Shown here: positions 1 through 47,647 of the stretch, piece after piece | How positions within the stretch are numbered: the first letter of the stretch is position 1 | How the letters are laid out: each line of letters begins with the position of its first letter | Translations under genes and position numbers: made by a program | The notes under the pieces: model-generated | What the model was told of the DNA's origin: nothing | Databases searched by the model: none | What the model saw: the letters and a program-made list of their open reading frames with translations, nothing else | Sequence record: MF158039 | Direction: 5' to 3' (one strand) | Source of the DNA: Shigella phage Sf12 | Length of the DNA stretch: 47,647 bases

Positions 1-257
1 ATATATATATATTAAGGACTTATGGCGTAAGTCATGGCGTAGCTTGGCGTACCTCGCGTAACGATGGCGGCTCAGCTTACATCGCGCTACTGAGGTTACG
101 TGTATATGAAGGAAAAGGCCATGGCGAGCGATAAAACCAACCAACTAGTTGATACACTCCCCTTCATTCCATCCATCCATCAACCATTGCTCAATTCGCA
201 ACAGTCCAGAAAATCATTGCAATCGATGCAATATTGCTATACATGCAATAGTACTGT
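1..257. repeat. Terminal direct repeat, left copy (identical to 47391..47647); true length may be longer because the window ends inside it
   Basis: Exact identity of window start and end read directly; repeat period 47,390 bp. Confidence 0.9.
24..70. repeat. Five GGCGTA-type direct repeats phased at about 10 bp inside the terminal repeat
   Basis: GGCGTA at 24, 36, 46, (G)CGTA at 56, GGCGG at 66; one helical turn apart. Confidence 0.7.
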
Positions 258-280
258 GAATCATTGCAATATCTGCAACA
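185..280. repeat. Cluster of ATTGCAAT / TGCAAT palindromic short repeats inside the terminal repeat
   Basis: cattgcaat at 215 and 262, tgcaat at 227 and 244, tgcaac at 274, attgctcaat at 186. Confidence 0.6.
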
Positions 281-296
281 ATCCATAAATCGAACG

Positions 297-342
297 AATA
301 GCACTTTTTGCTAATGACCATTCAGCCCTGATTGGCTATAGT
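297..342 (+). promoter_or_regulatory. Junction cassette copy: palindrome TAGCA-N5-TGCTA (299..313) then -10-like TATAGT (337..342) and conserved leader
   Basis: aatagcactttttgctaatg; 23-bp gap to TATAGT; leader acaacgaggagagaaagaATG. Confidence 0.55.
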
Positions 343-370
343 TATCACATCAACAACGAGGAGAGAAAGA

Positions 371-589
371 ATGAAAGCGATTATTATCAACAACGAAATC
401 AAGTTTGACGAAGATGCATTGACTCTGGCTGATATGGGTTATGAGATTGGTGAAGAGGTTGAAGTGTTTGAACTTGAAGGTGAGTACTTCATTGATGCAA
501 AGTGCGATGTTGTCATTGATGGCATTGTGGCTATTTACGAAAGTGAGGAGTTCACCGTTACCACAGAAGAAATCGAGGTATTAGCATGA
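371..589 (+). CDS. Hypothetical small acidic protein (ORF 332..589, start refined to ATG 371 behind conserved leader)
   Basis: ORF track; SD gaggag 8 bp upstream of ATG 371. Confidence 0.5.
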   Translation: MKAIIINNEIKFDEDALTLADMGYEIGEEVEVFELEGEYFIDAKCDVVIDGIVAIYESEEFTVTTEEIEVLA

Positions 590-825
590 AGATTCGCTGC
601 GCCAACTGTATAACTAGCACCGACAAGAAGATTGCAACGCCATTCGTAAAAGGCTCTTTATACGACGCTGAGCCGCTAATCATTAACGGCAAGACAATCC
701 CGAACGAGTGGGTGATTAATGGCGCTGAGCGTCCGCACAAGCACGATTCGGGGTGGATTGCTATCGCTGGTTGGAATGTTGGAATGTTTATACCTGGAGT
801 AGCAACTTTTGATGAGGTGAAGTAA
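586..825 (+). CDS. Hypothetical protein, 79 aa (Cys-rich N-terminus CANC)
   Basis: ORF track; ATGA start/stop overlap with previous gene. Confidence 0.45.
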   Translation: MKIRCANCITSTDKKIATPFVKGSLYDAEPLIINGKTIPNEWVINGAERPHKHDSGWIAIAGWNVGMFIPGVATFDEVK

Positions 826-978
826 ATGCTTAAACCATCTGACTTGAACTATTACGATCTAGAAACCATAGCCAAGTACAGCGGAAAGGGCTGGCCTGTT
901 GGTGACTACTTTAAGGAAGACCTTATAGAGAGCTTCGATATTGTTCAGAAAGCAATTGCAAAAGCGGCGAAGAAATAG
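826..978 (+). CDS. Hypothetical small protein, about 50 aa
   Basis: TAAATG coupling to previous gene; stop TAG is embedded in the next junction palindrome. Confidence 0.3.
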   Translation: MLKPSDLNYYDLETIAKYSGKGWPVGDYFKEDLIESFDIVQKAIAKAAKK

Positions 979-1018
979 CATTAATTGTTAAAGCCCTTCG
1001 GGGCTTATCATGTATATT
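975..1018 (+). promoter_or_regulatory. Junction cassette copy: palindrome TAGCA-N5-TGTTA (976..990), GC hairpin aagcccttcggggctt (991..1006) in spacer, -10-like TATATT (1013..1018)
   Basis: Read directly; leader aaacgagaggatttaaccATG. Confidence 0.5.
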
Positions 1019-1047
1019 CAATTAAAAGCAAACGAGAGGATTTAACC

Positions 1048-1401
1048 ATGGCTACTACACTGACTAAGAATTGGGTTAACGCTGAAAACAAACTATTTAA
1101 AGCTCGCGTTAAAGATGAGGTTGAGCAAATTAAGGTCGATGGCAAGTGGGTTAATCTCGAAATTAACGGTCATTACATTAAGACAAAGACACTACTTTGC
1201 ACCAAGGTTGACCACAGCAATCCACTCAAGAAATCATTTACTGAAGGAAAGCGTTATCAGATTTCTATGCATGCTGGATTAGGTCGTAATGCTGGCTACA
1301 TTTATGACAATGAAGGTGATGGCTGGCAACTTACTCGCGATGATGAGGTTGGCTATGATGTTGGTTATGGCATGTATAAATTTGAAGCTCAGTATAAGTA
1401 A
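1048..1401 (+). CDS. Hypothetical protein, about 117 aa (ORF 985..1401, start refined)
   Basis: ORF track; SD gagagga before ATG 1048. Confidence 0.5.
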   Translation: MATTLTKNWVNAENKLFKARVKDEVEQIKVDGKWVNLEINGHYIKTKTLLCTKVDHSNPLKKSFTEGKRYQISMHAGLGRNAGYIYDNEGDGWQLTRDDEVGYDVGYGMYKFEAQYK

Positions 1402-1446
1402 ATAGCACTTTTTGTTAATGACACTACCCGCTTCGGCGGGTATATT
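1400..1446 (+). promoter_or_regulatory. Junction cassette copy: palindrome TAGCA-N5-TGTTA (1403..1417), -35-like ATGACA, hairpin cccgcttcggcggg (1427..1440), -10 TATATT (1441..1446)
   Basis: ATGACA-17 bp-TATATT fits sigma70 spacing; leader ccatcgataacaacgagagagaataagATG. Confidence 0.6.
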
Positions 1447-1478
1447 TATAGCCATCGATAACAACGAGAGAGAATAAG

Positions 1479-3062
1479 ATGTTTGATTTTAACGAAGATA
1501 AGTTATCAGTAGAACAGGTAATGTCTGTAGCTGCAGCTGAGAATCTGCCACCTTTACGAGTTGCTATTAATGCAAATGGCTATCGCCAGAGCGCTTCATT
1601 CTGGAAAGCTCCTGTTGAGATTGATTCAACTGGTGATAAATATCCGGTCATTTCACTTGGAAATGATTGTGATGTCGTTGGTAAGTTATCAAGCAATATC
1701 GCACGCTCAGTTCAGTTCCCTGAGTCATCTGCTTATATGCATTTTCTTGGCTGCATATCAGCAGCAATGCTTGGTCGCTTCACTGTTGAATACCATGGAA
1801 CTCAGCAGCCTACATCCCTGTACGTCGTGACCAGTCAGCCACCATCAACTGGTAAATCTGCTATTAACTCATTATCAATCGCGCCAATGATTGCAGAGAC
1901 TGAACGACTGAATGAATTACGCAAGCGCGACCGTAAGAAGATTATGGCCAAATTGTCAGCGCTAGCCAAAGAGATGAAGCAGGAGAAGTCACCATCAGAG
2001 ATGGCTGGATTATTCGAAGAGAAAGAGGAACTGGAGGAGAAGTTAGAAAAGCTGTGTGACATTGTTTTTCCGGTGTCCGATACCACGCCTGAAGGCCTTG
2101 CTCGAATCAACAGTCGACAGGGTAACTTTTCAGTAATCTCCGATGAAGCAACTAGCGTGAACTCACTGTTAGGCATGACATATGGTGACGGCTCAAAGAA
2201 AACTAACAGCGAGCTGGTACTTAAAGCATGGGATGCTGGCAACGTATCTATCGCGCGTGCGAATGCAGAGAACAACATGAGCTTCATTGCCATGGGTTGT
2301 ATCTCGGTAATTGCGCAGGATGAAACAATCGTGGCCATCATGAATGCCGGCGCGCGTGGTATCGGTGTATCCGAACGTTTCTTGCTTGTGCGTGAAAAAT
2401 CATTCCTTGGTGAGCGTGTGTTCGTCGATGATGATGGCGAGTCAACATATGAACCAATTGATGGAGCTCTGAAGGCTGATTACTTCCGTCTGGTACATGA
2501 AATTATGAATGAGCAAGATGTTAAGCTGACTGTCAGCAATTCGGCAATGAAGCATCTCAATCGCGCGCGGCAGGAAATGGAGCCTCACCTTGCAGATGGC
2601 GGCAAATATTCACATACAATGCTGCGCGGCGCTTTGGGTAAAATGGATAAGCAGGTAATTCGACTTGCAGCAGTTCTTCACACTATCCGTAACTGGTTTA
2701 ACCCTAACGGCGGTAGTCCGCAGAAATCCAGAGAGATTGAACTGGAAACGATGCAGGAGGCTTTATTAATGTTTGAAGAGCTTAGTAAGACTTACTTGTC
2801 TTCCGCTAATGCTGCTGGTCACGCAGGTGATAATGCAGAGATGAATAAGCTAATTGATATCCTGATTAAGCAAGGCAAGAACAGCAAAGGAGTTGTAGGG
2901 TTGCGCTCACTTTATGAGGCTGCGCGTAAGGTTCGACCTTTTGAGGCTCAGACTGGCGTAATGGCTAAGATTAAAGACCATTTACTGCCGATGCTTGATG
3001 AGAAAAACTACACCTGCCTGATTGGTGATAAGGTTTACATTAATCCACGACTGCTGGGGTAA
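1479..3062 (+). CDS. P-loop NTPase-containing protein, 527 aa; N- and C-terminal segments are paralogous to 46060..46605
   Basis: Walker A-like QPPSTGKS; N-term MFDFNEDKL..NLPPLRVAINANGY and C-term KGVVGLRS..CLIGDKVYINPRLL shared with short paralog. Confidence 0.6.
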   Translation: MFDFNEDKLSVEQVMSVAAAENLPPLRVAINANGYRQSASFWKAPVEIDSTGDKYPVISLGNDCDVVGKLSSNIARSVQFPESSAYMHFLGCISAAMLGRFTVEYHGTQQPTSLYVVTSQPPSTGKSAINSLSIAPMIAETERLNELRKRDRKKIMAKLSALAKEMKQEKSPSEMAGLFEEKEELEEKLEKLCDIVFPVSDTTPEGLARINSRQGNFSVISDEATSVNSLLGMTYGDGSKKTNSELVLKAWDAGNVSIARANAENNMSFIAMGCISVIAQDETIVAIMNAGARGIGVSERFLLVREKSFLGERVFVDDDGESTYEPIDGALKADYFRLVHEIMNEQDVKLTVSNSAMKHLNRARQEMEPHLADGGKYSHTMLRGALGKMDKQVIRLAAVLHTIRNWFNPNGGSPQKSREIELETMQEALLMFEELSKTYLSSANAAGHAGDNAEMNKLIDILIKQGKNSKGVVGLRSLYEAARKVRPFEAQTGVMAKIKDHLLPMLDEKNYTCLIGDKVYINPRLLG

Positions 3063-3065
3063 TTT

Positions 3066-3401
3066 ATGTTCATACTGGATGTGTTCAGGTTCTGCGAGAG
3101 TTACGAGCGATTCAACAGACAGCATTTGGCGGTATTCATTTACCGCCACAAGGACTGTGAACGCATGGCCAAATCCGCTAGAGTTACCACAAGGTACTTT
3201 GCATCATCTGCTTCAAAGGAGTTTTTAGCGAGGTGCATGACTGAAGGTTACATCGATGGGGTTAATGGTAATTACTGGAGTAAAGGTAGCACAAAGCGAC
3301 CGTTCGGATTCAGCTTCAGATGCCTTAATGGTGAGAGTGATAAGTACACCAATGAGATGATGACGATAAAAGAAATGACAGACGACCAATTGTTCGCATA
3401 A
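3066..3401 (+). CDS. Hypothetical protein, 111 aa
   Basis: ORF track; followed by bidirectional terminator. Confidence 0.4.
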   Translation: MFILDVFRFCESYERFNRQHLAVFIYRHKDCERMAKSARVTTRYFASSASKEFLARCMTEGYIDGVNGNYWSKGSTKRPFGFSFRCLNGESDKYTNEMMTIKEMTDDQLFA

Positions 3402-3407
3402 AAGAAA

Positions 3408-3429
3408 GGAGCCATTAGGCTCCTTTTTT
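3408..3429. terminator. Bidirectional rho-independent terminator between convergent blocks
   Basis: Hairpin ggagccattaggctcc followed by tttttt; T-rich on the other strand too. Confidence 0.65.
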
Positions 3430-3819
3430 GTTTCCTGCAAATCTTAAAGCGAAGTAAGTTAGCAATCCAGAAACTAATCCGGCCAAGACCCCCCAAACCA
3501 AAGAGTCAAAACCAGAATTTTCAGTGCTATGAATCTCAATCTTTTCAGCCGTTATTGTGTTAGCTGAGAGACCAGTAGCAGCAGTCTTTTTCTGGCTTGA
3601 TGAGTCTACATCTCTGTTTGTTGAGTTTCGCATATCGCTTTCTACAGAGCTAGATTTGTCTGTCTGATTTGATAGTCCAACCCCTGTCTTCTGGTTAGAC
3701 TCACCAACCTGAGCTGTTGCCTCAACTCCGTCCTTTGTTGGTAACAAATCAGAAATGGCTGACATGGCAGAGCAACCAGTCAGTAAGGTAATTGCCAGAA
3801 CTACAACTCCGAGACGCAT
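3415..3819 (-). CDS. Unimolecular spanin-like lysis protein (N-terminal lipoprotein signal plus C-terminal transmembrane helix)
   Basis: Lipobox LLTGC at N-terminus; C-terminal hydrophobic WGVLAGLVSGLLTYFAL then NKKGA; directly downstream of endolysin. Confidence 0.6.
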   Translation of the reverse strand: MRLGVVVLAITLLTGCSAMSAISDLLPTKDGVEATAQVGESNQKTGVGLSNQTDKSSSVESDMRNSTNRDVDSSSQKKTAATGLSANTITAEKIEIHSTENSGFDSLVWGVLAGLVSGLLTYFALRFAGNKKGA

Positions 3820-4286
3820 AACTTAATCTCCGCGTTACGCCTGTTAACCAGGCCTTTGCTCACAACTTTCTTGCCACCAACGCTAATTTTATTCCACATT
3901 GATAGCGCCTCACATCCACCACGAATATCACCACGATTCATGCGCCTGATAACAGTTGAATTGCGCATTGCATTGGTTCCGACATTGAATGAAAAACTAT
4001 ACAGTGCCGCCCTGGTGCTTACCGGAACCTCCACCTTCAGAGCTTTATCTACGGCAGCTCGATGAATTGACAGATGCTTCATAAGAAGTGCGTCACATTC
4101 TCGCTGGGTGTAAACCTTACCACGAATAACGTCAGGACCAGTGATACCAGCACAAACAGTCCATACTCCAGCAATGTCCTTATAAGGCCTGTGCTCAACG
4201 CCTTCATGCTCATTCAGGAATGGAACAGCTAGCGCCATAGCACCAGCGACTGCTGAGCCTATAATCTTATTCTTAAAACTCATCAC
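3801..4286 (-). CDS. SAR endolysin (phage lysozyme, T4-lysozyme/GH24-like catalytic motif)
   Basis: E-x8-D-x5-T motif in EGVEHRPYKDIAGVWT; Gly/Ala-rich N-terminal signal-anchor IIGSAVAGAMALAVPFL. Confidence 0.8.
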   Translation of the reverse strand: MMSFKNKIIGSAVAGAMALAVPFLNEHEGVEHRPYKDIAGVWTVCAGITGPDVIRGKVYTQRECDALLMKHLSIHRAAVDKALKVEVPVSTRAALYSFSFNVGTNAMRNSTVIRRMNRGDIRGGCEALSMWNKISVGGKKVVSKGLVNRRNAEIKLCVSEL

Positions 4287-4498
4287 TTGCTCCTTATCCT
4301 CATTGCCTCGCGAATGTCGCCATCCTCAAGTGCTTTATGGAGCGCCTTACTGTCACGCCAGCGCAGCCATGCGCCAAAAATACCAAAGCATACGGCAATA
4401 ACTAAGCCAATAATGCCGATGATTGTGTTGTCAGATAAACCGCCGCCCATAGCTACTCCGCTACCGGACAAAGCGGCTGCGTCATAGAAATGCTTCAT
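4283..4498 (-). CDS. Holin (probably pinholin partner of the SAR endolysin)
   Basis: 71 aa, hydrophobic IIGIIGLVIAVCFGIFGAWL, charged C-terminus; overlaps endolysin start. Confidence 0.6.
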   Translation of the reverse strand: MKHFYDAAALSGSGVAMGGGLSDNTIIGIIGLVIAVCFGIFGAWLRWRDSKALHKALEDGDIREAMRIRSK

Positions 4499-4612
4499 GT
4501 TGCGGCCTCTTTAAGTTGATTTGGTTAAATAATACCAGACATTAACCTTTGACATAAACGAAAAAAGGCAGCCTTAAAGGCCGCCTGTTTGCAACATGAT
4601 GTTTTATATGGC

Positions 4613-4786
4613 TTAGTCTGCGATAATGAATTCCACCAGTTCTCCATCAATGGGAGCGAAGATCCAAGTCATGTCATCGCCATAAATCTTGTAGTTACCA
4701 TCACCCTGGTACTCACCACTGTATGGATTATTTACAGTAAAAGGCAGTGATTTAGATTTGTTGCTAACGCAGAATAATTTAGTCAT
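4613..4786 (-). CDS. Hypothetical small protein, 57 aa
   Basis: Hand-translated MTKLFCVSNK...; preceded by hairpin plus T-run. Confidence 0.3.
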   Translation of the reverse strand: MTKLFCVSNKSKSLPFTVNNPYSGEYQGDGNYKIYGDDMTWIFAPIDGELVEFIIAD

Positions 4787-4798
4787 TTTGATAATCTC

Positions 4799-4987
4799 TC
4801 AACGGTTTACGCAAATAAGCGTTTTTACATTAATCGGGAAGCAGTTGCCACCCACGGTCTTAATCATTACAAAAGTACAGCTAGGGTAATACTCAAGGAT
4901 TGTAGACTTAACTTTCTGCGGTGGGCAATTTGAGAACAAAACTTCATCACCCACCTTAACCATATCAGCTTTAATTGTTTGCAGCAT
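4799..4987 (-). CDS. Hypothetical protein, 62 aa
   Basis: ORF track. Confidence 0.35.
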   Translation of the reverse strand: MLQTIKADMVKVGDEVLFSNCPPQKVKSTILEYYPSCTFVMIKTVGGNCFPINVKTLICVNR

Positions 4988-5172
4988 TAACGCTCCCCAA
5001 GTGCCGAAAGGATTGCATAAGCGATTTCACGTGCATTCTTAGCGGTAAGGTTAATGGTGTCGACTTTTACATCTTCTTCGCTAGATCCATAAGCCTGCGC
5101 AATCTTAAATGTCTTACCAAAGCCAACATCTTTAACTTCGATTTGTGCATCTGATTGTGTGAACTTAGCCAT
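4987..5172 (-). CDS. Hypothetical protein, about 61 aa (ORF 4987..5238, start refined to ATG 5172 behind conserved leader)
   Basis: Leader ccatcgaaacaaacgagaggataaaaagATG. Confidence 0.45.
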   Translation of the reverse strand: MAKFTQSDAQIEVKDVGFGKTFKIAQAYGSSEEDVKVDTINLTAKNAREIAYAILSALGER

Positions 5173-5204
5173 CTTTTTATCCTCTCGTTTGTTTCGATGG
5201 AGTA

Positions 5205-5250
5205 AATATACGCCATCTTTTGATTTCTGTTTTAGCAATTCGTGCTATTT
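5205..5250 (-). promoter_or_regulatory. Junction cassette copy: palindrome (5233..5247) and -10-like TATATT (complement of 5205..5210)
   Basis: ttagcaattcgtgctattt; stop codon of HNH gene lies in the palindrome. Confidence 0.55.
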
Positions 5251-5703
5251 ACCGTGTCTTTCTGTGAAGCAATGATTTGACTCATAGAAGCTGACTGCTA
5301 GCGCCTTTGCCTCATCAAAACTATCAAATGTTCTATGAATCCTGTGATTGTCCTTTTGCAATTGAACTGTGTATTTACCCTTAGCTTTATTGTAAGAAAC
5401 TCCTGTTTGTCCTGTTTTGTTATCTTTTCTCATCGCTGCGTTTTTGCAGTTTACCAGCCTATCTACACATCTTAAGTTTTCTATTCTGTTGTCGTGCTTT
5501 ATTCCATTCAGGTGATCTATCTCCATACCTTTAGTTATCTCACCATTGTGCATTTCCCATATAACTCGGTGGGCAAAAGTCATTTTGTGACCAACCTTTG
5601 TTCTTACGTAGCCCCTTCTGTCAATATACCCAGCCACTGAATTTGTTGTCTTCCTGATTAGATTGCCTTTGTCGTATATGTAGTGTTTATTCCAATCTTC
5701 CAC
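5245..5703 (-). CDS. HNH homing endonuclease (HNH plus AP2-like C-terminal domain)
   Basis: EIDHLNGIKHDNRIENLRCV motif; paralogous to four other copies in the window. Confidence 0.8.
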   Translation of the reverse strand: MEDWNKHYIYDKGNLIRKTTNSVAGYIDRRGYVRTKVGHKMTFAHRVIWEMHNGEITKGMEIDHLNGIKHDNRIENLRCVDRLVNCKNAAMRKDNKTGQTGVSYNKAKGKYTVQLQKDNHRIHRTFDSFDEAKALAVSFYESNHCFTERHGK

Positions 5704-5745
5704 TATTTTCTCTCTTCAAGTGTTGGGGCCTAAGCCCCTGTTTTA

Positions 5746-6876
5746 TTATTTAAACATTTCTGGTCTGCATGTGAATCGACCAATCTCGCCGTAATCTTTT
5801 GAGTAGATAATAACTGATGCCTGTCGGTATGAGCGGTAACCGCCGTTTGCGCTATAAGCATCTTTAGCACCCAGTTGCCCGTGAGACTCATCAATACCAA
5901 GGTTTCCTTCAGTAATTGTCTGGTGGTGATAGTGGCCGGAATGCGTGTAAACGTATTCAGCATTACCAAATGCTTTTCGATGATCTCTTGCAAGTGTTGA
6001 AAGTCGAGTGTCAGGCTTTCGTAGCTCATGCCCATGACAGTAACCAAGAAGTGTTTTTCCAAACTCAGTCACATGCAATGCGGCTGGAGATGCATCAACA
6101 TTAACTCGGGGCTCATCCATGTAGAATGCTGCCATTGCTGCCCTCAACCAAATCATTCCGCTTAAATCGTGGTTGCCAGGGATAATCTGAACTTCAACCT
6201 CGGCGTGCTTATCAAGCATCTTGCTAATTGCTCGACGAGTAGACCTAACTGCAACGTAAACCAATTTATGATAGCGGCTATCCTGATCTAGCACGTGATG
6301 GCTAGTTGGTGTTACCGCCTCCATGCCGTCAGAATGAAGAAAATCACCGCCAATCAACAACACGGCTTTGCTTGAGTTCGGTGATTTCGCCACAGCGTAA
6401 TCAAAGTAATCATTAAGAACTCGCTCAGCGATTTCTGTGCTATAGTTTTCACCGCATTCGGCATGGTGAGCCATAGCGCCAATGTGCATATCAAAAACAG
6501 GGTAAAGAGCAAGTGTATCTTCATAGCTTGATTCATTTAGCTTCTTCGGTTTCTCGCGAGGCAATTCATCAGTAAGCGCTTTGATTGCAGCCTCCATCAT
6601 TTCTAGCTGCTTCTCTTTATCTTGATCGCTCTTAACCCATTGCTGCTTAATCTCTCCATCTTCACCAATAAGCGTTGAGACACCCTTCACTGCATAGCCA
6701 GTTGGAATGAGGTTACTCACATCACGACCATGACCCTCCCCAGCCTTAGCAAGCTTACCGCGACGCAGTTCTACGTTGCGAATATTCATACCGTACTTCT
6801 CTGCGATTGATTTGTTAGTCATACCGTTAGCCAGTTCTTCTTTAAGTTGTTCGTTCGTAATTTTAGCGATAGCCAT
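5746..6876 (-). CDS. Calcineurin-like metallophosphoesterase with N-terminal HTH-like segment
   Basis: Motifs DMHIG, GGDFLHSDG, GNHD, GHYHH; N-terminus MTNKSIAEKYGMNIRNVELRRGKL. Confidence 0.7.
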   Translation of the reverse strand: MAIAKITNEQLKEELANGMTNKSIAEKYGMNIRNVELRRGKLAKAGEGHGRDVSNLIPTGYAVKGVSTLIGEDGEIKQQWVKSDQDKEKQLEMMEAAIKALTDELPREKPKKLNESSYEDTLALYPVFDMHIGAMAHHAECGENYSTEIAERVLNDYFDYAVAKSPNSSKAVLLIGGDFLHSDGMEAVTPTSHHVLDQDSRYHKLVYVAVRSTRRAISKMLDKHAEVEVQIIPGNHDLSGMIWLRAAMAAFYMDEPRVNVDASPAALHVTEFGKTLLGYCHGHELRKPDTRLSTLARDHRKAFGNAEYVYTHSGHYHHQTITEGNLGIDESHGQLGAKDAYSANGGYRSYRQASVIIYSKDYGEIGRFTCRPEMFK

Positions 6877-6955
6877 TATTTAATTTCCTGTTAGCAGATT
6901 ATGAAGTACATGATTATAAAGGTTAATGGCATAGCCATCAACGGTAGTAATGTTT

Positions 6956-7159
6956 TCATTGAGCAATTGACCAGTCAAGGTATTCCTTGTCAACTAGGTC
7001 TATCGATATAACATCACCAGTATCATCCTCTATGTATACTATGTAGTCGAAGTCGCTATCAACCTTCTTTACATCATAAACCTTGCCAATTGTCAGGAAA
7101 GTTAAGAAGAAGTCGTGAAGGCTTGTACCAAAAGTTACGTCGTTTAATTTTACTTTCAT
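6956..7159 (-). CDS. Hypothetical protein, 67 aa
   Basis: ORF track; junction cassette upstream. Confidence 0.4.
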   Translation of the reverse strand: MKVKLNDVTFGTSLHDFFLTFLTIGKVYDVKKVDSDFDYIVYIEDDTGDVISIDLVDKEYLDWSIAQ

Positions 7160-7194
7160 TGTTTTACTCTCTTATATCTCGTTTCGATGAACAC

Positions 7195-7240
7195 ACTATA
7201 CGCCATCCATGGCGATGTGTTTTAACAAAAAGTGCTATTT
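7195..7240 (-). promoter_or_regulatory. Junction cassette copy: palindrome-like TAGCA-N5-TGTTA (7223..7237), -10-like TATAGT (complement of 7195..7200)
   Basis: 22-bp gap; leader catcgaaacgagatataagagagtaaaacaATG. Confidence 0.5.
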
Positions 7241-7492
7241 CACTTCTTTTAGCCAATAATCAAGAAACTCAGTTTCAAGCGCTGCGATTGCCGGCGAATA
7301 CTCACTAGGCATCATCATATTGCATCCGGGTGAATAGTACATAAGCTCAGCCTTACCAACTTCAATTTGGACCAGCACATCAAGGTAGTCGGGAGGAATC
7401 CAATCAGAGAAAGGAATCTTCCTGTATGGGACCTCACCAAAAAACACAACAGGATATTTACTCTCATCAAAATCAAGACCTGGTAAATTCAT
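7235..7492 (-). CDS. Hypothetical protein, 85 aa
   Basis: ORF track. Confidence 0.4.
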   Translation of the reverse strand: MNLPGLDFDESKYPVVFFGEVPYRKIPFSDWIPPDYLDVLVQIEVGKAELMYYSPGCNMMMPSEYSPAIAALETEFLDYWLKEVK

Positions 7493-7782
7493 TTCTTCGC
7501 ACCTTTCTTAAATATCTTCTTACCTTCCTCTCTATACATTGCAAGGCTTGGCGTTGCTGGAACTCTTACATACTTACGAGGTCGCTGATTCATATAACTA
7601 AACTTCCCATTGAAAACTACAGAGATGTCGTCGATATCAAAATACTTGCTTATCATCTTGATATCATCCTGTAATCCAGCCTCTCCGCAGTGCGCCCAGA
7701 CCTCAGCCCTTCCGGTTTTTAGTATCATAATCCTAACGATTTCTTTAAAAGGTACATAGCCACAGCCCAATCCGTGGAGCAT
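7489..7782 (-). CDS. Hypothetical protein, 97 aa
   Basis: ORF track; 4-bp overlap with downstream gene. Confidence 0.4.
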   Translation of the reverse strand: MLHGLGCGYVPFKEIVRIMILKTGRAEVWAHCGEAGLQDDIKMISKYFDIDDISVVFNGKFSYMNQRPRKYVRVPATPSLAMYREEGKKIFKKGAKK

Positions 7783-7849
7783 CTTTCTTTAACTGCTGAT
7801 TTTGACATTACCTGTGCATCATTAAATGCTTTGAAATCAAAAATCTTCA

Positions 7850-8140
7850 TTATTTAATCTCCGCATGTTTGCGCACCCAAGCTACACGGGCCGGATTGAG
7901 GTGTTTATTGGCGTCTACCTTATACGCTGACAAACAGCGATCGAAAGGATGCTCCCAGTTAAGACCGGCGTCTGTAAACTGCTGCTGCATCTCTTTGAGC
8001 AAAGCGTAGTCGTCATAATCTGAAAATTGCTCTAGTGAGTAACACAAGCCGCGGCTCCGATCGAACGGCCTGTTTTTTGTTGCGCCAGCGTCAAGCCATG
8101 CAGAATATGCTTTATAGAATGCTTTAAGTTTCTCAGTCAC
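7850..8140 (-). CDS. Hypothetical protein, 96 aa
   Basis: ORF track. Confidence 0.4.
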   Translation of the reverse strand: MTEKLKAFYKAYSAWLDAGATKNRPFDRSRGLCYSLEQFSDYDDYALLKEMQQQFTDAGLNWEHPFDRCLSAYKVDANKHLNPARVAWVRKHAEIK

Positions 8141-8367
8141 TATTGAATCTCCGCAAAAAGTTGAGGTGCATCTTCTTTAAACTCTTCAATATCACGTTGC
8201 ATCATATCTTCCCAATCATTTAAATCTGCGTGCATGTAACCTTCCTCAAAGCTCATATCTAAACAGCTAGCCATTTTTAATGGGTCTTGATTAAATCCTT
8301 TATCAACAAGTTTCTTTGCAGCTAAACCCTGGAACAGTTCCCATTTAGTTTCAAAAGTTAATTTCAT
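8140..8367 (-). CDS. Hypothetical acidic protein, 75 aa
   Basis: ORF track; 1-bp overlap with upstream gene. Confidence 0.4.
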   Translation of the reverse strand: MKLTFETKWELFQGLAAKKLVDKGFNQDPLKMASCLDMSFEEGYMHADLNDWEDMMQRDIEEFKEDAPQLFAEIQ

Positions 8368-8370
8368 TAC

Positions 8371-8571
8371 TCAAACCTCAATTAAAAAAGATACGTGATT
8401 ACCATTTTCATCAACACAACCATAGTAGCCATCACCTTCATTTGATAGCTGCCAGATATACCCAGCGTTTGATTTTATGCACGCGAAGTTTTCAAACTTT
8501 GCGATAACTTCATAATCTTCCAATAAGGTGAAGTGGCTTGTCTTATCTTTAACACAGATTGCAGTTTTCAT
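8371..8571 (-). CDS. Hypothetical protein, 66 aa
   Basis: ORF track; junction cassette upstream. Confidence 0.4.
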   Translation of the reverse strand: MKTAICVKDKTSHFTLLEDYEVIAKFENFACIKSNAGYIWQLSNEGDGYYGCVDENGNHVSFLIEV

Positions 8572-8610
8572 TATTATTTCCTTTGTTGATTACTTCGTTT
8601 CGATGAAGTG

Positions 8611-8656
8611 ATAATACAACATCCTTGGTTTTCGTCTTTAGCAATTCGTGCTATTT
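8611..8656 (-). promoter_or_regulatory. Junction cassette copy: palindrome (8639..8653), -10-like TATTAT (complement of 8611..8616)
   Basis: tttagcaattcgtgctattt; palindrome encodes the C-terminal NSTNC and stop of the upstream gene. Confidence 0.55.
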
Positions 8657-9051
8657 GAAAGATAATCCTCAATTGCCAACTTAAACATTTCGAACCCATA
8701 GCAGATTGCCGCGTAACCTCCTGTTTCTGATACCTTTTCAAGAAACTCCTTTTGCTCATTTGAAACCTTGCTATCTGATTTTATTGCTCGCTTAAGCTCT
8801 ATTGCGGCAAAGCCATTAGGCCCAATCAGAAGGATATCTGACACGCCTTTGATAACCCCCTCTTGCTTATCCTTCATAGCAGTACCAATAGACTTCAACC
8901 CCTCATTCTTCACGTGCCATGCGAATATCTCTGGGTGATTATGGCGAACCCATGCGATTGAATTGGTTTGGTGAATGCACTCTTTACTTTTATCTTCTGA
9001 CTTCTTATCTAAGAATATTTTAACGCTCATTTTCTGCTCCGTGGTTTTCAT
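8638..9051 (-). CDS. VRR-NUC-like nuclease
   Basis: GVSDILLIGPNGFAAIELKR resembles the VRR-NUC G-x-P/S-D ... E-x-K core. Confidence 0.55.
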   Translation of the reverse strand: MKTTEQKMSVKIFLDKKSEDKSKECIHQTNSIAWVRHNHPEIFAWHVKNEGLKSIGTAMKDKQEGVIKGVSDILLIGPNGFAAIELKRAIKSDSKVSNEQKEFLEKVSETGGYAAICYGFEMFKLAIEDYLSNSTNC

Positions 9052-9550
9052 GGTACCCGATTTCTTTTTCTAAAGACTTCCTGGCTAACACTGCTGACTT
9101 CAAATCCACAAAGTAACCTATGTGCTTCTCCTTGCCGTTTATGTTTATGTAAGCTCTGAATTTCTGCTCTCTCTTGTTCCAGCTAACACCTGTAACCCCT
9201 GAAGTGTTGTCATTCCTTTTGCTTTGATTTTTTAAATTATCCTGCTTAGATACTAACCTTAGATTTTCAATCCTATTGTCATCTCTTATGTGGTTTATAT
9301 GGTCTATCTCCATTCCTTTAGGGATTTTGCCATTATAAATCTCCCATATTATCCTATGTGCAAGAAATGGTTTTTTATTTAAAATTATCTGAATGTATCC
9401 GATGTTTTTGGTTCCAGCCTCTTTGCCTGCATAGTTTCCATTCCATTGGGGCCTAACATCACCCCTCCATTTCCAAAACAACTTAAAATCATCACTTAAT
9501 GAAAAATAATCCAACCAATCAAAATTGCTTATTACTAATGACATCTTCAC
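9020..9550 (-). CDS. HNH homing endonuclease
   Basis: EIDHINHIRDDNRIENLRLV motif; overlaps both neighbours. Confidence 0.8.
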   Translation of the reverse strand: MKMSLVISNFDWLDYFSLSDDFKLFWKWRGDVRPQWNGNYAGKEAGTKNIGYIQIILNKKPFLAHRIIWEIYNGKIPKGMEIDHINHIRDDNRIENLRLVSKQDNLKNQSKRNDNTSGVTGVSWNKREQKFRAYININGKEKHIGYFVDLKSAVLARKSLEKEIGYHENHGAENER

Positions 9551-11462
9551 CCTTCCCGTTTTTACGATGAGTTAGTTTAGTTGGCGCTTTAATGAGATGC
9601 TTCATTTCAAGGATCTTTCTTGCGTTACGGCATGCTAACAAGAATCTACGCTCATTGTTTACCAAAACGTGCGGTAGTATAGCCTTTTGCTGATAAATTG
9701 TTCTAGCTATCTTGTGCGTTGATTCTGGGAAGAACACCTCACGAGCCTTGAACCTTTCGCCTGAATCATCAATCAGCGTGTAAGTGTAAATCAATCCTGA
9801 TTGGTTCTTTGTCAATCCAACATCAAATTCAACAACATCGTAGTAGTCATTTTTTGTATAGTGACGACCCGTTAGCTTCAGGTTTGGGTCTATAAGTGTA
9901 CAATCACAACCTCTACATATTTTTGCAGCAACATCATTCTGTACTCCACATCCCTTAACCAATACTTTTCCGGTTCTTGTGTCCTTTTGATCATCGCATG
10001 TACGGCTTACCCAGAAGTAAGAGCATCTCTCACCACTCTCATCAACATGCATGCAGCGTCGAGCAAAGAAGCTGTTCTCTGTTCCGCATACTGGACACTG
10101 CTTAGTCTCCTTGCCATTACTCTTTCGTAGCTGATATTGAGCCTGCTCAAGAATTGGATTGAAGTACAATGATGCCATGGAGTCCATCGTTCCTGCGAAG
10201 TCCAGAACAAGGTGATCATTCTTAATCATCCCCTTATCTTCATGGAGCTTCTTAAGCTTACGCATTCCGCGACCAAGTAGCTGAACCAGGAGTGTAAGGC
10301 TGCCAATCTTACGCAATATAACGCTAGTATCCCAAGTTGGAACGTTAACGCCGGTGGTGAGAGCCTGAACCTGGAAGCAATATTTAATCTCTCCAGTGAA
10401 GCACTTATCCAGCAACTCCTTGCGCTGCTTCTCTCCTGTTTTTCCAGTAATTATACAGTAAGTCTCACCTTCAGGTAGGTAGCTTGCAGCCTCCTTGCAG
10501 TGTCGCTCTCCCGCGCAAGTTACAAGAACTCCATTCCGATCTTTTGCTGCCAACCACACCTTCTTCATAATCTCAGCTGTCATTGTGCCTGACTGCTGAA
10601 TCTTCTTCTCCATTGCCTCTAGCTGAGATTTCGTGAAGTCCTGAACACCATCATCTGCTGAAGTGTCAAACTCAGAGAGATCATAGCCAACACCATAAGT
10701 AGACCCAAAATTCGTAGGAACAACAGAGCCAAACTCAACCAGATAGTTGGTATCAATATTAGTCGCCGTTTCACGCCAGAACCCAAGCTCCTTAAGGTTC
10801 TCCACAACAATTGGTGTTGTTCCGCGGAAAGGAGAGCCAGTCAGGCCAAATATCCTAAGTTCACGCCCATACTTAGCGCGGCAGCGTTCCATTAAAGTAA
10901 GGATGATAACGGTGTATTGGCTGCGCCCTCTATCTGACGCCTGCTGCGCAGTTTCGTTGTTATCAATTGCCTCTGCGATATCCTGATCATCAATATGGTG
11001 GCACTCATCAATAGCAACTACCGCAGGGAAAAAATCGCCAAGTGACTTCTTAAGCCCACCAACTACCGTACCCTCAGAACCAACAACTACAGGAAAGTAG
11101 GATGATTTAATACCCAAACCTGAACAATATATAGAGTTAGGCACTCCATAATCAGAGATCTCAGAAGCATTCTGGCTAACGAGTTCAGCCTGGCGAGCAA
11201 GGAGAAGCATAGGTAAGCCAAGCTCAGAACAACGTTTAGCTACCATAGCAAATACAAGAGTCTTACCAGCCGACACTGAAGCCATTGCGATGAAAGGGTG
11301 TTTGTATTTGCCAATACGCTTAGCAATCTCATCATACATTACACACTGGTAGCTGTATGGAATCATGCCATTGGATGATGTAAATTTTTCCTGAATCTCT
11401 TTAATCTTATTTTCGCCTAGTTCTTCAATCTGTTTTTGTATTGATTTCAATCGCATAGTCAT
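9519..11462 (-). CDS. SF2 DExH-type DNA helicase with C-terminal zinc-finger-like region
   Basis: Walker A SAGKT, Walker B DECHH, CPVCG ... RRC. Confidence 0.75.
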   Translation of the reverse strand: MTMRLKSIQKQIEELGENKIKEIQEKFTSSNGMIPYSYQCVMYDEIAKRIGKYKHPFIAMASVSAGKTLVFAMVAKRCSELGLPMLLLARQAELVSQNASEISDYGVPNSIYCSGLGIKSSYFPVVVGSEGTVVGGLKKSLGDFFPAVVAIDECHHIDDQDIAEAIDNNETAQQASDRGRSQYTVIILTLMERCRAKYGRELRIFGLTGSPFRGTTPIVVENLKELGFWRETATNIDTNYLVEFGSVVPTNFGSTYGVGYDLSEFDTSADDGVQDFTKSQLEAMEKKIQQSGTMTAEIMKKVWLAAKDRNGVLVTCAGERHCKEAASYLPEGETYCIITGKTGEKQRKELLDKCFTGEIKYCFQVQALTTGVNVPTWDTSVILRKIGSLTLLVQLLGRGMRKLKKLHEDKGMIKNDHLVLDFAGTMDSMASLYFNPILEQAQYQLRKSNGKETKQCPVCGTENSFFARRCMHVDESGERCSYFWVSRTCDDQKDTRTGKVLVKGCGVQNDVAAKICRGCDCTLIDPNLKLTGRHYTKNDYYDVVEFDVGLTKNQSGLIYTYTLIDDSGERFKAREVFFPESTHKIARTIYQQKAILPHVLVNNERRFLLACRNARKILEMKHLIKAPTKLTHRKNGKGEDVISNKQF

Positions 11463-11499
11463 GTTCTCAAATGCCTTTCATGTTCGTTCGATTGACGTT

Positions 11500-11542
11500 A
11501 TAATAACAGCCATCAAAACCAATGTTTAACAAAAAGTGCTAT
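11500..11542 (-). promoter_or_regulatory. Junction cassette copy upstream of the helicase: palindrome-like TAGCA-N5-TGTTA (11527..11541), -10-like TATTAT (complement of 11500..11505)
   Basis: 21-bp gap; leader caatcgaacgaacatgaaagg. Confidence 0.5.
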
Positions 11543-11546
11543 CGAG

Positions 11547-12029
11547 GTGATAAAAGTGACTGAAATTGATAAGCGTACTCTTAACGGTAATAATGGAACC
11601 ATCCGAACAGAAGATAAGAAACCACGTAAACGGCCTTCAGGTTACTATGTGTTAAAGGATGAAGTAAAGGCTGGGCTGAGGGCAAGACTTGAGATTGTTT
11701 TAGACTTCTACGGCAGCAAGGCGAATATGGCGAAGCAATTAAAGGTTACTCGCCAGGCTGTTGAGGAATGGTTTAATCGCGGCATGATGTCGGCACGTGG
11801 CGCCCAGCTTGCTCACAATCGATACAAGCGAACTGGCGAAGGCTTCCGCGCTACATTTTGTCGACCAGACTTGCAGTTTGACGGTAACGGCAAGCCGCTA
11901 ACTCTGCGTTGCAAAAAGCGCCACATGCTACGCGTGGTCACTGATGCAGAATTAGCCACCAAGCCCGAGTGTCGCTCGTGGCGCAAAATTAAAGCAGCTA
12001 ATGAAGCAGCACGAAAAGCTAAAGAGTAA
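11547..12029 (+). CDS. HTH DNA-binding protein, candidate regulator
   Basis: HTH-like KANMAKQLKVTRQAVEEWFNRG; GTG start; divergent from helicase. Confidence 0.5.
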   Translation: MIKVTEIDKRTLNGNNGTIRTEDKKPRKRPSGYYVLKDEVKAGLRARLEIVLDFYGSKANMAKQLKVTRQAVEEWFNRGMMSARGAQLAHNRYKRTGEGFRATFCRPDLQFDGNGKPLTLRCKKRHMLRVVTDAELATKPECRSWRKIKAANEAARKAKE

Positions 12030-12036
12030 CAATTAA

Positions 12037-12067
12037 GGTTGTGCCATAATCGGTGCAACCTTTTTTA
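12037..12067 (+). terminator. Rho-independent terminator
   Basis: ggttgtgccataatcggtgcaacc followed by tttttt. Confidence 0.6.
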
Positions 12068-12081
12068 TTGGATTAAATAGA

Positions 12082-13005
12082 ATGAACTACGACAAGAAAG
12101 AAGTAATGGCAAGAATGAAAGGATTATGGCCGGATGCTTTAGTTAAGTTATGCGGCGTCAATCCTTCAGTATTTAAAACTAAACGCCATCAACCTTGCAT
12201 ATACTGTGGCGGCACTGACAGGTGGCGCTGGACTGACAAGGTTAGTGAGCATGGGGATGGCGGGGCAATTTGCAACCAATGCGGGGCTGGCGACGGCATA
12301 ATTTGGATACAGAAACTACGAGGGGAGTCTTTTAGCGAGGCGGTAAATACTGTTGGTGAGTGGCTAAACCTGGTTCCAGTTGAGGTGATCAACAAGGCTA
12401 ACAAGTCAGCAAGCAGAGTTCAGCGGTACAAAAATGGCGCTCAATCATCTCCTGATAGGATTAATTTGGTAATGAGTAAAACTGAGCTCGTATATGATAG
12501 TCCAATACTTAGATTTGAGGGCTTGCACACATATGATGGAATGAGAGTTGGCAGAAATGATATTGGAGAGGTAATTCACGCTGAGCCTTGCTTTATGGTG
12601 TATGAGGACGGTTTATCAGATGAGCCTTGTAATGTAAAGTTTATCAATGAAGAGGGTGATGAATCATATCTTGCAAAAGATTATACTCGTGGCTCAGTTA
12701 TTCCGGTCAGTGAATGTAGTGATGGGGCAATCTATCTTACGGTGGGTTGGGTTAACGCATTACACGTATCGGCATGCACAAAAAGGACGACATACGACTG
12801 CCTCACTCATCACAACTTAGAGATGGTGGCTTATGAACTTAGAGGTAAGGAGTGCAGAATAGCTTGTCTTGCTGATGATAAAGAGTCGCTTTATGTTGCT
12901 GACGATAGGGGGCTGAAGGTGGTGATTCCAAATGGTGGAAACTTCAAAATGGGGCTTGAGCGAAAGCTATATAGCCCACAAGATCTGATAGATAAGCATT
13001 CATAA
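12082..13005 (+). CDS. DNA primase (P4-type zinc-ribbon N-terminus, Toprim-like C-terminus)
   Basis: HQPCIYCGGTDRWRW ... GAICNQCGAGDGI zinc-ribbon; LYVADDRG. Confidence 0.7.
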   Translation: MNYDKKEVMARMKGLWPDALVKLCGVNPSVFKTKRHQPCIYCGGTDRWRWTDKVSEHGDGGAICNQCGAGDGIIWIQKLRGESFSEAVNTVGEWLNLVPVEVINKANKSASRVQRYKNGAQSSPDRINLVMSKTELVYDSPILRFEGLHTYDGMRVGRNDIGEVIHAEPCFMVYEDGLSDEPCNVKFINEEGDESYLAKDYTRGSVIPVSECSDGAIYLTVGWVNALHVSACTKRTTYDCLTHHNLEMVAYELRGKECRIACLADDKESLYVADDRGLKVVIPNGGNFKMGLERKLYSPQDLIDKHS

Positions 13006-13008
13006 CAA

Positions 13009-13032
13009 TAACCCTCTTCGGAGGGTTTTTTA
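13009..13032 (+). terminator. Rho-independent terminator
   Basis: aaccctcttcggagggtt followed by tttttat. Confidence 0.6.
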
Positions 13033-13083
13033 TTACAACTAATCTGATACAATAGGTTTCATCTATCAAATAGGAGAAATAAA

Positions 13084-14280
13084 ATGGCAATTTATGACGC
13101 AGGAACAGCATCGCTTGCGGCTGACGGAACTGTAACTGGTGTTGGTACTACCTGGAGGCAGCCGTTAACTCTAATTCGAGTTGGTGCGACGATGATTTTC
13201 AACACCACGCCAGCAAGCATTGTAACTATTGCTGAAATTATCAGCGATACAGAAATTAGAGTTTTTAACGATAAGGGCTTTACCGCGCCAGCAGGAACCC
13301 AGTACTCAATTCTTGCTCATGACGGAATTACTGTTCAGGGATTGGCTCAGGATGTTGCAGAGACACTTAGATATTACCAGTCTAATAACTATGTAACCGC
13401 AGATGAAAATGGAAACGTTGAAATTCAGAATGGAGGTACAGGTGCAAGTAGTGCACCAGATGCACGAGCTAACTTAGGTTTAGGTTCGGCAGCTACATTT
13501 GATACCGTTCCTGTAGCTAACGGCGGCACAGGTGCTAACAACGCATCTGACGCGCGCGATAACCTTGGGTTAGGTCCATTATCTACATCTAATGTGGCAC
13601 CAATAGAGAACGGCGGGACTGGAGTAACAACTCGAGAGGAGCTATGGCCTATCGTTCGACCTTTCGACGTGTACGGTAACGTTGGACGCCGAATGGGTTT
13701 ACCGGACGGTATCACACGAAACCACATCACTATGTGGAACTCGGCAGACACGCCGTCGGCAGGTTTCATGAACTATTTAGAAGGCGGATGGTTCAACGGT
13801 GCATGGCGTATCGGTGGGATACGTGGCGGTGGACAGGATCTGGCAGCATGCCAACTGACAGTTGACAGCGGTCAAGGTATGAATTATGACTATGTGTTCA
13901 ACAATAACGGTACAGCGAGCGCTGCAAACTGGGTCAGCACATCTGACCGACGCGTAAAAAAAGACATCGTTGAAATAGCAGACCCGCTAACTAAGATGCG
14001 CTCGATTCGAGGCGTATCATGGACTATGCGCTTCAAAAATAACCCCCTTAAAGGTTTCGGCTTTGTGGCACAGGAAGTGCAAAAGTATTTTCCTGATGCC
14101 GTTAGTGTGGTAAACAAAAACCCCATGACACTTGAAGACGATACAGTTGTTGAGGGTGTCATGAGCGTTGACACATCTGGAGTGTCCGCTGCACTACATC
14201 ACGAAGCCATACTGACACTGATGGATAAAATTGAAGTTCTTGAGTCACGAATATCTTCTCTTGAGGCTGGAGGGAAATAA
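13084..14280 (+). CDS. Side tail fiber with three NGGTGA..A(R)xNLGLG repeats and C-terminal intramolecular-chaperone (peptidase S74-like) domain
   Basis: Repeats at aa 116-180; C-terminal STSDRRVKKDI ... GFGFVAQEVQKYFPDAV. Confidence 0.7.
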   Translation: MAIYDAGTASLAADGTVTGVGTTWRQPLTLIRVGATMIFNTTPASIVTIAEIISDTEIRVFNDKGFTAPAGTQYSILAHDGITVQGLAQDVAETLRYYQSNNYVTADENGNVEIQNGGTGASSAPDARANLGLGSAATFDTVPVANGGTGANNASDARDNLGLGPLSTSNVAPIENGGTGVTTREELWPIVRPFDVYGNVGRRMGLPDGITRNHITMWNSADTPSAGFMNYLEGGWFNGAWRIGGIRGGGQDLAACQLTVDSGQGMNYDYVFNNNGTASAANWVSTSDRRVKKDIVEIADPLTKMRSIRGVSWTMRFKNNPLKGFGFVAQEVQKYFPDAVSVVNKNPMTLEDDTVVEGVMSVDTSGVSAALHHEAILTLMDKIEVLESRISSLEAGGK

Positions 14281-14376
14281 TTAGCCACTTCATGATGCCA
14301 TAAATTAAGTAACGCAAAATCACTTAATGAAGTTATCATGAATATAGTAACGCATCCAATTTAGATTAATTATCAC

Positions 14377-14410
14377 AAAAAAAAGGCCCCGAAAGGGGCC
14401 TTATCTTTCG
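14377..14410. terminator. Bidirectional terminator between convergent fiber and SSB genes
   Basis: aaaaaaaaggccccgaaaggggcctt. Confidence 0.65.
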
Positions 14411-14414
14411 AATA

Positions 14415-14840
14415 TCAGAACGGAATATCCTCTTCGTCATTGAATCGACTTTGCTGCTGAGGTTGCTGGCGTTGCTGCTGCTGTGGTTGTTGCTGGTATT
14501 GCTGCTGTGGTGCCGATTCACCACCTCGCTGGCTAAACATCAACCGAGGATTCTGCAACTCAAGCGTGATATAAGTCTTGCCGTTATGTTCTCGCTCATT
14601 AATAGCCAATGAATCACCGCTCACAGAGATAACCTTTCCTTCCTGGAAGGCTTCATCATACCAGCTAACCTGAGCCTCGCTTGCAAAAAATGTTACTGAG
14701 TAATTTGTGTATTTCCTTTCACCTTCTTTATTTTTATATGACTCTGAAAGTTCAACCTTATACATCTTCCACTGGCCTTTACTGTTTTCCCCAGTCTTTG
14801 TGAAAGGCGTTTTGCGGATATTTCCAGTTAAAGTATGCAT
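14415..14840 (-). CDS. ssb: Single-stranded DNA-binding protein
   Basis: Gln/Pro-rich linker and acidic tail ending DEEDIPF. Confidence 0.75.
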   Translation of the reverse strand: MHTLTGNIRKTPFTKTGENSKGQWKMYKVELSESYKNKEGERKYTNYSVTFFASEAQVSWYDEAFQEGKVISVSGDSLAINEREHNGKTYITLELQNPRLMFSQRGGESAPQQQYQQQPQQQQRQQPQQQSRFNDEEDIPF

Positions 14841-14887
14841 TTTATATTCTCTTCTCGTTTGATTGTGGGGCCGAAGCCCCGTTTAAT

Positions 14888-15538
14888 TTAGAACTGCTCT
14901 ATTGATTGTGATTCTACAGCTTCACTCGGTGCATTTGCAACAACTTTAGTTACTTCTTTTGGTTTTGCTGGGTTAAAGCCACTTGCAGAAGCCATCTTAA
15001 TCTCTGCTTGCTTTTCGATAATCGCCTTCTCTACGATACACCACGTTGCGGCATCAGCTTGTGATTTACAAGCCTTGTAAACCTCTACAAGTTCATCGCG
15101 AGTCTCTGCTTTCTCTACTTCGCGCTTCCAGTCTTTGACGCTCTTGACTGCAAGATTGCCGTCATCATCAGCCTGACTAAGACCGAGAGCTGCCGTAATA
15201 GCGTATCGCCTAGCATAAGTTAATGATGAGCCAGTTCCCTGACAATCATTTTTAGCTAACGGTACAATTGTCAGGAAAGAAACCCATTCAGCAGACTCAG
15301 CATGATAAATCTTAGTCTCAACCTTAATCTGATTCGAGACTTCTGACTCAAGCATACTCTGGAACATTACCAGTCCACTATCTTCAAGCCCTGGCTCTAC
15401 AGCCGCTAGAACGTCATCAAGTGTTGCGTATTTGTTTTTAAGGTGCGAGTTCTGCTTGGACTTTTCAGCCTTGGCAAACTTGCTCTTAGCTTCAAATAGA
15501 GCCTTTAAAACGTTTGTGTTTTTGTCGCTGGTATTCAT
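14888..15538 (-). CDS. Erf-like single-strand annealing recombinase (ORF 14888..15577, start refined to ATG 15538)
   Basis: Adjacent to exonuclease and SSB; leader catcgacaacgagaggaaaagtATG; family call from overall similarity memory. Confidence 0.5.
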   Translation of the reverse strand: MNTSDKNTNVLKALFEAKSKFAKAEKSKQNSHLKNKYATLDDVLAAVEPGLEDSGLVMFQSMLESEVSNQIKVETKIYHAESAEWVSFLTIVPLAKNDCQGTGSSLTYARRYAITAALGLSQADDDGNLAVKSVKDWKREVEKAETRDELVEVYKACKSQADAATWCIVEKAIIEKQAEIKMASASGFNPAKPKEVTKVVANAPSEAVESQSIEQF

Positions 15539-15565
15539 ACTTTTCCTCTCGTTGTCGATGAGGTA

Positions 15566-15608
15566 ACTATACCTCACCGATTTAATGTTGTTTTAGCTAT
15601 TAGTGCTG
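15566..15608 (-). promoter_or_regulatory. Junction cassette copy (degenerate palindrome 15594..15608, -10-like TATAGT complement of 15566..15571)
   Basis: 22-bp gap; conserved leader. Confidence 0.45.
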
Positions 15609-16570
15609 TTTTCGTATTTTGACATGTAGTATGAAGGAACCTGTAGCTCCATAGAGTCCTCAATCATGTTGTAGCCAGGCCAGCGGTCGTACTTCTTGCA
15701 CTGCTTGTATGTCGCCAGGGCTTCCATGTATTGACGCCGACCTAAGGCAATATGTGCATCTGATAGCGTGTAGCACATTGGTAAGTAGGGAGCCTTTTTT
15801 TCTTGAGCTAAAAGCCGAACTAAAACTTTACGTTTTTCGTTGAAAGCACGAACAAACAAATCTCTTTGCAAAGCCATTTTTAGCAGGTAACCATAATTGG
15901 CAGCTAGCCTACCAAACCCTTCAGGAGATGCGTCTGATGTCGTTTTAAAATCTGTAATTATGACCGTATCACCAACAACATCAACGTGGTCCAGCCTAAC
16001 CTTAACTCCGCACTCATTAATCTCTCCGAAGATTGATAGTTCCCTCTGAGCGGTTTCGCTGTTAACTATAGCGTTGTAAGCGGGAATGCCACACAACACC
16101 TCTCGCATCGCTTGTACGGTGTCAAAGTCCTTAGCTGATACAATCTCGCGGCCTTCGGCTTTAATCTCGCTAGATCGCTGGATATCCCACCATACGTTGA
16201 GTGATTCACCAGTCAGCGTCAGCATCTCCATCAATTCAGGGTAATCCTTGCCAGAAGTTCCCGTGATTCCCATCGCCTTAAGTCTTGCGGCTAATGCAGT
16301 CTTGCTTGTGATAAGGTCTTCAAACTCTTCCTGTGCTGGCTGTCGGTAATAAGTAGAATCGAATATGTCACTTTCCAAAATCATTGTATGTGCTGCGCTA
16401 CCAAATGAAAGCGCCCTGCTTTTCTCACTCTCCTGAAATCTAAATGCAGCAGGGCATGTTGAAAATATCTTAGCAAGACCGCTACCCGATACGTGATCAA
16501 CTTCTGAATGATAAGCATCATTTGTTAGCTCATCTCTCGTAAAGACCTTGAATTTCATTTTTCCCACCAT
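15593..16570 (-). CDS. PD-(D/E)XK recombination exonuclease (YqaJ/RecE-like)
   Basis: LDHVDVVGDTVIITDFKT D...D-x-K core; recombination-module context. Confidence 0.6.
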   Translation of the reverse strand: MVGKMKFKVFTRDELTNDAYHSEVDHVSGSGLAKIFSTCPAAFRFQESEKSRALSFGSAAHTMILESDIFDSTYYRQPAQEEFEDLITSKTALAARLKAMGITGTSGKDYPELMEMLTLTGESLNVWWDIQRSSEIKAEGREIVSAKDFDTVQAMREVLCGIPAYNAIVNSETAQRELSIFGEINECGVKVRLDHVDVVGDTVIITDFKTTSDASPEGFGRLAANYGYLLKMALQRDLFVRAFNEKRKVLVRLLAQEKKAPYLPMCYTLSDAHIALGRRQYMEALATYKQCKKYDRWPGYNMIEDSMELQVPSYYMSKYENSTNS

Positions 16571-17078
16571 GCTCTAATGTGAACTTGTTTTTCTTGTTGA
16601 ACTCTAAGCGAACCTTTATGGCCTCCTCCCTTGTATCGAACCTTCCTAGATTTACTGTCTTACCATTTAATCCGGCCCTTGCTATCCACTTGCTTCTATT
16701 TTTATCCCAACAAACACCACAAAAACCAGAAGTGTTATCATCCCTCATTTTTGAATTTCTATTGTTAACTGACTGAGTTACCACTCTAAGGTTTGATATC
16801 TTATTATCATCTCTAAATCCATTAACGTGGTCTATTTGATGCCCTTCTGGTATCTTTGATTTCAAAATCTCCCAAATAGCCCTATGAGCCATGTACTTCA
16901 CATTGTCAATTGTTATGTATATGTATCCTCTCTTCTCATTCTTAACGCCCGCCCTTTTATTTGCAAACCTTGAATTCCACATTTTACATGTCCTTGATGA
17001 TGGGAAATCTGATTCTGGTCTATTCTTCCATATCAGATAACCATCTTCATGGTATGTGAAGTATCTACTCCAATCCAT
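16530..17078 (-). CDS. HNH homing endonuclease
   Basis: QIDHVNGFRDDNKISNLRVV motif. Confidence 0.8.
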   Translation of the reverse strand: MDWSRYFTYHEDGYLIWKNRPESDFPSSRTCKMWNSRFANKRAGVKNEKRGYIYITIDNVKYMAHRAIWEILKSKIPEGHQIDHVNGFRDDNKISNLRVVTQSVNNRNSKMRDDNTSGFCGVCWDKNRSKWIARAGLNGKTVNLGRFDTREEAIKVRLEFNKKNKFTLEHGGKNEIQGLYER

Positions 17079-17081
17079 GAC

Positions 17082-17276
17082 TTACTCCTTAACCTTAATC
17101 ACCTTAACAATCCCACCCAACTCTTCATCGTTAATGCTACCCCACTCCATAGCCTCAGCTTTCGTATCGAACCGCTTAGCATCAGCTTTGTGGTCGCAGT
17201 AACCTGAACCATCCTCGCAGTAGTAGACCGTGCCGAAAATCGGATTGTTTCGCTCTTGAATAATGAAGTATGCCAT
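17082..17276 (-). CDS. Hypothetical protein, 64 aa
   Basis: ORF track. Confidence 0.4.
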   Translation of the reverse strand: MAYFIIQERNNPIFGTVYYCEDGSGYCDHKADAKRFDTKAEAMEWGSINDEELGGIVKVIKVKE

Positions 17277-17346
17277 TTCTCTATCTCTCTTTGTTTGTGT
17301 GATTTAACTATGCCATCCGTGGCTAAGTTTATCCAATTGGTTTTGC

Positions 17347-17949
17347 CTATTGTTTTTCTTTGTATCCTACAGCTTCAAGCAGAAAGTTGGTTAGATGCGG
17401 GTTGCTTTCTAACGACCTCAAAGCAAGCTTGATGTTTCCTGACTCCCAAAGCATCTTAAATGTACTAACAACCATTGCATTTCTGATGTTCGAATCTTCC
17501 ACATTGACCCCATCAAGGAACCTTTTGTTTTTGACAGCTTTGGCTTGAACCTCAAGAATCCCATGAATAAGCGCATCATGCTTTTTCTTAAGGTCTACAA
17601 TTAAATCATAAACAACCTCACGAACGACCTTACTACTGCGCATTCCCATGATTACCATCTGCTTGTAGCTGAGCTCGTAAACCAAAATTTCTGAACGAGC
17701 GTTGCTACCTTTTCTATCTACCATTTTTTGGTAGATAGACGGACCCGCGCCAATACTGATTTGCTTTGAAAATTCATCTTCAATTTGTTTGATGAACTGG
17801 TTGTGCCTCAACCCATCCTCTCCATTTTCCTTTCGAACCTTATTGATTACTGTGTTAAGAAATTCGTGAGAGTCCATAGTGAACTCGCCAATCTCTCCGA
17901 CTTTATTGATGTTATCTAAGTTTAAAATACTCATTTTATATCCCTTCAA
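17347..17949 (-). CDS. Hypothetical protein, 200 aa
   Basis: ORF track; first gene of leftward operon leaving the control region. Confidence 0.4.
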   Translation of the reverse strand: MKGYKMSILNLDNINKVGEIGEFTMDSHEFLNTVINKVRKENGEDGLRHNQFIKQIEDEFSKQISIGAGPSIYQKMVDRKGSNARSEILVYELSYKQMVIMGMRSSKVVREVVYDLIVDLKKKHDALIHGILEVQAKAVKNKRFLDGVNVEDSNIRNAMVVSTFKMLWESGNIKLALRSLESNPHLTNFLLEAVGYKEKQ

Positions 17950-18348
17950 TTAGTTGTATTGTTTAATGTTTTTTGATTCTTCAATTGCTTCGCAAGTCTC
18001 AATGAATCGATATGAGTCCTCAATGACTCCAATCATAGAGGTCTGTTCTTCAAGATAAACGTCGATAACAGTTATAGTGAAATCGTCAGCATTGATCTTA
18101 GCCAATTCAATCAAGCTATTAACTAGATTATTGGATTGCTCAAACTCACCCTTAACACTCTTTACAGTCGCAAGAACAAATCTGTAGCTTTCATCGTTGA
18201 AGTCTAGTGATTTTATGTATTCACTTGTCTTCGTCATTGATTCAATTCGGCTATTTTTCATCATGTAGCTTTTTGCTTTCTCTGTGTTCATTGTTTTATA
18301 TCTCATTTTTAGCAGCACCATTGCTGCCGATGAGTGCACTATACCCAA
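17950..18348 (-). CDS. Hypothetical protein (probable start at internal Met, about 113 aa)
   Basis: ORF track. Confidence 0.4.
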   Translation of the reverse strand: MGIVHSSAAMVLLKMRYKTMNTEKAKSYMMKNSRIESMTKTSEYIKSLDFNDESYRFVLATVKSVKGEFEQSNNLVNSLIELAKINADDFTITVIDVYLEEQTSMIGVIEDSYRFIETCEAIEESKNIKQYN

Positions 18349-18736
18349 TCAGTATGTATCCGTTTTGATTATTCGTGCTATTTTGTATATCGGTGTAAAC
18401 CTCACCTAAATACGTTTTGATGCTCCGTGCGCCGCATGGATGCTGAGTGTAACTCTTGTAACCAATGTATCCACCAATTTTGCACCCTATCTATATCTAT
18501 ATGCATTTCCTCCTTAACAGGAAATCAAACATAGTCTTTTAGAAAAACATACCAACATAGCAATAGAGAGTAGTTACACTATATACAAACAAATATAGTA
18601 ATAATAATAATTACTCTAAACCCTTATTATATAAGGATTTTATAGTGTAACTAATGCGTATCTGTGCGTAAAAAGCGTATACAATTTTCTGCGGATGAGA
18701 TTGTATACATCGAGTTACATCGGTTACGCGTATATC
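18349..18736. other. AT-rich non-coding control region between divergent operons; candidate origin/regulatory hub
   Basis: tatctatatctatatgcat, (TAA)n at 18598..18613, inverted repeat gtatacaat-N14-attgtatac (18670..18702). Confidence 0.5.
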
Positions 18737-18783
18737 AAATAGCACGATTTGCTAAAGACTCCCGCATCAGCCTTTGCTATAGT
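18737..18783 (+). promoter_or_regulatory. Junction cassette copy: palindrome (18740..18754), -10-like TATAGT (18778..18783)
   Basis: aaatagcacgatttgctaaag; 23-bp gap; leader ccatcgaaacgaaac. Confidence 0.55.
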
Positions 18784-18823
18784 TACTCCATCGAAACGAA
18801 ACATACTCACTAAGGAATACAAA

Positions 18824-18928
18824 ATGACTAACTTCGCAACCAACGTAATGGCCTTCACCTTCGGCGTAGCAACTACTGGTTTCTTCGTGTGGGTACTGCT
18901 GCTGGCTTCAAAATTTAACGGTTTCTAA
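18824..18928 (+). CDS. Small hydrophobic membrane peptide, 34 aa
   Basis: MTNFATNVMAFTFGVATTGFFVWVLLLASKFNGF; tightly coupled to lipoprotein gene. Confidence 0.45.
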   Translation: MTNFATNVMAFTFGVATTGFFVWVLLLASKFNGF

Positions 18929-18938
18929 GGTGAATAAG

Positions 18939-19160
18939 ATGAAAAAATTAATCGTTATCGCAGCAATGATGTTAGGTGGGTGCTCTACGATGCCAGAACG
19001 CACTTGTACGGCGACTTATGAGTCAGGCGGAATGAGTTACTCGGTTTATGTTTTTGGCACGCAGAAGCGCGGTGATGAGCTTTTACTTAGGGCTGGATAT
19101 CCATTCTCGTTCCAGTATGTCTCTGAGCGGAATTTTAAAGACCACGATTGCGGTGGTTGA
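18939..19160 (+). CDS. Small lipoprotein, candidate Cor/Llp-like superinfection-exclusion factor
   Basis: Signal peptide with lipobox MLGGC; convergent on distal tail-tip genes. Confidence 0.55.
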   Translation: MKKLIVIAAMMLGGCSTMPERTCTATYESGGMSYSVYVFGTQKRGDELLLRAGYPFSFQYVSERNFKDHDCGG

Positions 19161-19162
19161 TA

Positions 19163-19190
19163 AAGAAAAAGCCCCGAAAGGGGCTTTAGT
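19163..19190. terminator. Bidirectional terminator
   Basis: aaagccccgaaaggggcttt flanked by A/T runs. Confidence 0.65.
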
Positions 19191-19716
19191 CGTTTGTGAA
19201 TTTTGGTTTGATTACTTCACCATTTGATCCATTCCTTAATTCATAAATCATGTCAAATTCAGAGTTTGTATAAGCATCAACAGTAATCCAATCCTCTGGA
19301 AAAAACTCACCAAATGAACCAGTATACTTGTCATCATCATAGTCACCGATAAACTTACTATAAAAAACCCTTAAATCAGTTCTTGAAAAGTCATAATCAT
19401 CATCACCTAAATCAGACCATGAAATATTGAAGCCCTCTCTCAAGAATGGATCATCTTTAGGCTCCATGACGCCACCTTCATTTAAAACATAATAACCATC
19501 AGAACCATCCTCTGGATTGTACCAATCAAAGTTTCTATAAAGCCTGTATCCATTTAGGATATTAGATAGAATTGAACTAAACTCAGAAAGCCCATACCAT
19601 GAACCGGAAATCTCATCATAACCATACTCAAGATCCCCAATGTCTACATCAAAGTAAAATGGTCCATGATCAACACCACCAACACTCGCCCAAACCAAAG
19701 TTTTTTTAATGCTCAT
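19186..19716 (-). CDS. Hypothetical acidic Trp/Tyr-rich protein at the distal end of the tail module
   Basis: ORF track; position after J. Confidence 0.45.
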   Translation of the reverse strand: MSIKKTLVWASVGGVDHGPFYFDVDIGDLEYGYDEISGSWYGLSEFSSILSNILNGYRLYRNFDWYNPEDGSDGYYVLNEGGVMEPKDDPFLREGFNISWSDLGDDDYDFSRTDLRVFYSKFIGDYDDDKYTGSFGEFFPEDWITVDAYTNSEFDMIYELRNGSNGEVIKPKFTND

Positions 19717-19725
19717 AATTTCCCC

Positions 19726-20442
19726 TTAATCGTAGTTTGATGTATTAATTGCCACAGCAGTAACTCCAGTGTTTATTGAACCAGTCTGAGAGCCAGGTAC
19801 AGTATTGTATCCAGCCGCCCTTATTCTTGTTCTCGAACCGTTGTAGTTAGCTGTTGTGTATAGGTCAATTGTATACCTCTGAGGTATACCTCCAACAATT
19901 TGCTCAGATATTATCGCTCCTAACCTCCTCGGTGATACAGCCCATGATCCAGATAATAATGAGCCGGTATCTATGTTTATACCTCCCCCAGCTTGCCCTG
20001 GTGTTCCAACCGTTCTTAAATCTGAAAGCACCTTCGTTTCGTTAGTTAGTATTAACTTGCCAGCAGCATCCCATATTGCCATGCCCCAATCAGGTAATGT
20101 TTGCGTGAATATCCCGAAAATATATACTGTTGCAGTAAAATTTTCTCCGCTTGAGTTTTGCGCTGTGAAGTAAACATTTCCAGAGTTTGGTCCACTTGTG
20201 AATCTGTAAGCAGCAATTCCCGTACCTGTGTTTGTCTCTGTCGTCTTTGCGAAAACCATGCAAGGTATATCATTTGGAACTGGTATGTAAACTGAACCTG
20301 TCATACCACCACTACCAGAATGGGTTGTTTTTTTGTATAAAGCAAAAGGTGTTGAGTTTGGGGTTATGAATGGATTTCCATTAACATCAATCATTGCACC
20401 ATAAGACATTATTGATTCTCCAGATAAATTACAAGGTAGCAC
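19726..20442 (-). CDS. Hypothetical Gly/Thr/Ser-rich tail-module protein (possible fiber or receptor-binding component)
   Basis: ORF track; composition; position after J. Confidence 0.45.
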   Translation of the reverse strand: MLPCNLSGESIMSYGAMIDVNGNPFITPNSTPFALYKKTTHSGSGGMTGSVYIPVPNDIPCMVFAKTTETNTGTGIAAYRFTSGPNSGNVYFTAQNSSGENFTATVYIFGIFTQTLPDWGMAIWDAAGKLILTNETKVLSDLRTVGTPGQAGGGINIDTGSLLSGSWAVSPRRLGAIISEQIVGGIPQRYTIDLYTTANYNGSRTRIRAAGYNTVPGSQTGSINTGVTAVAINTSNYD

Positions 20443-20714
20443 TCTTCTGCTGGATAAACTCCATCTCCAGGCGTTGTTGTTGCTGATATCGTTATAGCGT
20501 TTCCACTTGCGGTTATCTTTCTGGCTGCCTCATTTCCACCAACACTCAAGCTGACTGTGTAACCTAACTTTGTTCCAGACGGTATTGTGTATGAGTAACT
20601 CCCTGAAGTTTGACCAGTCTCAAGCTTAACAACCGCAACAACCGTGACTGGCTTAATCCCATAGTTATTGTAATTACCATTTGCATCATATGTAGCAATC
20701 CCATATGCAGCCAT
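20409..20714 (-). CDS. Hypothetical tail-module protein, 101 aa
   Basis: ORF track. Confidence 0.45.
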   Translation of the reverse strand: MAAYGIATYDANGNYNNYGIKPVTVVAVVKLETGQTSGSYSYTIPSGTKLGYTVSLSVGGNEAARKITASGNAITISATTTPGDGVYPAEECYLVIYLENQ

Positions 20715-20761
20715 AAATTCCTCCTATTGATAAGGGCAATTCCATTTGCCCATTCTATCAG

Positions 20762-23700
20762 TTAGTAAACTCCAGTCAAACGGCCAATCTGAACACGAAG
20801 CCTTCCGTTAGCGTCAGCAACAGATATTGTCTCATTTGTTTGCTTCATTCTACCCTCTCCAGCCGTAGAGCCGTTATTTTCGAACGTTCCACCCTTGTCA
20901 AGTCTCCATCCGACAGAGCCAAATACGTAGTTGTTAGACTGAATTGCACCACCAATCTTCGCGTTAGTGATTGAACCGTCCTGAATAACCGCGCTTTGTA
21001 TGAATACCTGGTTATTCTCGACAACGAAAGGCAGCGACCACTGACCGGAACCAGAACTAATGCCGTTACTGATTGCAAACCTGTTAGCATCGAAAATGAA
21101 CTGACTACGAACATTTCCACCACTACCGGTTAACTCCATGCTCATGCCAGCACCGTACTCAACTCCATTGTACTTAAGGCCTAGCTTAACGCCGTACTGA
21201 ACACCAACGCCTTCAACTGTAGCGTAAGAGTCGAGCTTCTGATTCAAAGCCGCCTCGTTATCACCAAGCCTTGCGCTGAGAGCCGTATCAGCAGTAGCCC
21301 TCGCTTCCGTCTCGGTTGCTAGCGCTGTTTCGATAGTTGTAATCTGACCAACAATCTCATCATCAATTTGCGCCTTAAGCTGCGTAAGAGCCTCTACACG
21401 AGCCTCAGTTTCGTTGGCTATTAGATTAACAGCCTGACGATACTCAGCCTTCCTGGCTCCATTTTCACGCCTCATAACACGAACATCAGTATCGTTTGCC
21501 AATGCGTTCTCAATTATTGCCTCGGCCTGGTTCTGAATGTCAGCATTTGCATCTATCGCGTTCTGGAGTAGATACTTGTATCCATCTGAGTTTTCAATAT
21601 CAACCTTAATTTCTCCAATGATTGCACTCACGTCATCCGAAGCCATACCCCTGACAAAATCAGTCCATTGCGATACGTTACCAATCCTGTCGATCGTTCT
21701 TCCCCTATACCAGATCACCTTTCCTGCCGGGAGCGTCGTGTGCCAATACTCAAACTGAGGGTAAGGAACGAGAGTTAACAATGAGGCATTCTCAGGGGTG
21801 TATGTCCCATCGCCATTATCAGCAACTTGCTGCAATTCCACATAAGCAGTATCACCACTATTATTGCCAAAACCCCACTTAACACGGATGCCAAATACTT
21901 CATCATCTGAAGCCGTGATGACCTGCAATGGCTCAGGCTCACCAACCTTACCAGTCAAGCTAACTGTTGTAATTTCAGACCATGCCGATACTGATTTTTG
22001 GTCAGTTACAGCACGAACCCTGACGTCGTAAATGCCAGCGTAGATGCCTTCAATATCAACCTCAGTGTTAGCCGTCTCCGGTACATTAATCCAGTTTCCG
22101 TTATTCTTACGCCATTGCACGTTGTATGTTTTCGCATACTGCACCTTGTCGTAACCGATAACCATCGTCTCAACGCTCATGCCCTGAACTACTTTGCTGT
22201 AACTAGTAACCGTAATGTTCTTCGGTGGTAAAATCCTGTCAGGGTCAACTATGCTTGTTGGCCTGTCGTCGATGTTTACTCCGTAGTCAATCTCATCGTA
22301 CTTGTTAGGGTCATACTGAACAGCCGTGATGCTGTACTGGAATGAATCCTCTCCGTCCGTGTTGGCTTTTTGAATCCCGGTCACAACATATTGCTGTAAA
22401 GCAAGATTCTGCTTGTCGATTGCAAATACCGTATCTGGCTGCGGCGTGAAGCTGAATGCTGTATTCAGCTCAAGCGTCAACTTATCGGCAGATACTGAAG
22501 CGATAGTCCTGTACTCCGGGCTTCCATCTGGCTTGTTGATTAAGATTCTGTCGCCAGGGTCAGCATCAATAGCGAACGGAACAAAAACCTGCAAACCAGT
22601 AGCCTCCACGATTCGACCAGAAAGGTTTAACGTGTAATTGCTTGACCAAGCTTGGTCATTAACAGCAATGACATCACCAATCATAGGAATCATACCTTCG
22701 AGTCCGGTGGTGAATGTTATTGTTTCGCTACGCAAGTTCGTTTTAAGGAGCCAACGACCACGACGGTTAGCCTCGCTACGCCTTACGCATCCAATTGCAG
22801 TCAGGTCTACAGGGTTATACCCAAACCTGCGAGTTGCCTCAAGGTCAAACACTGGCTCTACGTCTTGCTGGTAGTTGTTCTCTACATCATCAAACTGAAC
22901 GTTGGCAGTCGTGTACAAACTCTTATCACTAGCAAACGTGCGGTTGAATAAACCATCGACTACGTTATCATTTGTGAATACGTAACTTGGTTGGCGCGGC
23001 CTGTCAACTACAATCCCAATTTGCTCACCATCATAGAAGGTTAATCCACGGAAAATGGAACAGATGTCACGAATAATCTGATACGCTTCCACTTTCTGCT
23101 GAATGACAACGTTACAAGTATATCGCGGCTCCATTCCACCCTTACCATCCGGGACCATCTGGTCGCAGAATTGCGCAGCTTCATACAGACCCCACTTATC
23201 AATCTCAACTCCAAGCTCTCGCTGGTCAAGCCCATACCTCTGACTGACTACCAGGTCATATAAAACCCACGCCGGGTTATCTGACCATGCCATCTTGAAA
23301 GTTCCATCCCAAGTTCCGCTATAAGTCCGCGTTGCTGGGGTGTAGTTTGTTGGGACTCTAATTATCTTCCACCTTTTCTTGATTGCGATAGGCGGCAACC
23401 CGTTAGGAAAAAGGTCTGAACTGAACTCTACATAAACAAGCGCTGTAAGTGGATAACGGAATTTGGCGTCAATTACTTCCTGATAGGTCGTAATCTGCAT
23501 TCCGTTTACCAGAGTGCTGCTTGTTGAGTCTGGCGTTAACTTCCTAATACGAACAAGAGCGCTGCTAAACTCGGCTGGTAAGTTAACCCTGATACTGCGG
23601 TCGTAACCTGTTGTAGTTTTACCGTTAGCCACGCCTCTGGTATATTCAGTGTACGCTGAGCCATTAACTGATAAATCGATTGCATATTCACATGTTGTGC

Positions 23701-24157
23701 CATTTAAATCTCCATTCTCTTCTTGCTTAACGAGTCTAGGCCAGAACAGCTTGACGCGAATTGCTGATAGCTGACTGTTGTTTACTGCTATGATGTAAGG
23801 TGTATCGTTGTTAATCTCGCGGCTAACCTGAATCTCTGATGCTGCACCATCTAGTCCGGCGATATAGTCTTGAGACTGAGTGCCAGGGCGAAATTCTGCG
23901 GTCACTCCTTCGTAGTTGAATGAGTTATCCTGGTTTTGCACGGGAACGTCAGCAAGGTAAAGGTCTTTAAGTGAAAAGCTTGAGTCAACCTCGCCATCAG
24001 CAACGGCCAGTAGCACCTTAATCTTGTTGAGTGAAATCAGGTTATCTTCTTGCTCTACAGGTGTGTGCTGCTTTTGGCTACCACCCTTGCTTCCATAAAT
24101 CTTTGGCAAATCGGCCATATCATATAACCTCGTTGTTTGTTTAACCATTTGTGCCAT
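20762..24157 (-). CDS. Central tail fiber / host-specificity protein (lambda gpJ-like); probable true start at Met 24118
   Basis: YSGTWDGTF ... DKWGLYEAAQFCDQMVPDGKGGMEPRYTCN resembles lambda J conserved core as recalled. Confidence 0.9.
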   Translation of the reverse strand: MAQMVKQTTRLYDMADLPKIYGSKGGSQKQHTPVEQEDNLISLNKIKVLLAVADGEVDSSFSLKDLYLADVPVQNQDNSFNYEGVTAEFRPGTQSQDYIAGLDGAASEIQVSREINNDTPYIIAVNNSQLSAIRVKLFWPRLVKQEENGDLNGTTCEYAIDLSVNGSAYTEYTRGVANGKTTTGYDRSIRVNLPAEFSSALVRIRKLTPDSTSSTLVNGMQITTYQEVIDAKFRYPLTALVYVEFSSDLFPNGLPPIAIKKRWKIIRVPTNYTPATRTYSGTWDGTFKMAWSDNPAWVLYDLVVSQRYGLDQRELGVEIDKWGLYEAAQFCDQMVPDGKGGMEPRYTCNVVIQQKVEAYQIIRDICSIFRGLTFYDGEQIGIVVDRPRQPSYVFTNDNVVDGLFNRTFASDKSLYTTANVQFDDVENNYQQDVEPVFDLEATRRFGYNPVDLTAIGCVRRSEANRRGRWLLKTNLRSETITFTTGLEGMIPMIGDVIAVNDQAWSSNYTLNLSGRIVEATGLQVFVPFAIDADPGDRILINKPDGSPEYRTIASVSADKLTLELNTAFSFTPQPDTVFAIDKQNLALQQYVVTGIQKANTDGEDSFQYSITAVQYDPNKYDEIDYGVNIDDRPTSIVDPDRILPPKNITVTSYSKVVQGMSVETMVIGYDKVQYAKTYNVQWRKNNGNWINVPETANTEVDIEGIYAGIYDVRVRAVTDQKSVSAWSEITTVSLTGKVGEPEPLQVITASDDEVFGIRVKWGFGNNSGDTAYVELQQVADNGDGTYTPENASLLTLVPYPQFEYWHTTLPAGKVIWYRGRTIDRIGNVSQWTDFVRGMASDDVSAIIGEIKVDIENSDGYKYLLQNAIDANADIQNQAEAIIENALANDTDVRVMRRENGARKAEYRQAVNLIANETEARVEALTQLKAQIDDEIVGQITTIETALATETEARATADTALSARLGDNEAALNQKLDSYATVEGVGVQYGVKLGLKYNGVEYGAGMSMELTGSGGNVRSQFIFDANRFAISNGISSGSGQWSLPFVVENNQVFIQSAVIQDGSITNAKIGGAIQSNNYVFGSVGWRLDKGGTFENNGSTAGEGRMKQTNETISVADANGRLRVQIGRLTGVY

Positions 24158-24169
24158 TCTACACTAAAT

Positions 24170-24190
24170 AAAAAACCCGCACTAGGCGGG
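24170..24190 (-). terminator. Hairpin plus T-run between I and J (possible attenuator)
   Basis: cccgcctagtgcggg then tttttt on minus strand. Confidence 0.45.
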
Positions 24191-24198
24191 TTGTGATT

Positions 24199-24774
24199 TT
24201 AAGCAATATCTTCAGCGTACGAGCCTGCACTAAATACAGCGCCACCAACCGTTCGATATCCATATGGTAGGCATACTGGATTTCCAGCCGCAATGGTGTT
24301 TACTGCTGATCCAAATGCGTATGATGCTCTGTTGCTTGTCTGTGATGCCTGGTCATTCAATCCAGTCGCTTGTGGTGCCAATAACTGAGCTACACCACCA
24401 GCAAGAAGGCCTACAGCCACTGGCAAAAGAACAGGAAAGAAGTAAGACGCCACCAGAAGTACACCGCCAAGGATTGTCTGGAATAAGCCGCCAGATTTTC
24501 GACCTTGAGGTATTGGCATAATCCTGATTTCACGAACAGTCTCAAGGTCATTAATCTTGTGCTCGTTGACATTTTTCCCGTCAACGAATACAGCAAACCT
24601 TGTGTTCTGGCCCACATGGCTACGCATGAATTCTTTAAATTCAGGAATGTTTACAGAAAGAGCTCGCATTGCTTCTGGGACTGTTTTCACGCAAAGCTTA
24701 TGTAGCTTTCCAAACTTCCTGCCCAAACCTAATCCCAACTTAACATCAATCACGTTCTGGGTCATAACCCGCAT
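24199..24774 (-). CDS. Tail assembly protein (lambda gpI-like)
   Basis: C-terminal hydrophobic segment with GGVAQLLAP; position between K and J. Confidence 0.7.
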   Translation of the reverse strand: MRVMTQNVIDVKLGLGLGRKFGKLHKLCVKTVPEAMRALSVNIPEFKEFMRSHVGQNTRFAVFVDGKNVNEHKINDLETVREIRIMPIPQGRKSGGLFQTILGGVLLVASYFFPVLLPVAVGLLAGGVAQLLAPQATGLNDQASQTSNRASYAFGSAVNTIAAGNPVCLPYGYRTVGGAVFSAGSYAEDIA

Positions 24775-25522
24775 CCTCCGGTAAATCTTTATGCCTTACG
24801 ATTCGCACTGTCCGCTCACGATAGTAGTCGCCGTACAAATCAACCTTACTCATCTTACCATATAAATGGTGTAGGATTTTATTATCACCAATATAGATGG
24901 CAGCGTGGTTTGTCTTCTCGCTTTGAATCTGCATCATAATCATCGATCCAATTGGGATGTTATTACCGCGAACTAACTCGAACCCCTCTAACTCCCAATT
25001 GTCATCGTAGATATTGTCAGGGTATTCGTTCGTCCACCACTGATAATCAACGCGGTAGTCATTTAGTTTAACGCCGTGTAGCTTGTGAAATTCCATAACC
25101 AAATTCCAACAGTCGAAGCTGCCAAGACCCCATGGGCGACCAGCAAGCGGCATTTTTTCTGGCTGAATAATCCGTAAGTCCCCTTCAGGTATAGAAACAA
25201 TAACATAAGGCAGCTCGCACTCATTGCAGCTGCAAATATCAGCTGCGCTTGGCCTAGTAGTAGCACCATCACCAGTATGTGAATGTACAACATAAACAAC
25301 GTTTTCATTATCTGAAATCTCCATGAATTCTGATGGGTCAAGAATGAATGATTGCTCTGGTGTTTTGGATACGTTGGTAATCCTGTGATACTTCTGAGCC
25401 ATTCCCTTTTGAGTCACAACCCCGCAAGATTCTTGCGGGTAAACCTCGTTGGCATGTCGAAATATTTCGATTTTTACTTTAGGTGTTAGCATTTTATCTC
25501 CCATGATTCTCATGAAAACCAT
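24746..25522 (-). CDS. Tail tip protein (lambda gpK-like: JAMM/MPN plus NlpC/P60 domains)
   Basis: HSHT JAMM-like motif, Cys/His peptidase signature; position. Confidence 0.7.
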   Translation of the reverse strand: MVFMRIMGDKMLTPKVKIEIFRHANEVYPQESCGVVTQKGMAQKYHRITNVSKTPEQSFILDPSEFMEISDNENVVYVVHSHTGDGATTRPSAADICSCNECELPYVIVSIPEGDLRIIQPEKMPLAGRPWGLGSFDCWNLVMEFHKLHGVKLNDYRVDYQWWTNEYPDNIYDDNWELEGFELVRGNNIPIGSMIMMQIQSEKTNHAAIYIGDNKILHHLYGKMSKVDLYGDYYRERTVRIVRHKDLPEDAGYDPERD

Positions 25523-25971
25523 TTAACCTTCTGAATTCATCTACAGCAATTGATGCTGATTCAAATGATTCATGACTTCCTAAGCTGTATTTCTTCCCAT
25601 TGAAGACAACGCTTGCCCTGTAGTTATTTCTGTCCTTTCTAAATGTGACCCCACTTTCACCGGTTGTATTTCTCTTATTCATTTTCATGTTTTTTTTGAT
25701 TTTCAGAGTGACTAACAATCCTTAAATTTTCTACCCTATTGTCGGACCTCGAACCGTTTATGTGATCTATCTCCATACCTTCTGGTATATCACCGTTGTG
25801 CATTTCCCAAACAATCCTATGCACGTAATGATAACTTCCTTTAGCACCAACCCTCAAGTATCCTCCGCTACGCAAAGAACCCGCTAAAGATCCTATTACT
25901 ATATTTCTGTTTGTCTTCTTATTCCAGTAAAGCTTGCCATCTCTGTATTCAAAAATTTCATTCCAGTTCAT
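25494..25971 (-). pseudogene. HNH homing endonuclease split into two ORFs by a frameshift at a T8 homopolymer (25690..25697)
   Basis: ORF 25675..25971 carries the HNH motif EIDHINGSRSDNRVENLRIV; ORF 25494..25718 carries the C-terminal domain. Confidence 0.6.
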
Positions 25972-25992
25972 TTTTAATCTCCAGTTTAATAG

Positions 25993-26040
25993 ATTATAGG
26001 ATAGCGCATTTCTGCGCTACCCAATTAACAAAAAGTGCTT
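25993..26040 (-). promoter_or_regulatory. Variant junction cassette upstream of the HNH gene: palindrome-like (26026..26040), hairpin, consensus -10 TATAAT
   Basis: ttaacaaaaagtgctt; tagcgcatttctgcgcta hairpin; TATAAT complement of 25993..25998. Confidence 0.4.
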
Positions 26041-26806
26041 AAGTCTGTTGGTTGGCTTTAGCTTGCAGGCTTGCGGCTGCACAACCGCCAAAGTCTAATT
26101 GATTGTTAGCTCCAAACCTTAACTTACAGGCGGTCACGGTTCCAGCACAGAAGTCTTGTGATGGGTCAGTCACAGGCGCGTTGTCCTTATCGAAATATCG
26201 AGTACCCATGTAGTTACATCCATTGCCTGAGCGGTAAAGCCCTCGCTGAGCCCAATAACAAACTGACTGAACAAGGCGCGCCGGAATGTAGATACCATCC
26301 ATATCCATCGGGCTGGTTAGTTCAAATGAGGCCGTATTGTAATCAACCTGCTTAGGTCGCTCAATGAAGTAAACCAGCTTGCGGTAATCGCCATCAGCAA
26401 TGGTGCCATCTTCGTTAATATTCTCCCGAAGGGTGATCCAGATAGTAACCTTGGCCTGAACAAGGCCATTGTAGGTGCGGATAAGCGCAGAAATGTTCTG
26501 GTCAACATTAGAGACAACTAGCGTTACTTTGTTTGCCTTGCCATCAGAAGTCATATTAATACCCTGAATACCGAATGGCCTTGCGCCGTACTCTTCACCA
26601 CGGAAAGTAATTGTCTTCGCTGAAATAGGTTGCCCCGTAGACTGAGCAATCATAATTTCTTCTGGTGTGTAGCTGATGTTCTCTCCATGGAAGCGATACA
26701 CCCTCCCGCCAAACTTAGTGCCATCAACCTCGATTAGCGTAACAATCTCGCCAGGGAACAGGCTTTGTAATTGATTCTCAAACTTAGTGCTTAATGGCGT
26801 AGCCAT
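26039..26806 (-). CDS. Minor tail protein (lambda gpL-like)
   Basis: C-terminal Cys cluster C..C..C..C; position between M and K. Confidence 0.7.
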   Translation of the reverse strand: MATPLSTKFENQLQSLFPGEIVTLIEVDGTKFGGRVYRFHGENISYTPEEIMIAQSTGQPISAKTITFRGEEYGARPFGIQGINMTSDGKANKVTLVVSNVDQNISALIRTYNGLVQAKVTIWITLRENINEDGTIADGDYRKLVYFIERPKQVDYNTASFELTSPMDMDGIYIPARLVQSVCYWAQRGLYRSGNGCNYMGTRYFDKDNAPVTDPSQDFCAGTVTACKLRFGANNQLDFGGCAAASLQAKANQQT

Positions 26807-26820
26807 AATATTTCTCCAAT

Positions 26821-26842
26821 AAAAAAGACCCCGTAGGGTCTT
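26821..26842 (-). terminator. Rho-independent terminator after the moron gene
   Basis: gaccctacggggtc then tttttt on minus strand. Confidence 0.6.
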
Positions 26843-26860
26843 AGTTTATCTCAATTTACA

Positions 26861-27055
26861 TCAATCTTCACTAGTAATAACCTTTGATGCATTTTTTGAG
26901 TAGTGAGAAATCTCATCAAAAGACAATTCAACCCACTCATCCAAGCCAATCTCATAGTAAAGAGGTTTATCTCCAGAGTTATCAATTGTTACAGAGAATG
27001 GCTTTCCATTGTGGAAGTGAACCAGTACGAATTGTGATTTAGGGAAGTTTTTCAT
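26861..27055 (-). CDS. Moron: hypothetical 64-aa protein inserted between tail genes M and L
   Basis: Own junction-cassette promoter upstream and own terminator downstream. Confidence 0.5.
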   Translation of the reverse strand: MKNFPKSQFVLVHFHNGKPFSVTIDNSGDKPLYYEIGLDEWVELSFDEISHYSKNASKVITSED

Positions 27056-27103
27056 TTCATTATCCTCGTTTGTTTGTTTTGGTCATTTCGTTTCGATGAA
27101 GTG

Positions 27104-27150
27104 ATAATACACCACTTCACCGATTCGTCTTTAGCAATTCGTGCTATTTA
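27104..27150 (-). promoter_or_regulatory. Junction cassette copy driving the moron: palindrome (27132..27146), -10-like TATTAT (complement of 27104..27109)
   Basis: tttagcaattcgtgctattta; 22-bp gap; leader catcgaaacgaaatgaccaaaacaaacaaacgaggataATG. Confidence 0.55.
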
Positions 27151-27498
27151 CTGCATCGAGGTAAAAACTTCTACAAACTGCATTGATACAGTCTGCACTT
27201 CCCTAGTGTTTGGTGTGACACTGATGCTGTCTTGAGCCACAACAAACAACCTCAGCTCACCCTGCGGAGTTGTCCAGGCGAACGGGGTGATGATATGCGC
27301 AAAACAGAAGTCTAACACTTCCTTCCAGTTGGTGTTGGTGTAGGTCATGTTGTAAGTGCGCTTATTGGTTCTGTAACCTCCAGTACCAATTTGGGTGTAG
27401 CCATTACCGAATGAGACGCTTCTTACATTGCTTGCGTTGGTAAATGAGCCGCCGCCATTTTGAACCTGTGTACAAAAAGTAAAAGTATCTAATGCCAT
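27148..27498 (-). CDS. Minor tail protein (lambda gpM-like)
   Basis: Size, position between tape measure and L, N-terminal similarity as recalled. Confidence 0.6.
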   Translation of the reverse strand: MALDTFTFCTQVQNGGGSFTNASNVRSVSFGNGYTQIGTGGYRTNKRTYNMTYTNTNWKEVLDFCFAHIITPFAWTTPQGELRLFVVAQDSISVTPNTREVQTVSMQFVEVFTSMQ

Positions 27499-27529
27499 TT
27501 AAAATCCTTAGGGGCCGAAGCCCCATTTA

Positions 27530-30271
27530 TTAACTGTAACCGCGCAAGAACTGGTAAGCAGTCCCGCCCTGCTGGAAGGACTGAGTAATCTCTTCCGCGA
27601 TGATAACCCTGATACCAGATTCTAACTGTTTAGCGTCATTACCGCCACCGCCGCCAAGACCTGTCTGAACGGTAACATTCACTCCACCAACGTTAACGTT
27701 GCTTCCACCAACAAGTCCACCAGTCGCATAACCAGGACCAGAACCAACCACTCCGCCGTTGGCGTATCCGCGCATCAACTTGTACAGGTTGTCTACACCA
27801 ATCCTTGACGTTGCCTCCTTCGTAAAGACAAATTCACCACGATGCACTGTACCAGCTGGCTCGTACTTACCACCGTTTCCAGTGTAACCACCTGAAGCGA
27901 AACCAAATGCGCTACCAATGGAGCCAATAGCACCACCGCTACCGCCAAAACTAGAGATGGTTGACTCAATCGCCTTAATCAAAAGTAGCTGCGTTGCAAT
28001 GCGTGCAATCTGCTTCAAAATCGACGCTGTAAACTCGCGGAAGTTAGCCTCTCCAGTTGTTACCAAGTTTGTAATCTGATCAGTCAAGCCATTAAAGGCA
28101 CTCGTTGCCAATTCAGCTCCAATCTGATTGAAATTTGCCAATTCATCAGCTGTCTCGGCGAATGCTGACCTAACGCCAGCCAGCCAGTTACCACGTAATG
28201 CATCTTCCTGATTGTAGAAATTCTGACGAGCCTGAAGTAGCGCCTGAAAGTCAGTATCGTCTACTGAGCCACCTCGATTAACTTGCTGCGCTGTTAATGC
28301 TGCAATTTCACGCTGCCTCTCCTGCTCCCTTCTTGAAAGTCCAGCTCCAAGTGAAAGCGCTTCAGTCTGGGCGTTAATCTGATTGGTCTTCCTGATGTTT
28401 TCATCAAGTAATTTGTTTGCAGCTTCCTGCTGCTGAATCTGGTCACCTAGAATCGCAGACTTCTCACGCTCTGCAAGAATGATATCTCTCTTGGCGAACA
28501 ATTCACGCTGCGCTGCATTTGCAGTGCCTGCGTTAATTCTTTCCTCGATAACTGCAAACCTCGCCTGTTCATCAATTAGCTGCTTGCGCTGCTGACTGAG
28601 AGTTCTTCCTACCAGTTCCTGATCTTTAAGTACCCTGAGTTGAGCCTCCAGTGCTATCACTCCAGCTTCCGCGTCCTGGGTTAAGTCTCTTTGTTGTCTT
28701 GGCTGCCTTTCTGTGGTCCTCCTCCCATTTCTTGGTTTGTTTGCTTCGGCTAGTTCCTCCTTCCTGATTTCAACAATCCTATTGGCTTGTCTAATTGCCT
28801 CGGCATTACCGCTCAGCCTAATCTTGTTTAGCTGGCTTTCCGCTTGCTGTAATGCTCTAGTCGCACCAGCAACTCTATCAGTAGCGAAGTACTCCTTGTC
28901 GATTGCTGCTACAGTCTCAGCTCTTTCCCTCGCACCTTCACGAAGTGCGTTGTTTAGATCCGTTGCTGTTATCGCTATATCATCAATTGATCGCTGAACC
29001 CTTGCGTTGTTACTGACCTGTGAGTTACCAAGCTGCTGTAAAACTCTAGTTAGAAAACCAACCTCTGTTGCTGCCTGCTTGTAGCTATCAGCAATCCCTG
29101 CGACTTGAGCTTTGTGTTCTGCAATCTTTGCGTTAACTGCGGTGAAGTTTGAAGCATCCTTATACTGATCAACAAGCTCCCTCGCCTCTTCATAGCTCAA
29201 ACCAACATCAATAAGAGCAAGTTCAGCTTCTAAAGCGCCATCTGTAGTTGATACGAATGCTTGTGCAATTGACTCAGCAGACTTGCCTGTCTCCTCCGCG
29301 AGATCAGCGACCAGCTGACCAAGCCTTGATGCGGAATCACCAGTCAGGCCAAGTGATTTCTGAACTGCTGCCGTTCCTTCTTCCAGCCTCTTTTGTGAGT
29401 TGAATATTGATACGCCTAGCGTAGTAAATGCAATTGCAAGAACACCAAGAGAAGCCGTTACAGGGTTAATGTAACTAAGTAAGAACCTAAATGTGTTAGC
29501 GACACCTCCGAAGCTATCCTTAATCTGACCACCCTGCTGTATTGCAATAAGCCAAAGTGGTATGCCGCCAGCGATTGATGTCCCGATGTCTGTAATCTGC
29601 GCCGGAAGTTGTGCAATGGCATTTTTATATTGACCAGCGCTTAACCCTGATTTCCTGAACGCCTCGGCTTGACGACCTAGCGCTTCTACGTTAGCGTTCG
29701 TCCTTTGAGAAATTGATTGAATCAATGGTGCCGCCTGATCTGAAACACCAAGCTGGGCCGCTCTAAGTTCAAGAAGTTCTGTAGTTGTCCTTCCAGCTGC
29801 TAGCTCTTGCTGCCTGAGCGACTCAATGAACCTTTGACCAGCAGAGGCAAGCTTTTCTTTCTCTCTTGAGGCAGCTAGTGAAGCCCTACCTTCCTCAGTC
29901 AATGCGGCAGCACTTCTACGCAGTCTATTTTCCTGAGTCTCAAGAACCTCCCCAAGCCTGAAGAACTGCTCATCAGGAACTACACCAGCGGCAAACGCCT
30001 TATCTAAACCCTCCGCAGCTACACGCAACTTCTGTAGTTTTGAAGCCGTTGGGTCAATCGTCTGACTAAGCCTCTGAAAGGCTATCTGCTGTTCCTGCGT
30101 TGCCCTTGCGGTATCTCTGGCTATTGTCCTGGCAACTTGCTCAGCGTTAACAAACTTATCAACACCAGATGCCGCCTGTTCATTGGCACGTTTAAATTCT
30201 TGCAGGGACTTTGTGCCCTGTTCAACTTGGCGAACGTCAACGCCAAGTGTGATACCTGCAAATTCTGCCAT
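27530..30271 (-). CDS. Tail tape measure protein (start refined to Met 30271)
   Basis: About 910 aa, Ala/Gln-rich coiled-coil, Gly-rich C-terminus; follows G/T chaperones. Confidence 0.8.
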   Translation of the reverse strand: MAEFAGITLGVDVRQVEQGTKSLQEFKRANEQAASGVDKFVNAEQVARTIARDTARATQEQQIAFQRLSQTIDPTASKLQKLRVAAEGLDKAFAAGVVPDEQFFRLGEVLETQENRLRRSAAALTEEGRASLAASREKEKLASAGQRFIESLRQQELAAGRTTTELLELRAAQLGVSDQAAPLIQSISQRTNANVEALGRQAEAFRKSGLSAGQYKNAIAQLPAQITDIGTSIAGGIPLWLIAIQQGGQIKDSFGGVANTFRFLLSYINPVTASLGVLAIAFTTLGVSIFNSQKRLEEGTAAVQKSLGLTGDSASRLGQLVADLAEETGKSAESIAQAFVSTTDGALEAELALIDVGLSYEEARELVDQYKDASNFTAVNAKIAEHKAQVAGIADSYKQAATEVGFLTRVLQQLGNSQVSNNARVQRSIDDIAITATDLNNALREGARERAETVAAIDKEYFATDRVAGATRALQQAESQLNKIRLSGNAEAIRQANRIVEIRKEELAEANKPRNGRRTTERQPRQQRDLTQDAEAGVIALEAQLRVLKDQELVGRTLSQQRKQLIDEQARFAVIEERINAGTANAAQRELFAKRDIILAEREKSAILGDQIQQQEAANKLLDENIRKTNQINAQTEALSLGAGLSRREQERQREIAALTAQQVNRGGSVDDTDFQALLQARQNFYNQEDALRGNWLAGVRSAFAETADELANFNQIGAELATSAFNGLTDQITNLVTTGEANFREFTASILKQIARIATQLLLIKAIESTISSFGGSGGAIGSIGSAFGFASGGYTGNGGKYEPAGTVHRGEFVFTKEATSRIGVDNLYKLMRGYANGGVVGSGPGYATGGLVGGSNVNVGGVNVTVQTGLGGGGGNDAKQLESGIRVIIAEEITQSFQQGGTAYQFLRGYS

Positions 30272-30305
30272 GTAACCTCCATAAAAAAACCTCCACAAAG
30301 GGAGG

Positions 30306-30560
30306 TTATTTTTGCCTTACTTGCATCATCTCAAGTGCTTTGCACTCCAGTATTCGCAAGTCATTTAAAGTCATCTCTTTGTCCTTGACATTATACACAT
30401 CAAAGAGGAAAGGGAGTACTGAATAATCTATTCCGGTAGCGCCGTTCATACCTACACGCCATTGAGTTGAAGCAGCCTGATACACAGTCCATGCCAGCAT
30501 CATGTCATCATCGAAGTGTAGTTCTTCAGGCTCTTCATCTTCGTAATCGGAACGCCTCAT
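30306..30560 (-). CDS. Tail assembly chaperone T-like segment (probable -1 frameshift extension of G)
   Basis: Frame is open upstream into the end of G; frame offset consistent with -1 shift. Confidence 0.45.
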   Translation of the reverse strand: MRRSDYEDEEPEELHFDDDMMLAWTVYQAASTQWRVGMNGATGIDYSVLPFLFDVYNVKDKEMTLNDLRILECKALEMMQVRQK

Positions 30561-30622
30561 GCCAATTGCTTCAAGCTCGGATTCCGTTGGCTCTCTTTGG
30601 TATTGTAGATATACTGCGCGCT

Positions 30623-30937
30623 TTAGACCTTTGCGCGTTGGCCCGCCAGAGCTTGCATGTAAGCATTAGTCAGTGCAAGAACGGATGCGGGGAACAGGGA
30701 GACCAGTTCTTCGATGTTCTCGTCGTTAAATTCCTCTTCAAGGTTCCAGCCACTGCAAATCTCTTTCACAAAATCAAAGTCCTTAAGGCCTTCTGTCTGG
30801 AATACTTCCTGAATTTCTTTTGCCTTACGGTGTTTTGCGTTGAAGATAACCTCAGCTTCCTCGCCGTTGATCATCTGGAACTTAACTGGAAGCTTGAAAT
30901 CAGGGAGTGCGCCTAATTTTAATTTGAACTTAGCCAT
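30623..30937 (-). CDS. Tail assembly chaperone (lambda gpG-like)
   Basis: 104-aa acidic protein between major tail protein and tape measure. Confidence 0.55.
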   Translation of the reverse strand: MAKFKLKLGALPDFKLPVKFQMINGEEAEVIFNAKHRKAKEIQEVFQTEGLKDFDFVKEICSGWNLEEEFNDENIEELVSLFPASVLALTNAYMQALAGQRAKV

Positions 30938-30980
30938 TTAAATAATCCTCTCGTGTTTGTTTGAGTTGAAATTATAACAT

Positions 30981-31005
30981 AAAAAAAGCCCCTGTGAAGG
31001 GGCTT
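30981..31005 (-). terminator. Rho-independent terminator after the major tail protein gene
   Basis: aagccccttcacaggggctt then ttttttt on minus strand. Confidence 0.6.
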
Positions 31006-31010
31006 GATTA

Positions 31011-31661
31011 TTATGCTGGCAGGAAGCTGTAGCGTCCACGTACCGTAATTGCTACGGATACAGTTTCGATTTCGTTAACGCTTACGTTTGGAGTTTCGTT
31101 AAAAGCAACGGTACCAGTCCACAGGCGAACTTCGCTAGCCTTTGGTACATATGCACGAATCGCAGTAACCTTGCCACTCTCATCCAGTTCGCGAAGGATT
31201 GGGTAAATGGGGTTGTTGTATTCATGAGCAAAAGTATAGGTCGCGTTTACTGCAGACTTGTAAGTAGGAATCTGCTGTTCACGGTCATCGCTCAGGCACT
31301 GATAGGTAACGAACTGCTGCTCACCACCGTCAGTAGAAACATCCTGAATACAAGGCATTTCAAACCAGGTAAGAACCTTGGCGATAGTTGCCGTGCCGCC
31401 AGCTGGGAACTTCAGGGTTGAAGTGGTATCAATACCTTCAACGGTGATAGTTGTAGCGGTGGTAGACACCACGCGAAGCTGCTTGTCTGCCAGGTTAGAC
31501 CAGGTTGAAGATTCAACAACAACGAAATCGCCGGTAGCGAAGGTTGAAGCGTCAGCAACAGTCATGACCGGCTGAACTGCGTTGGTAATTGCTGTAACAT
31601 CTACTGCGTCAGAGCGTGAGCCCTCAATAAAAATTTGACTGCCATTTGCGAGGTGAGCCAT
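31011..31661 (-). CDS. Major tail protein
   Basis: Position upstream of G/T and tape measure; strong terminator downstream. Confidence 0.55.
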   Translation of the reverse strand: MAHLANGSQIFIEGSRSDAVDVTAITNAVQPVMTVADASTFATGDFVVVESSTWSNLADKQLRVVSTTATTITVEGIDTTSTLKFPAGGTATIAKVLTWFEMPCIQDVSTDGGEQQFVTYQCLSDDREQQIPTYKSAVNATYTFAHEYNNPIYPILRELDESGKVTAIRAYVPKASEVRLWTGTVAFNETPNVSVNEIETVSVAITVRGRYSFLPA

Positions 31662-31675
31662 GTAAATCTCCTTAA

Positions 31676-32062
31676 TTAGTCTAATCTTACGTAAAATCGG
31701 ACAGGAATGAACCAGCCGGACTGTGATTTCACTGGAGGAAATACAGAACCGCCTTCATAAATGTATCCGCTGTCAAGCATTGTACCATCGGCGAAAGCTT
31801 CTGACAATCGCCCAGCCAATTGGCGAGGCCTATCAGTTCCCTCGCCTGGTGAAAAGAATATAGAGACCTGAACCATGCCTACGTAATACCGGCATGTTCG
31901 CTGCAGCCCCCATGTCACACTATCAACCTCCGTGTAATCAAACTTCAGCCATGAACTTCCGTTTTTTGGCGGAGTGAATCCGCAGTTCTCATAAGATACT
32001 GGCAGCCCTCCTGCAATATCAACTGCAGCATCGCTAACCAGCTTTCTTGCTGCTACCATCAT
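31676..32062 (-). CDS. Tail terminator / completion protein (ORF 31676..32191, start refined)
   Basis: Position only. Confidence 0.4.
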   Translation of the reverse strand: MMVAARKLVSDAAVDIAGGLPVSYENCGFTPPKNGSSWLKFDYTEVDSVTWGLQRTCRYYVGMVQVSIFFSPGEGTDRPRQLAGRLSEAFADGTMLDSGYIYEGGSVFPPVKSQSGWFIPVRFYVRLD

Positions 32063-32063
32063 C

Positions 32064-32492
32064 TCATAGTGCACGTTTAGCCTCCTGTACCGCCTCAGCG
32101 AAATATCGACCAAGCCTCTTTTGGACAACACCAAGAACGCCAGAAGGTGCCTGATTGGATGAACCAAACTCAAGACCTTGCGCATAATCAAGGCGGTTGG
32201 TAATGTAAATTACGTTTGTATTGTTATCCCTGGCTAGTGCGTAGATTTGCCTGCGAAGAGAGTTTCGAGTCTCATTACCGTCAGGGTCGTAATTATTCAG
32301 TGACTGCGATGCTGGTGAGTTACCAGTAGCCTGCCAGTTACCTCTAAATCGACCAGTATCAACGGGAGATAGCTTAACGATGTCGTTGGCAGCCTTGGTT
32401 AATGTGCCTTCCACAATCAATTCTACACCCTCCGTGACTCCATCAATCCATGCGTTAATTGAGTTCCTAAAACTAACAACGTCATTAGCCAT
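32064..32492 (-). CDS. Head-tail joining protein (putative)
   Basis: Position only. Confidence 0.4.
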   Translation of the reverse strand: MANDVVSFRNSINAWIDGVTEGVELIVEGTLTKAANDIVKLSPVDTGRFRGNWQATGNSPASQSLNNYDPDGNETRNSLRRQIYALARDNNTNVIYITNRLDYAQGLEFGSSNQAPSGVLGVVQKRLGRYFAEAVQEAKRAL

Positions 32493-32862
32493 AAGTTGCA
32501 GCCCTCCTTAGTACTGGCCTGTAGGCGATTACCGTGCCAGTTGGCTTCACTGGTCGCGGGTCAATGACTGTGTAGGCCTCCTGGTCAATGTAGATTCGGT
32601 CGCCTTCCGATACAACTGAATCAGCAGTAAAAATTCCGCGACGGTCACCGAATTTAATGATGTCACCGTCAATGTCTCGCGCTTTGAATTCACGGATAAC
32701 ACCTCGCACTGTGTATGAAGTTCCAGGGGTGCGCACCTCGTAGCCATTCACGATAGAGATGGTTGGTTGAGTTGTAGCCTCGAAAACGCCATCACCATCT
32801 GACAGGAGGTTAATGCCAGCTTTAATTTGCTGTTGCAAAAGTGCGTGATTCATCGGCAGCAC
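32485..32862 (-). CDS. Head-tail connector / head completion protein (putative)
   Basis: Position only. Confidence 0.4.
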   Translation of the reverse strand: MLPMNHALLQQQIKAGINLLSDGDGVFEATTQPTISIVNGYEVRTPGTSYTVRGVIREFKARDIDGDIIKFGDRRGIFTADSVVSEGDRIYIDQEAYTVIDPRPVKPTGTVIAYRPVLRRAATYG

Positions 32863-33251
32863 CTCGACCCACCAGAAGTAATCAAACCCCAGCGGCCAAC
32901 TTTGCGACGCATTAAATCAATGTAAAGCTTACCCCATGAGGACGCCTCAAGGTTAGACGAGCTTGCAGCAGCTGTGCTTGTATCATAGCTAATAGTGTAC
33001 TCGCCTGAAAGGGAGTAGGACTTAACCCGGTCAGAGGATGTTTGGCTTGAATCATTCTCAGTCTTCAGTGCGATATCCTGGCTAAGCAAGTGAAGCGTGT
33101 AGAATGCCAATGCTGGAACCTGCTTGTCGCCAAACTTATCTAAGCAGATAAACAACTTGGCCACCTCAATCCATGCGTTAATAACATCATCAGGTTGATT
33201 GTTAAGGGGAGGGTAAAGCTGCCTCATATACGCAATTACTTCTTCATTCAT
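32850..33251 (-). CDS. Head-tail adaptor (putative)
   Basis: Position only. Confidence 0.4.
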   Translation of the reverse strand: MNEEVIAYMRQLYPPLNNQPDDVINAWIEVAKLFICLDKFGDKQVPALAFYTLHLLSQDIALKTENDSSQTSSDRVKSYSLSGEYTISYDTSTAAASSSNLEASSWGKLYIDLMRRKVGRWGLITSGGSRCCR

Positions 33252-33295
33252 GTGATATCTCCATACAATAAAGGACGCCGAAGCGCCCTTTTGGT

Positions 33296-33541
33296 TTATT
33301 TGTAGTCGCCGCCGTTCTCAGCTTCGTCAATGTTCTTTGCTTGTTTCTTGGTCTTAGCTTTCGCTTTAACTTCCTGCTCGATTTCTTTCGTTGCCTTATG
33401 GTCATCCTCAATCTCAAGCTTACCTTCAGCCACCAGAATCTTTAAGCCAACTGATAACTCTTCAACCTCAATGCAGTCACCTGGCAGATAATCTTTAGCT
33501 CCAAGACGGATAACACAAGCACCTTTATGTAACAGTTTCAT
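33296..33541 (-). CDS. Hypothetical head-module protein, about 81 aa (ORF 33296..33598, start refined)
   Basis: Consensus -10 TATAAT and conserved leader caatcgaaacaaaggaggaaagaATG upstream. Confidence 0.45.
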   Translation of the reverse strand: MKLLHKGACVIRLGAKDYLPGDCIEVEELSVGLKILVAEGKLEIEDDHKATKEIEQEVKAKAKTKKQAKNIDEAENGGDYK

Positions 33542-33568
33542 TCTTTCCTCCTTTGTTTCGATTGTTTG

Positions 33569-33633
33569 ATTATATAGCCATATAAACAAAAATACCACCC
33601 CGAAGGGTGGTAGGTGATCAGCAATAATTGCTA
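33569..33633 (-). promoter_or_regulatory. Composite junction: palindrome (33619..33633) right after the capsid-gene stop, terminator hairpin (33596..33611), then -10 TATAAT (complement of 33569..33574)
   Basis: gcgTAA-TAGCAATTATTGCTG; ccacccttcggggtgg plus T-run. Confidence 0.55.
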
Positions 33634-34620
33634 TTACGCGAAGGTGATACCCTTCATGACTGCCATCGTTAAAGGCCTATACACGATCAAACCAGTTGCC
33701 TTGGAGGTTACTGGTACGCGGAAATGTAAATCCTTCGGCTGAGCCGGTAGTGCGTTAGTAGCTTCCGGAATCTCGATGGCCATGTTGTTCGGGTCTTTCT
33801 CATAAGCGATAGCTGCAGAGGTGCCAGTGCCATTGTAATCATTCAGGTACTGAACGAACTCAACAGTTACGCCGCTGTTGTTCTGGCGGAAGAATTCACC
33901 ATAGCTAACAGAGGTGCCAGGAACCAGGTTCTGCATGATACGACGAGCGGTAGTAGGCAGAAGAAGGTGCGTAGCGCGGTGCTGACCATTAGTTGAAGTC
34001 TCGATAATATCCAGAAGGCTTGTAATGTCGCTTACCGCTGTGGTAGGTTGAGCCCATGAGCCACCGCTAACAACGTTGTTGATATTTGGGTAGTCGAACA
34101 CGCTAGGGATGCCGTGAACGGTAGAGCCGGACCATACCAGTTTATCAAGCAGCTTGTCGTGAGCTTCGAAAGCCAAGGACTGCTTGCGAGCAGACAGTGA
34201 CTGACCAGTAGCCTGACCAACTTTAATTTCATCAATAGAAATCAGGAACGCGTTACCGAAACGGAAAACTTTACCCTGACGTTCAGTTGCTAAAGCGTCA
34301 ACCAGTGGCAGGTCATCAGTGTAGTCAGCTACGATCTGAGCAATACCAACGCCATCAAATACCGGATACTCAAAGTACTTAGCATAGCCAGGGATTTCAT
34401 TGCTTACAGGGAACAGGTTTACTACGGAGTTCTGATCGTACTCAGTCTCGTAAGCTTTATTCAGGCTTGCAGTGAGTTGCTTCACAGTCCAGATACCAGC
34501 CGCGTCGGCTTTATCAACACCCATCGCGCGCAGGTGGTTAGTAATCTTTTCTTGCTCGAAAGCGTCAAGTTTGATAGTCATATTAAGATGCATCCTTTTG
34601 TTTATGAGTTTACGTGTCAA
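33634..34620 (-). CDS. Major capsid protein (putative)
   Basis: 328 aa, followed by strong terminator; position in head module; no motif-level proof. Confidence 0.5.
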   Translation of the reverse strand: MTRKLINKRMHLNMTIKLDAFEQEKITNHLRAMGVDKADAAGIWTVKQLTASLNKAYETEYDQNSVVNLFPVSNEIPGYAKYFEYPVFDGVGIAQIVADYTDDLPLVDALATERQGKVFRFGNAFLISIDEIKVGQATGQSLSARKQSLAFEAHDKLLDKLVWSGSTVHGIPSVFDYPNINNVVSGGSWAQPTTAVSDITSLLDIIETSTNGQHRATHLLLPTTARRIMQNLVPGTSVSYGEFFRQNNSGVTVEFVQYLNDYNGTGTSAAIAYEKDPNNMAIEIPEATNALPAQPKDLHFRVPVTSKATGLIVYRPLTMAVMKGITFA

Positions 34621-34680
34621 TTATACACGAGATTTTGATTGGAACAATAGGCGATTCCTTTCGCCTTTAACTTTAATCCA

Positions 34681-36156
34681 CTATGCGAGAGGTTCGCTTA
34701 AGTTTTCCACCTTATAAGCGTAAACGCCAGCCAAGGCATCGGATGAGTTCCTTATGCCAACTATTGTAAGCTTGAAGCATTTAGAGTCAGCTGTAGCTCC
34801 TGGTGATGTGGTTACGTAGTGCTCAGATGTGACTCCAAAAACTCCTGGCTTGAACACGCTATTCCAAAGAGCAGTCCCAGGAGGCATGCTTGTTACTATC
34901 GCTGTGTAGTTTTTCAACTTATCAGCTGCAACTGTAGTGAGTGAGTCAATCTGGTATGCAGTGTGCCTTATTGAAGCGATGTTTGATGTACCGGTATTAC
35001 TAACACCAACCCACAGCCCCTTAGCGGCAACTGTCGCATTCTTCTCTCCGGTAAGAGCGAACCTTATTGTTGTCTCTCCAGGTATATCTATAAAGTCAGT
35101 ATCCGTCTGATTGATCAACCCTGACCTTACGCCTGAAGCTACGTTATAAGAGGCTGGACCAGCCACCCCCTGTAAGCCCTGAGGTCCCGTAGGGCCCTGC
35201 AATCCACGCTCACCCTGCGGGCCTGCCGGGCCTTGTGGTCCAACTGCACCAGCTACACCTTGTAAGCCTTGCGGGCCAGCTGGGCCTTGCTCACCTTGCA
35301 GGCCCCTCTCGCCTTGTGGGCCTTGAATACCTGCCGGACCTGTCGGGCCAGTTGGGCCTGCTGGACCAGCGGAACCCTGTGGGCCTGGAGCACCCTGTGC
35401 GGCCAGTAACTCCCAGGAATCGCTAACATCTGGATTTTCTCCGGTCACGGCGGCGGTAGCAAACCAGCTTGAGTTATTGAATGTAACAACGTCATCTTTA
35501 ACGTAAGCTGTCGCTGCGTCGTACATCCCGCGGAATGTTAAGCCTGCCGGACCAACTGGGCCCGCATCACCTTTATCACCTTTAGGGCCAGCAGGACCTG
35601 CTGCGCCAGTTGCACCGATAGGGCCTTGCGGACCAGCCTCGCCAGTTTCACCTTGAGGACCTTGCGGGCCTACGGGGCCAGCTGGACCAGTTTCGCCTTT
35701 AGCACCTGCCGCGCCTGCCGGGCCGGTAGCACCTGTTGGGCCTTGAGGACCCTGTGGACCAATAGCTCCTGCCGGGCCCGCTGGACCCTGTGGACCAACC
35801 GGACCTTGTGGGCCTGCTTCACCTGAGCCTCCTTCTTCATCACTTACAAAATCACCTTTCGCCAGCGCTGAAAGATAAGCACCATCTTCGAAGTGGGCAT
35901 TGCCAAACCTGCGCCAGCCCTGGGCTAGATATCTGTTAACCCTGTTAACTAATCCCTGAATTGTGGTATCGGATGTCACCATGAAGTCTTCAACGTTGTT
36001 TGCTGTTCCCTTCGCCATCTTCATGCCAAAGAGGGTGCCGCTCAGCATCTGCACGTCGCCATATGGCTGGAATCCTGATGAAATCATCATTTTTACGTTT
36101 CTGGCTAAGATTTCAGGTGAATTCCCTACTGCCATAGCAATTTCTGTGTAAGCCAT
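34681..36156 (-). CDS. Collagen-like triple-helix repeat protein (fiber-like structural protein)
   Basis: Two long Gly-X-Y tracts, e.g. [34 protein letters not shown]. Confidence 0.8.
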
Positions 36157-36210
36157 CTCTATCTCCTGATTGGTTAATAATCATTGACAGTCTAACAGAA
36201 AACCAGCAAT

Positions 36211-36232
36211 AAAAAACCTCCCAAAGGAGGTT
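36211..36232 (-). terminator. Rho-independent terminator
   Basis: aacctcctttgggaggtt then tttttt on minus strand. Confidence 0.6.
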
Positions 36233-36237
36233 TGATA

Positions 36238-37530
36238 TTAAACGCGAGAAACTGAAAGGATTTCCACTTGGGCGCCAGTTTGTAAGTATAGCTGGCCAGC
36301 AACGTCATTCTCATCAATAGCATTTACTACGCCAGAGAAGATTCTGACACCAAAACCTTTAGTCAGCCTTGCCACTACGTTAAATCCACGAGGCTTAACT
36401 GGAACCATTAGTGATTTCTGACCTGTAGCCGCCAGAAAAACCTCGCGAGCCATAGCCATACCCCTGAACTCATGACCCAGAGCGCCAGGGTGAACCCTAT
36501 CAGTTCCGGTGTATATTTCAGAGTTTGCTGCCGTTACATAGTTGCTAATGTTGATTACTGGTATCCCGTTATCAGCACAGAAGCCATCAACCAACTCAAC
36601 AACCCTCTGAGTTGTGGCATTCAATCCAATTGGTGTTGCGCAGCTAATCTGGATGATTGGTACATCACTGTAAGTCTTCCTGGTCTCCTCCAGGCACTCC
36701 GACATAGACCTAAGCAGCCACTCAGCCTTGCCAGGGTCATTTATTGAAACTGAGTCATTATAACCAAGCGCCCACGAGATAACGTCAGGTTTTCTATTTA
36801 ACGCTGCGAGCCTTGTCTTTACCCTGTTAATCGGGAACCTGCCCTCCTCTTTTGAAGTCCAGGCCGATCCACCAATCCCTTCGCAGATACCATCGAATCC
36901 AAGCGCTCGACTAAAAGTATAGAAGTCGTTTACTGCAGGGGATGAGCCATAAGACTGAGTCCTAAATCCCGCACCAGTACCAGCTGTGTAGCTATCACCC
37001 ATCTGGTAAATGAATGGCCTTTTAATAGTAATATCCCTGCTAATCGTGTCTAACGGACCGAATGCGAAAGAGCCAAATGCAGTGTTAACGCCATAAATCT
37101 CAATATGCCTTAACTTTCCGCTAACGACTCCATCATTGGCCTTCACTTGAATCCAGCTAACACCCTCAGTGGTTGGTGTCGTGATAGCATCTAGGGTTAC
37201 CAATTTACCGTCAACGAATATTGAGTAAGATGAAAGAGAGCCAATGGTCTTAATTTCAAAAAGCCTTGAATCAGTCATAAACTCAAGTTTCATCTGAAGG
37301 CCATTCGAAGGCTTCTGACCAGTGTAAGACCCGCCTGAAACGTTATCAAATCCGTAGGTTGTCCACATGAGATTGGTCTCATTAAGTCTATTGATAACTT
37401 GAGGGGTGGTAATTGATGTTGCGGCCCTGATTTCCTTGATTGCGGAAAACTCAGTCGATAGCTGAACTGGCTGCATAGTAGCCAAGCCGTTTTCAATATT
37501 TCTTTTTACCAAATCAATAAAGCTTGCCAT
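36238..37530 (-). CDS. SGNH/GDSL-family esterase with about 170-aa N-terminal non-catalytic domain
   Basis: Block I GDSYTAG, block III GYND, block V DRVH. Confidence 0.7.
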   Translation of the reverse strand: MASFIDLVKRNIENGLATMQPVQLSTEFSAIKEIRAATSITTPQVINRLNETNLMWTTYGFDNVSGGSYTGQKPSNGLQMKLEFMTDSRLFEIKTIGSLSSYSIFVDGKLVTLDAITTPTTEGVSWIQVKANDGVVSGKLRHIEIYGVNTAFGSFAFGPLDTISRDITIKRPFIYQMGDSYTAGTGAGFRTQSYGSSPAVNDFYTFSRALGFDGICEGIGGSAWTSKEEGRFPINRVKTRLAALNRKPDVISWALGYNDSVSINDPGKAEWLLRSMSECLEETRKTYSDVPIIQISCATPIGLNATTQRVVELVDGFCADNGIPVINISNYVTAANSEIYTGTDRVHPGALGHEFRGMAMAREVFLAATGQKSLMVPVKPRGFNVVARLTKGFGVRIFSGVVNAIDENDVAGQLYLQTGAQVEILSVSRV

Positions 37531-37580
37531 TTTCTTTCCTCCAATTTTAAGTGAAACTAATTGTACCAGTTTACAGGCAT

Positions 37581-37603
37581 AAAAAAACCTCCCGAAGGAG
37601 GTT
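37581..37603 (-). terminator. Rho-independent terminator
   Basis: aacctccttcgggaggtt then ttttttt on minus strand. Confidence 0.6.
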
Positions 37604-37612
37604 TGATCTGAA

Positions 37613-38137
37613 TTATTCCATTAACTCATAAGTAACAATGGCTCGTCCTGATGTTTTTTTGTTCACTTCAGCAGCTACACCTGCCACGACGATAATCCTG
37701 TGTGCATATGCTTCTGGATCTATAGTCCAGTTGTAATATCCATTATATGGACCACTAAAAACGTATACCGCATCATCATCAAAGTCATTAGCAAGCTTTG
37801 GCTTAGACAGCGGTGTTAGACCCATAGATTCACACATCTCATAACCAATCATCTCATGATCTACAGTTGGTTGCTTTCCCATACCAAGATCAATAACAAT
37901 CAATTTAATGCTTGAAAATTTAACCCCAGAACTAACAGTCTCAGAGTAAGGTAATGATGTGGCACTTGATTTTTTATACGTCTCCTTTGAGGTTGCGCTT
38001 AAGTTGAATCCCTTGTATGAAGCGACCTCTAGGTATGGGAATGATCCGATAAATGAAACCTCTTTCTCGCTGAAATTATCTGCAATTGCAGCAGATAGTT
38101 CATCTAAAGTAATCAAGTCTAAGTTTAGCTTCTTCAT
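37613..38137 (-). CDS. Hypothetical structural-module protein (ORF 37613..38200, start refined to Met 38137)
   Basis: ORF track; upstream extension would cover a terminator hairpin. Confidence 0.4.
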   Translation of the reverse strand: MKKLNLDLITLDELSAAIADNFSEKEVSFIGSFPYLEVASYKGFNLSATSKETYKKSSATSLPYSETVSSGVKFSSIKLIVIDLGMGKQPTVDHEMIGYEMCESMGLTPLSKPKLANDFDDDAVYVFSGPYNGYYNWTIDPEAYAHRIIVVAGVAAEVNKKTSGRAIVTYELME

Positions 38138-38174
38138 ATAAACCCCTATTAAAAAGGCCCCGAAGGGCCATTTA

Positions 38175-38648
38175 TTATTTCTGAATAACCTGAACTTCAA
38201 CGAGCGCTGGGTCAGTTAATGCATCAGCTCCAGCTGCCTGGAAGCCACCTGCGAATGTCCAGTTAGTAGTGATTGCACCACCGCTTGTTGCGGAGCCATC
38301 AGTACCAATGGTAACCGCGCTGCCAAATGCCGGAGCGGCAGAAAGACCGGTAACCATCCAGATGCGACCGTGAGTCATTACGTTAGCGACCTGGAAGTTA
38401 TCAATATTACCAACAACGCCACCGTAAGAGCCGCGCGGGCTTTCGTAGTGTGACTTCACCAGAACGCCATATACGTTATCAGCAACAGCGGAAACCAGAA
38501 CTTTGTGACCATCAGCATCAACAGAACCGACACCAACAGCATAACCGACACCCTGAACTACTCCGGTAGACATTATACATGCACCATCAATATTGTACAG
38601 AGAGGTATCTGCAACCATACCAGCAGTAGCTTGACGACGAATTGCCAT
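38175..38648 (-). CDS. Gly/Ala/Val-rich structural protein (possible decoration or minor head protein)
   Basis: Composition and position after scaffold-like gene. Confidence 0.4.
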   Translation of the reverse strand: MAIRRQATAGMVADTSLYNIDGACIMSTGVVQGVGYAVGVGSVDADGHKVLVSAVADNVYGVLVKSHYESPRGSYGGVVGNIDNFQVANVMTHGRIWMVTGLSAAPAFGSAVTIGTDGSATSGGAITTNWTFAGGFQAAGADALTDPALVEVQVIQK

Positions 38649-38659
38649 ATTAAGACTCC

Positions 38660-39769
38660 TTATTTTTTCAATTTAGCGAGGCGAGCGCGCGGGTTAAGAG
38701 TCTTAACTTCCGGTGCTGCATCAGATTTTTCCGCGCCAGCAACTGCTACACGGGCTTCAGCCATTTTATCAGAAGATTTGGCGATATCAAAGGCCGCATC
38801 GATGTACGCATCAGATTTCTCAGCAACTTCAATACCAGATACTTCTTTAACGTAAGCAACTTTAATTGCTTTAGCGTCCAGGCCATCACATTTAACGCCA
38901 GCTTCTGCAGCAACGGCGACCAGAGCAGCCAGTTCATCAGCATCAGCTTTAGCTTTCGCTACAGCAGCTTCGATTTCAGCAGGAATGCCATCAACTTTAG
39001 CTTTCAGTGCGTCACGCTCAGCTTCAAGGGTGTCAGCTTTGGCCTTGGCCTGTTCTGCATCAGCTTTAACGGCCTCGATATGCTTAGCAACTTCCGGGGC
39101 GATTTCGAACTCCTGCTCGCCATCCAGTTTAATCTTAATCATCAATTTATCCTCTTTATTTGATTGAACGGTATCAGTATACGGGTTTTCCTGTTCCGCG
39201 TCCAGATTCAGTTTAGCCACTTGCGCACGGCCTTTATATACCAGAGCAATGTGGTTCACAACGATGTTTGTTTGCAGAGCATCAAAGCGTACCCAATCAG
39301 CAGGAATCTCATCCTGACTTGAGTATTCTCCATCAAGCTTATACTCACCAGTTTCATTGCTGCCCCAGCCAGGAGACTCAATATCAACAGTGTTGTAGCC
39401 AACCGAAAGCTCACCAGCAACGCCAGACCTAGCCTTCTCGATTGCTTGCTTGTCGTAAACGGTAAGAGGAACGACAACTGTAGAATCCTGGCGCATCGCC
39501 GTACCGGATACTGCGCCAACTACGACATCCTTGGCGTTATCTGAGTTAACTACAACGTGACCTAAGGTAAGCGGCTTGCCCTGATAACTTTGCAGAGAGT
39601 CAGCTTTAAAGACCTCTGATGCTGGTCGGAACTCTCGGCGCTCCGAACCATCTGGCAGATGGTAAGTTTGCACGCCTACACGCGCAACCACTGGAGTGTC
39701 TACGAGAAACCCGTTTTCATCGAAATGGGCCTTTACTTTGGCGCTATCATAACGCATCTTACTCTTCAT
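38660..39769 (-). CDS. Head morphogenesis protein: N-terminal globular domain plus Ala/Lys/Glu-rich coiled-coil scaffold-like C-terminus
   Basis: C-terminal low-complexity AKADAEQAKAKADTLEAERDALKAK; position after portal. Confidence 0.5.
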   Translation of the reverse strand: MKSKMRYDSAKVKAHFDENGFLVDTPVVARVGVQTYHLPDGSERREFRPASEVFKADSLQSYQGKPLTLGHVVVNSDNAKDVVVGAVSGTAMRQDSTVVVPLTVYDKQAIEKARSGVAGELSVGYNTVDIESPGWGSNETGEYKLDGEYSSQDEIPADWVRFDALQTNIVVNHIALVYKGRAQVAKLNLDAEQENPYTDTVQSNKEDKLMIKIKLDGEQEFEIAPEVAKHIEAVKADAEQAKAKADTLEAERDALKAKVDGIPAEIEAAVAKAKADADELAALVAVAAEAGVKCDGLDAKAIKVAYVKEVSGIEVAEKSDAYIDAAFDIAKSSDKMAEARVAVAGAEKSDAAPEVKTLNPRARLAKLKK

Positions 39770-41036
39770 TAATCACCACCTCCTCTACTAATTCTTCCTG
39801 AGCGGGTTGCTCTGGCAAGTTAACATCGCCATCCTGAAGCTTAACTTCCGTCGCAATGGTACGTAGTGTATCACGAGCTTCTTCGGTATTCATCACGCCA
39901 GCAGCAATCAATGCGGCGACTGAGTTAACGTTCTTCTCAAGAATCTCAGACTTATCTTTATCGCTAACCTGAGATAGGGGGTTAAATTCCACTGACCACT
40001 CTTGCTTAGTTACGATGAACGGTAACAGAAACTCAAGAAGAGGCAGCAATTCAGCCTTTCGCTTGCGGTCAACGTACCCGTAAAACGTCTCTAAAGCAGT
40101 ATTCTGGCTTGCTGATACGCCGCCAACGTTCTTGCCTTTAAGGATAATCTCGTGAATACCGCTCAGAGCAACGATTCGGTCAAACTTCTGACTCAAAAAC
40201 GTATCAATACCGCCAATATCCGAGTTAAGTACGTTATATTCCTCGCTCTCTGCGTCAATGCCGATTGCCTGGCCAACTCCACTGTTATTATCAACCTGTG
40301 CCAGGCGCAATCGAGCCGCGCCAAATCCATCTGAATCATCGCACAGGTCAGCTAAACCCTTGGCTTTCCAAACCGCCTGCTGTTTACGACGCAGTAACTG
40401 AGTAGCCAGTCGCTCACAGTTCTGATAGTCGTCAATAGCGTCGATTAAGTCACCAGTTAGTACGCTTGCGCCCCAGCCATCGTTGTTGCGACGTAAATTG
40501 TTAGGCACTCGCTCGCCATCAATGATATGGCAGCGTGTATAATGCACATCGTAGAACGTTGCCGCACCATTTGGCGTAATGCGGTAAGTTAATGGCTTAC
40601 CAAATCTAGCGTTACGTGGATTCTCCTCGCGAGTCTGGACCTTAACTTGCTGCCGGTCGTATACGCGAACAGTTTCGAGCTCCGCGCCTTCACGAATCGG
40701 GCTGGTTAGTGCTCTGCCATCCTTAACGATTGCCACTACAGCGGCGCCACCGTATAACCTCGCCCACGCCAGAGCGTCGATTACACTATCTGAAAGGTCT
40801 AAATCATCCCAGCGCGACCAGAAAGCGCCCTCATCATCAATGCCTTCAATGTTGAAGCCTGCGCCAAGCGCTACCTCTGGCACGATATCAATGATTCGGC
40901 GAACCAACGCGCTGCTGACGTAAAGCTGCTCAAGCTGCGCTGGCGCTGTTAAACCAAGGCTGCCAAACTTTCCGTAAATCTCGCTACCATCACTCCCGTT
41001 AAGAAAGATGTTTGCGTAGCTGTCTGCTTTTACCAT
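39759..41036 (-). CDS. Portal protein (putative)
   Basis: 425 aa directly downstream of the large terminase; position-based. Confidence 0.5.
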   Translation of the reverse strand: MVKADSYANIFLNGSDGSEIYGKFGSLGLTAPAQLEQLYVSSALVRRIIDIVPEVALGAGFNIEGIDDEGAFWSRWDDLDLSDSVIDALAWARLYGGAAVVAIVKDGRALTSPIREGAELETVRVYDRQQVKVQTREENPRNARFGKPLTYRITPNGAATFYDVHYTRCHIIDGERVPNNLRRNNDGWGASVLTGDLIDAIDDYQNCERLATQLLRRKQQAVWKAKGLADLCDDSDGFGAARLRLAQVDNNSGVGQAIGIDAESEEYNVLNSDIGGIDTFLSQKFDRIVALSGIHEIILKGKNVGGVSASQNTALETFYGYVDRKRKAELLPLLEFLLPFIVTKQEWSVEFNPLSQVSDKDKSEILEKNVNSVAALIAAGVMNTEEARDTLRTIATEVKLQDGDVNLPEQPAQEELVEEVVINEE

Positions 41037-41049
41037 GTAATTTCTCCAA

Positions 41050-41072
41050 TAAAAAAGCCCCTGAGTAAGGGG
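41050..41072 (-). terminator. Hairpin plus T-run between large terminase and portal
   Basis: gcccc-ttactcag-gggc then ttttttatt on minus strand. Confidence 0.5.
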
Positions 41073-41085
41073 CAGTTTATCATGA

Positions 41086-42654
41086 TTACTTGACTCCAGC
41101 TAGTCGCATTAAGCGGGCTCTTGGGTCGTCACTCAAGTTCAATTCACAGTTGATTGCCATCGTTGTTGTATCCACAATGTCATCATGAGGGTGTGAATCG
41201 TCCGCAGTGAACGCTGAGAACTCAGTTAACAGCGATGTAAGCCACGGTGCAGAGTCTGGCAGAACTACGTTACCAGCCTTAATCTGTGGCAATGCGCTCA
41301 TCACTCTGGTTAGTTTATCCGTATCTGGAACAAATGGTTCGATAGGTGTTCTCATGGTTCGACCTGCTGACTGGATAAGGCCGATACCAGATGCCTTTTT
41401 CTCGATAATAACCTTGCGTAAGATACCATCCGTTTTACTGGTTGCCCTATGCTTGCTCTCAAAATCCAGCAGAGTTTGCTCAAGCTCTGGAGCCTCCCAT
41501 TTCCCCCTCACCATATCCAGAAGGTAGAGCTTGTTATCCTTACGCCCCCAGAGCTGGAATACTGAGTAGTCGCTATAACTCTTCGTAGTCATGGCAGTAT
41601 CAGCCGTAATGAAGCGGTAGTCATACTTGACTGGCGGCCTGTTGTTCTCATCAAGCCTTACGAACCAATCTACGTTAATCAGGTTTCCACCCAGAGCTAC
41701 TGGCTCCTGCTGGTACTGGCTTAGGAATGTATACGGGTCTGAGTCCCACATCGCCATCAGGTCGTGCACAGATTCCTTTTGTGGAAAGTAGCTATAGTAT
41801 TTCACGCCGTCACGCTCAACTGATTCGGATGACAGGACATCCTTCTCGAACTGCTCACGAATCCAGTCAGGAAGCTCATTCGCATAGTCTTCAGTAACCA
41901 GCGCTGGTATCTTTACCACATCAAAGTCGATACCCATACCGCCAGAAGTCATGAACCACGTTGAATCCTGCGTATGTAGCCTTTGCTGGATTGATATAAT
42001 TGGCGTTGATTTACCCTTGACGCTACTTGCCCTACGCGAGCGGATGGTGTTTTTTAGCAACATGTGAACAGACTCGCGCTTCACCTTACTAAACATATCA
42101 TCAGCTTTATCGATATCGTCCAGCATCAGGCATCCGCTATAGGTGTCCGTGATATACCCACCACGACTGCCCGTAATCTGAGAGCCAATTGCCTTGGATA
42201 TGGATTCAAACTTAACCTTCCCAGAATCATCTAGCACCTGAATCTCATCATCCTTACAGGTTCCAAACTTGCACGGGAAAAGACTTTGAAACTCAACTGA
42301 CTTGATAAGGTCACGCACTCGCTTTGAGTTACGCTTCACAAGGCTATCAGAGAACGAGAGGTTAAGGTTCCTTACTTTCTTCAGCTTAAGCATCGAATAA
42401 ACCGGAAAGTGGATCGATGTAATCTCGGTTTTTCCGGCCCCCGGCGAAATATTTATAATCGTATCCTTCCTCTCGCCAGAAACTATCTCATCAATGATTC
42501 TGCATAGGTATTTATGGTGCCAGTTAGGAATGTATCGCTCTGATTGAGATAGCTGGAACCATACACGAAGGAATGCCTCGAAACTGTGAGTGGATAGTGC
42601 CTTAACTGCCAGCTTTTCAGCTGGCGTCATCTCTTCCCAAACTAATGTCTTCAT
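41086..42654 (-). CDS. Terminase large subunit
   Basis: Walker A-like SPGAGKT near N-terminus; acidic nuclease-like C-terminal half; overlaps TerS by 4 bp. Confidence 0.8.
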   Translation of the reverse strand: MKTLVWEEMTPAEKLAVKALSTHSFEAFLRVWFQLSQSERYIPNWHHKYLCRIIDEIVSGERKDTIINISPGAGKTEITSIHFPVYSMLKLKKVRNLNLSFSDSLVKRNSKRVRDLIKSVEFQSLFPCKFGTCKDDEIQVLDDSGKVKFESISKAIGSQITGSRGGYITDTYSGCLMLDDIDKADDMFSKVKRESVHMLLKNTIRSRRASSVKGKSTPIISIQQRLHTQDSTWFMTSGGMGIDFDVVKIPALVTEDYANELPDWIREQFEKDVLSSESVERDGVKYYSYFPQKESVHDLMAMWDSDPYTFLSQYQQEPVALGGNLINVDWFVRLDENNRPPVKYDYRFITADTAMTTKSYSDYSVFQLWGRKDNKLYLLDMVRGKWEAPELEQTLLDFESKHRATSKTDGILRKVIIEKKASGIGLIQSAGRTMRTPIEPFVPDTDKLTRVMSALPQIKAGNVVLPDSAPWLTSLLTEFSAFTADDSHPHDDIVDTTTMAINCELNLSDDPRARLMRLAGVK

Positions 42655-43166
42655 AGTTTATCCATTACCGAGGCCAGAGCTGCCTTCATTGCTTCCTCAT
42701 CGTTTACTACTGCATTAGAAGCGTTGTTGATGTTAACCTCTTGCGGCTTGTCGATGCCAAGGTCTTTGCCAATCAGTCCAGGGTTGACGATATTGTTAAC
42801 GCCAAGCTGATACTTCTGCTCAAAGATGACTGAATCCACGAACTCCATAACCTCATCGAACCCAGGTGATGAACGCCATTTGGCGATTGCATTGGGGCCT
42901 ACGCCGCAGAACAACTGGAATCCAGTTATCGTAAATACTCGCGGCTTGTGCACAAGGTTCTCAGTGACTACGCCCCGAAAGCTAGCGGTTTCAATTGCTT
43001 TAATTACTTGCTCTTCAGCCCAGCTGAAATACCTGACGGCCATATCGAAGACCTGTTCTGGCGTATATCTATGGTTAATCTTCAGGTTGGCAATGTCGCC
43101 ATACTTCTTATTGTAAAGTTCTTTGAAGTTTCCAATCTTCTGGTGAATCTTTTTCTCTTCTGACAT
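42651..43166 (-). CDS. Terminase small subunit (putative)
   Basis: 171 aa immediately upstream of and overlapping the large subunit. Confidence 0.5.
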   Translation of the reverse strand: MSEEKKIHQKIGNFKELYNKKYGDIANLKINHRYTPEQVFDMAVRYFSWAEEQVIKAIETASFRGVVTENLVHKPRVFTITGFQLFCGVGPNAIAKWRSSPGFDEVMEFVDSVIFEQKYQLGVNNIVNPGLIGKDLGIDKPQEVNINNASNAVVNDEEAMKAALASVMDKL

Positions 43167-43213
43167 GTGATATTCCTCCTGTTTTAAAAGTCATTGTATC
43201 ATGAGTACGCACG

Positions 43214-43238
43214 AAAAAAAGCCCTCACGAGGAGGGCC
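43214..43238 (-). terminator. Rho-independent terminator
   Basis: ggccctcctcgtgagggc then ttttttt on minus strand. Confidence 0.6.
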
Positions 43239-43265
43239 AAGTACTACATTGCGAGATTACCAATC

Positions 43266-43451
43266 TCAAACGAGGGATATTTTATCAACGCTGACTTTGT
43301 GAACTGTCAGGTCAATCTTAAATGCTGCCTTTGCGGCTGCAACTGCTTCTTCAGGGCTACTGGCAAGGAACCTACCTTCGTATGATTGCTGGCAAGATTT
43401 GCATTGTCGACCCATTAGGCGGGAAGTTAAACGTACTTCGTAGTTATTCAC
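43266..43451 (-). CDS. Hypothetical Cys-containing small protein, 61 aa
   Basis: ORF track. Confidence 0.4.
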   Translation of the reverse strand: MNNYEVRLTSRLMGRQCKSCQQSYEGRFLASSPEEAVAAAKAAFKIDLTVHKVSVDKISLV

Positions 43452-43467
43452 CAGGATGCTCCATGAT

Positions 43468-43543
43468 TGGTGTTCCGCGCTGGACTCGAACCAGCAACTG
43501 AGACTTAGGAGGTCTCTGCGTTATCCTGTTACGCCAGCAGAAC
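43468..43543 (-). tRNA. tRNA-Arg (anticodon CCU, decodes AGG)
   Basis: Hand-folded cloverleaf: acceptor GTTCTGC/GCGGAAC, D stem GCGT/ACGC with GG in loop, anticodon stem GAGAC/GTCTC loop CTCCTAA, T arm GCTGG-TTCGAGT-CCAGC, encoded CCA. Confidence 0.85.
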
Positions 43544-43795
43544 TAGAATAGGTGCCGGTTACGGAATCCGGCGAGCTTTCACAATGCTCCGCGTTTGCGA
43601 CTTATACTTTGCTTTTGGCGATGCGCTATTGCCTCGTATCTTTACCCAGCCCGGCTATCGGCTTGCATCTCCGCGATGCGCGTTACGGTCATTGCCGCCT
43701 ACGTGGTTAATACTAACCACATTTAACATTTGAGTCAAGCCATGACGACGAAATAAATCCATGTCAGTATGCCCGCCAGGAACCAGATTGATAAC

Positions 43796-44035
43796 TCAGT
43801 CATAAAGTGACTCTCCAGTTTCGGTTTTACCACATCTTCCCGCCAGGTAACCTGCAACCCAAACGAAACGCATCTTCTCGATGATTGCGCTGATCGGGCT
43901 ATGGAACTCACAGATAACTGCCTTCATGATGTCATTATCCTGCTTCTGCTTTGCTGTAAGTTTATCAACCGCCTCGTTTAGCTTCTTGGCCTGGGCGCGT
44001 ACTGCGTTGAATTGTGATTGGGTAAGTCCGAACAT
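43796..44035 (-). CDS. Hypothetical protein, 79 aa
   Basis: ORF track. Confidence 0.4.
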   Translation of the reverse strand: MFGLTQSQFNAVRAQAKKLNEAVDKLTAKQKQDNDIMKAVICEFHSPISAIIEKMRFVWVAGYLAGRCGKTETGESLYD

Positions 44036-44303
44036 TTTAAATTGCCTTATCGACTAAAGTAATACTGCACAGTCCCGCCAAGGACGGCCTGCTGAGCGTA
44101 CGCTGATTCAGAACTGTCGTGGACTCTTCTGTGCATAACGCTGTTAAACTTTCCAGTGTAGTATGTGTGAATCCAGATCATCTCTTGCTCCACATGTGAA
44201 TTGCTAGCTTACCGTCTCCAGCCTCAGAATCGTTTGCTGCCCATAAGTTGCCAGTGAATACGTAAATCTTCATTTCTTCTCCTCGTTTCGTCTTGATGTG
44301 GTA

Positions 44304-44350
44304 ATCATATCAACTACCCATTCTGGCGTATTAGCAATTAGTGCTATTTG
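44304..44350 (-). promoter_or_regulatory. Junction cassette copy: palindrome (44332..44346), -10-like TATGAT (complement of 44304..44309); no long ORF downstream
   Basis: attagcaattagtgctatttg; leader catcaagacgaaacgaggagaagaaATG precedes only a 22-codon ORF. Confidence 0.5.
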
Positions 44351-44820
44351 CCGTGATTATCATGAAATACGTATTTTAAGTTCGCTTCCTGCCTTGCCTT
44401 AATTGCCTCATTCATGTCGGAATAAGTTCCCAGGTGAATATCCTTTCCGGAGACTTTAATCTTTGCGGCCCACTTACCTGAAGCTTTGTGCCAGCCTACT
44501 CCAATGAAACCACTTAAGCTAGATGGTCTTATTGATTGGTTCCTCTGATTTCCTGCGTTTGTAACAAGCCTTAGGTTTTCAATCCTGTTATCTTTCCTAT
44601 TATGGTTTATGTGATCAATCATCATACCTTCGGGCTTTTCCCTACCATGCATGAACCAAACTATATTGTGCACAAGTGCGGTTCCGTCTATGAAATGTCA
44701 CTGCAGATAACCTTTAGAATCAGGACTTCCAGTAACTCGTCCATTTGACAATCTGGTTATCGTTCCATCTTTATTATAGCTAAAGTGGCATTTTATATAC
44801 TCTTTATTTCTCACTACCAT
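44344..44820 (-). pseudogene. HNH homing endonuclease interrupted by an in-frame TGA (complement of 44698..44700)
   Basis: Hand translation MVVRNKEY...SKGYLQ*HFIDGTALVHNIVWFMHG...IDHINHNRKDNRIENLRLV aligns across the stop with intact paralogs. Confidence 0.6.
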
Positions 44821-44953
44821 CTACCTCCCTAGACCCCCACATATTCATCAGCTCAAAGTAAGCCATTGCCTCATCGCCGTCCTTTGCCTCATCCATCATC
44901 TTCTTACACCAGTCAGAAGGATTCATTTCCTTCTTCTTCATAATCAGGTCCAT
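44804..44953 (-). CDS. Hypothetical small acidic protein (ORF 44804..44998, start refined)
   Basis: Conserved leader tatcgaaacgagaggagacaaggcagtgATG. Confidence 0.4.
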   Translation of the reverse strand: MDLIMKKKEMNPSDWCKKMMDEAKDGDEAMAYFELMNMWGSREVDGSEK

Positions 44954-44986
44954 CACTGCCTTGTCTCCTCTCGTTTCGATAAAGTA

Positions 44987-45033
44987 ATAGTATCGCATCC
45001 TTGCGATTGATGTTTAGCAATTCGTGCTATTTA
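44987..45033 (-). promoter_or_regulatory. Junction cassette copy: palindrome (45015..45029), -10-like TACTAT
   Basis: tgtttagcaattcgtgctattta; palindrome encodes C-terminal NSTNC of the upstream gene. Confidence 0.5.
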
Positions 45034-45277
45034 TCTTCTTATGACCGTAAAGTTCCTTAGCTTTCTGAAGTGACTCAATTGAGTCATCAATGTCGGTTAG
45101 GTAGTCTTTGTGCCCACGAAGCCCTGTACACAGCATTTTCTTGATTGCGTGCTGAGTTGCCGGGTCAGTTACCTTGAAAGCATCCAGAACACGATATACA
45201 TCGATTGCCGTTACTGTGCCATCCAGGCCGATAATCTCACGGTTGTACTTACTCATAATCATCGCCCTCATTAACAA
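45014..45277 (-). CDS. Hypothetical protein (C-terminus KINSTNC encoded by the junction palindrome)
   Basis: ORF track. Confidence 0.4.
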   Translation of the reverse strand: MLMRAMIMSKYNREIIGLDGTVTAIDVYRVLDAFKVTDPATQHAIKKMLCTGLRGHKDYLTDIDDSIESLQKAKELYGHKKINSTNC

Positions 45278-45657
45278 TAATCACGCCATGGTTGTCGCCA
45301 TCACAAACCGTTAGATTGCCAAACCTCTCGTAAAACTCAATGCATTCGCCGACTGGAGTGTATTGGTACTGGTCATTAACATTGTTGTTCATATCTCAAT
45401 CCTCGTTATTGTGCCGCCATGCGTCTTCTGCATTAACATGGCGTATCTCTCGTCTACATAATGCAGGAGCATATCGATGCCCCTGCTACTGAATCTGTGT
45501 TCGTAGATGGTCATTGGTCTAATGCGATAATATCAACAAAGCCACCAATTGAATTTGCATATTCACTGGCCTTATCTTCATCAATAAAGCATTTAATTGC
45601 GTGATTGTCTTTTTTTACAATGAATAAATAACCAACAATATTAATCATTCTTAATCC

Positions 45658-45894
45658 TCACTTATATTGACTAGCCAGCTGGCAACCTGATAGCGCCGTG
45701 CAAATCTGCTCGTATCGACTCCATGCGGTATCGGCATCCCATGGGAGTTCATTTTCGTCGAACTCTTGGTTGCGAATCTGATTTAAAACCTCCGCGATGA
45801 CGCCTGAATCCTGGAACATTCCTTTTGAGTCGAAGTACTGAAGTGCTACTTTCAGTGCAAATGCGTGCTCTTCTGACAGGTTAATAGTAATCAT
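45658..45894 (-). CDS. Hypothetical protein, 78 aa
   Basis: ORF track; ATGA coupling to a 30-codon ORF upstream. Confidence 0.4.
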
Positions 45895-46019
45895 TTTCCA
45901 AGTACCCCTTTGGTTTTTAGGTTTTTGCGGTAGAATTGCATAATGTGCTGATTGTAATAATTACTTGATGGATACTCTTTCATCTTTTTACCCTCTCCTC
46001 CCGTTTGGTTGATAGGGTA

Positions 46020-46066
46020 ATCATAGCTGACTACCCGATTTATTGTTTAGCAATTCGTGCTATTTA
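46020..46066 (-). promoter_or_regulatory. Junction cassette copy: palindrome (46048..46062), -10-like TATGAT (complement of 46020..46025)
   Basis: ttgtttagcaattcgtgctattta; 22-bp gap. Confidence 0.55.
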
Positions 46067-46605
46067 CCAGTCAGGGGATATTTCTTCTTCCTCTTAAGCC
46101 TCTCGATCTGCTCATCAATAGCCTTGATAGTAATCTCGTCAACAATCTTCTCGCAATCCTCGATGTTGAAGTCATCTTCCAGTGGCTTAACCTTGTAAGT
46201 CCAGTCCTGGTCGCCATCCAGCAGTCTAGGGTTGATGTAAATCTTATCGCCGATTAGACATGTATAACAAAGTTTATCCAGGCTTGGGATGATGACGTCC
46301 TTAATCTCCCGCATCACTCCACTCCGACCTTCGAATGGCTTAACTTTACGTGCCGACTCATATATTGACCTAAGGCCAACGACACCTTTACTGTTCATGC
46401 CCTGTTTAATGAGGATATCTATAGCCTTTAATGTGTCACGGTTAAGCTCAAAATCTTTCACCGCAGAAAGCTCTGGCCAGTAGTCCAGAGACTGCTTATA
46501 TCCGTTAGCATTGATTGCCACTCGCAACGGCGGCAAATTGTCTGCCGACGCTATCAACAACACTTGTTCGCTAGTTAGCTTATCTTCGTTGAAATCAAAC
46601 ATCAT
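46060..46605 (-). CDS. Short paralog (181 aa) of the 527-aa P-loop protein, lacking the central ATPase segment
   Basis: MMFDFNEDKLTSEQV..NLPPLRVAINANGY and KGVVGLRSIYESARKVKPFE..CLIGDKIYINPRLL match 1479..3062 ends. Confidence 0.6.
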   Translation of the reverse strand: MMFDFNEDKLTSEQVLLIASADNLPPLRVAINANGYKQSLDYWPELSAVKDFELNRDTLKAIDILIKQGMNSKGVVGLRSIYESARKVKPFEGRSGVMREIKDVIIPSLDKLCYTCLIGDKIYINPRLLDGDQDWTYKVKPLEDDFNIEDCEKIVDEITIKAIDEQIERLKRKKKYPLTGK

Positions 46606-47087
46606 TTAATATCCTCAATAATTAAACGGTAATCTTTAATCGCTTTCATCGCTGCTGCAAGAGCATCTCCTTCATACTCTGATAAGTCTGGCATAACCTT
46701 TGAGATCTTGGTCTTAAACTCGGCAATCGCCCCATCTTTTACTGCGTCGTTAGTCTTCTTTCTGATTCCAATGTTCACTTCGCCAGGGATTAACTTGATG
46801 ACTAATTTTCTTTCACCAGCTATCTCAGTTAAACCGAATTCAGTGTTACCCTCATCATCATCGTAGAAATGAGTTGCTTTGAGGCCAGCGTCCCTCAGCT
46901 CAGTCATGCGCGCAGTTGTATTGTAAATGTATGAGCTCTTAAGTTTTGACATTGATTCACCATCATCCCCTATAAGGCTCTCAATCTTATTCAATGACAC
47001 GCTGAATGTCTTATCTTCAGACTTTAGTGCTTGCCTTGTCATTTCTCGAATTACCTGGCCAAGCGTCACTTTTTCTTTCATCTTCAT
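46602..47087 (-). CDS. Hypothetical protein, 161 aa; first gene of the leftward right-end operon
   Basis: ORF track; consensus sigma70-like promoter upstream. Confidence 0.5.
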   Translation of the reverse strand: MKMKEKVTLGQVIREMTRQALKSEDKTFSVSLNKIESLIGDDGESMSKLKSSYIYNTTARMTELRDAGLKATHFYDDDEGNTEFGLTEIAGERKLVIKLIPGEVNIGIRKKTNDAVKDGAIAEFKTKISKVMPDLSEYEGDALAAAMKAIKDYRLIIEDIK

Positions 47088-47112
47088 ATCTCCTCTCGTT
47101 TAAGTTGAGTAA

Positions 47113-47141
47113 ATCATATACCGACTTACGCATGTAGTCAA
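47113..47141 (-). promoter_or_regulatory. Consensus-like sigma70 promoter (TTGACT-17 bp-TATGAT) reading leftward from the right end
   Basis: Minus strand cTTGACTacatgcgtaagtcggtaTATGATttactcaacttaaacgagaggagatATG. Confidence 0.55.
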
Positions 47142-47331
47142 GCGTAATTCTTGGTAAATTTTAGGGGGTCTTACGCCAAATGGCACCTTAGCTCAGTCAT
47201 GGCTTAATGTAGTTCGTGGTAACGCCTGTAACGAAGCAAATGGTCGGTTAGACCCCCGCACTGTCGTAATGTGTCCATAGATAGCAATTATGTATTCTGA
47301 TAGGAAAAAACACACAGATACCCGTGGAACC

Positions 47332-47380
47332 CCAGTTACACTAGTTACATACAATAATATTAATAATAATAATAATAATA
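47332..47380. repeat. AGTTACACTA plus (TAA)n low-complexity element, also present at 18572..18613
   Basis: agttacactagttacatacaataatattaataataataataataata versus agttacactatatacaaacaaatatagtaataataataatta. Confidence 0.6.
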
Positions 47381-47390
47381 GAAAGAAGAT

Positions 47391-47647
47391 ATATATATAT
47401 ATTAAGGACTTATGGCGTAAGTCATGGCGTAGCTTGGCGTACCTCGCGTAACGATGGCGGCTCAGCTTACATCGCGCTACTGAGGTTACGTGTATATGAA
47501 GGAAAAGGCCATGGCGAGCGATAAAACCAACCAACTAGTTGATACACTCCCCTTCATTCCATCCATCCATCAACCATTGCTCAATTCGCAACAGTCCAGA
47601 AAATCATTGCAATCGATGCAATATTGCTATACATGCAATAGTACTGT
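47391..47647. repeat. Terminal direct repeat, right copy (identical to 1..257)
   Basis: Exact identity read directly. Confidence 0.9.

What the first reader, a model, noticed from the sequence alone, without database searches (positions are those of the whole stretch)
1..297. Terminal repeat of at least 257 bp carrying helically phased GGCGTA repeats and ATTGCAAT palindromes
The window ends repeat its start exactly. The repeat begins with an (AT)6 tract and contains five GGCGTA-like repeats at 10-bp phasing (24..70) and a cluster of ATTGCAAT-type palindromes (185..280). Phased short repeats at a genome terminus are the usual signature of terminase small-subunit or replication-initiator binding sites. 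Whether this is a true direct terminal repeat or an assembly wrap-around cannot be decided from the sequence.
Basis: partly seen in the sequence, partly recalled or inferred. Interest (0 to 1): 0.65.

Follow-up and report, generated by a model that had tools for sequence, protein, structure and literature searches.

The report
Assembly overlap covering T1-type packaging-start region
The "terminal repeat" is almost certainly an overlap left by writing a circular assembly of a T1-like phage (Shigella phage Sf12) as a line, but the sequence it duplicates is real: the intergenic region where T1-family phages start DNA packaging, and possibly replication.

Summary
In detail: bases 1-257 equal 47391-47647 exactly, so the unit genome is 47,390 bp. 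The repeat motifs are real and far above chance.

The terminal repeat itself is an artefact. The window is Shigella phage Sf12, a T1-like phage with a P22-gp3-type small terminase. Three other records with neighbouring accession numbers carry the same kind of exact end duplication at arbitrary places: Sd1 316 bp in lysis genes, Sf13 248 bp in tape-measure genes, Sf11 335 bp.

The duplicated sequence occurs once per genome, in a 670-bp divergent intergenic region. This region corresponds to the one that holds T1's annotated pac end. Ends determined from sequencing reads in three relatives (UDF157lw, MSK, SU57) map to window 131-156, all running toward the terminase genes.

This cut zone lies between two repeat sets:
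- Four TTGC-N7-GCAA dyads at 187-278, which are the true form of the "ATTGCAAT palindromes".
- Four to five phased GCGTA units at 24-70. With inverted copies, these flank the most AT-rich 60 bp of the genome.

Best reading: this is a pac region, and the AT tract with its GCGTA units is either its second arm or the replication origin. Which protein binds which repeat is inferred, not shown.

Interest is low to moderate.

The parts
1..257 (.). 5' copy of the exact end duplication of the record. This is a wrap-around overlap, and the sequence is single-copy in the 47,390-bp unit genome.
   Evidence: Prefix equals suffix for exactly 257 bp. Records with neighbouring accession numbers (Sd1, Sf11, Sf13) carry 316, 335 and 248-bp duplications at arbitrary sites.
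47391..47647 (.). 3' copy of the same duplication.
47335..47350 (-). Two inverted GTAAC-type units (GTTACAC, GTTACAT) 9 bp apart, on the far side of the AT tract.
   Evidence: Degenerate-unit scan. The chance of two or more in 25 bp is about 5e-4.
47345..47404 (.). AT tract, (AAT)n-GAAAGAAG-(AT)7. It is the most AT-rich 60 bp of the genome at 8% GC, and its last 14 bases equal window 1-14.
   Evidence: Lowest-GC window scan. An equivalent tract is present in all relatives examined.
24..70 (+). Four GCGTA units at 25, 37, 47 and 56, plus a degenerate fifth at about 66, in direct orientation at 9-12 bp spacing.
   Evidence: Homologous phased TTACGC-type units occur in relatives.
76..101 (-). Two further inverted units (CTTACAT at 76, GTTACGT at 95), lying within a small inverted repeat CTCAG...CTGAG.
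131..157 (-). Zone where the mapped ends of relatives fall: SU57 131, MSK 149, UDF157lw 156, Rao1 157. The DNA runs toward lower coordinates. It contains the 10-bp palindrome CAACTAGTTG (142-151) and an IHF-consensus match (142-154, minus strand).
   Evidence: MAFFT mapping. PhageTerm statements in PMC10838988, PMC8421802 and PMC7718038. Palindrome. The IHF consensus occurs only twice in the genome.
164..185 (.). CATTCCATCCATCCATCAACC, a 4-bp-periodic tract just upstream of the cut zone in the packaging direction.
   Evidence: Equivalent GATG/GAGT/GATT-rich tracts occur in Braunvirinae and TLS.
187..278 (.). Four TTGC-N7-GCAA dyads at 187-201, 217-231, 234-248 and 264-278, with start-to-start spacing of 30, 17 and 30 bp.
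   Evidence: 4 in 92 bp against 0.003 expected. The same number and spacing occur in Opt-79, AugustePiccard, MSK and XT34, and T1 has 3 copies. T1 record position 1 maps to window 232.
285..292 (-). CGATTTAT, which reads AGATTTAT in Braunvirinae. It matches the core of the P22 pac sequence GAAGATTTATCTG.
   Evidence: Read from the sequence. The P22 pac sequence is quoted in PMC11447400. This is a lead only, being an 8-mer.
299..313 (.). TAGCA-N5-TGCTA palindrome abutting the rightward promoter candidate.
   Evidence: Conserved in all subfamilies including TLS, and present twice in T1.
314..342 (+). Sigma-70-like promoter candidate (ATGACC-17-TATAGT) for the helicase operon. The first gene is at 371-589.
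   Evidence: This is a consensus match only.
47113..47141 (-). Sigma-70-like promoter candidate (TTGACT-17-TATGAT, 10 of 12) for the operon leading to the terminase genes. The first gene is at 46602-47087.
   Evidence: This is a consensus match only.
1479..3062 (+). DUF3987 helicase whose C-terminal ~90 aa form a winged-helix-like domain. It is the candidate origin-recognising helicase.
   Evidence: Pfam E=3e-42. The C-terminal domain is shared with gp74. Fold hits are weak.
46060..46605 (-). gp74 'mini-helicase': the N- and C-terminal parts of the helicase without the ATPase core.
   Evidence: BLASTP 62% over 91 aa and 74% over 42 aa. AlphaFold model with pLDDT 78.5.
42651..43166 (-). Small terminase of the P22 gp3 type, lying 4.2 kb downstream of the region in the packaging direction.
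   Evidence: Pfam GP3_package. PDB 3P9A, E=6e-12.
41086..42654 (-). Large terminase.
   Evidence: Pfam Terminase_6C. Annotated as terminase large subunit in relatives.

Best explanation
**The repeat.** The 257-bp terminal repeat is not a feature of the phage chromosome. It is the overlap left when a circular assembly of Shigella phage Sf12 was deposited as a linear record. Such an assembly is expected for a permuted, terminally redundant genome.

**Where the sequence sits.** In the 47,390-bp unit genome the sequence occurs once. It lies in the ~670-bp divergent intergenic region between the helicase operon (rightward) and the operon that runs to the terminase genes (leftward).

**What the region is.** This is the region where T1-family phages start headful packaging. 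A P22-gp3-type small terminase recognises a pac site here. The large terminase then cuts within a loose zone of about window 110-280, most often about 130-160. DNA is packaged leftward through the GCGTA units and the AT tract toward terS.

**The repeats (inferred).** The cut zone is bracketed by two sets of repeats of the protein-binding type.
- The four TTGC-N7-GCAA dyads (187-278), together with the cut zone, form the pac recognition and cleavage module.
- The 8%-GC AT tract is flanked by helically phased GCGTA units in opposed orientations. It is either the second, packaged-side arm of pac or the replication origin. In the origin reading it would be opened by the adjacent DUF3987 helicase, which has a winged-helix-like C-terminal domain.

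**Shown:** the artefact, the homology and position of the region, the mapped ends of relatives, and the non-randomness and conservation of the repeats.
**Inferred:** which protein binds which repeat.
For: **Artefact**
- The window is Sf12. A 100%-identical protein is named Sf12_gp74 and sits on a 47,647-bp contig.
- Sd1, Sf11 and Sf13, whose accession numbers adjoin the one I infer for Sf12, have exact prefix-equals-suffix duplications of 316, 335 and 248 bp. In Sd1 it lies in the endolysin and holin genes, and in Sf13 in the tape-measure genes.
- Records of T1, UDF157lw and SU57 have none.

**Packaging type**
- The small terminase matches P22 gp3 (Pfam; PDB 3P9A, E=6e-12).
- T1-like phages are described as headful, permuted and terminally redundant.

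**Location of pac**
- The T1 record is annotated with repeat_region 1..2800, and its position 1 lies in the same divergent intergenic region.
- The UDF157lw record is the PhageTerm-reorganised sequence, classed as headful with a pac site.
- For MSK, PhageTerm gave a forward terminus at 36,862 with p=1.6e-9.
- The SU57 end was set by PhageTerm plus a step in read coverage.
- On a MAFFT alignment these map to window 232, 156, 149 and 131. All have the same polarity, toward terS.
- TLS's restriction-mapped pac lies in the same intergenic region.

**Repeats**
- Conservation of the dyads with identical 30/17/30 spacing, of the phased TTACGC-type units, and of the AT tract across four subfamilies is.
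- The AT tract is the lowest-GC 60 bp of the genome and is flanked by opposed units.
- An IHF-consensus site, one of only two in the genome, lies in the cut zone.
- The helicase C-terminal domain is duplicated in gp74 just across the region, and it resembles winged-helix domains.
Against: - No reads or virion data for Sf12 itself were available. The artefact verdict rests on the neighbouring records and on family biology.
- Falling on the pac region by chance has a probability of only about 1%. A physical pac end or the (AT)7 tract may have biased where the assembler opened the circle. Sd1, also T1-like, shows no such bias.
- T1's position 1 and TLS's position 1 came from restriction mapping refined by sequence similarity, so they are imprecise. 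Rao1, CEB_EC3a, ZL19 and XT34 may have been rotated by convention.
- P22's pac is a single asymmetric 22-bp site inside terS. It is not a set of repeats 4 kb upstream.
- No protein-DNA contact is shown for any repeat here.
- The winged-helix matches are weak (best E=0.06), and many are protein-binding rather than DNA-binding winged helices.
- The dyads could instead be operators of a transcription regulator.
Confidence: 0.7

Rival explanations
1. A true short direct terminal repeat. In this reading Sf12 virions carry unique ends with a 257-bp repeat, as in T7-type packaging. The (AT)7 tract and the dyad cluster would mark the two cut sites.
For: - The duplication is exact.
- Its right end (257) lies within the span where relatives' ends map and has the right polarity.
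- PhageTerm-type tools write DTR genomes with the repeat at both ends (my recollection of the software).
Against: - Records with neighbouring accession numbers (Sd1, Sf11, Sf13) have 248-335-bp duplications, inside coding genes in Sd1 and Sf13.
- The small terminase is of the P22 gp3 type.
- Relatives are headful, with 1-2.8 kb of variable redundancy.
- Read-mapped ends of relatives fall at 131-156, at neither boundary of the repeat.
- Only one strand shows a terminus in MSK.
Confidence: 0.04
2. The phased GCGTA units are the small-terminase binding arm on the packaged side of pac. The small-terminase ring would wrap DNA through sites on one helical face, the dyads would form the other arm, and cleavage would occur between them. 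The layout resembles SPP1 pacL-pacC-pacR or P1 pac. In this reading no origin is present here.
For: - The units lie 65-130 bp inside the packaged end.
- Their spacing is about one helical turn.
- They are conserved together with a conserved gp3-type small terminase.
- Earlier authors tied T1 pac to the ATATA repeats next to them.
- An IHF-like site lies in the gap, as at lambda cos and P1 pac (the comparison is from my own knowledge).
Against: - P22-type small terminases are not known to use phased short repeats.
- The inverted units on both sides of an 8%-GC tract look more like an origin.
- No binding data exist.
Confidence: 0.3
3. The AT tract plus GCGTA units form the replication origin. 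Short iterons in opposed orientation would flank a DNA-unwinding element. They would be bound by the winged-helix C-terminal domain of the DUF3987 helicase and modulated by its ATPase-less paralogue gp74. Pac would be the neighbouring dyad and cut-zone module only.
For: - This is the lowest-GC 60 bp of the genome.
- Four direct units are flanked by inverted ones on both sides.
- The same layout occurs in all subfamilies.
- The helicase gene lies 1.4 kb away, and its C-terminal domain is duplicated in gp74 just across the region.
- The domain has a winged-helix-like fold.
- From my own knowledge, the anatomy matches P4 and SaPI origins, which have short iterons, an AT-rich core and a helicase with a C-terminal origin-binding domain.
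Against: - No T1-family origin has been mapped, to my knowledge.
- The fold matches are weak and partly to protein-binding winged helices.
- GC skew is confounded by transcription direction.
- The motif barely varies across the family, so no co-variation test is possible.
Confidence: 0.35
4. The dyads, and perhaps the GCGTA units, are operators of a phage transcription regulator. It would control the two divergent early promoters and would be unrelated to packaging or replication.
For: - The dyads have symmetry typical of operators for dimeric regulators.
- They lie 40-130 bp upstream of the rightward promoter candidate.
- A further conserved palindrome, TAGCA-N5-TGCTA, abuts its -35 element.
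- TLS has a different dyad at the same place.
Against: - No helix-turn-helix or other regulator family was found in the ten flanking proteins searched.
- The dyads do not overlap the promoter candidates.
- Mapped ends fall next to or inside the cluster.
Confidence: 0.2

Closest known systems
Wrap-around overlap of a circular assembly, often scored as 'DTR' by completeness tools
   Same: Exact identity of prefix and suffix. The length is about that of a read. The same feature appears in Sd1, Sf11 and Sf13 at arbitrary positions.
   Different: Here the overlap happens to cover the family's packaging-start region, which made it look biological.
Phage T1 pac and limited-permutation headful packaging (T1 record NC_005833, repeat_region 1..2800)
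   Same: It is the same divergent intergenic region with the same order of elements: palindrome, dyads, G/T-rich tract, TTACGC-type units, AT tract. Packaging has the same polarity, toward terS.
   Different: T1 has 3 dyads and 2-3 GGCGTAAT units. Its position 1 maps to window 232 rather than the 131-156 seen with PhageTerm in relatives. The recognition sequence of T1 pac has not been defined at base level in any paper I could read.
P22 pac with the gp3 small terminase
   Same: The small terminase is homologous (PDB 3P9A, E=6e-12). Initiating cuts appear spread over about 100 bp or more rather than at one base. A GATTTAT core lies next to the dyads.
   Different: P22 pac is one asymmetric 22-bp site inside the terS gene. 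Here the site lies 4.2 kb upstream of terS, in an intergenic region full of repeats.
SPP1 pac (pacL-pacC-pacR) and P1 pac (hexamer repeats on both sides of the cut, IHF site)
   Same: A cut zone is bracketed by two sets of short repeats, with helical phasing and an IHF-consensus site in the gap. The descriptions of the comparators come from my own knowledge.
   Different: There is no sequence or protein homology to SPP1 G1P or P1 PacA. No Dam (GATC) sites occur in the repeats. Binding is untested.
P4 and SaPI-type replication origins (short iterons flanking an AT-rich core, helicase with a C-terminal origin-binding domain)
   Same: Units of 6-7 bp spaced about one helical turn apart, in opposed orientation around an 8%-GC tract. 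A P-loop helicase (DUF3987) with a winged-helix-like C-terminal domain is encoded nearby.
   Different: No origin activity has been shown, and the helicase is not demonstrably an initiator. An extra ATPase-less paralogue (gp74) is present.
T7-type short direct terminal repeats (about 150-500 bp)
   Same: A repeat of 257 bp lies at both ends of the record.
   Different: The terminase type, the family biology and the neighbouring records all argue against it.

Membership tests
Assembly wrap-around overlap | Prefix and suffix identical without a single mismatch, ending exactly at the ends of the record | tested here: met
   257 of 257 bases identical.
Assembly wrap-around overlap | Other genomes that appear to come from the same deposit (neighbouring accession numbers) show equivalent overlaps at unrelated positions | tested here: met
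   Sd1 316 bp in the endolysin and holin genes. Sf13 248 bp in the tape-measure genes. Sf11 335 bp.
Assembly wrap-around overlap | Read coverage across the overlap equals the genome average, with reads spanning the junction | not testable with these tools
   No read data are available.
Short direct terminal repeat (T7-type fixed ends) | Both physical ends of virion DNA are unique and carry the repeat | not testable with these tools
   Needs reads or virion DNA.
Short direct terminal repeat (T7-type fixed ends) | A packaging enzyme and family known to make fixed ends | tested here: not met
   The small terminase matches P22 gp3. Relatives are headful and permuted.
Short direct terminal repeat (T7-type fixed ends) | Ends of close relatives coincide with the boundaries of the repeat | tested here: not met
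   Relatives' ends map to 108-278, with PhageTerm ends at 131-156. None falls at 1 or 257, and only one polarity is seen.
T1-family pac (headful initiation) region | Homologous to, and in the same position as, the region holding T1's annotated pac end | tested here: met
   Same divergent intergenic region and same order of elements.
T1-family pac (headful initiation) region | Initiating ends of relatives, determined from reads, map inside it with one polarity | tested here: met
   UDF157lw 156, MSK 149 and SU57 131, all running toward terS.
T1-family pac (headful initiation) region | Headful-type terminase genes in the genome | tested here: met
   Small terminase gp3-like. Large terminase matches Terminase_6C. 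Portal matches Phage_portal_3.
T1-family pac (headful initiation) region | A submolar pac fragment or read-start peak in Sf12 itself, and small-terminase binding to the repeats | not testable with these tools
   Needs an experiment or reads.
Iteron-type replication origin | An AT-rich unwinding element | tested here: met
   47345-47404 is the lowest-GC 60 bp of the genome, at 8% GC.
Iteron-type replication origin | Three or more short repeats in register beside the AT tract | tested here: met
   Four GCGTA units at 9-12 bp spacing, plus inverted units on both sides.
Iteron-type replication origin | A cognate initiator with a DNA-binding domain | tested here: inconclusive
   The helicase C-terminal domain and gp74 resemble winged-helix domains, but the best Foldseek E-value is 0.06 and many hits are protein-binding winged helices.
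Iteron-type replication origin | Replication starts here | not testable with these tools
   GC skew follows transcription direction and is uninformative.

The most novel reading that the evidence does not exclude
The T1-family divergent intergenic region is a fused origin and pac module. In this reading the DUF3987 helicase, through its winged-helix C-terminal domain, and its ATPase-less paralogue gp74 bind the opposed GCGTA units around the AT tract to start replication. The gp3-type small terminase uses the TTGC-N7-GCAA dyads about 100 bp away to start packaging. Replication start and packaging start would then be physically coupled or mutually exclusive on the same 300 bp. This would give the first base-level definition of T1 pac and the first T1-family origin.
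Probability: 0.15. Interest if true: 0.55.

Novelty: new member of a known kind. Interest (0 to 1): 0.22.

Why it matters
**Data quality.** Sf12, Sd1, Sf11 and Sf13 all carry untrimmed wrap-around overlaps. Rules such as "identical ends mean DTR" then score them as terminal repeats. This inflates genome length and can mislabel the packaging type of headful phages.

**Biology.** T1 is a classic generalized transducer whose pac site has been mapped but, as far as I could find, never defined at base level. The comparison made here brings together three things:
- ends taken from sequencing reads in three relatives;
- T1's annotated end;
- a conserved order of elements: palindrome, four dyads, G/T-rich tract, cut zone, phased GCGTA units, AT tract.

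It gives concrete fragments of under 100 bp for small-terminase footprinting, pac-plasmid transduction tests and origin tests. If confirmed, it would help in engineering T1-like phages and in predicting their transduction behaviour.

Tried and rejected
- **Rfam and tRNA scans.** These found only tRNA-Arg at 43468-43543 and no known RNA in the region.
- **Promoters inside the dyad cluster.** None reached the scan threshold. The only candidates flank the core, at 314-342 and 47141-47113.
- **GC skew as an origin marker.** It follows gene orientation and is uninformative.
- **Regulators among flanking proteins.** Pfam and PHROGs searches of ten flanking proteins found no DNA-binding regulator, only DUF3987, DUF7174, DUF7180 and GP3_package.
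- **Lambda pseudo-pac test.** From memory, T1 starts packaging at a site between lambda genes P and Q (Drexler 1984). I looked there for clusters of either motif and found none. The only result is that the two best local matches both involve T1's first dyad: 13/13 in gene P and 14/15 in ninG. This is a weak lead.
- **Fold search of gp74 and the helicase C-terminal domain.** Only weak matches to winged-helix domains were found.
- **Primary literature.** The T1 genome paper, the Rtp paper and the Sf12 paper are not held. Two literature searches for Sf12 were wasted on unrelated 'SF12' papers.
- **Did a physical pac end force the assembler to break here?** Sd1, also T1-like with an adjacent accession number, is broken in its lysis genes, so no systematic effect is shown.
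- **The metagenome relative L008.** Its contig end lies about 310 bp beyond the cut zone, not at it.
Full report
**1. Observation**

Window 1-257 equals 47391-47647 exactly, and the match stops only because the record stops. The unit genome is therefore 47,390 bp.

The start is (AT)6. Read through the junction it is G(AT)7 preceded by (AAT)n.

GGCGTA lies at 24, 36 and 46, CGCGTA at 55, and a degenerate GGCGGC at 66. Spacings are 12, 10, 9 and 11 bp. Four GCGTA in 45 bp is the densest cluster in the genome, with about 0.02 such clusters expected genome-wide.

Exact ATTGCAAT occurs only at 216 and 263. The real unit is the dyad TTGC-N7-GCAA, at 187, 217, 234 and 264. There are six genome-wide against 1.5 expected, and four in 92 bp against 0.003 expected.

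**2. What the genome is**

The window is a T1-like phage of the Drexlerviridae. Its nearest records are Rogunavirinae (Opt-79, Phleasolo, phiEB49, AKS96), at about 87% identity over 65% of the first 24 kb.

It is IMG/VR UViG 2974508497. A 100%-identical protein is named Sf12_gp74 of Shigella phage Sf12 and sits on a 47,647-bp contig.

- Small terminase: 42651-43166, minus strand. It matches Pfam GP3_package and P22 gp3 (PDB 3P9A, E=6e-12).
- Large terminase: 41086-42654, minus strand.
- DUF3987 helicase: 1479-3062, plus strand.

The duplicated sequence lies in a ~670-bp divergent intergenic region. The last minus-strand gene is at 46602-47087 and the first plus-strand gene is at 371-589.

**3. 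The terminal repeat is a wrap-around**

I checked three records whose accession numbers neighbour the one I infer for Sf12. Sf12's own accession is not in the collection.

| Record | Accession | Exact prefix = suffix | Where it falls |
|---|---|---|---|
| Sd1 (also T1-like) | MF158042 | 316 bp | endolysin and holin genes |
| Sf11 | MF158038 | 335 bp | partly intergenic |
| Sf13 | MF158040 | 248 bp | tape-measure and chaperone genes |

Records of T1, UDF157lw and SU57 have no such duplication.

An overlap of 250-335 bp at arbitrary positions in every genome checked indicates an untrimmed circular assembly. It does not indicate virion ends. In addition, the T1 family packages by the headful mechanism from a pac site, with variable redundancy of 1-2.8 kb and limited permutation. 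I put the chance of a true 257-bp DTR at about 4%.

**4. The region under the overlap is the family's packaging-start region**

The T1 record (NC_005833) carries repeat_region 1..2800. Its position 1 lies in the same divergent intergenic region, in mirror orientation: ST1 ends at 48674 and ST77 starts at 539.

Three relatives have ends taken from sequencing reads.
- The UDF157lw record is the PhageTerm-reorganised sequence, classed as headful with a preferred pac site.
- MSK has a PhageTerm forward terminus at 36,862, p=1.6e-9.
- SU57's end was chosen from PhageTerm output plus an abrupt step in coverage. Its authors state that pac lies in this untranslated region in T1 and other T1-like phages.

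On a MAFFT alignment, record starts or termini map to these window coordinates:

| Phage | Window coordinate | Basis |
|---|---|---|
| XT34 | 278 | record start |
| T1 | 232 | annotated record position 1 |
| Rao1 | 157 | record start |
| UDF157lw | 156 | PhageTerm |
| MSK | 149 | PhageTerm |
| SU57 | 131 | PhageTerm plus coverage step |
| CEB_EC3a | 111 | record start |
| ZL19 | 108 | record start |

In every case the DNA runs toward lower window coordinates, that is toward terS. TLS's restriction-mapped pac also lies in this intergenic region.

The 257-bp overlap straddles this zone. Neither of its boundaries coincides with a read-mapped end.

**5. Anatomy, conserved across four subfamilies**

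Reading the window left to right:
- A leftward promoter candidate at 47141-47113.
- Two inverted GTAAC-type units at 47335 and 47344.
- An AT tract at 47345-47404, 8% GC, the lowest 60 bp in the genome.
- Four direct GCGTA units at 25-62, plus a degenerate fifth.
- Two more inverted units at 76 and 95.
- The cut zone at 131-157. It holds the palindrome CAACTAGTTG and one of only two IHF-consensus matches in the genome.
- A CCAT-periodic tract at 164-185.
- Four TTGC-N7-GCAA dyads at 187-278. The same 30/17/30 spacing occurs in Opt-79, AugustePiccard, MSK and XT34.
- CGATTTAT at 285-292, resembling the core of P22 pac.
- The palindrome TAGCA-N5-TGCTA at 299-313, present in every subfamily including TLS.
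- A rightward promoter candidate at 314-342.

TLS keeps this layout but has two AGACCGATTGGTCT palindromes where the others have the TTGC dyads.

**6. Mechanism**

*Shown:* packaging in this family starts in this region and proceeds toward terS, and the repeats are non-random and conserved.

*Inferred:* the gp3-type small terminase recognises repeats here, and the large terminase cuts loosely in the gap. P22 makes similarly imprecise initiating cuts (my own knowledge).

Two readings of the GCGTA units with the AT tract remain open.

(a) They are the packaged-side arm of a two-armed pac, like SPP1 pacL/pacR or P1 pac.

(b) They are the replication origin. Short opposed iterons around the genome's weakest duplex match P4 and SaPI origins (my own knowledge). 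The neighbouring DUF3987 helicase has a C-terminal ~90-aa domain that is duplicated in gp74. That protein is an ATPase-less "mini-helicase" encoded just across the region (62% identity). The AlphaFold model (pLDDT 78.5) finds only weak PDB matches (best E=0.06). Nearly all are winged-helix domains, and many of those bind protein rather than DNA.

I rate (b) about 0.35 and (a) about 0.30. A purely transcriptional role for the dyads rates about 0.2. These are not all mutually exclusive.

**7. Why the overlap landed here**

By chance this has a probability of about 1%. A pile-up of pac ends or the (AT)7 low-complexity run could bias where the assembler opened the circle. Sd1's overlap, in its lysis genes, shows no such bias. 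I leave this as a coincidence that cannot be resolved without reads.

**8. Comparison and novelty**

The repeat is an ordinary assembly overlap. The region is a new member of a known kind, the pac region of a T1-like headful phage.

The element-level architecture was not described in any paper I could read. Those papers mention only "ATATA repeats" and "AGATTT". It is of moderate interest to specialists because T1's pac and origin are undefined at base level. It would become more interesting if the origin-plus-pac reading proved true.

**9. Leads that went nowhere**

- The lambda P-Q interval has no cluster of either motif. Only T1's first dyad gives the two best local matches, one of them 14/15 in ninG.
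- GC skew is confounded by transcription direction.
- No regulator family was found in the flanking proteins.
- The key T1, Rtp and Sf12 papers are not held.

Noticed in passing
window 46060-46605 (-) and 1479-3062 (+): gp74 is an ATPase-less 'mini-helicase'. Its first 42 aa are 74% identical and a central 91 aa are 62% identical to the N- and C-termini of the DUF3987 helicase encoded on the other side of the intergenic region. The shared C-terminal domain models as a winged-helix-like fold. More than 200 homologues exist, almost all unnamed.
   Followed up: partly
window ~98-124: There is a mosaic joint inside the intergenic region. To its left (AT tract, GCGTA units and leftward genes) the closest relatives are Braunvirinae-type phages at 77-80%. 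To its right (dyads, helicase operon) they are Rogunavirinae at about 90%. The joint lies just inside the packaged end.
   Followed up: no
GenBank MF158042 (Sd1), MF158038 (Sf11), MF158040 (Sf13): These records, whose accession numbers neighbour the one I infer for Sf12, carry exact end duplications of 316, 335 and 248 bp. In Sd1 and Sf13 they lie inside genes; Sf13's falls in the tape-measure and chaperone genes. Rules based on identical ends would score them as DTR.
   Followed up: yes
window 47164-47257: Arms of 11 nt (GGGGGTCTTAC / GTTAGACCCCC) lie 72 nt apart, upstream of the leftward promoter candidate. They are partly conserved in Braunvirinae. The RNA fold z-score is only -2.3, and there is no Rfam match.
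   Followed up: partly
L001 (T1) 1-17 compared with L027 (lambda) 39898-39910 and 42840-42854: The two best local matches between the T1 pac region and lambda 39000-45000 both involve T1's first TTGC-N7-GCAA dyad. One is 13/13 in gene P and the other 14/15 in ninG, between P and Q. From memory, T1 is reported to start packaging on lambda DNA in that interval. Statistically this is weak (E 0.07 and 0.27).
   Followed up: partly
L029/L028 (TLS) 49790-49825: TLS has two tandem AGACCGATTGGTCT palindromes at the position where the other subfamilies have TTGC-N7-GCAA dyads. The binding specificity appears to have been swapped within a conserved layout.
   Followed up: no
window 299-313: The palindrome TAGCA-N5-TGCTA abuts the rightward promoter candidate. 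It is conserved in every subfamily examined, including TLS, and is present twice in T1.
   Followed up: partly
window 142-154 (-): TATCAACTAGTTG fits the IHF consensus WATCAANNNNTTR. It is one of only two matches in the genome, and it lies exactly where the PhageTerm ends of relatives map. It overlaps the 10-bp palindrome CAACTAGTTG.
   Followed up: partly
window 43468-43543 (-): A tRNA-Arg (anticodon CCT) lies between the small-ORF block and terS, as in other Rogunavirinae.
   Followed up: no
OQ243221 (UDF157lw): The paper reports a 46,392-bp contig, but the deposited PhageTerm-reorganised record is 46,604 bp. The extra 212 bp are not a terminal duplication and remain unexplained.
   Followed up: no

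Follow-up and report, generated by a model that had tools for sequence, protein, structure and literature searches.

A repeated element at gene junctions

The same short element stands at many gene junctions in DNA of Shigella phage Sf12, raising the question of what it does and which protein reads it. We analyzed a stretch of 47,647 nucleotides (sequence record MF158039), referred to here as the window, which belongs to a T1-like phage (Drexlerviridae, Rogunavirus-like). An earlier note had listed 15 copies of a palindrome, TAGCA-N5-TGCTA, in this DNA. The repetition is real: the exact palindrome occurs eight times against 0.07 expected, and allowing one mismatch gives 14 matches against 2.1 expected, with 12 of the listed coordinates among them. 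The copies at 15594 (two mismatches) and 26026 are more degenerate than the rest. As the note had proposed, all 15 copies align as one cassette when each is read in the sense of the downstream gene.

The cassette begins with a 20-bp box (ATAGCAC-NNN-TTGYTAAAnn), followed by a spacer of 18-19 bp, a -10 hexamer (TAnnnT), a likely +1 A 7 nt past the hexamer, a leader that begins AUCGAAAC, a Shine-Dalgarno site, and a start codon. The median distance from box to start codon is about 75 nt, comprised of the 20-bp box, 18-bp spacer, 6-bp hexamer, and 31 nt. A hexamer had been placed 22-23 bp past the palindrome in most copies. This placement held in 12 copies, where it equals 18-19 bp past the 20-bp box, and failed for 26026, 33619, and 11527, the last having its -10 at 21 bp (17 past the box). 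With 11527 added to these 12, the oriented cassette is canonical in 13 of its copies in the window and degenerate in 2. An extended TG -10 occurs in about one third of the copies, and the -35 is nearly absent, usually reading AAAACn. Some boxes have no usable -10, such as 33615 and 24140 in the window and 8362 and 34902 in T1.

A motif search in related phages found the same unchanged box in T1, TLS, Rtp, KP36, and Rogue1, with 19-24 copies in each genome. Among 102 boxes from six T1-like genomes, 83 have a good -10 at 18-19 bp, compared with 2.2% of random positions. The box-to-hexamer spacing is 18 bp in 72 copies, 19 bp in 11, and 17 bp in 6. An A is present at +7 after the hexamer in 77 of 92 phage cassettes, and in 72 of the 92 the -35 matches at only 2-3 of 6 positions. 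Canonical sigma-70 promoter matches were not enriched in the window (43 versus 43.3 expected, and 29 versus 29.2 expected). The fixed -10 spacing and the orientation with the downstream gene agree with the proposal of a promoter regulon with an activator-type class II site. Each cassette probably acts as a class II promoter that depends on sigma-70 and on an activator, with its start at the predicted A. A terminator hairpin is often nested in the 18-bp spacer, so that each cassette closes one transcription unit and opens the next.

The boxes also supply stop codons to upstream genes. In 9 of the 15 copies the upstream stop codon lies within the box, and the two gene ends previously read as NSTNC are encoded at 8639 and 45015, beside a similar NSTNS* at 15594. 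Separately, 20-bp boxes common to related phages mark mosaic boundaries between them.

Individual cassettes in the window

On the plus strand, cassette 1 (298..373) has its box at 298-317 (ATAGCACTTTTTGCTAATGA), a -10 TATAGT at 337-342, a predicted +1 A at 349, and a start codon at 371. The corresponding elements of cassette 2 (975..1050) are at 975-994, 1013-1018 (TATATT), 1025, and 1048; its box holds the TAG stop of the upstream gene, and its spacer hairpin is GC-rich (AAGCCC-ttcg-GGGCTT). Cassette 3 (1402..1481, box 1402-1421) is predicted to drive the DNA helicase gene at 1479..3062. Its spacer has a nested terminator hairpin (1425-1442), the T-tract of which is the -10 TATATT (1441-1446). 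Cassette 9 (18739..18826) has its box at 18739-18758, TATAGT at 18778-18783, a +1 A at 18790, and a start codon at 18824, and homology to Rogue1 stops shortly past this codon at 18835.

On the minus strand, the TAG of the box is the stop codon of the upstream gene in cassettes 4 (5170..5248), 13 (44271..44347), and 15 (45981..46063). Their boxes are at 5229-5248, 44328-44347, and 46044-46063, their -10 hexamers at 5205-5210 (TATATT), 44304-44309 (TATGAT), and 46020-46025 (TATGAT), and their predicted +1 A at 5198, 44297, and 46013, ahead of the gene at 4987..5172 and the ORFs at 44178..44273 and 45891..45983, respectively. The box encodes the C-terminal NSTNC* of the upstream gene in cassette 6 (8569..8654; box 8635-8654, TATTAT 8611-8616, +1 A 8604, gene 8371..8571) and in cassette 14 (44954..45030; box 45011-45030, TACTAT 44987-44992, +1 A 44980, ORF 44804..44956), which has a spacer hairpin ATCGCA/TGCGAT. 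In cassette 8 (15536..15609) the box (15590-15609, ACAGCACTAATAGCTAAAAC) is slightly degenerate and encodes the NSTNS* of the upstream gene; with TATAGT at 15566-15571 and a +1 A at 15559, it is predicted to drive an Erf-like recombinase gene (14888..15538). Cassette 5 (7157..7238; box 7219-7238, TATAGT 7195-7200, +1 A 7188, gene 6956..7159) has a spacer hairpin CGCCA/TGGCG, and the -10 of cassette 11 (27053..27147; box 27128-27147, TATTAT 27104-27109, +1 A 27097, gene 26861..27055) is flanked by a 7-bp inverted repeat, TGAAGTG/CACTTCA. Cassette 7 (11460..11542; box 11523-11542, TATTAT 11500-11505 at a spacing of 17, +1 A 11493) is predicted to drive an ATP-dependent helicase gene (9519..11462) and stands back to back with an HTH regulator gene on the opposite strand.

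The two remaining minus-strand copies are less regular. Cassette 10 (25969..26041) is degenerate, with a box at 26022-26041 (TAAGCACTTTTTGTTAATTG), a spacer hairpin, TATCCT at 18 bp, and TATAAT (25993-25998) at 23 bp. The ORF downstream (25675..25971) starts MNWNEIFEYRDG, resembling annotated HNH endonuclease gene starts in Rtp, T1, and TLS. Cassette 12 (33539..33634, gene 33296..33541) is atypical: its degenerate box (33615-33634) comes right after the stop codon of the major capsid gene and is followed by an intrinsic terminator (33593-33612), a separate TATATAAT lies about 40 nt from the box, the distance at which the actual -10 is found, and the class II geometry is absent.

We found further degenerate copies outside the original list at 12006-12025 (plus strand), 18362-18381 (minus), and 24140-24154 (minus). 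The first (12006..12062) lies at the end of the HTH gene and has the core GCACGAAAAGCTAAA, which scores 14.6 bits on the ChIP-seq matrix described below. It is followed by a terminator (12035-12062) with CATAAT in the loop, upstream of the primase gene (12082..13005), an arrangement conserved in Rogue1, Rtp, T1, KP36, and TLS. The second (18362..18381, ATAGCACGAATAATCAAAAC) has only its 5' half intact and is upstream of the ORF at 17950..18348; the homologous box in Rogue1 (26871, plus strand) has TATAGT 18 bp downstream.

The box resembles a class II marbox

The earlier note had taken the element for a symmetric, dimer-type site. The box is asymmetric and its palindromic look is incidental. 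Complementarity between C7 and T11 is seen in 1% of copies, A1 faces A17, and the invariant G4 is mirrored at position 14 by C in 62 copies and by T in 37 (Fisher p = 4e-13). Asymmetry at the invariant positions fits a site for a monomer, not a dimer, and the box matches the asymmetric marbox bound by monomeric activators with two HTH motifs.

Allowing one mismatch, the published MarA consensus GCAHWWWWTGYYAAA (PMC6900184) has 15 matches in the window against 1.49 expected, and 14 of the 15 are copies from the earlier note. With a weight matrix built on 52 sites of MarA/SoxS/Rob/RamA from Salmonella ChIP-seq (Table 1, PMC10268841), 13 window matches reached at least 14.1 bits compared with 0.69 in shuffles. 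Ten of the 11 best matches are listed cassette boxes, and the eleventh is the box-like 24140 site. Scores are 15.1-17.9 bits for the cassette boxes, and chromosomal sites have a median of 9.9 and a maximum of 17.3; the phage boxes are closer to consensus than any of the 52 ChIP-seq sites. Such matches number 15-22 in T1-like genomes, 1-3 in 50-kb segments of E. coli, and 0-2 in unrelated phages. When 290 kb of E. coli K-12 was scanned on both strands with a phage-derived matrix, the overall best match was the marbox of the mar promoter, and the micF marbox ranked second within its 50-kb locus.

The position of the box agrees as well. The box spans -32 to -51 relative to the predicted start. 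With +1 at the conserved A 7 nt past the hexamer, the palindrome centre is at -42/-43, so the -42 given earlier was about right, and the 15-bp marbox core is centred at -40/-41. The E. coli micF promoter has the order box, 18 bp, TAGAAT, 7 nt, +1, and the phage boxes have the forward orientation and base-pair geometry of this class II promoter. At micF, RamA has its site, CACN-7N-AAA, near -41. Class II marboxes are known to be in forward orientation and to overlap the -35 (literature including PMC6900184), and they cluster near -41 without a recognisable -35 (PMC10268841). Compared with class II marbox promoters of the mar-sox-rob regulon, for which micF is the prototype, the cassettes have the same 15-20 bp asymmetric box in forward orientation, the same 18 bp from box to -10, a centre near -41, an absent or weak -35, and a sigma-70-type -10. 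They differ in adding a conserved transcribed leader and nested hairpins, and in being found in a virulent genome at 15-24 copies per 47-50 kb, approximately ten times the chromosomal density. The box is also more uniform than natural marboxes, with an invariant A3 where the marbox consensus presumably allows any base. This uniformity could mean a more selective reader, recent common ancestry of the copies, or score-threshold bias. Taken by sequence and position, the box is a near-perfect marbox, the type of site that monomeric MarA/SoxS/Rob/RamA activators bind.

Candidate readers of the box

The explanation we favor, and consider moderately probable, is that a host activator of the MarA/SoxS/Rob type reads these sites as class II marbox promoters. 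A monomeric two-HTH activator of this family (including RamA in Klebsiella) would bind the box, with one HTH motif reading GCAC and the other the YTAAA end. Bound activator would contact region 4 of sigma-70 and the alpha C-terminal domain, and these contacts would recruit RNA polymerase in place of the -35 contact. Transcription would start at the conserved A, yielding mRNAs with a common 5' end about 24 nt ahead of the start codon. We found no MarA-like ORF in the phage using either tblastn (best E about 1) or a profile HMM in all six frames (best E 2.7), suggesting that the host supplies the activator. This is probably Rob, the likely default since its production needs no stress; MarA and SoxS, which are scarce in unstressed cells, would add to Rob when antibiotics or oxidants stress the cell. 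The supply of activator in unstressed cells looks limited; under standard conditions most Rob is aggregated and inactive (PMC10268841). The activation reported for members of this family is modest, about 2-fold in the case of RamA, which seems little for a virulent phage to depend on.

The main rival reader is the phage HTH protein encoded at 11547..12029 on the plus strand (T1 gp23 family, phrog_2856), a P22-Cro-like protein with a single HTH that the earlier note had suggested. It would be made first from an ordinary sigma-70 promoter, bind TAGCA-N5-TGCTA as a dimer, activate about 15 class II box promoters, and repress itself via the reversed box in its own 5' UTR. We regard this as doubtful. 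Its gene abuts a box, starting 6 bp from the one at 11523-11542 on the opposite strand, and a regulator-strand TATAAT overlaps the helicase -10 in six of six phages (by inspection), a layout typical of autoregulation. Box arms of 5 bp placed 10 bp apart centre to centre would suit a Cro-like dimer (P22 Cro match), but the box is strongly asymmetric at its invariant positions. The gene is a core gene confined to Drexlerviridae (823 records) and so co-occurs with the box; it is conserved in every box-bearing phage, so phyletic data cannot separate it from a host activator. However, its recognition-helix residues differ where the boxes are the same (TRQAVEE, SNQTVQG, NLKTVWG, SIQVVQQ). Promoters of the small-gene arms, presumed early from position only, carry boxes and would need the factor before its synthesis. 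If an unrelated protein reads the box, the match between box and marbox in sequence and orientation, with spacing identical down to the base pair, would also be a remarkable coincidence.

It is quite unlikely that RNA polymerase reads the box directly, for instance through its alpha C-terminal domains, with the box serving as an atypical UP-like element that offsets the weak -35. The box overlaps the usual UP-element zone of -40 to -60 and its flanks are A-rich (AA upstream, AAAA at the 3' end), but the invariant core GCAC...TTG is not A/T-rich and is unlike UP consensus sequences. A UP element, an option raised by the authors who studied phage TLS (PMC11447400), would also leave the exact marbox match unexplained.

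The boxes are very unlikely to be mainly recombination or mobility boundaries, offering short homology for module swaps or landing sites for homing endonucleases, with the promoter secondary. As a secondary property, this alternative from the earlier note gains some support. In blastn comparisons, 13 of 46 homology-block ends with Rogue1 lie within cassettes against 1.7 expected, and 8 of 40 with Rtp against 1.5. These counts refer to cassette junctions, and blocks can be expected to end at intergenic junctions of any kind. In the window and in Rtp, T1, TLS, and Rogue1, a cassette stands ahead of each HNH endonuclease gene. A homology role would not require strict 18-19 bp spacing to the -10, fixed orientation, or a conserved +1, and it could accompany promoter function as a side effect.

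A stoperator-like role, suggested by the TLS authors (PMC11447400), in which bound protein blocks readthrough or silences downstream genes, is extremely unlikely. A reversed box does immediately precede the major head gene in T1, TLS, and KP36, in T1 within a sigma-70-like promoter spacer where bound protein is expected to repress (by inspection). Canonical copies, however, occupy the activator position ahead of the -10, neither covering the core promoter nor following it, and the box-bearing phages are virulent, with no lysogenic silencing to maintain.

Relation to known phage elements

The earlier note knew of no described phage promoter class of this kind, but a 2024 paper on phage TLS had already reported the element as intergenic direct repeats of 21 nt (aaATAGCACnnnTTGnTAAAA), noted also in T1, Rtp, and Rogue1, with the function left open as stoperator, enhancer, or UP element (PMC11447400). 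Element and consensus are the same in both phages, as are the A/T/G sub-groups by middle triplet and the orientation with transcription; the distance to the start codon is about 76 nt in TLS and similar here. TLS belongs to a different subfamily, the present phage being Rogunavirinae-like. The fixed -10, the start-site signal, and the marbox identity go beyond that paper, which reported none of them, and we found no paper linking the repeat to the marbox in the literature searched.

T4 middle promoters are likewise a phage-wide sigma-70 set with a conserved activator box in place of the -35. T4 itself encodes MotA, which together with AsiA (sigma appropriation) reads the MotA box, centred at -30 and about 12 bp from the -10; the present box is centred near -41 and matches a host activator site. 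The PeSL (promoter-early stem-loop) cassettes of T4-type phages, reportedly described by Arbiol et al. in 2010, are plain early sigma-70 promoters followed by a stem-loop, proposed as short homology for swapping gene modules. They too are repeated promoter-plus-hairpin units at gene junctions that coincide with mosaic boundaries; the present cassettes carry their hairpin within the promoter, together with an activator box.

Because the box matches the MarA/SoxS/Rob site in both sequence and position, virulent T1-like coliphages may drive many of their genes via the antibiotic- and stress-response regulators of the host.

A recurrent cassette at the gene junctions of T1-like phages

Megablast searches placed the window among the T1-like siphoviruses (Drexlerviridae). 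Shigella phage Sd1 is 90% identical across 83% of a 24-kb query from the late region, and Rogue1, JK06, and phiKP26 are 84-88% identical to the window. The window is 47.6 kb long and the genomes of its closest relatives are 43-48 kb. Erwinia phage phiEt88 and Vibrio phage 12E28.1, distant relatives from non-enteric hosts, were found by a capsid search; because the capsid gene is the only gene that they share with the window, they were used only as negative controls. The window has a single tRNA-Arg gene with anticodon CCT (43468-43543, minus strand), and Rogue1 likewise has one tRNA-Arg. This tRNA was the sole Rfam match over the window, with the leader and hairpins described below unmatched.

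The palindrome TAGCA-N5-TGCTA that the earlier note reported at about 15 gene boundaries is well above chance in the window, with eight exact copies (0.07 expected) and 14 copies with no more than one mismatch (2.1 expected). Aligned with one another, all 15 listed copies form a single cassette that is oriented like the gene downstream, and the -10 hexamer lies 22-23 bp past the palindrome as claimed. This corresponds to 18-19 bp past a 20-bp box with the sequence A-T-A-G-C-A-C-(T/G)(T/A)(T/A)-T-T-G-(C/T)-T-A-A-A-n-n. The box is followed by a variable spacer, the hexamer TAnnnT, a C-A step at 7 nt, the sequence TCGAAAC, a Shine-Dalgarno sequence, and the start codon. Of the 15, 13 copies are canonical; those at 26026 and 33619 are degenerate, and at 33619 a terminator follows and the cassette geometry is missing. 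The window contains three additional degenerate copies at 12006, 18362, and 24140. It was also correct that the stop codon of the upstream gene can lie inside the box (nine of 15 copies) and that the box encodes the C-terminal residues NSTNC and the stop codon of two genes (copies at 8639 and 45015).

The idea that this element was undescribed did not hold, since it was published for phage TLS in 2024, with its function left open (PMC11447400). The re-annotation of TLS describes a 21-nt direct repeat, aaATAGCACnnnTTGnTAAAA, with 18 intergenic copies that are oriented with transcription, lie some 76 nt ahead of start codons, and fall into A, T, and G sub-groups by the middle triplet (PMC11447400). 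For T1, Rtp, and Rogue1, repeats of a similar kind were mentioned as unpublished observations, and stoperators, enhancer sites, or UP elements were suggested as functions; what the repeat does in T1-like phages was listed as an open question (PMC11447400). We found that the consensus aaATAGCACnnnTTGnTAAAA is shared by the window, TLS, T1, Rtp, KP36, and Rogue1. The last five represent different subfamilies or genera and contain 19-24 boxes each. In a scan of viral contigs, those with multiple boxes were 33-53 kb long, almost all of them 42-53 kb.

The cassette has the features of a promoter

We used a score threshold to select 102 boxes from the window, Rogue1, T1, KP36, TLS, and Rtp. A good -10 hexamer was present exactly 18-19 bp downstream of 81% of these boxes compared to 2.2% of random positions, with a spacing of 18 bp in 72 and 19 bp in 11 of the 102. 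The most frequent hexamers are TATAGT, TATATT, and TATTAT, fitting the pattern TAnnnT, and 34 of 92 cassettes have TG immediately ahead of the hexamer. At 7 nt past the hexamer, 77 of 92 cassettes have an A, with C or T before it. At the -35 position the sequence is mostly AAAACn, and agreement with TTGACA is limited to two or three of six bases in 72 of 92 cassettes. Taken together, the cassette is very probably a promoter. From the predicted +1 onward, most cassettes share the conserved sequence A-TCGAAAC(GA), also between subfamilies (for example, 8595-8604 and 27088-27097). Candidate roles for this leader are in promoter escape, translation, RNA stability, or as the site of a second regulator.

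A generic sigma-70 consensus scan of the window showed no enrichment over shuffled sequences, which agrees with the mere three such promoters listed by the TLS authors. The promoter searches in the Rogue1 and AHP24 papers were limited to TTGACA-N15-17-TATAAT. The best ordinary promoter match of the late region is at 30971-30998 on the minus strand (TTCACA-16-TATAAT plus TG) and has no box. It lies directly after a terminator (30986-31005), at a position matching an annotated extended -10 promoter of Rogue1.

Two linked sub-types occur among the 102 boxes. The middle triplet TTT occurs mainly with T at position 14 (32 T, 14 C) and GAA nearly always with C (30 C, 1 T). Two lineages of copies could account for this, as could two classes of affinity; we saw no obvious link between sub-type and gene class in the window.

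The box resembles class II marboxes

MarA, SoxS, and Rob-type proteins are monomeric activators of the AraC family with a pair of helix-turn-helix (HTH) motifs, and their binding site is the marbox. The form of this site given by Martin in 1999 is reportedly AYnGCACnnWnnRYYAAAYn. A published MarA-type consensus is GCAHWWWWTGYYAAA (PMC6900184). Allowing one mismatch at most, this consensus had 15 matches in the window (1.49 expected), 14 of which are copies listed in the earlier note. We also derived a matrix from 52 sites mapped by ChIP-seq in Salmonella (Table 1 of PMC10268841); as it was made from Salmonella sites, it is independent of phage sequence. Ten of its 11 top matches in the window are boxes of the listed cassettes, the remaining one being at 24140. 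Cassette boxes scored 15.1-17.9 bits compared to a median of 9.9 and a maximum of 17.3 for genuine Salmonella sites. Strong matches numbered 15-22 in T1-like genomes, 1-3 in 50-kb segments of E. coli, and 0-2 in two unrelated phages. In the reverse comparison, a matrix derived from the phage boxes was used to scan 290 kb of E. coli K-12 on both strands, and its best match overall was the marbox of the mar promoter. The micF marbox ranked second in its own locus, and boxes near acrAB and fumC ranked 9th and 26th.

The site at 24140-24154 (minus strand) is a strong marbox-like 15-mer, GCACAAATGGTTAAA, scoring 15.8 bits on the ChIP-seq matrix. The long tail fibre gene probably starts about 19 nt further on, which leaves too little space for a -10, and the site is conserved in Rogue1 (21764).

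Class II marboxes are forward-oriented and overlap the -35 (PMC6900184, among other sources). Marbox sites cluster near -41 in this orientation, and class II promoters have no recognisable -35 (PMC10268841). RamA, an activator of the same family, binds at about -41 at micF, where it reads CACN-7N-AAA and contacts sigma region 4 and an alpha C-terminal domain. In the phages, every canonical box is in forward orientation relative to its promoter, as for an asymmetric site, and the weak or absent -35 is combined with a sigma-70-type -10, as at class II marbox promoters. The E. coli K-12 micF promoter consists of the box, 18 bp, TAGAAT, 7 nt, and +1; the cassette has the same layout to the base pair, with the box centred near -41 when numbered from the predicted start site. 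The spacing at E. coli fumC could not be used for comparison as its -10 is not unambiguously placeable. By sequence match, orientation, and geometry, the box is a predicted class II marbox. Our literature search found no paper tying marboxes to T1-like phages and no mapping of transcription start sites for any Drexlerviridae phage. The element itself is known, and its reading as a class II marbox appears to be new.

Candidate readers of the box

A phage-encoded MarA homologue was rejected, as neither tblastn nor a profile HMM run over six frames found a MarA-like protein encoded in the window; of the MarA, SoxS, and Rob queries, the MarA sequence was confirmed against the K-12 translation. The sole annotated regulator of the window is a P22-Cro-like protein of the T1 gp23 family (11547..12029, plus strand) with a single HTH, whose recognition-helix residues vary between phages having the same boxes. 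These features, together with the lack of a MarA-like protein in the window, favour a host activator. On this sequence-based argument, we consider it rather likely that host MarA, SoxS, or Rob reads the box. In a Salmonella study, Rob bound more tightly than MarA or SoxS, and it was mostly aggregated under standard conditions and released by dipyridyl (PMC10268841).

That the Cro-like protein itself reads the box is unlikely in our estimate. It stays a live rival because its gene abuts a box in a layout that looks autoregulatory. The regulator is conserved throughout Drexlerviridae and absent elsewhere, so that it and the box are inseparable by distribution. The genes for the regulator and the helicase are divergent, with about 85 bp of intergenic sequence between them (11463-11546), and Rogue1, T1, KP36, TLS, and Rtp have the corresponding region. 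On the strand of the regulator gene, a TATAAT shares bases with the helicase -10, and the 5' UTR of the regulator gene contains the box in reverse, at 6 bp from the start codon. The arrangement has the look of a switch in which use of one promoter would exclude use of the other.

Reversed boxes also occur on the minus strand just upstream of the major head gene of T1 (15067-15086), TLS (15023), and KP36 (15363), and are absent there in the window and Rogue1; the T1 site at 18831 (minus strand) is listed alongside them. The T1 head-gene box is located between the -35 and -10 elements of a near-consensus sigma-70 promoter, TTGACG-N16-TATTAT, and a protein bound to it would be expected to repress.

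Other types of site were also considered. UP elements are A/T-rich tracts at -40 to -60 that are read by the alpha C-terminal domain; the position of the box overlaps this zone, and its invariant core includes G4, C5, C7, and G13. The palindrome had been taken for the site of a dimeric regulator, and a symmetric operator is contradicted by the 102 boxes, in which two-fold symmetry is limited to 5-bp arms and broken at invariant positions. Among these threshold-selected copies, complementary pairs occur in 1% at C7/T11, 2% at A1/A17, and 14% at positions 0/18, and position 14, which mirrors the invariant G4, holds C in 62 of them and T in 37 (p = 4e-13). Sigma-54 promoters have -24/-12 GG and GC elements spaced as TGGCAC-N5-TTGC, and this type was rejected because the box sequence TAGCAC-N3-TTGC is 2 bp too short, has AG instead of GG, and is followed at fixed spacing by a sigma-70 -10.

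Hairpins, mosaic boundaries, and HNH genes

A hairpin of at least 5 bp is present in the 18-bp spacer of 19 of 92 cassettes (4.2 expected), often as a GC-rich tetraloop stem adjoining the T-rich -10. Terminator-type examples are at 1425-1442, 995-1010, 33593-33612, and 44992-45007 in the window and at 41956 and 39976 in T1, and several spacer hairpins carry terminator annotation in T1. With the T-rich -10 serving as T-tract, such a hairpin would be a terminator nested inside a promoter, so that a single cassette would end the upstream unit and start the next. Inverted repeats with stems of at least 6 bp surround the -10 in 24 of 92 cassettes (about 3-4 expected), placing the hexamer in what would be a hairpin loop. 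These are found in the window at 27097-27127 (TGAAGTG..TATTAT..CACTTCA), 15559-15589, 5198-5228, and 46013-46043, and in T1 at 1450, 3535, and 4344. Because the arms have different sequences in different copies, selection seems to act on their pairing and not on the sequence. No T-tract follows these repeats, which are perhaps signals for an RNA 3' end or processing in readthrough transcripts, or allow DNA cruciform formation.

Ends of homology blocks fall inside cassettes in 13 of 46 cases with Rogue1 (1.7 expected) and eight of 40 with Rtp (1.5 expected), suggesting that cassettes may mark mosaic boundaries. The PeSL mobile promoter cassettes of T4-type phages combine a promoter with a stem-loop and are located at mosaic boundaries; they have no sequence relation to the cassettes described here.

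At 18824-19187, homology to Rogue1 ends at 18835, immediately past the start codon behind cassette 9, and the genes downstream differ from the lipoprotein and membrane protein pair of Rogue1. The short ORFs in this interval, of 34 and 76 codons, could represent an exclusion module that was exchanged or disrupted. HNH (homing-type) endonuclease genes each have a box cassette ahead of them in five genomes: the window (25675-26041), Rtp (21393 and 6316), T1 (41956), TLS (48176), and Rogue1 (12048). Rogue1 has an HNH gene immediately past the box behind its capsid gene; the window lacks one at this position.

Implications for Drexlerviridae

The marbox reading turns the question left by the TLS authors into a few simple experiments. 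We regard it as an evenly balanced proposition that Drexlerviridae, a family of enterobacterial phages, wire most promoters outside the structural block, namely the promoters serving the DNA-metabolism genes and the small-gene arms, the latter presumed early, to host MarA, SoxS, Rob, or RamA via better-than-chromosomal marboxes, so that the stress or resistance state of the host sets their expression. If so, bile salts, salicylate, oxidants, and mar mutations would set phage gene expression, and multiplying phage genomes could titrate the host activators. The phages would be a source of very strong natural marboxes for work on the MarA/SoxS/Rob family. The finding would also be relevant to T1-type contamination of laboratories and fermenters and to phage therapy of E. 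coli and Klebsiella, in which mar and ramA up-mutations are frequent in clinical isolates. A virulent phage family would then depend on a host stress activator, not on a sigma factor, RNA polymerase, or activator of its own, and its growth would be tied to the mar/sox/rob circuitry of antibiotic resistance.

What the first reader, a model, noticed from the sequence alone, without database searches (positions are those of the whole stretch)
976..1446. GC hairpins with TTCG loops placed inside the promoter spacer of two junction cassettes
At 991..1006 (aagcccttcggggctt) and 1427..1440 (cccgcttcggcggg) a stable stem-loop lies between the palindrome and the -10 hexamer. At the capsid-gene junction the hairpin is a full terminator. 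This looks like combined terminator-promoter punctuation that could set read-through levels between adjacent units.
Basis: seen in the sequence. Interest (0 to 1): 0.4.

Follow-up and report, generated by a model that had tools for sequence, protein, structure and literature searches.

The report
Terminator hairpins nested inside phage promoters
In this T1-like coliphage, small GC hairpins sit inside a repeated promoter cassette, between a site that looks like a binding site for the host's MarA/SoxS/Rob activators and the -10 box. They most likely end or protect the upstream transcript exactly where the next one starts, a compact design known from T4-like phages but not described for this phage family.

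Summary
They are stable (-9.8 and -12.5 kcal/mol) and far beyond chance. The window is a T1-like phage (Drexlerviridae, about 88% identical to phiEB49).

The hairpins lie in a cassette repeated about 17 times: AATAGCACnnnTTGyTAAA, 18-19 variable bases, TATAnT, CATCGAAACGA, Shine-Dalgarno, ATG. Across 303 unique cassette variants from T1-like phages, 36% carry a hairpin in the variable slot.

The UUCG/GNRA-loop class includes both hairpins here. It is followed by extra T's (5.5 of 9 versus 3.8), which is a terminator signature. GGA-loop hairpins in the same slot are not.

Loops are strand-specific, so the structure matters in RNA. Both cassettes are also mosaic breakpoints between related phages. 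The closest known analogue is the PeSL promoter-terminator cassette of T4-like phages.

It fits AYnGCACnnWnnRYYAAAY and sits 38 nt from the -10, exactly as at E. coli micF. No -35 is conserved across the family. That implies class II MarA/SoxS/Rob-type promoters, which I found reported nowhere.

Function is inferred. No 5' or 3' end data exist. The 991 hairpin has a weak U-tract and is absent in phiEB49.

The parts
826..978 (+). Upstream 50-aa ORF of junction 1. Its TAG stop (976-978) lies inside the repeat element.
974..993 (+). Junction 1 repeat element AATAGCATTAATTGTTAAAG. The marbox-like part is 975-993, with 2 mismatches to AYnGCACnnWnnRYYAAAY.
991..1006 (+). Hairpin 1: AAGCCC-TTCG-GGGCTT, -9.8 kcal/mol. 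The tail ATCATGTATATT is a weak U-tract.
1013..1018 (+). -10 hexamer TATATT of junction 1, 38 nt from the marbox start. Predicted +1 is near 1025 (inferred). Shine-Dalgarno at 1034-1040, ATG at 1048.
1401..1420 (+). Junction 2 repeat element AATAGCACTTTTTGTTAATG. The marbox-like part is 1402-1420, with 2 mismatches. The upstream ORF stops at 1399-1401.
1418..1423 (+). -35-like hexamer ATGACA, 17 bp from the -10.
1425..1442 (+). Hairpin 2: TACCCGC-TTCG-GCGGGTA (core 1427-1440), -12.5 kcal/mol. The scan called it terminator-like. The tail is TATTTATAGC.
1441..1446 (+). -10 hexamer TATATT of junction 2. It overlaps the 3' arm of the hairpin and supplies the start of the U-rich tail. Predicted +1 is near 1453-1454 (inferred).
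1479..3062 (+). Downstream gene of junction 2: a 527-aa DUF3987 protein, annotated as DNA helicase in RefSeq relatives such as phiEB49.
33569..33635 (-). Capsid-gene junction. Marbox-like element at 33616-33634. Full terminator TACCACCC-TTCG-GGGTGGTA at 33593-33612 plus a T-tract. The -10 TATAAT is at 33569-33574. The -10 and leader are displaced by exactly 22 nt relative to the standard cassette.
25999..26022 (-). Slot hairpin GGGTAGCGCA-GAAA-TGCGCTATCC (-16.5 kcal/mol) in the cassette starting at 26042.
7201..7214 (-). Slot hairpin CGCCA-TGGA-TGGCG (GGA-loop class) in the cassette starting at 7239.
44992..45007 (-). Slot hairpin ATCGCA-AGGA-TGCGAT (GGA-loop class) in the cassette starting at 45031.
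298..316 (+). Marbox-like element of another cassette (ATGACC -35-like, TATAGT -10 at 337-342). Further cassettes have their marbox-like part on the - strand at 5230-5248, 7220-7238, 8636-8654, 11524-11542, 15591-15609, 18363-18381, 26023-26041, 27129-27147, 44329-44347, 45012-45030 and 46045-46063, and on the + strand at 18739-18757.

Best explanation
**What it is.** The window is a T1-like phage genome punctuated by about 17 copies of one promoter cassette. In order, the cassette holds:
- the stop codon of the upstream gene;
- a 20-bp forward marbox-like element (AATAGCACnnnTTGyTAAA) centred near -41;
- an 18-19 bp segment with no sequence conservation;
- a -10 hexamer, often preceded by G at -14;
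- a conserved start region, CATCGAAACGA;
- a Shine-Dalgarno sequence and ATG.

**How it most likely works.** Class II marbox promoters do not read a -35 hexamer, so the 18-19 bp segment is a free slot. The phage lineage has repeatedly filled it with short hairpins. The two hairpins of the finding are C(UUCG)G-tetraloop RNA hairpins. They form only in transcripts arriving from the upstream gene, because they lie upstream of the cassette's own start site. The T-rich -10 and discriminator serve as their U-tract. They therefore most likely act as leaky intrinsic terminators or attenuators, and as 3'-end protectors for the upstream message. Transcription of the next unit is re-initiated a few bases downstream.

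Hairpin 1427-1440 is the better terminator candidate. Hairpin 991-1006 is weak. The cassette (marbox, hairpin, -10) also behaves as a portable module at recombination joints.

**Shown versus inferred.** Shown: the sequence, structure, spacing, enrichment, tail bias, strand bias and mosaic boundaries. Inferred: the start sites, termination itself, and activator binding.
For: **Cassette geometry.**
- The repeat element has 16 matches in the window against 1.2 expected.
- In 397 unique cassettes from T1-like phages, the -10 sits at offset 39 in 252 and at offset 40 in 45.
- The logo shows near-zero information at offsets 21-36 and no conserved -35.

**Hairpins in the slot.**
- 82 of 340 cassettes have a perfect GC hairpin, against 12.7 +/- 3.3 in shuffles.
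- In 149 dereplicated cassettes the slot MFE is -5.2 versus -2.2 kcal/mol (p = 2e-11). Flanking control segments show no excess structure.
- Stems are highly diverse but sit in the same place, ending at or inside the -10.
- Tetraloops are UNCG or GNRA on the sense strand 34 times and on the antisense strand 3 times.
- The UNCG/GNRA class has 5.47 T per 9 nt after the GC core, and 62% have at least 6. Hairpin-less cassettes have 3.80, and 4% have at least 6 (p = 3e-10).

**These two hairpins.**
- Both are stable.
- 1425-1442 is called terminator-like, nested in a joint-best sigma-70-like site.
- Homologous sites in AHS24, AKS96 and AHP42 are annotated as both promoter and terminator.
- Where the marbox and -10 were lost (the helicase junction of AHS24, AHP42, Rogue1 and e4/1c), a GCCCC-TTCG-GGGGC hairpin is still kept.

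**Mosaic joints.**
- Homology breaks against AHP42 fall at 1020/1048 and 1388/1466.
- Most database matches to either cassette stop right after the -10.

**Marbox.**
- The consensus is AYnGCACnnWnnRYYAAAY (PMC3709825, PMC2064960).
- It gives 12 hits with at most 1 mismatch against 1.0 expected.
- E. coli micF reads ACAGCACTGAATGTCAAAAC-18 nt-TAGAAT, giving 38 nt from marbox start to -10 start, the same as the cassette.
- Forward sites near -41 that lack a -35 define class II (PMC10268841, PMC6900184, PMC8811837).

**Precedent.** PeSLs of T4-like phages (PMC2839356).
Against: - There is no transcript-end mapping for any T1-like phage in the searchable literature.
- Hairpin 991-1006 is followed by ATCATGTA and was not called by the terminator scan. 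In a 91-nt context it is not part of the minimum-energy fold. The orthologous phiEB49 junction has no hairpin, so it is dispensable.
- GGA-loop and other slot hairpins, about two thirds of the total, have no T enrichment. Many cassettes instead have hairpins that bracket the -10. A function other than termination may be the common denominator.
- Cassettes from related genomes are not independent, so the p-values are inflated.
- The two cassettes of the finding are among the weaker marbox matches, with 2 mismatches each. Junction 2 has a usable -35-like hexamer, so it may not need an activator.
Confidence: 0.6

Rival explanations
1. The hairpins are RNA 3'-end stabilisers or processing barriers only. 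Read-through transcripts are cut in the A-rich leader (AUCGAAACGA), and the hairpin protects the upstream message from 3' exonucleases. RNA polymerase is not released.
For: - Many slot hairpins have no T-rich tail.
- Hairpins of the same type occur at promoterless junctions with no U-tract, for example 14867-14880 followed by ACAATCAAACGA.
- The 991 hairpin has a weak tail.
- Hairpins bracketing the -10 end in non-U-rich sequence.
Against: - The UNCG/GNRA class, which includes both hairpins, is specifically T-enriched beyond what the -10 provides.
- Several members are textbook terminators, such as AAAACCCGC-TTCG-GCGGGTTTT.
- The capsid junction has a full T5 tract.
Confidence: 0.2
2. The effect is at the DNA level. 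GC-rich inverted repeats in the spacer tune promoter strength or supercoiling response, through spacer stiffness or cruciform extrusion, rather than acting in RNA.
For: - The hairpins are fitted into a fixed 18-19 bp promoter segment and often overlap the -10.
- Some cassettes have inverted repeats that place the -10 in the loop.
- The antisense strand also folds better than shuffles.
Against: - Loop motifs are strongly strand-specific RNA tetraloops, 34 versus 3. The sense strand is about 1 kcal/mol more stable. G-U pairs are tolerated. A symmetric DNA effect predicts none of these.
- The hairpin is retained where the promoter elements were lost.
Confidence: 0.1
3. The hairpins have no present function here. 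They are relics carried along with a mobile or recombining cassette, or chance inverted repeats.
For: - phiEB49 lacks hairpin 1 at the same junction.
- AHS24 carries a mismatched stem, AAAGCAC...GGGCTTT.
- The cassettes are mosaic joints.
Against: - Enrichment is 6-fold over shuffles and 8 versus 0.34 for TTCG-loop GC hairpins in the window.
- Many unrelated stems occupy the same slot.
- The tail is co-selected.
- Hairpin 2 is conserved, with only loop changes (TTCG or TCCG), in 33 phage records.
Confidence: 0.07
4. The repeat element is the site of a phage-encoded or other regulator (a stoperator- or enhancer-type site, as the TLS paper suggested) and not a marbox. The hairpins are then unrelated terminators that happen to lie next to it.
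For: - The TLS authors left the function open (PMC11447400).
- The phage encodes a small Cro-like HTH protein at 11547-12029, below the Pfam cut-off.
- The element has partial dyad symmetry, TAGCA-N5-TGCTA.
Against: - The element is asymmetric and always oriented with transcription.
- It matches 13 of the 14 specified marbox positions and has the micF spacing to the -10.
- A fixed 38-nt distance to a -10 in about 75% of cassettes is a promoter property, not that of a roadblock.
- It also precedes genes at the genome end that are probably early and must be read by host factors alone.
Confidence: 0.2

Closest known systems
PeSLs (promoter-early stem-loops) of T4-like phages RB49, phi1, PST and nt-1 (Arbiol et al. 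2010, PMC2839356; Comeau et al. 2014, PMC4122927)
   Same: - Both are repeated intergenic cassettes running from the stop codon of one gene to the Shine-Dalgarno and ATG of the next.
- Both combine a host-RNA-polymerase promoter with a stem-loop, most often between -35 and -10 or overlapping the -10.
- In PeSLs the stem-loop was shown to terminate or attenuate transcription.
- Both mark insertion, deletion and replacement boundaries between related phages.
   Different: - The phage family is different (Drexlerviridae siphoviruses, not T4-like myoviruses), and there is no sequence similarity.
- The PeSL promoter is an AT-rich UP region plus a -35/-10 sigma-70 promoter. Here the upstream element is marbox-like and the -35 is missing.
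- The cassettes here occur throughout the genome, including the structural genes, not only in hyperplastic ORFan regions.
- No experiments have been done here.
21-nt direct repeats of TLS, T1, Rtp and Rogue1 (aaATAGCACnnnTTGnTAAAA; PMC11447400)
   Same: It is the same element, in the same orientation with transcription, about 76 nt upstream of start codons.
   Different: That paper treats the repeat alone and leaves its role open (stoperator, enhancer or UP element). It does not report the fixed distance to a -10, the hairpins nested behind it, or the marbox match.
Class II MarA/SoxS/Rob (marbox) promoters of enterobacteria, archetype micF
   Same: - The consensus is the same, AYnGCACnnWnnRYYAAAY.
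- The orientation is forward.
- The centre is near -41.
- There are 18 bp between the marbox and the -10, as at micF (L125).
- There is no recognisable -35.
   Different: - These are phage promoters present in about 17 copies per genome.
- The marbox-to-(-10) segment is used to house hairpins.
- Binding and activation by Rob, MarA or SoxS are untested.
Canonical intrinsic (rho-independent) terminators
   Same: A GC-rich stem with a stable tetraloop sits directly after a gene on the sense strand and is followed by T-rich sequence.
   Different: The U-tract is the -10 hexamer and discriminator of the next promoter. It is interrupted (TATATTTAT, or ATCATGTAT), so termination is probably partial.

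Membership tests
Intrinsic terminator | GC-rich stem-loop (about 5-14 bp, short loop) on the transcribed strand just downstream of a gene | tested here: met
   The stems are 6 bp (4 GC) at 991-1006 and 7 bp (5 GC) at 1425-1442, both with C(UUCG)G loops. Energies are -9.8 and -12.5 kcal/mol. They begin 13 and 24 nt after the stop codons.
Intrinsic terminator | U-rich tract immediately 3' of the stem | tested here: inconclusive
   1425-1442 passes the scan rule of at least 5 T in 8 and has 6 T in the 9 nt after the GC core. 991-1006 fails the scan, with 5 of 9 after the core and ATCATGTA after the full stem. As a class, UNCG/GNRA slot hairpins are T-enriched.
Intrinsic terminator | RNA 3' ends or polymerase release at the site | not testable with these tools
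   No T1-like Term-seq or 3' mapping was found.
PeSL-type composite promoter-terminator cassette | Repeated intergenic unit: stop codon, promoter, stem-loop, Shine-Dalgarno, ATG | tested here: met
   About 17 copies in the window and 397 unique variants in relatives.
PeSL-type composite promoter-terminator cassette | Stem-loop placed between the upstream promoter element and the -10, or overlapping the -10 | tested here: met
   Hairpin ends cluster at offsets 38-42, with the -10 at 39-44. PeSL placement is described in PMC2839356.
PeSL-type composite promoter-terminator cassette | Cassettes coincide with indel or replacement boundaries between close relatives | tested here: met
   Breakpoints against AHP42 fall at both junctions. 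26% of homology-block ends lie within 50 nt of a cassette, against 6% for random positions. Cassette matches in other phages end just after the -10. Caveat: intergenic regions in general were not used as the control.
PeSL-type composite promoter-terminator cassette | Homology to T4-type early promoters (AT-rich UP region, TTGACA -35) | tested here: not met
   The logo shows no -35 and a marbox-like element instead. This is analogous to PeSLs, not a member of the family.
Class II marbox (MarA/SoxS/Rob) promoter | 20-bp asymmetric consensus AYnGCACnnWnnRYYAAAY | tested here: met
   12 sites with at most 1 mismatch against 1.0 expected, 4 of them perfect. 13 of the 14 specified positions are at least 93% conserved in the family logo. 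The two cassettes of the finding have 2 mismatches each.
Class II marbox (MarA/SoxS/Rob) promoter | Forward orientation, overlapping the -35 position, centre near -41 | tested here: met
   GCAC...AAA reads with transcription, as at micF. Marbox start to -10 start is 38 nt in both the cassette and micF. The centre of about -40.5 to -41.5 rests on a predicted +1, not a mapped one.
Class II marbox (MarA/SoxS/Rob) promoter | No recognisable -35 hexamer | tested here: met
   Offsets 16-21 read AAAacn in the logo. Exception: cassettes 297 and 1401 carry ATGACC and ATGACA.
Class II marbox (MarA/SoxS/Rob) promoter | Bound and activated by MarA, SoxS or Rob | not testable with these tools
   No phage-encoded MarA-like protein was detected.
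T1-family 21-nt direct repeat (TLS paper) | aaATAGCACnnnTTGnTAAAA, oriented with transcription, about 76 nt upstream of start codons | tested here: met

The most novel reading that the evidence does not exclude
T1-like phages build nearly all their promoters on the host's class II Mar/Sox/Rob architecture. The architecture is a forward marbox at -41, no -35, and micF spacing. Under this reading, the abundant host activator Rob, or the stress-induced MarA or SoxS (RamA in Klebsiella and Salmonella), drives phage transcription. The activator-tolerated 18-bp gap is exploited to nest terminators and other RNA hairpins. Where a bigger terminator is inserted, the -10 moves by 11 or 22 bp, about one or two helical turns. 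That places the marbox near -52 or -63, positions where forward marboxes are known to work (zwf, ycgZ). Phage gene expression would then be wired to the host's xenobiotic, bile and oxidative-stress state.
Probability: 0.45. Interest if true: 0.8.

Novelty: new variant of a known kind. Interest (0 to 1): 0.55.

Why it matters
**Transcription map.** T1-like phages are among the commonest coliphages and are candidates for phage therapy, yet their transcription map is unknown. A 2024 reannotation of TLS found only three sigma-70 promoters and could not explain the 21-nt repeats. This analysis gives those repeats a concrete architecture: marbox, free slot, -10, start site.

**Compactness.** It explains how the genome stays compact. 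Terminators are tucked inside promoters.

**Evolution.** It suggests a PeSL-like route for module exchange in a second, unrelated phage family.

**Host dependence.** It yields a directly testable prediction that infection depends on Rob, MarA or SoxS. If true, antibiotic-stress and bile responses of the host would modulate phage gene expression. That would matter for phage-antibiotic combinations.

Tried and rejected
**Searches and checks that led nowhere.**
- Literature searches for T1-like or Drexlerviridae transcript maps found nothing usable. The one RNA-seq paper concerned a T5-like phage.
- A free-text search for ATAGCAC was swamped by primer sequences.
- Rfam at gathering thresholds found only one tRNA, at 43471-43543.
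- Pfam on the flanking small proteins was uninformative. The 527-aa protein is DUF3987, and the 160-aa 'regulator' has only a sub-threshold Cro-like hit.
- No MarA-like protein is encoded in the window.
- Folding 91-nt contexts gave no significant larger structure. For junction 1 the local hairpin is not in the minimum-energy fold.
- My 'pairs bracketing the -10' count did not discriminate real sequences from shuffles, so I dropped it. Only the energy statistic is used.
- The formal pair count on 20 same-register hairpins shows many two-sided changes. But those sequences were selected for folding, so I do not count it as independent evidence.
- PMC3070153, on SoxS class II promoters, is not held.

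**Explanations considered and rejected.**
- N4-type hairpin promoters: a virion RNA polymerase of roughly 3,500 aa (figure from memory) cannot be encoded by a 47-kb genome laid out like its annotated T1-like relatives, in which no RNA polymerase is annotated, and the stems are diverse.
- A palindromic operator for a dimeric repressor: the stems are too diverse, and the repeat is asymmetric and strictly oriented.
- L5-type stoperators: the fixed distance to a -10 argues for a promoter.
- Extended -10 (TGn) as the reason for conservation upstream of the -10: only G at -14 is conserved.
Full report
**What the window is.** The first 6 kb match T1-like coliphages (Drexlerviridae, Rogunavirinae) at 84-88% identity. 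The best matches include phiEB49, Phleasolo, e4/1c and JK06. The gene order is colinear with phiEB49.

**The observation.** Both sequences are at the stated coordinates.
- As RNA, 991-1006 folds to -9.8 kcal/mol (z -3.0).
- 1425-1442 (core 1427-1440) folds to -12.5 kcal/mol (z -5.0).
- None of 200 dinucleotide shuffles is as stable as either.
- The window contains eight perfect GC hairpins with TTCG loops, against 0.34 expected. In all eight, TTCG is on the locally transcribed strand.
- The capsid-junction hairpin (33593-33612, minus strand) is a full terminator with a T5 tract, directly after the capsid ORF stop.

**The cassette.** The hairpins belong to a repeated unit. AATAGCAYTWWTTGYTAA occurs 16 times with up to 3 mismatches, against 1.2 expected. 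A 17th copy lies at 18363-18382. Each copy starts at or next to the stop codon of the upstream gene. It is followed by about 20 variable bases, a TATAnT hexamer, a conserved CATCGAAACGA, a Shine-Dalgarno sequence and ATG.

An exact-pattern scan of IMG/VR returned 120 loci from more than a dozen T1-like genomes, including TLS and Rtp. These gave 397 unique cassette variants. The -10-like hexamer starts at offset 39 in 252 of them and at offset 40 in 45. A logo of 149 dereplicated cassettes shows:
- strong conservation of the upstream element;
- almost no information at offsets 21-36;
- G two bases before the -10;
- the -10 itself;
- C-A at offsets 50-51, the likely start site.

There is no conserved -35.

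**Hairpins in the slot are selected.**
- 82 of 340 cassettes have a perfect GC hairpin between the element and the -10, against 12.7 +/- 3.3 in shuffles.
- In the dereplicated set the slot folds to -5.2 versus -2.2 kcal/mol (p = 2e-11). Segments upstream and downstream show no excess structure.
- The stems are very diverse (AAACCCGC, AAAGCCC, TACCCGC, GCCGGAT, CCCCGA, CGCCA, TCGCA and others). All are squeezed into the same place, and the 3' arm ends at or inside the -10.
- Tetraloops are UNCG or GNRA on the sense strand 34 times and on the antisense strand 3 times. The sense strand is about 1 kcal/mol more stable.

So the structure matters in RNA made from the sense strand. Because the hairpin lies upstream of the cassette's own predicted start, only transcripts coming from the upstream gene contain it.

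**Terminator signature.**

| Loop class | Unique hairpins | Mean energy (kcal/mol) | T in the 9 nt after the GC core | Share with at least 6 T |
|---|---|---|---|---|
| UNCG/GNRA | 32 | -13.7 | 5.47 | 62% |
| GGA-loop | 37 | -8.7 | 3.92 | 11% |
| Other | 42 | -9.4 | 3.90 | 12% |
| No hairpin (same position) | 201 | -1.8 | 3.80 | 4% |

The UNCG/GNRA class differs from hairpin-less cassettes at p = 3e-10. Both hairpins of the finding are in that class. 1427-1440 has 6 of 9 T and is called terminator-like by the scan, nested in a joint-best sigma-70-like site of the first 20 kb, ATGACA-17-TATATT. 991-1006 has 5 of 9, with ATCATGTA after the full stem, and is not called. In AHS24, AKS96 and AHP42 the homologous sites carry both 'promoter' and 'terminator' annotations from TransTermHP and/or WebGeSTer.

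**Comparative behaviour.**
- Hairpin 2 is conserved in 33 phage records, with only loop variation, TTCG or TCCG.
- In 21 of those records the match ends just after the -10, because a different gene follows.
- Hairpin 1 occurs as AAAGCCC-TTCG-GGGCTTT with a better T tail in e4/1c, Rogue1 and AHP42. It has a mismatched stem in AHS24. It is absent at the orthologous junction of phiEB49.
- In AHS24, AHP42, Rogue1 and e4/1c, the junction before the helicase-like gene has lost the repeat element and the -10 but keeps a GCCCC-TTCG-GGGGC hairpin.
- Against AHP42, homology blocks break at 1020/1048 and 1388/1466, which is at both cassettes. 26% of block ends lie within 50 nt of a cassette, against 6% for random positions. 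Intergenic regions in general were not used as a control.

**What the 'palindrome' is.** The TLS reannotation describes the same 21-nt repeat in TLS, T1, Rtp and Rogue1 and leaves its function open (PMC11447400). It fits the asymmetric marbox of MarA, SoxS and Rob, AYnGCACnnWnnRYYAAAY (PMC3709825, PMC2064960).
- 12 window sites match with at most one mismatch, against 1.0 expected, and four are perfect.
- 13 of the 14 specified positions are at least 93% conserved in the logo.
- I fetched the E. coli micF promoter. It reads ACAGCACTGAATGTCAAAAC, 18 nt, TAGAAT, 7 nt, +1 (L125). Marbox start to -10 start is 38 nt, identical to the cassette.
- Published maps place forward sites at about -41, and class II promoters lack a -35 (PMC10268841, PMC6900184, PMC8811837).
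- The phage encodes no detectable MarA-like protein.
- No paper in the library links marboxes to T1-like phages.

The 18-19 bp between the marbox and the -10 is not read sequence-specifically in such promoters. That explains why it can house hairpins.

At the capsid junction, the inserted terminator moves the -10 and leader by exactly 22 nt. In two other cassettes a larger terminator moves them by 11 nt. This is suggestive of helical phasing, but the numbers are small.

**Mechanism proposed.** Upstream transcripts form the hairpin as RNA polymerase enters the next promoter. The -10 and discriminator supply an imperfect U-tract. A fraction of polymerases terminate, and the rest read through. 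The hairpin also caps the upstream message. Fresh transcription starts a few bases further on. Termination is probably appreciable at 1427-1440 and weak at 991-1006. All functional steps are inferred.

**Comparison with known systems.** The nearest analogue is the PeSL of T4-like phages. That is a promoter plus stem-loop cassette, with the stem-loop most often between -35 and -10. It has demonstrated terminator and promoter activity and a role in modular shuffling. The present cassettes work like PeSLs but are not members. They belong to a different phage family, share no sequence similarity, and have a marbox instead of an UP/-35 promoter.

**Limits.**
- There are no transcript-end data.
- Cassette samples are phylogenetically related.
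- Start sites are predicted, not mapped.
- The MarA sequence and the mar-operon marbox were recalled from memory.

Noticed in passing
window 7201-7214 (-) and 44992-45007 (-); offset 28-35 of many cassettes in L003-L124: A second class of slot hairpins has GGA in the loop: 35 of 108 hairpins, against 5% in shuffled hairpins, with TCC in only 4. Many fit xxCA-NGGA-TGxx at a fixed offset (CANGGATG at offset 28 in 18 unique slots). They have no T-rich tail. From memory, this resembles the CsrA SELEX hairpin (RUACARGGAUGU). With the GGA of the downstream Shine-Dalgarno about 35 nt away, it could form a dual CsrA site on read-through transcripts only.
   Followed up: partly
window 15555-15580 (-), 27093-27123 (-), 46015-46036 (-), 5196-5217 (-): Four cassettes without a slot hairpin (the cassette at 7239 has both) have a long hairpin that brackets the -10 and pairs with the conserved start region (...CATCGA). 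Energies are -16.8, -18.9, -13.6 and -9.4 kcal/mol, with z down to -6. The inner stems differ between cassettes (GAGGTA/TACCTC, GAAGTG/CACTTC, GGGTA/TACCC). Across 149 dereplicated cassettes, the region from marbox end to +10 folds to -10.7 versus -5.2 kcal/mol in shuffles. No U-tract follows, and the function is unknown.
   Followed up: partly
offsets 50-60 of the cassettes, e.g. window 5189-5199 (-), 18788-18798 (+): A conserved CATCGAAACGA begins at the predicted start site (C 69%, A 84%). Most phage mRNAs would therefore share the 5' end AUCGAAACGA. This could be a leader for translation, stability or processing.
   Followed up: no
window 14867-14880 (-) and 27511-27524 (-): GGGGC-TTCG-GCCCC hairpins sit at gene junctions with no marbox or -10 and no U-tract. 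One is followed directly by the leader-like ACAATCAAACGA. These look like promoterless versions of the junction.
   Followed up: no
window 33569-33635 (-); L085 and L086 cassettes: When a larger terminator is inserted behind the marbox, the -10 and leader shift by exactly 22 nt (capsid junction) or 11 nt (two related cassettes). That is about two or one helical turns, placing the marbox near -63 or -52.
   Followed up: partly
window 298-342 (+) and 1402-1446 (+): The two leftmost plus-strand cassettes have weaker marbox matches (TAATG instead of TAAAY) but gain a -35-like ATGACC or ATGACA at 17-bp spacing. They may be activator-independent early promoters.
   Followed up: no
window about 58-257 and about 47448-47647: The last 200 or so bases of the window repeat the sequence near its start. 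This is terminal redundancy or an assembly overlap, so the window looks like a whole genome plus overlap.
   Followed up: partly
window 1-70 and 210-270: The left end starts with (AT)6 and has three GGCGTA repeats at 24-51 (tATGGCGTAAG, tcATGGCGTAGC, tTGGCGTACC). A cluster of ATTGCA/TGCAAT motifs follows at 216-268. These may be packaging or replication signals.
   Followed up: no
window 2853-3057 (+) and 46218-46422 (-): Each segment matches, at 67-69% identity and in inverted orientation, the phiEB49 region homologous to the other. This suggests a diverged inverted duplication between the 3' part of the DUF3987 gene and a gene at the other genome end.
   Followed up: no
window 24139-24192 (-): A perfect marbox match (ATGGCACAAATGGTTAAAC) is preceded by a canonical terminator (AACCCGC-CTAGT-GCGGGTT plus T-tract). 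It is followed directly by a leader and ATG with no -10 at the standard distance. This is a different arrangement of the same parts.
   Followed up: no

What the first reader, a model, noticed from the sequence alone, without database searches (positions are those of the whole stretch)
3415..4498. Lysis cassette combining pinholin-like holin, SAR endolysin and a unimolecular spanin
Gene order and topologies (signal-anchor endolysin; lipobox plus C-terminal TMD protein) match the SAR/pinholin/u-spanin scheme known from phage 21, P1 and T1. This supports a T1-like lysis strategy, with the tail tip being lambda-like.
Basis: partly seen in the sequence, partly recalled or inferred. Interest (0 to 1): 0.3.

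Follow-up and report, generated by a model that had tools for sequence, protein, structure and literature searches.

The report
Ordinary T1-type phage lysis cassette
The region holds the standard three-gene host-lysis module of T1-like coliphages (small holin, membrane-tethered lysozyme, single-protein outer-membrane disruptor). The same module is already catalogued in this phage's close relatives, so the finding is correct but ordinary.

Summary
Window 3415-4498 is filled on the minus strand by exactly three tightly coupled genes. They are a 71-aa holin (4283-4498), a 160-aa GH24 endolysin (3801-4283) and a 134-aa unimolecular spanin (3415-3819).

The endolysin has a Gly/Ala/Ser-rich N-terminal signal-anchor segment and an E27-x8-D36-x5-T42 catalytic triad. 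Its closest solved relatives are the proven SAR endolysin R21 and RrrD (E about 1e-37).

The spanin has a lipobox (LTGC, Cys16, Ser at +2), a 90-residue Cys-free periplasmic domain and a C-terminal TMD. It is homologous to T1 gp11 and 90-92% identical to spanins already listed in the published T1gp11 family.

The window is a Rogunavirinae (Drexlerviridae) phage, about 87-89% nucleotide-identical to phiEB49, C119 and others.

Only "pinholin-like" stays inferential. The holin is a T1 gp13 homologue and is not detectably homologous to the phage 21 pinholin. Its weakly hydrophobic N-terminal segment and its pairing with a SAR endolysin fit a pinholin, but no T1-type holin has been tested. The u-spanin part of the cited scheme applies to T1 only.

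A DUF7244 (SH3-like) gene lies upstream, behind a terminator-like hairpin that recurs at the same position in T1 and AN_ECEAS. Verdict: already known, low interest.

The parts
4613..4786 (-). 57-aa standalone SH3-like protein (DUF7244), directly upstream of the lysis cassette. It is a possible accessory lysis factor, not a proven part of the cassette.
   Evidence: Pfam PF23896 DUF7244 E 3.5e-29, full length. PMC13164509 reports this family next to the holin in 188 of 522 Drexlerviridae and proposes, without any experiment, a role in lysis.
4566..4586 (-). Terminator-like hairpin plus U-run between the DUF7244 gene and the holin gene.
   Evidence: Terminator scan gives 9 pairs, 6 of them G-C, followed by TTTTTTCG. 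RNA fold -15.4 kcal/mol, z -2.9. A hairpin plus T-run sits at the same position, with different stem sequences, in T1 and AN_ECEAS.
4529..4555 (-). Promoter-like element for the cassette (inferred): ATGTCA, a 15-nt spacer, then the extended -10 TGgTATTAT.
   Evidence: Read directly from the sequence. A similar xTGxCA / 15 nt / TAxxAT arrangement aligns in T1 and AN_ECEAS. The consensus scan did not report it, so this is weak evidence.
4283..4498 (-). Holin, 71 aa, T1 gp13 type. Weakly hydrophobic G/A/S-rich N-terminal segment at residues 7-21 (nt 4436-4480), main TMD at residues 25-43 (nt 4370-4426), and a conserved basic cytoplasmic tail. Shine-Dalgarno AGAGG lies 7 nt upstream.
   Evidence: phrog_2877 E 2.7e-36. 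37% identity to T1 gp13, E 2e-16. Hydropathy. Family alignment with invariant D49 S50 A52 A56 A65.
3801..4283 (-). SAR endolysin, 160 aa, GH24 muramidase of the R21 type. SAR segment at residues 7-23 (nt 4215-4265) and catalytic E27-x8-D36-x5-T42 (nt 4158-4205). Cysteines at 44, 63, 124 and 156, none in the SAR segment. The ATG shares one base with the holin stop codon.
   Evidence: Pfam Phage_lysozyme E 1.2e-37. PDB sequence search: RrrD 4zpu E 1.6e-37 and R21 3hde E 6.9e-37. 49% identity to T1 gp12. AF2 model pLDDT 88.4; best fold matches 4zpu and 3hde, TM 0.83-0.85 over 161-166 alignment columns. Feature table.
3415..3819 (-). Unimolecular spanin, 134 aa. Lipoprotein signal peptide with lipobox LTGC (nt 3772-3783; Cys16, Ser +2), a 90-residue Cys-free periplasmic domain rich in S/T/N/Q, a C-terminal TMD at residues 107-125 (nt 3445-3501), and the basic tail RFAGNKKGA. 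It overlaps the endolysin 3' end by 19 nt.
   Evidence: phrog_1804 E 2.4e-46. 35% identity to T1 gp11, E 9e-17. 90-92% identity to the AHP42, e4/1c and phiJLA23 spanins, which are listed in the T1gp11 family. Lipobox and TMD analysis.
3405..3426 (.). Hairpin that folds on both strands, with a T-run on each side. It closes the lysis cassette and the convergent plus-strand gene 3066-3401. The spanin stop codon TAA (3415-3417) lies in its loop.
   Evidence: The terminator scan reported it on the minus strand only. RNA folds: -19.4 kcal/mol (minus strand, z -4.3) and -19.5 kcal/mol (plus strand, z -4.6). T-runs on both strands read directly from the sequence.

Best explanation
This is the lysis module of a T1-like (Drexlerviridae, Rogunavirinae) siphophage. 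It probably works in three steps.

1. The 160-aa muramidase is exported by Sec but stays tethered to the inner membrane, enzymatically inactive, by its weakly hydrophobic N-terminal SAR segment.
2. The 71-aa holin accumulates in the inner membrane. At a set time it triggers and collapses the proton-motive force, most likely through small 'pinholes'. The SAR segment then leaves the bilayer and the enzyme refolds into its active form. As in R21, this would happen without disulfide isomerisation, because the SAR segment has no Cys. The active enzyme degrades the murein.
3. The 134-aa u-spanin is lipoylated at Cys16 and sorted to the outer membrane (Ser at +2), while its C-terminal TMD stays in the inner membrane. 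It is therefore threaded through the murein. Once the murein is gone, it is free to pull or fuse the two membranes and destroy the outer membrane.

Shown here: gene content and order, homology, catalytic residues, and the lipobox, TMD and SAR sequence features and their conservation. Inferred from characterised homologues (R21, T1 gp11, S21): membrane tethering and release, hole size, lipoylation, and membrane fusion.

The three genes are translationally coupled. They appear to form their own transcription unit between two terminator-like hairpins.
For: - Identity of the phage and conserved synteny (exonuclease, small genes, holin, endolysin, spanin, convergent on a DUF3987 helicase) across four Drexlerviridae subfamilies plus two genera with no subfamily listed.
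- Family assignments: phrog_2877, Phage_lysozyme/phrog_7 and phrog_1804.
- Pairwise homology to T1 gp13, gp12 and gp11.
- The closest solved structures are R21 and RrrD, by sequence and by fold.
- The E-x8-D-x5-T triad, four conserved Cys, no Cys in the SAR segment, and a 15-19-residue uncharged core that is 41-58% G/A/S/T in all ten family endolysins examined; R21 itself has 23 residues at 65%.
- Lipobox, non-Asp +2 residue, C-terminal TMD, basic tail and no periplasmic Cys in all ten spanins examined.
- The holin N-terminal segment is comparable in hydrophobicity (KD 1.15 against 0.63) and G/A/S/T content (0.73 against 0.60) to TMD1 of S21 68.
- Three of nine T1-type holins hit phrog_20, the PHROG that contains S21. 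Others hit phrog_1350 and phrog_4237, which S21 also hits.
- Literature: T1 gp11 complements lambda Rz/Rz1; T1gp11-family cassettes are described as pinholin plus SAR endolysin (PMC6139136); T1 gp13 is predicted to be a two-TMD class II pinholin and gp12 a SAR endolysin (PMC11447400; PMC13164509).
Against: - No functional data exist for any T1-type holin or endolysin in the literature I could search.
- The holin has no detectable homology to S21. Its N-terminal segment is only about 15-16 residues between D6 and D23, which is short for a membrane span.
- The AF2 model of the spanin is low-confidence (pLDDT 55.6) and shows no beta structure in the periplasmic domain. The published 'beta-rich' description could not be reproduced here.
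- The promoter call is weak: the scan did not detect it.
Confidence: 0.88

Rival explanations
1. The holin is a canonical, large-hole holin (or a single-TMD holin of another class) that merely depolarises the membrane for the SAR endolysin, as P1 LydA does. It is not a pinholin.
For: Only one unambiguous TMD (25-43). The N-terminal segment is about 15 residues with KD 1.15. No homology to S21 by Pfam, BLASTP or hhalign. SAR endolysins are known to work with canonical holins: P1 LydA and LydC (PMC9025707), and a preprint titled 'Phage N4 uses a SAR endolysin-holin system' was listed.
Against: The 71-aa size, the G/A/S/T-rich first segment resembling S21 TMD1, adjacency to a SAR endolysin, weak recurrent profile hits to the PHROGs that S21 hits, and the published (prediction-based) classification of the T1 and TLS holins as pinholins.
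Confidence: 0.25
2. The endolysin N-terminus is an ordinary cleavable Sec signal peptide, so the enzyme is secreted as a soluble periplasmic protein and controlled in some other way.
For: An A-L-A motif at residues 17-19 could serve as an AxA signal-peptidase site (read directly from the sequence). The homologue in phage vB_EcoS-95 carries the annotation 'signal peptide found with Phobious'.
Against: The protein aligns with R21 over query residues 9-157, and R21 is uncleaved and needs its SAR domain for the active fold (Sun et al. 2009, my own knowledge). In the AF2 model a continuous helix, residues 3-27, ends at the catalytic Glu27, with block-mean pLDDT 82-86 over residues 11-30. The G/A/S/T-rich composition is conserved across the family. 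A freely secreted muramidase would cause premature lysis.
Confidence: 0.06
3. The third gene encodes a lipoprotein with another role, for example superinfection exclusion as with Cor or Llp, and not an outer-membrane disruptor.
For: T1-like phages do encode a superinfection-exclusion lipoprotein, Cor (PMC13164509). No functional test exists for this allele.
Against: Full-length homology to T1 gp11, which complements the lambda Rz/Rz1 lysis defect (PMC6139136). The C-terminal TMD and the last-gene-in-cassette position are conserved in every Drexlerviridae cassette examined; in the podophage IME309 the spanin gene precedes the holin.
Confidence: 0.03

Closest known systems
Phage T1 lysis cassette (gp13 holin, gp12 endolysin, gp11 u-spanin) and its orthologues in Rogunavirinae (phiEB49, C119, phiJLA23, Rogue1 and others)
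   Same: Same three genes in the same order and same flanking synteny. Identity to T1 is 37%, 49% and 35% for the three proteins, and the region is 86-89% nucleotide-identical to Rogunavirinae phages. The holin is 71 aa in both. Both endolysins have the E27/D36/T42 triad and four Cys. Both spanins have a lipobox, a C-terminal TMD and no periplasmic Cys.
   Different: The endolysin and spanin genes overlap by 19 nt here and in phiEB49, against 1 nt in T1. The spanin signal peptide is 6 residues shorter (Cys16 against Cys22). The spanin TMD is Gly-rich (G110xxxG114xxxG118, KD 1.84), whereas T1's is strongly hydrophobic (KD 3.16).
Phage 21 R21 / DLP12 RrrD SAR endolysins (PDB 3HDE, 4ZPU)
   Same: GH24 fold, E-x8-D-x5-T triad, four equivalent Cys, and an N-terminal G/A-rich signal anchor without Cys. 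About 42-43% identity and TM 0.83-0.85.
   Different: The SAR-to-catalytic-Glu distance is 8 residues shorter (E27 against E35). The uncharged core is shorter and less Gly-rich: 17 aa at 47% G/A/S/T against 23 aa at 65%. Phage 21 pairs its endolysin with a two-component Rz/Rz1 spanin (my own knowledge).
Phage 21 pinholin S21 68 (Pfam PF04971)
   Same: About 70 aa, a weakly hydrophobic G/A/S/T-rich first segment, a stronger second TMD containing small-xxx-small motifs, a basic C-terminal tail, and a gene immediately upstream of a SAR endolysin.
   Different: No detectable sequence homology. No dual-start (antiholin) motif and no in-frame upstream start. The C-terminal tail is the most conserved part of the T1-type family. 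Hole size has not been tested.
Lambda Rz/Rz1 two-component spanin
   Same: Same inferred job: it links the inner and outer membranes through the murein and disrupts the outer membrane once the murein is degraded. T1 gp11 complements Rz/Rz1 (PMC6139136).
   Different: One polypeptide instead of two. No coiled-coil helices and no periplasmic Cys or disulfide-linked dimers. No sequence similarity.

Membership tests
T1 gp11 u-spanin family | N-terminal lipoprotein signal peptide with a lipobox and the lipoylated Cys | tested here: met
   MR + 10-residue hydrophobic region + LTGC, with Cys16. Matches the PROSITE-type lipobox pattern. G15 and C16 are invariant in 17 aligned family members.
T1 gp11 u-spanin family | Outer-membrane sorting (no Asp at +2) | tested here: met
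   Ser17-Ala18 follow Cys16. The +2 residue is Ser or Ala in all ten spanins examined.
T1 gp11 u-spanin family | C-terminal transmembrane domain followed by a short basic tail | tested here: met
   Residues 107-125, LVWGVLAGLVSGLLTYFAL (KD 1.94), then RFAGNKKGA. The AF2 helix 103-128 is the only confident part of the model.
T1 gp11 u-spanin family | Sequence homology to gp11 (the published family threshold is 40% identity over 40% of the length to a member) | tested here: met
   35% identity to T1 gp11, E 9e-17. phrog_1804 E 2.4e-46. 90-92% identity to the AHP42, e4/1c and phiJLA23 spanins, which are listed family members.
T1 gp11 u-spanin family | No periplasmic cysteine | tested here: met
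   Cys16 is the only Cys in the protein.
T1 gp11 u-spanin family | Periplasmic domain with a short helix followed by four or more beta elements | tested here: inconclusive
   AF2 with a 17-sequence alignment gave pLDDT 55.6. It shows a short helix at 18-22, and the rest of the periplasmic domain is unstructured at pLDDT below 50.
T1 gp11 u-spanin family | Complements the lambda Rz/Rz1 lysis defect | not testable with these tools
   Shown for T1 gp11 only (PMC6139136).
SAR endolysin (R21 type, GH24) | GH24 muramidase domain with the E-x8-D/C-x5-T catalytic triad | tested here: met
   Pfam PF00959 E 1.2e-37. E27, D36 and T42 are present and invariant in the alignment.
SAR endolysin (R21 type, GH24) | N-terminal weakly hydrophobic segment rich in Gly/Ala/Ser/Thr, preceded by basic residues | tested here: met
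   MSFKNK + IIGSAVAGAMALAVPFL: 17 aa, 47% G/A/S/T, KD 1.93, which lies between T1 gp12 (1.39) and R21 (2.20).
SAR endolysin (R21 type, GH24) | Homology to an experimentally proven SAR endolysin over the full length | tested here: met
   R21 3hde E 6.9e-37, query residues 9-157. Fold match TM 0.85 over 163 columns.
SAR endolysin (R21 type, GH24) | No Cys in the SAR segment (separates the R21 type from the P1 Lyz / Lyz103 disulfide-regulated types) | tested here: met
   Cys only at 44, 63, 124 and 156, equivalent to R21 Cys52, 71, 132 and 160.
SAR endolysin (R21 type, GH24) | Uncleaved, membrane-tethered, and released on depolarisation | not testable with these tools
   Needs fractionation and energy-poison experiments. 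TMHMM, SignalP and LipoP are not available here.
Pinholin (S21 68 paradigm) | Sequence membership in the P21 holin S family (PF04971) | tested here: not met
   No Pfam hit at E<=10, whereas S21 scores 8.6e-36. No BLASTP alignment. hhalign probability 0.9%. Only weak profile hits to phrog_20, phrog_1350 and phrog_4237, which S21 also hits.
Pinholin (S21 68 paradigm) | Two TMDs (N-in, C-in), with TMD1 SAR-like | tested here: inconclusive
   The strong TMD is 25-43. The N-terminal segment 7-21 is 73% G/A/S/T with KD 1.15, higher than S21 TMD1 at 0.63, but it spans only about 15-16 residues between D6 and D23.
Pinholin (S21 68 paradigm) | Encoded next to, and acting with, a SAR endolysin | tested here: met
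   The holin stop codon overlaps the SAR endolysin start codon.
Pinholin (S21 68 paradigm) | Forms nanometre-scale holes and cannot release a cytoplasmic endolysin | not testable with these tools
   This is the functional definition (for example the LydD test in PMC9025707). I found no such data for T1-type holins.
T1 gp13-type holin (phrog_2877) | Full-length profile match plus the conserved C-terminal RDSKA...A...A tail | tested here: met
   phrog_2877 E 2.7e-36, positions 1-71 of 71. All nine aligned members hit it. Invariant D49 S50 A52 A56 A65.

The most novel reading that the evidence does not exclude
The 71-aa T1-type holins (phrog_2877) could be an evolutionarily independent pinholin lineage that converged on the S21 architecture. 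Their invariant cytoplasmic tail (R-D-S-K-A-x3-A-x8-A) would be a timing or regulatory domain. The DUF7244 SH3-like gene just upstream would be a fourth, separately transcribed lysis factor, since it is insulated from the holin by a conserved terminator-like hairpin. None of this has been tested experimentally in any Drexlerviridae phage.
Probability: 0.25. Interest if true: 0.35.

Novelty: already known. Interest (0 to 1): 0.08.

Why it matters
It matters little beyond correct annotation. It confirms that the window is a T1-like (Rogunavirinae) phage with the family's standard SAR-endolysin and u-spanin lysis module. It fixes the endolysin start at the ATG at 4283 and the holin at the full 71-aa form. 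phiEB49's RefSeq record annotates a 55-aa holin, a length that matches a start at the internal Met17.

The one scientifically open point applies to the whole family, not to this window. No T1-type holin has been shown to be a pinholin, and the family is not detectably homologous to the phage 21 paradigm.

Tried and rejected
1. AF2 of the spanin with a 17-sequence alignment gave pLDDT 55.6 and an unstructured periplasmic domain. It says nothing either way about the published beta-rich prediction.
2. Homology between T1-type holins and S21 was tested by BLASTP, Pfam and hhalign. All were negative. Only weak PHROG cross-hits remain.
3. An exhaustive phmmer search of 1.84 billion representative proteins with the holin found only 9 clusters at E<=0.001, so the family is narrow. 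One hit, P0122 (1518 aa), matched many unrelated Pfam families through short fragments and looks like a chimeric artefact.
4. I checked for a hidden embedded gene. A 44-aa alternative-frame ORF with a hydrophobic stretch lies inside the endolysin gene (4079-4213, minus strand). It is not conserved in phiEB49, T1, Trimon, AN_ECEAS or EcoS-95, so I rejected it as chance.
5. I checked for an antiholin dual start. There is no in-frame start upstream of Met1. The internal Met17 has a GGAG 5 nt upstream, but T1 has Leu at the aligned position, so I did not adopt it.
6. NCBIfam has no model that names the holin, the spanin or the DUF7244 protein.
7. The J Virol 2018 paper on T1 gp11 localisation (PMC6206483) is not in the library.
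8. The consensus promoter scan found nothing between the upstream hairpin and the holin. The promoter I list comes from reading the sequence and from alignment only.
Full report
**What is there.** Window 3415-4498 is completely occupied, on the minus strand, by three ORFs.
- A 71-aa ORF at 4283-4498.
- A 160-aa ORF at 3801-4283. The ORF listing extends it by one codon to a GTG at 4286. I take the ATG at 4283 as the start, because the GGAG sits 6 nt before it and every homologue begins MS(F/L/I)K.
- A 134-aa ORF at 3415-3819.

The holin stop codon and the endolysin ATG share one base (TGATG). The endolysin and spanin genes overlap by 19 nt, with a GGAG 8 nt before the spanin ATG. The cassette is bracketed by two terminator-like hairpins. 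One lies at 4586-4566 on the minus strand. The other, at 3405-3426, folds on both strands and carries the spanin stop codon in its loop.

**Family assignments.**
- The first protein matches phrog_2877 'holin' over its full length (E 2.7e-36).
- The second matches Pfam Phage_lysozyme (E 1.2e-37) and phrog_7 'endolysin'.
- The third matches phrog_1804 'Rz-like spanin' over its full length (E 2.4e-46).

**Which phage this is.** The region is 86-89% nucleotide-identical to Escherichia phages phiEB49, C119, phiJLA23, phiKP26, AKS96, Rogue1 and others. In those records the three genes are annotated holin, endolysin and Rz-like or u-spanin. The first 25 kb of the window matches the same Rogunavirinae (Drexlerviridae) phages at about 85-88% identity over 61-67% of its length.

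Against phage T1 itself the three proteins are 37%, 49% and 35% identical, with E-values of 2e-16, 1e-55 and 9e-17. The synteny is: exonuclease, small genes, holin, endolysin, spanin, convergent on a DUF3987 helicase. It holds in Tunavirinae, Braunvirinae, Tempevirinae and Rogunavirinae, and in Webervirus and Kyungwonvirus. A homologous spanin also occurs in a 43-kb Klebsiella podophage, in the order spanin, holin, endolysin.

**Endolysin.**
- The catalytic triad E27-x8-D36-x5-T42 is present and invariant in the family alignment.
- The N-terminus is MSFKNK followed by the 17-residue uncharged segment IIGSAVAGAMALAVPFL. That segment is 47% G/A/S/T with a best 15-mer Kyte-Doolittle mean of 1.93, between T1 gp12 (1.39) and the proven SAR endolysin R21 (2.20).
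- The closest solved structures by sequence are DLP12 RrrD (4zpu, E 1.6e-37) and full-length R21 (3hde, E 6.9e-37), aligned over query residues 9-157.
- An AF2 model (pLDDT 88.4) has a helix at residues 3-27 that ends at the catalytic Glu. Its best fold matches are 4zpu and 3hde, at TM 0.83-0.85 over 161-166 alignment columns.
- There is no Cys in the SAR segment. The four Cys (44, 63, 124, 156) are equivalent to those of R21. It is therefore the R21 type, not the P1 Lyz disulfide-isomerisation type (the mechanism of those types is from my own knowledge of Xu 2005 and Sun 2009).

**Spanin.**
- The signal peptide is MR plus a 10-residue hydrophobic region plus the lipobox LTGC, with Cys16. Ser at +2 predicts outer-membrane sorting.
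- The periplasmic domain is 90 residues, 41% S/T/N/Q and free of Cys.
- The C-terminal TMD is at 107-125, followed by the basic tail RFAGNKKGA.
- All ten family spanins examined share this layout despite only 30-45% identity. G15, C16, S17, A36, Q37, G39 and N42, among others, are invariant.
- It is 90-92% identical to the AHP42, e4/1c and phiJLA23 spanins. Kongari et al. 2018 list these by name in the 28-member T1gp11 u-spanin family.
- That paper reports that T1 gp11 complements the lambda Rz/Rz1 defect and that u-spanins lack periplasmic Cys. It also states that all members of the family except J8-65 and Limezero lie in pinholin plus SAR-endolysin cassettes.
- AF2 gave a low-confidence model (pLDDT 55.6). 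Only the signal-peptide helix, a short helix at 18-22 and the TMD helix were structured, so the published beta-rich prediction could not be checked.

**Holin.** It has one clear TMD (25-43, KD 2.56) and a basic tail with net charge +3. Its N-terminal segment AAALSGSGVAMGGGL (7-21) is 73% G/A/S/T with KD 1.15. That segment is at least as hydrophobic as TMD1 of the phage 21 pinholin S21 68 (KD 0.63, 60% G/A/S/T). However, it spans only about 15-16 residues between D6 and D23.

The family is narrow. Only nine 50%-identity clusters appear among 1.84 billion representative proteins. Its most conserved part is the cytoplasmic tail, with invariant D49, S50, A52, A56 and A65.

It is not detectably homologous to S21.
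- There is no PF04971 hit at E<=10, while S21 scores 8.6e-36.
- BLASTP finds no alignment.
- hhalign gives probability 0.9%.
- The only link is weak. Three of nine members hit phrog_20 (best E 1.1e-7), and some hit phrog_1350 or phrog_4237. S21 also hits all three of these PHROGs.

Published papers call the T1 and TLS holins class II pinholins on prediction alone. I found no functional test. 'Pinholin-like' is therefore plausible, at about 0.65-0.7, but it is an inference.

**How it most likely works.** The endolysin is exported by Sec and held inactive in the inner membrane. When the holin triggers, the membrane depolarises, the SAR segment exits and the enzyme refolds and cuts the murein. 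The u-spanin is lipoylated into the outer membrane and anchored in the inner membrane by its C-terminal TMD. Once the murein is gone it is released from that constraint and disrupts the outer membrane, probably by membrane fusion. The sequence features and homologies are shown here. The dynamic steps are inferred from R21, S21 and T1 gp11.

It is supported, with two corrections.
1. The cited scheme is a composite. Phage 21 and P1 have two-component spanins (P1 in PMC9025707; phage 21 from my own knowledge), so only T1 provides the u-spanin.
2. The pinholin label is not established by sequence.

The lambda-like tail tip is real. Pfam finds GpJ domains, Lambda_tail_I, a K-like JAB+NlpC/P60 protein, Phage_tail_L and a lambda-type tape measure.

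**Surroundings.** Immediately upstream, at 4613-4786 on the minus strand, lies a 57-aa DUF7244 standalone SH3-like protein (E 3.5e-29). A 2026 paper reported this family next to the lysis cassette in 188 of 522 Drexlerviridae and proposed, without experiment, that it is an auxiliary lysis factor.

Here the DUF7244 gene is separated from the holin by the terminator-like hairpin. The position of that hairpin, though not its stem sequence, is conserved in T1 and AN_ECEAS. It is followed by a weak promoter-like element with an extended -10. The SH3 gene may therefore not be co-transcribed with the lysis genes.

No embedded extra gene is conserved inside the cassette.

**Verdict.** This is a correctly recognised, already catalogued lysis module in a new isolate of a known phage group. 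It is of low interest.

Noticed in passing
window 4613-4786 (-) and 4566-4586 (-): A DUF7244 standalone SH3-like gene sits just upstream of the holin, as reported for Drexlerviridae in 2026. It is separated from the holin by a terminator-like hairpin. The hairpin's position is conserved in T1 and AN_ECEAS, but its stem sequence differs. This suggests the SH3 gene belongs to a different transcription unit from the lysis genes.
   Followed up: partly
window 4448-4463 (-), holin codon 17: An internal ATG (Met17) is preceded by GGAG 5 nt upstream (AGCGGAGTAGCTATG). Starting there would give a 55-aa holin lacking the weak N-terminal segment. phiEB49's RefSeq record annotates a 55-aa holin, a length that matches this start. 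T1 has Leu at the aligned position, so it is probably not a conserved second start.
   Followed up: partly
window 3445-3501 (-), spanin TMD: The u-spanin TMD in this phage, in phiEB49 and in several closer aligned relatives carries a glycine-zipper-like G110xxxG114xxxG118 motif and is only moderately hydrophobic (KD 1.84). T1 gp11's TMD is strongly hydrophobic (KD 3.16) and has no such motif. This may matter for spanin oligomerisation.
   Followed up: no
window 3405-3426: The spanin stop codon lies in the loop of a hairpin that folds on both strands, and the last codons (KKGA) form one stem arm. The hairpin is shared with the convergent plus-strand gene at 3066-3401 (111 aa, no Pfam hit).
   Followed up: partly
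window 5245-5703 (-): An HNH_3 homing endonuclease (E 4.4e-19) lies between the 376-aa ORF at 5746-6876 (the position held by the DNA repair exonuclease in relatives; no Pfam hit) and the small genes upstream of the lysis cassette. The 2026 paper found such HNH genes near the cassette in only 25 of 522 Drexlerviridae.
   Followed up: no
window 4799-4987 (-) and 4987-5238 (-): Two small ORFs (62 and 83 aa) between the HNH gene and the DUF7244 gene have no Pfam match. Their function is unknown.
   Followed up: no
window 20762-30298 (-): Lambda-like tail-tip module: a J-like protein of 1131 aa (FNIII-A_GpJ, Phage_Tail_Tip), an I-like protein, a K-like protein (JAB + NlpC/P60), an L-like protein, and a tape measure with the lambda C-terminal domain.
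   Followed up: partly
L006 (Klebsiella podophage vB_KpnP_IME309) 1480-2711: A T1gp11-type u-spanin (37% identity) occurs in a 43-kb podophage in a different gene order (spanin, holin, endolysin), with an 83-aa holin and a 199-aa endolysin that has a G/A/S/T-rich N-terminus. The spanin family therefore crosses phage morphotypes.
   Followed up: no
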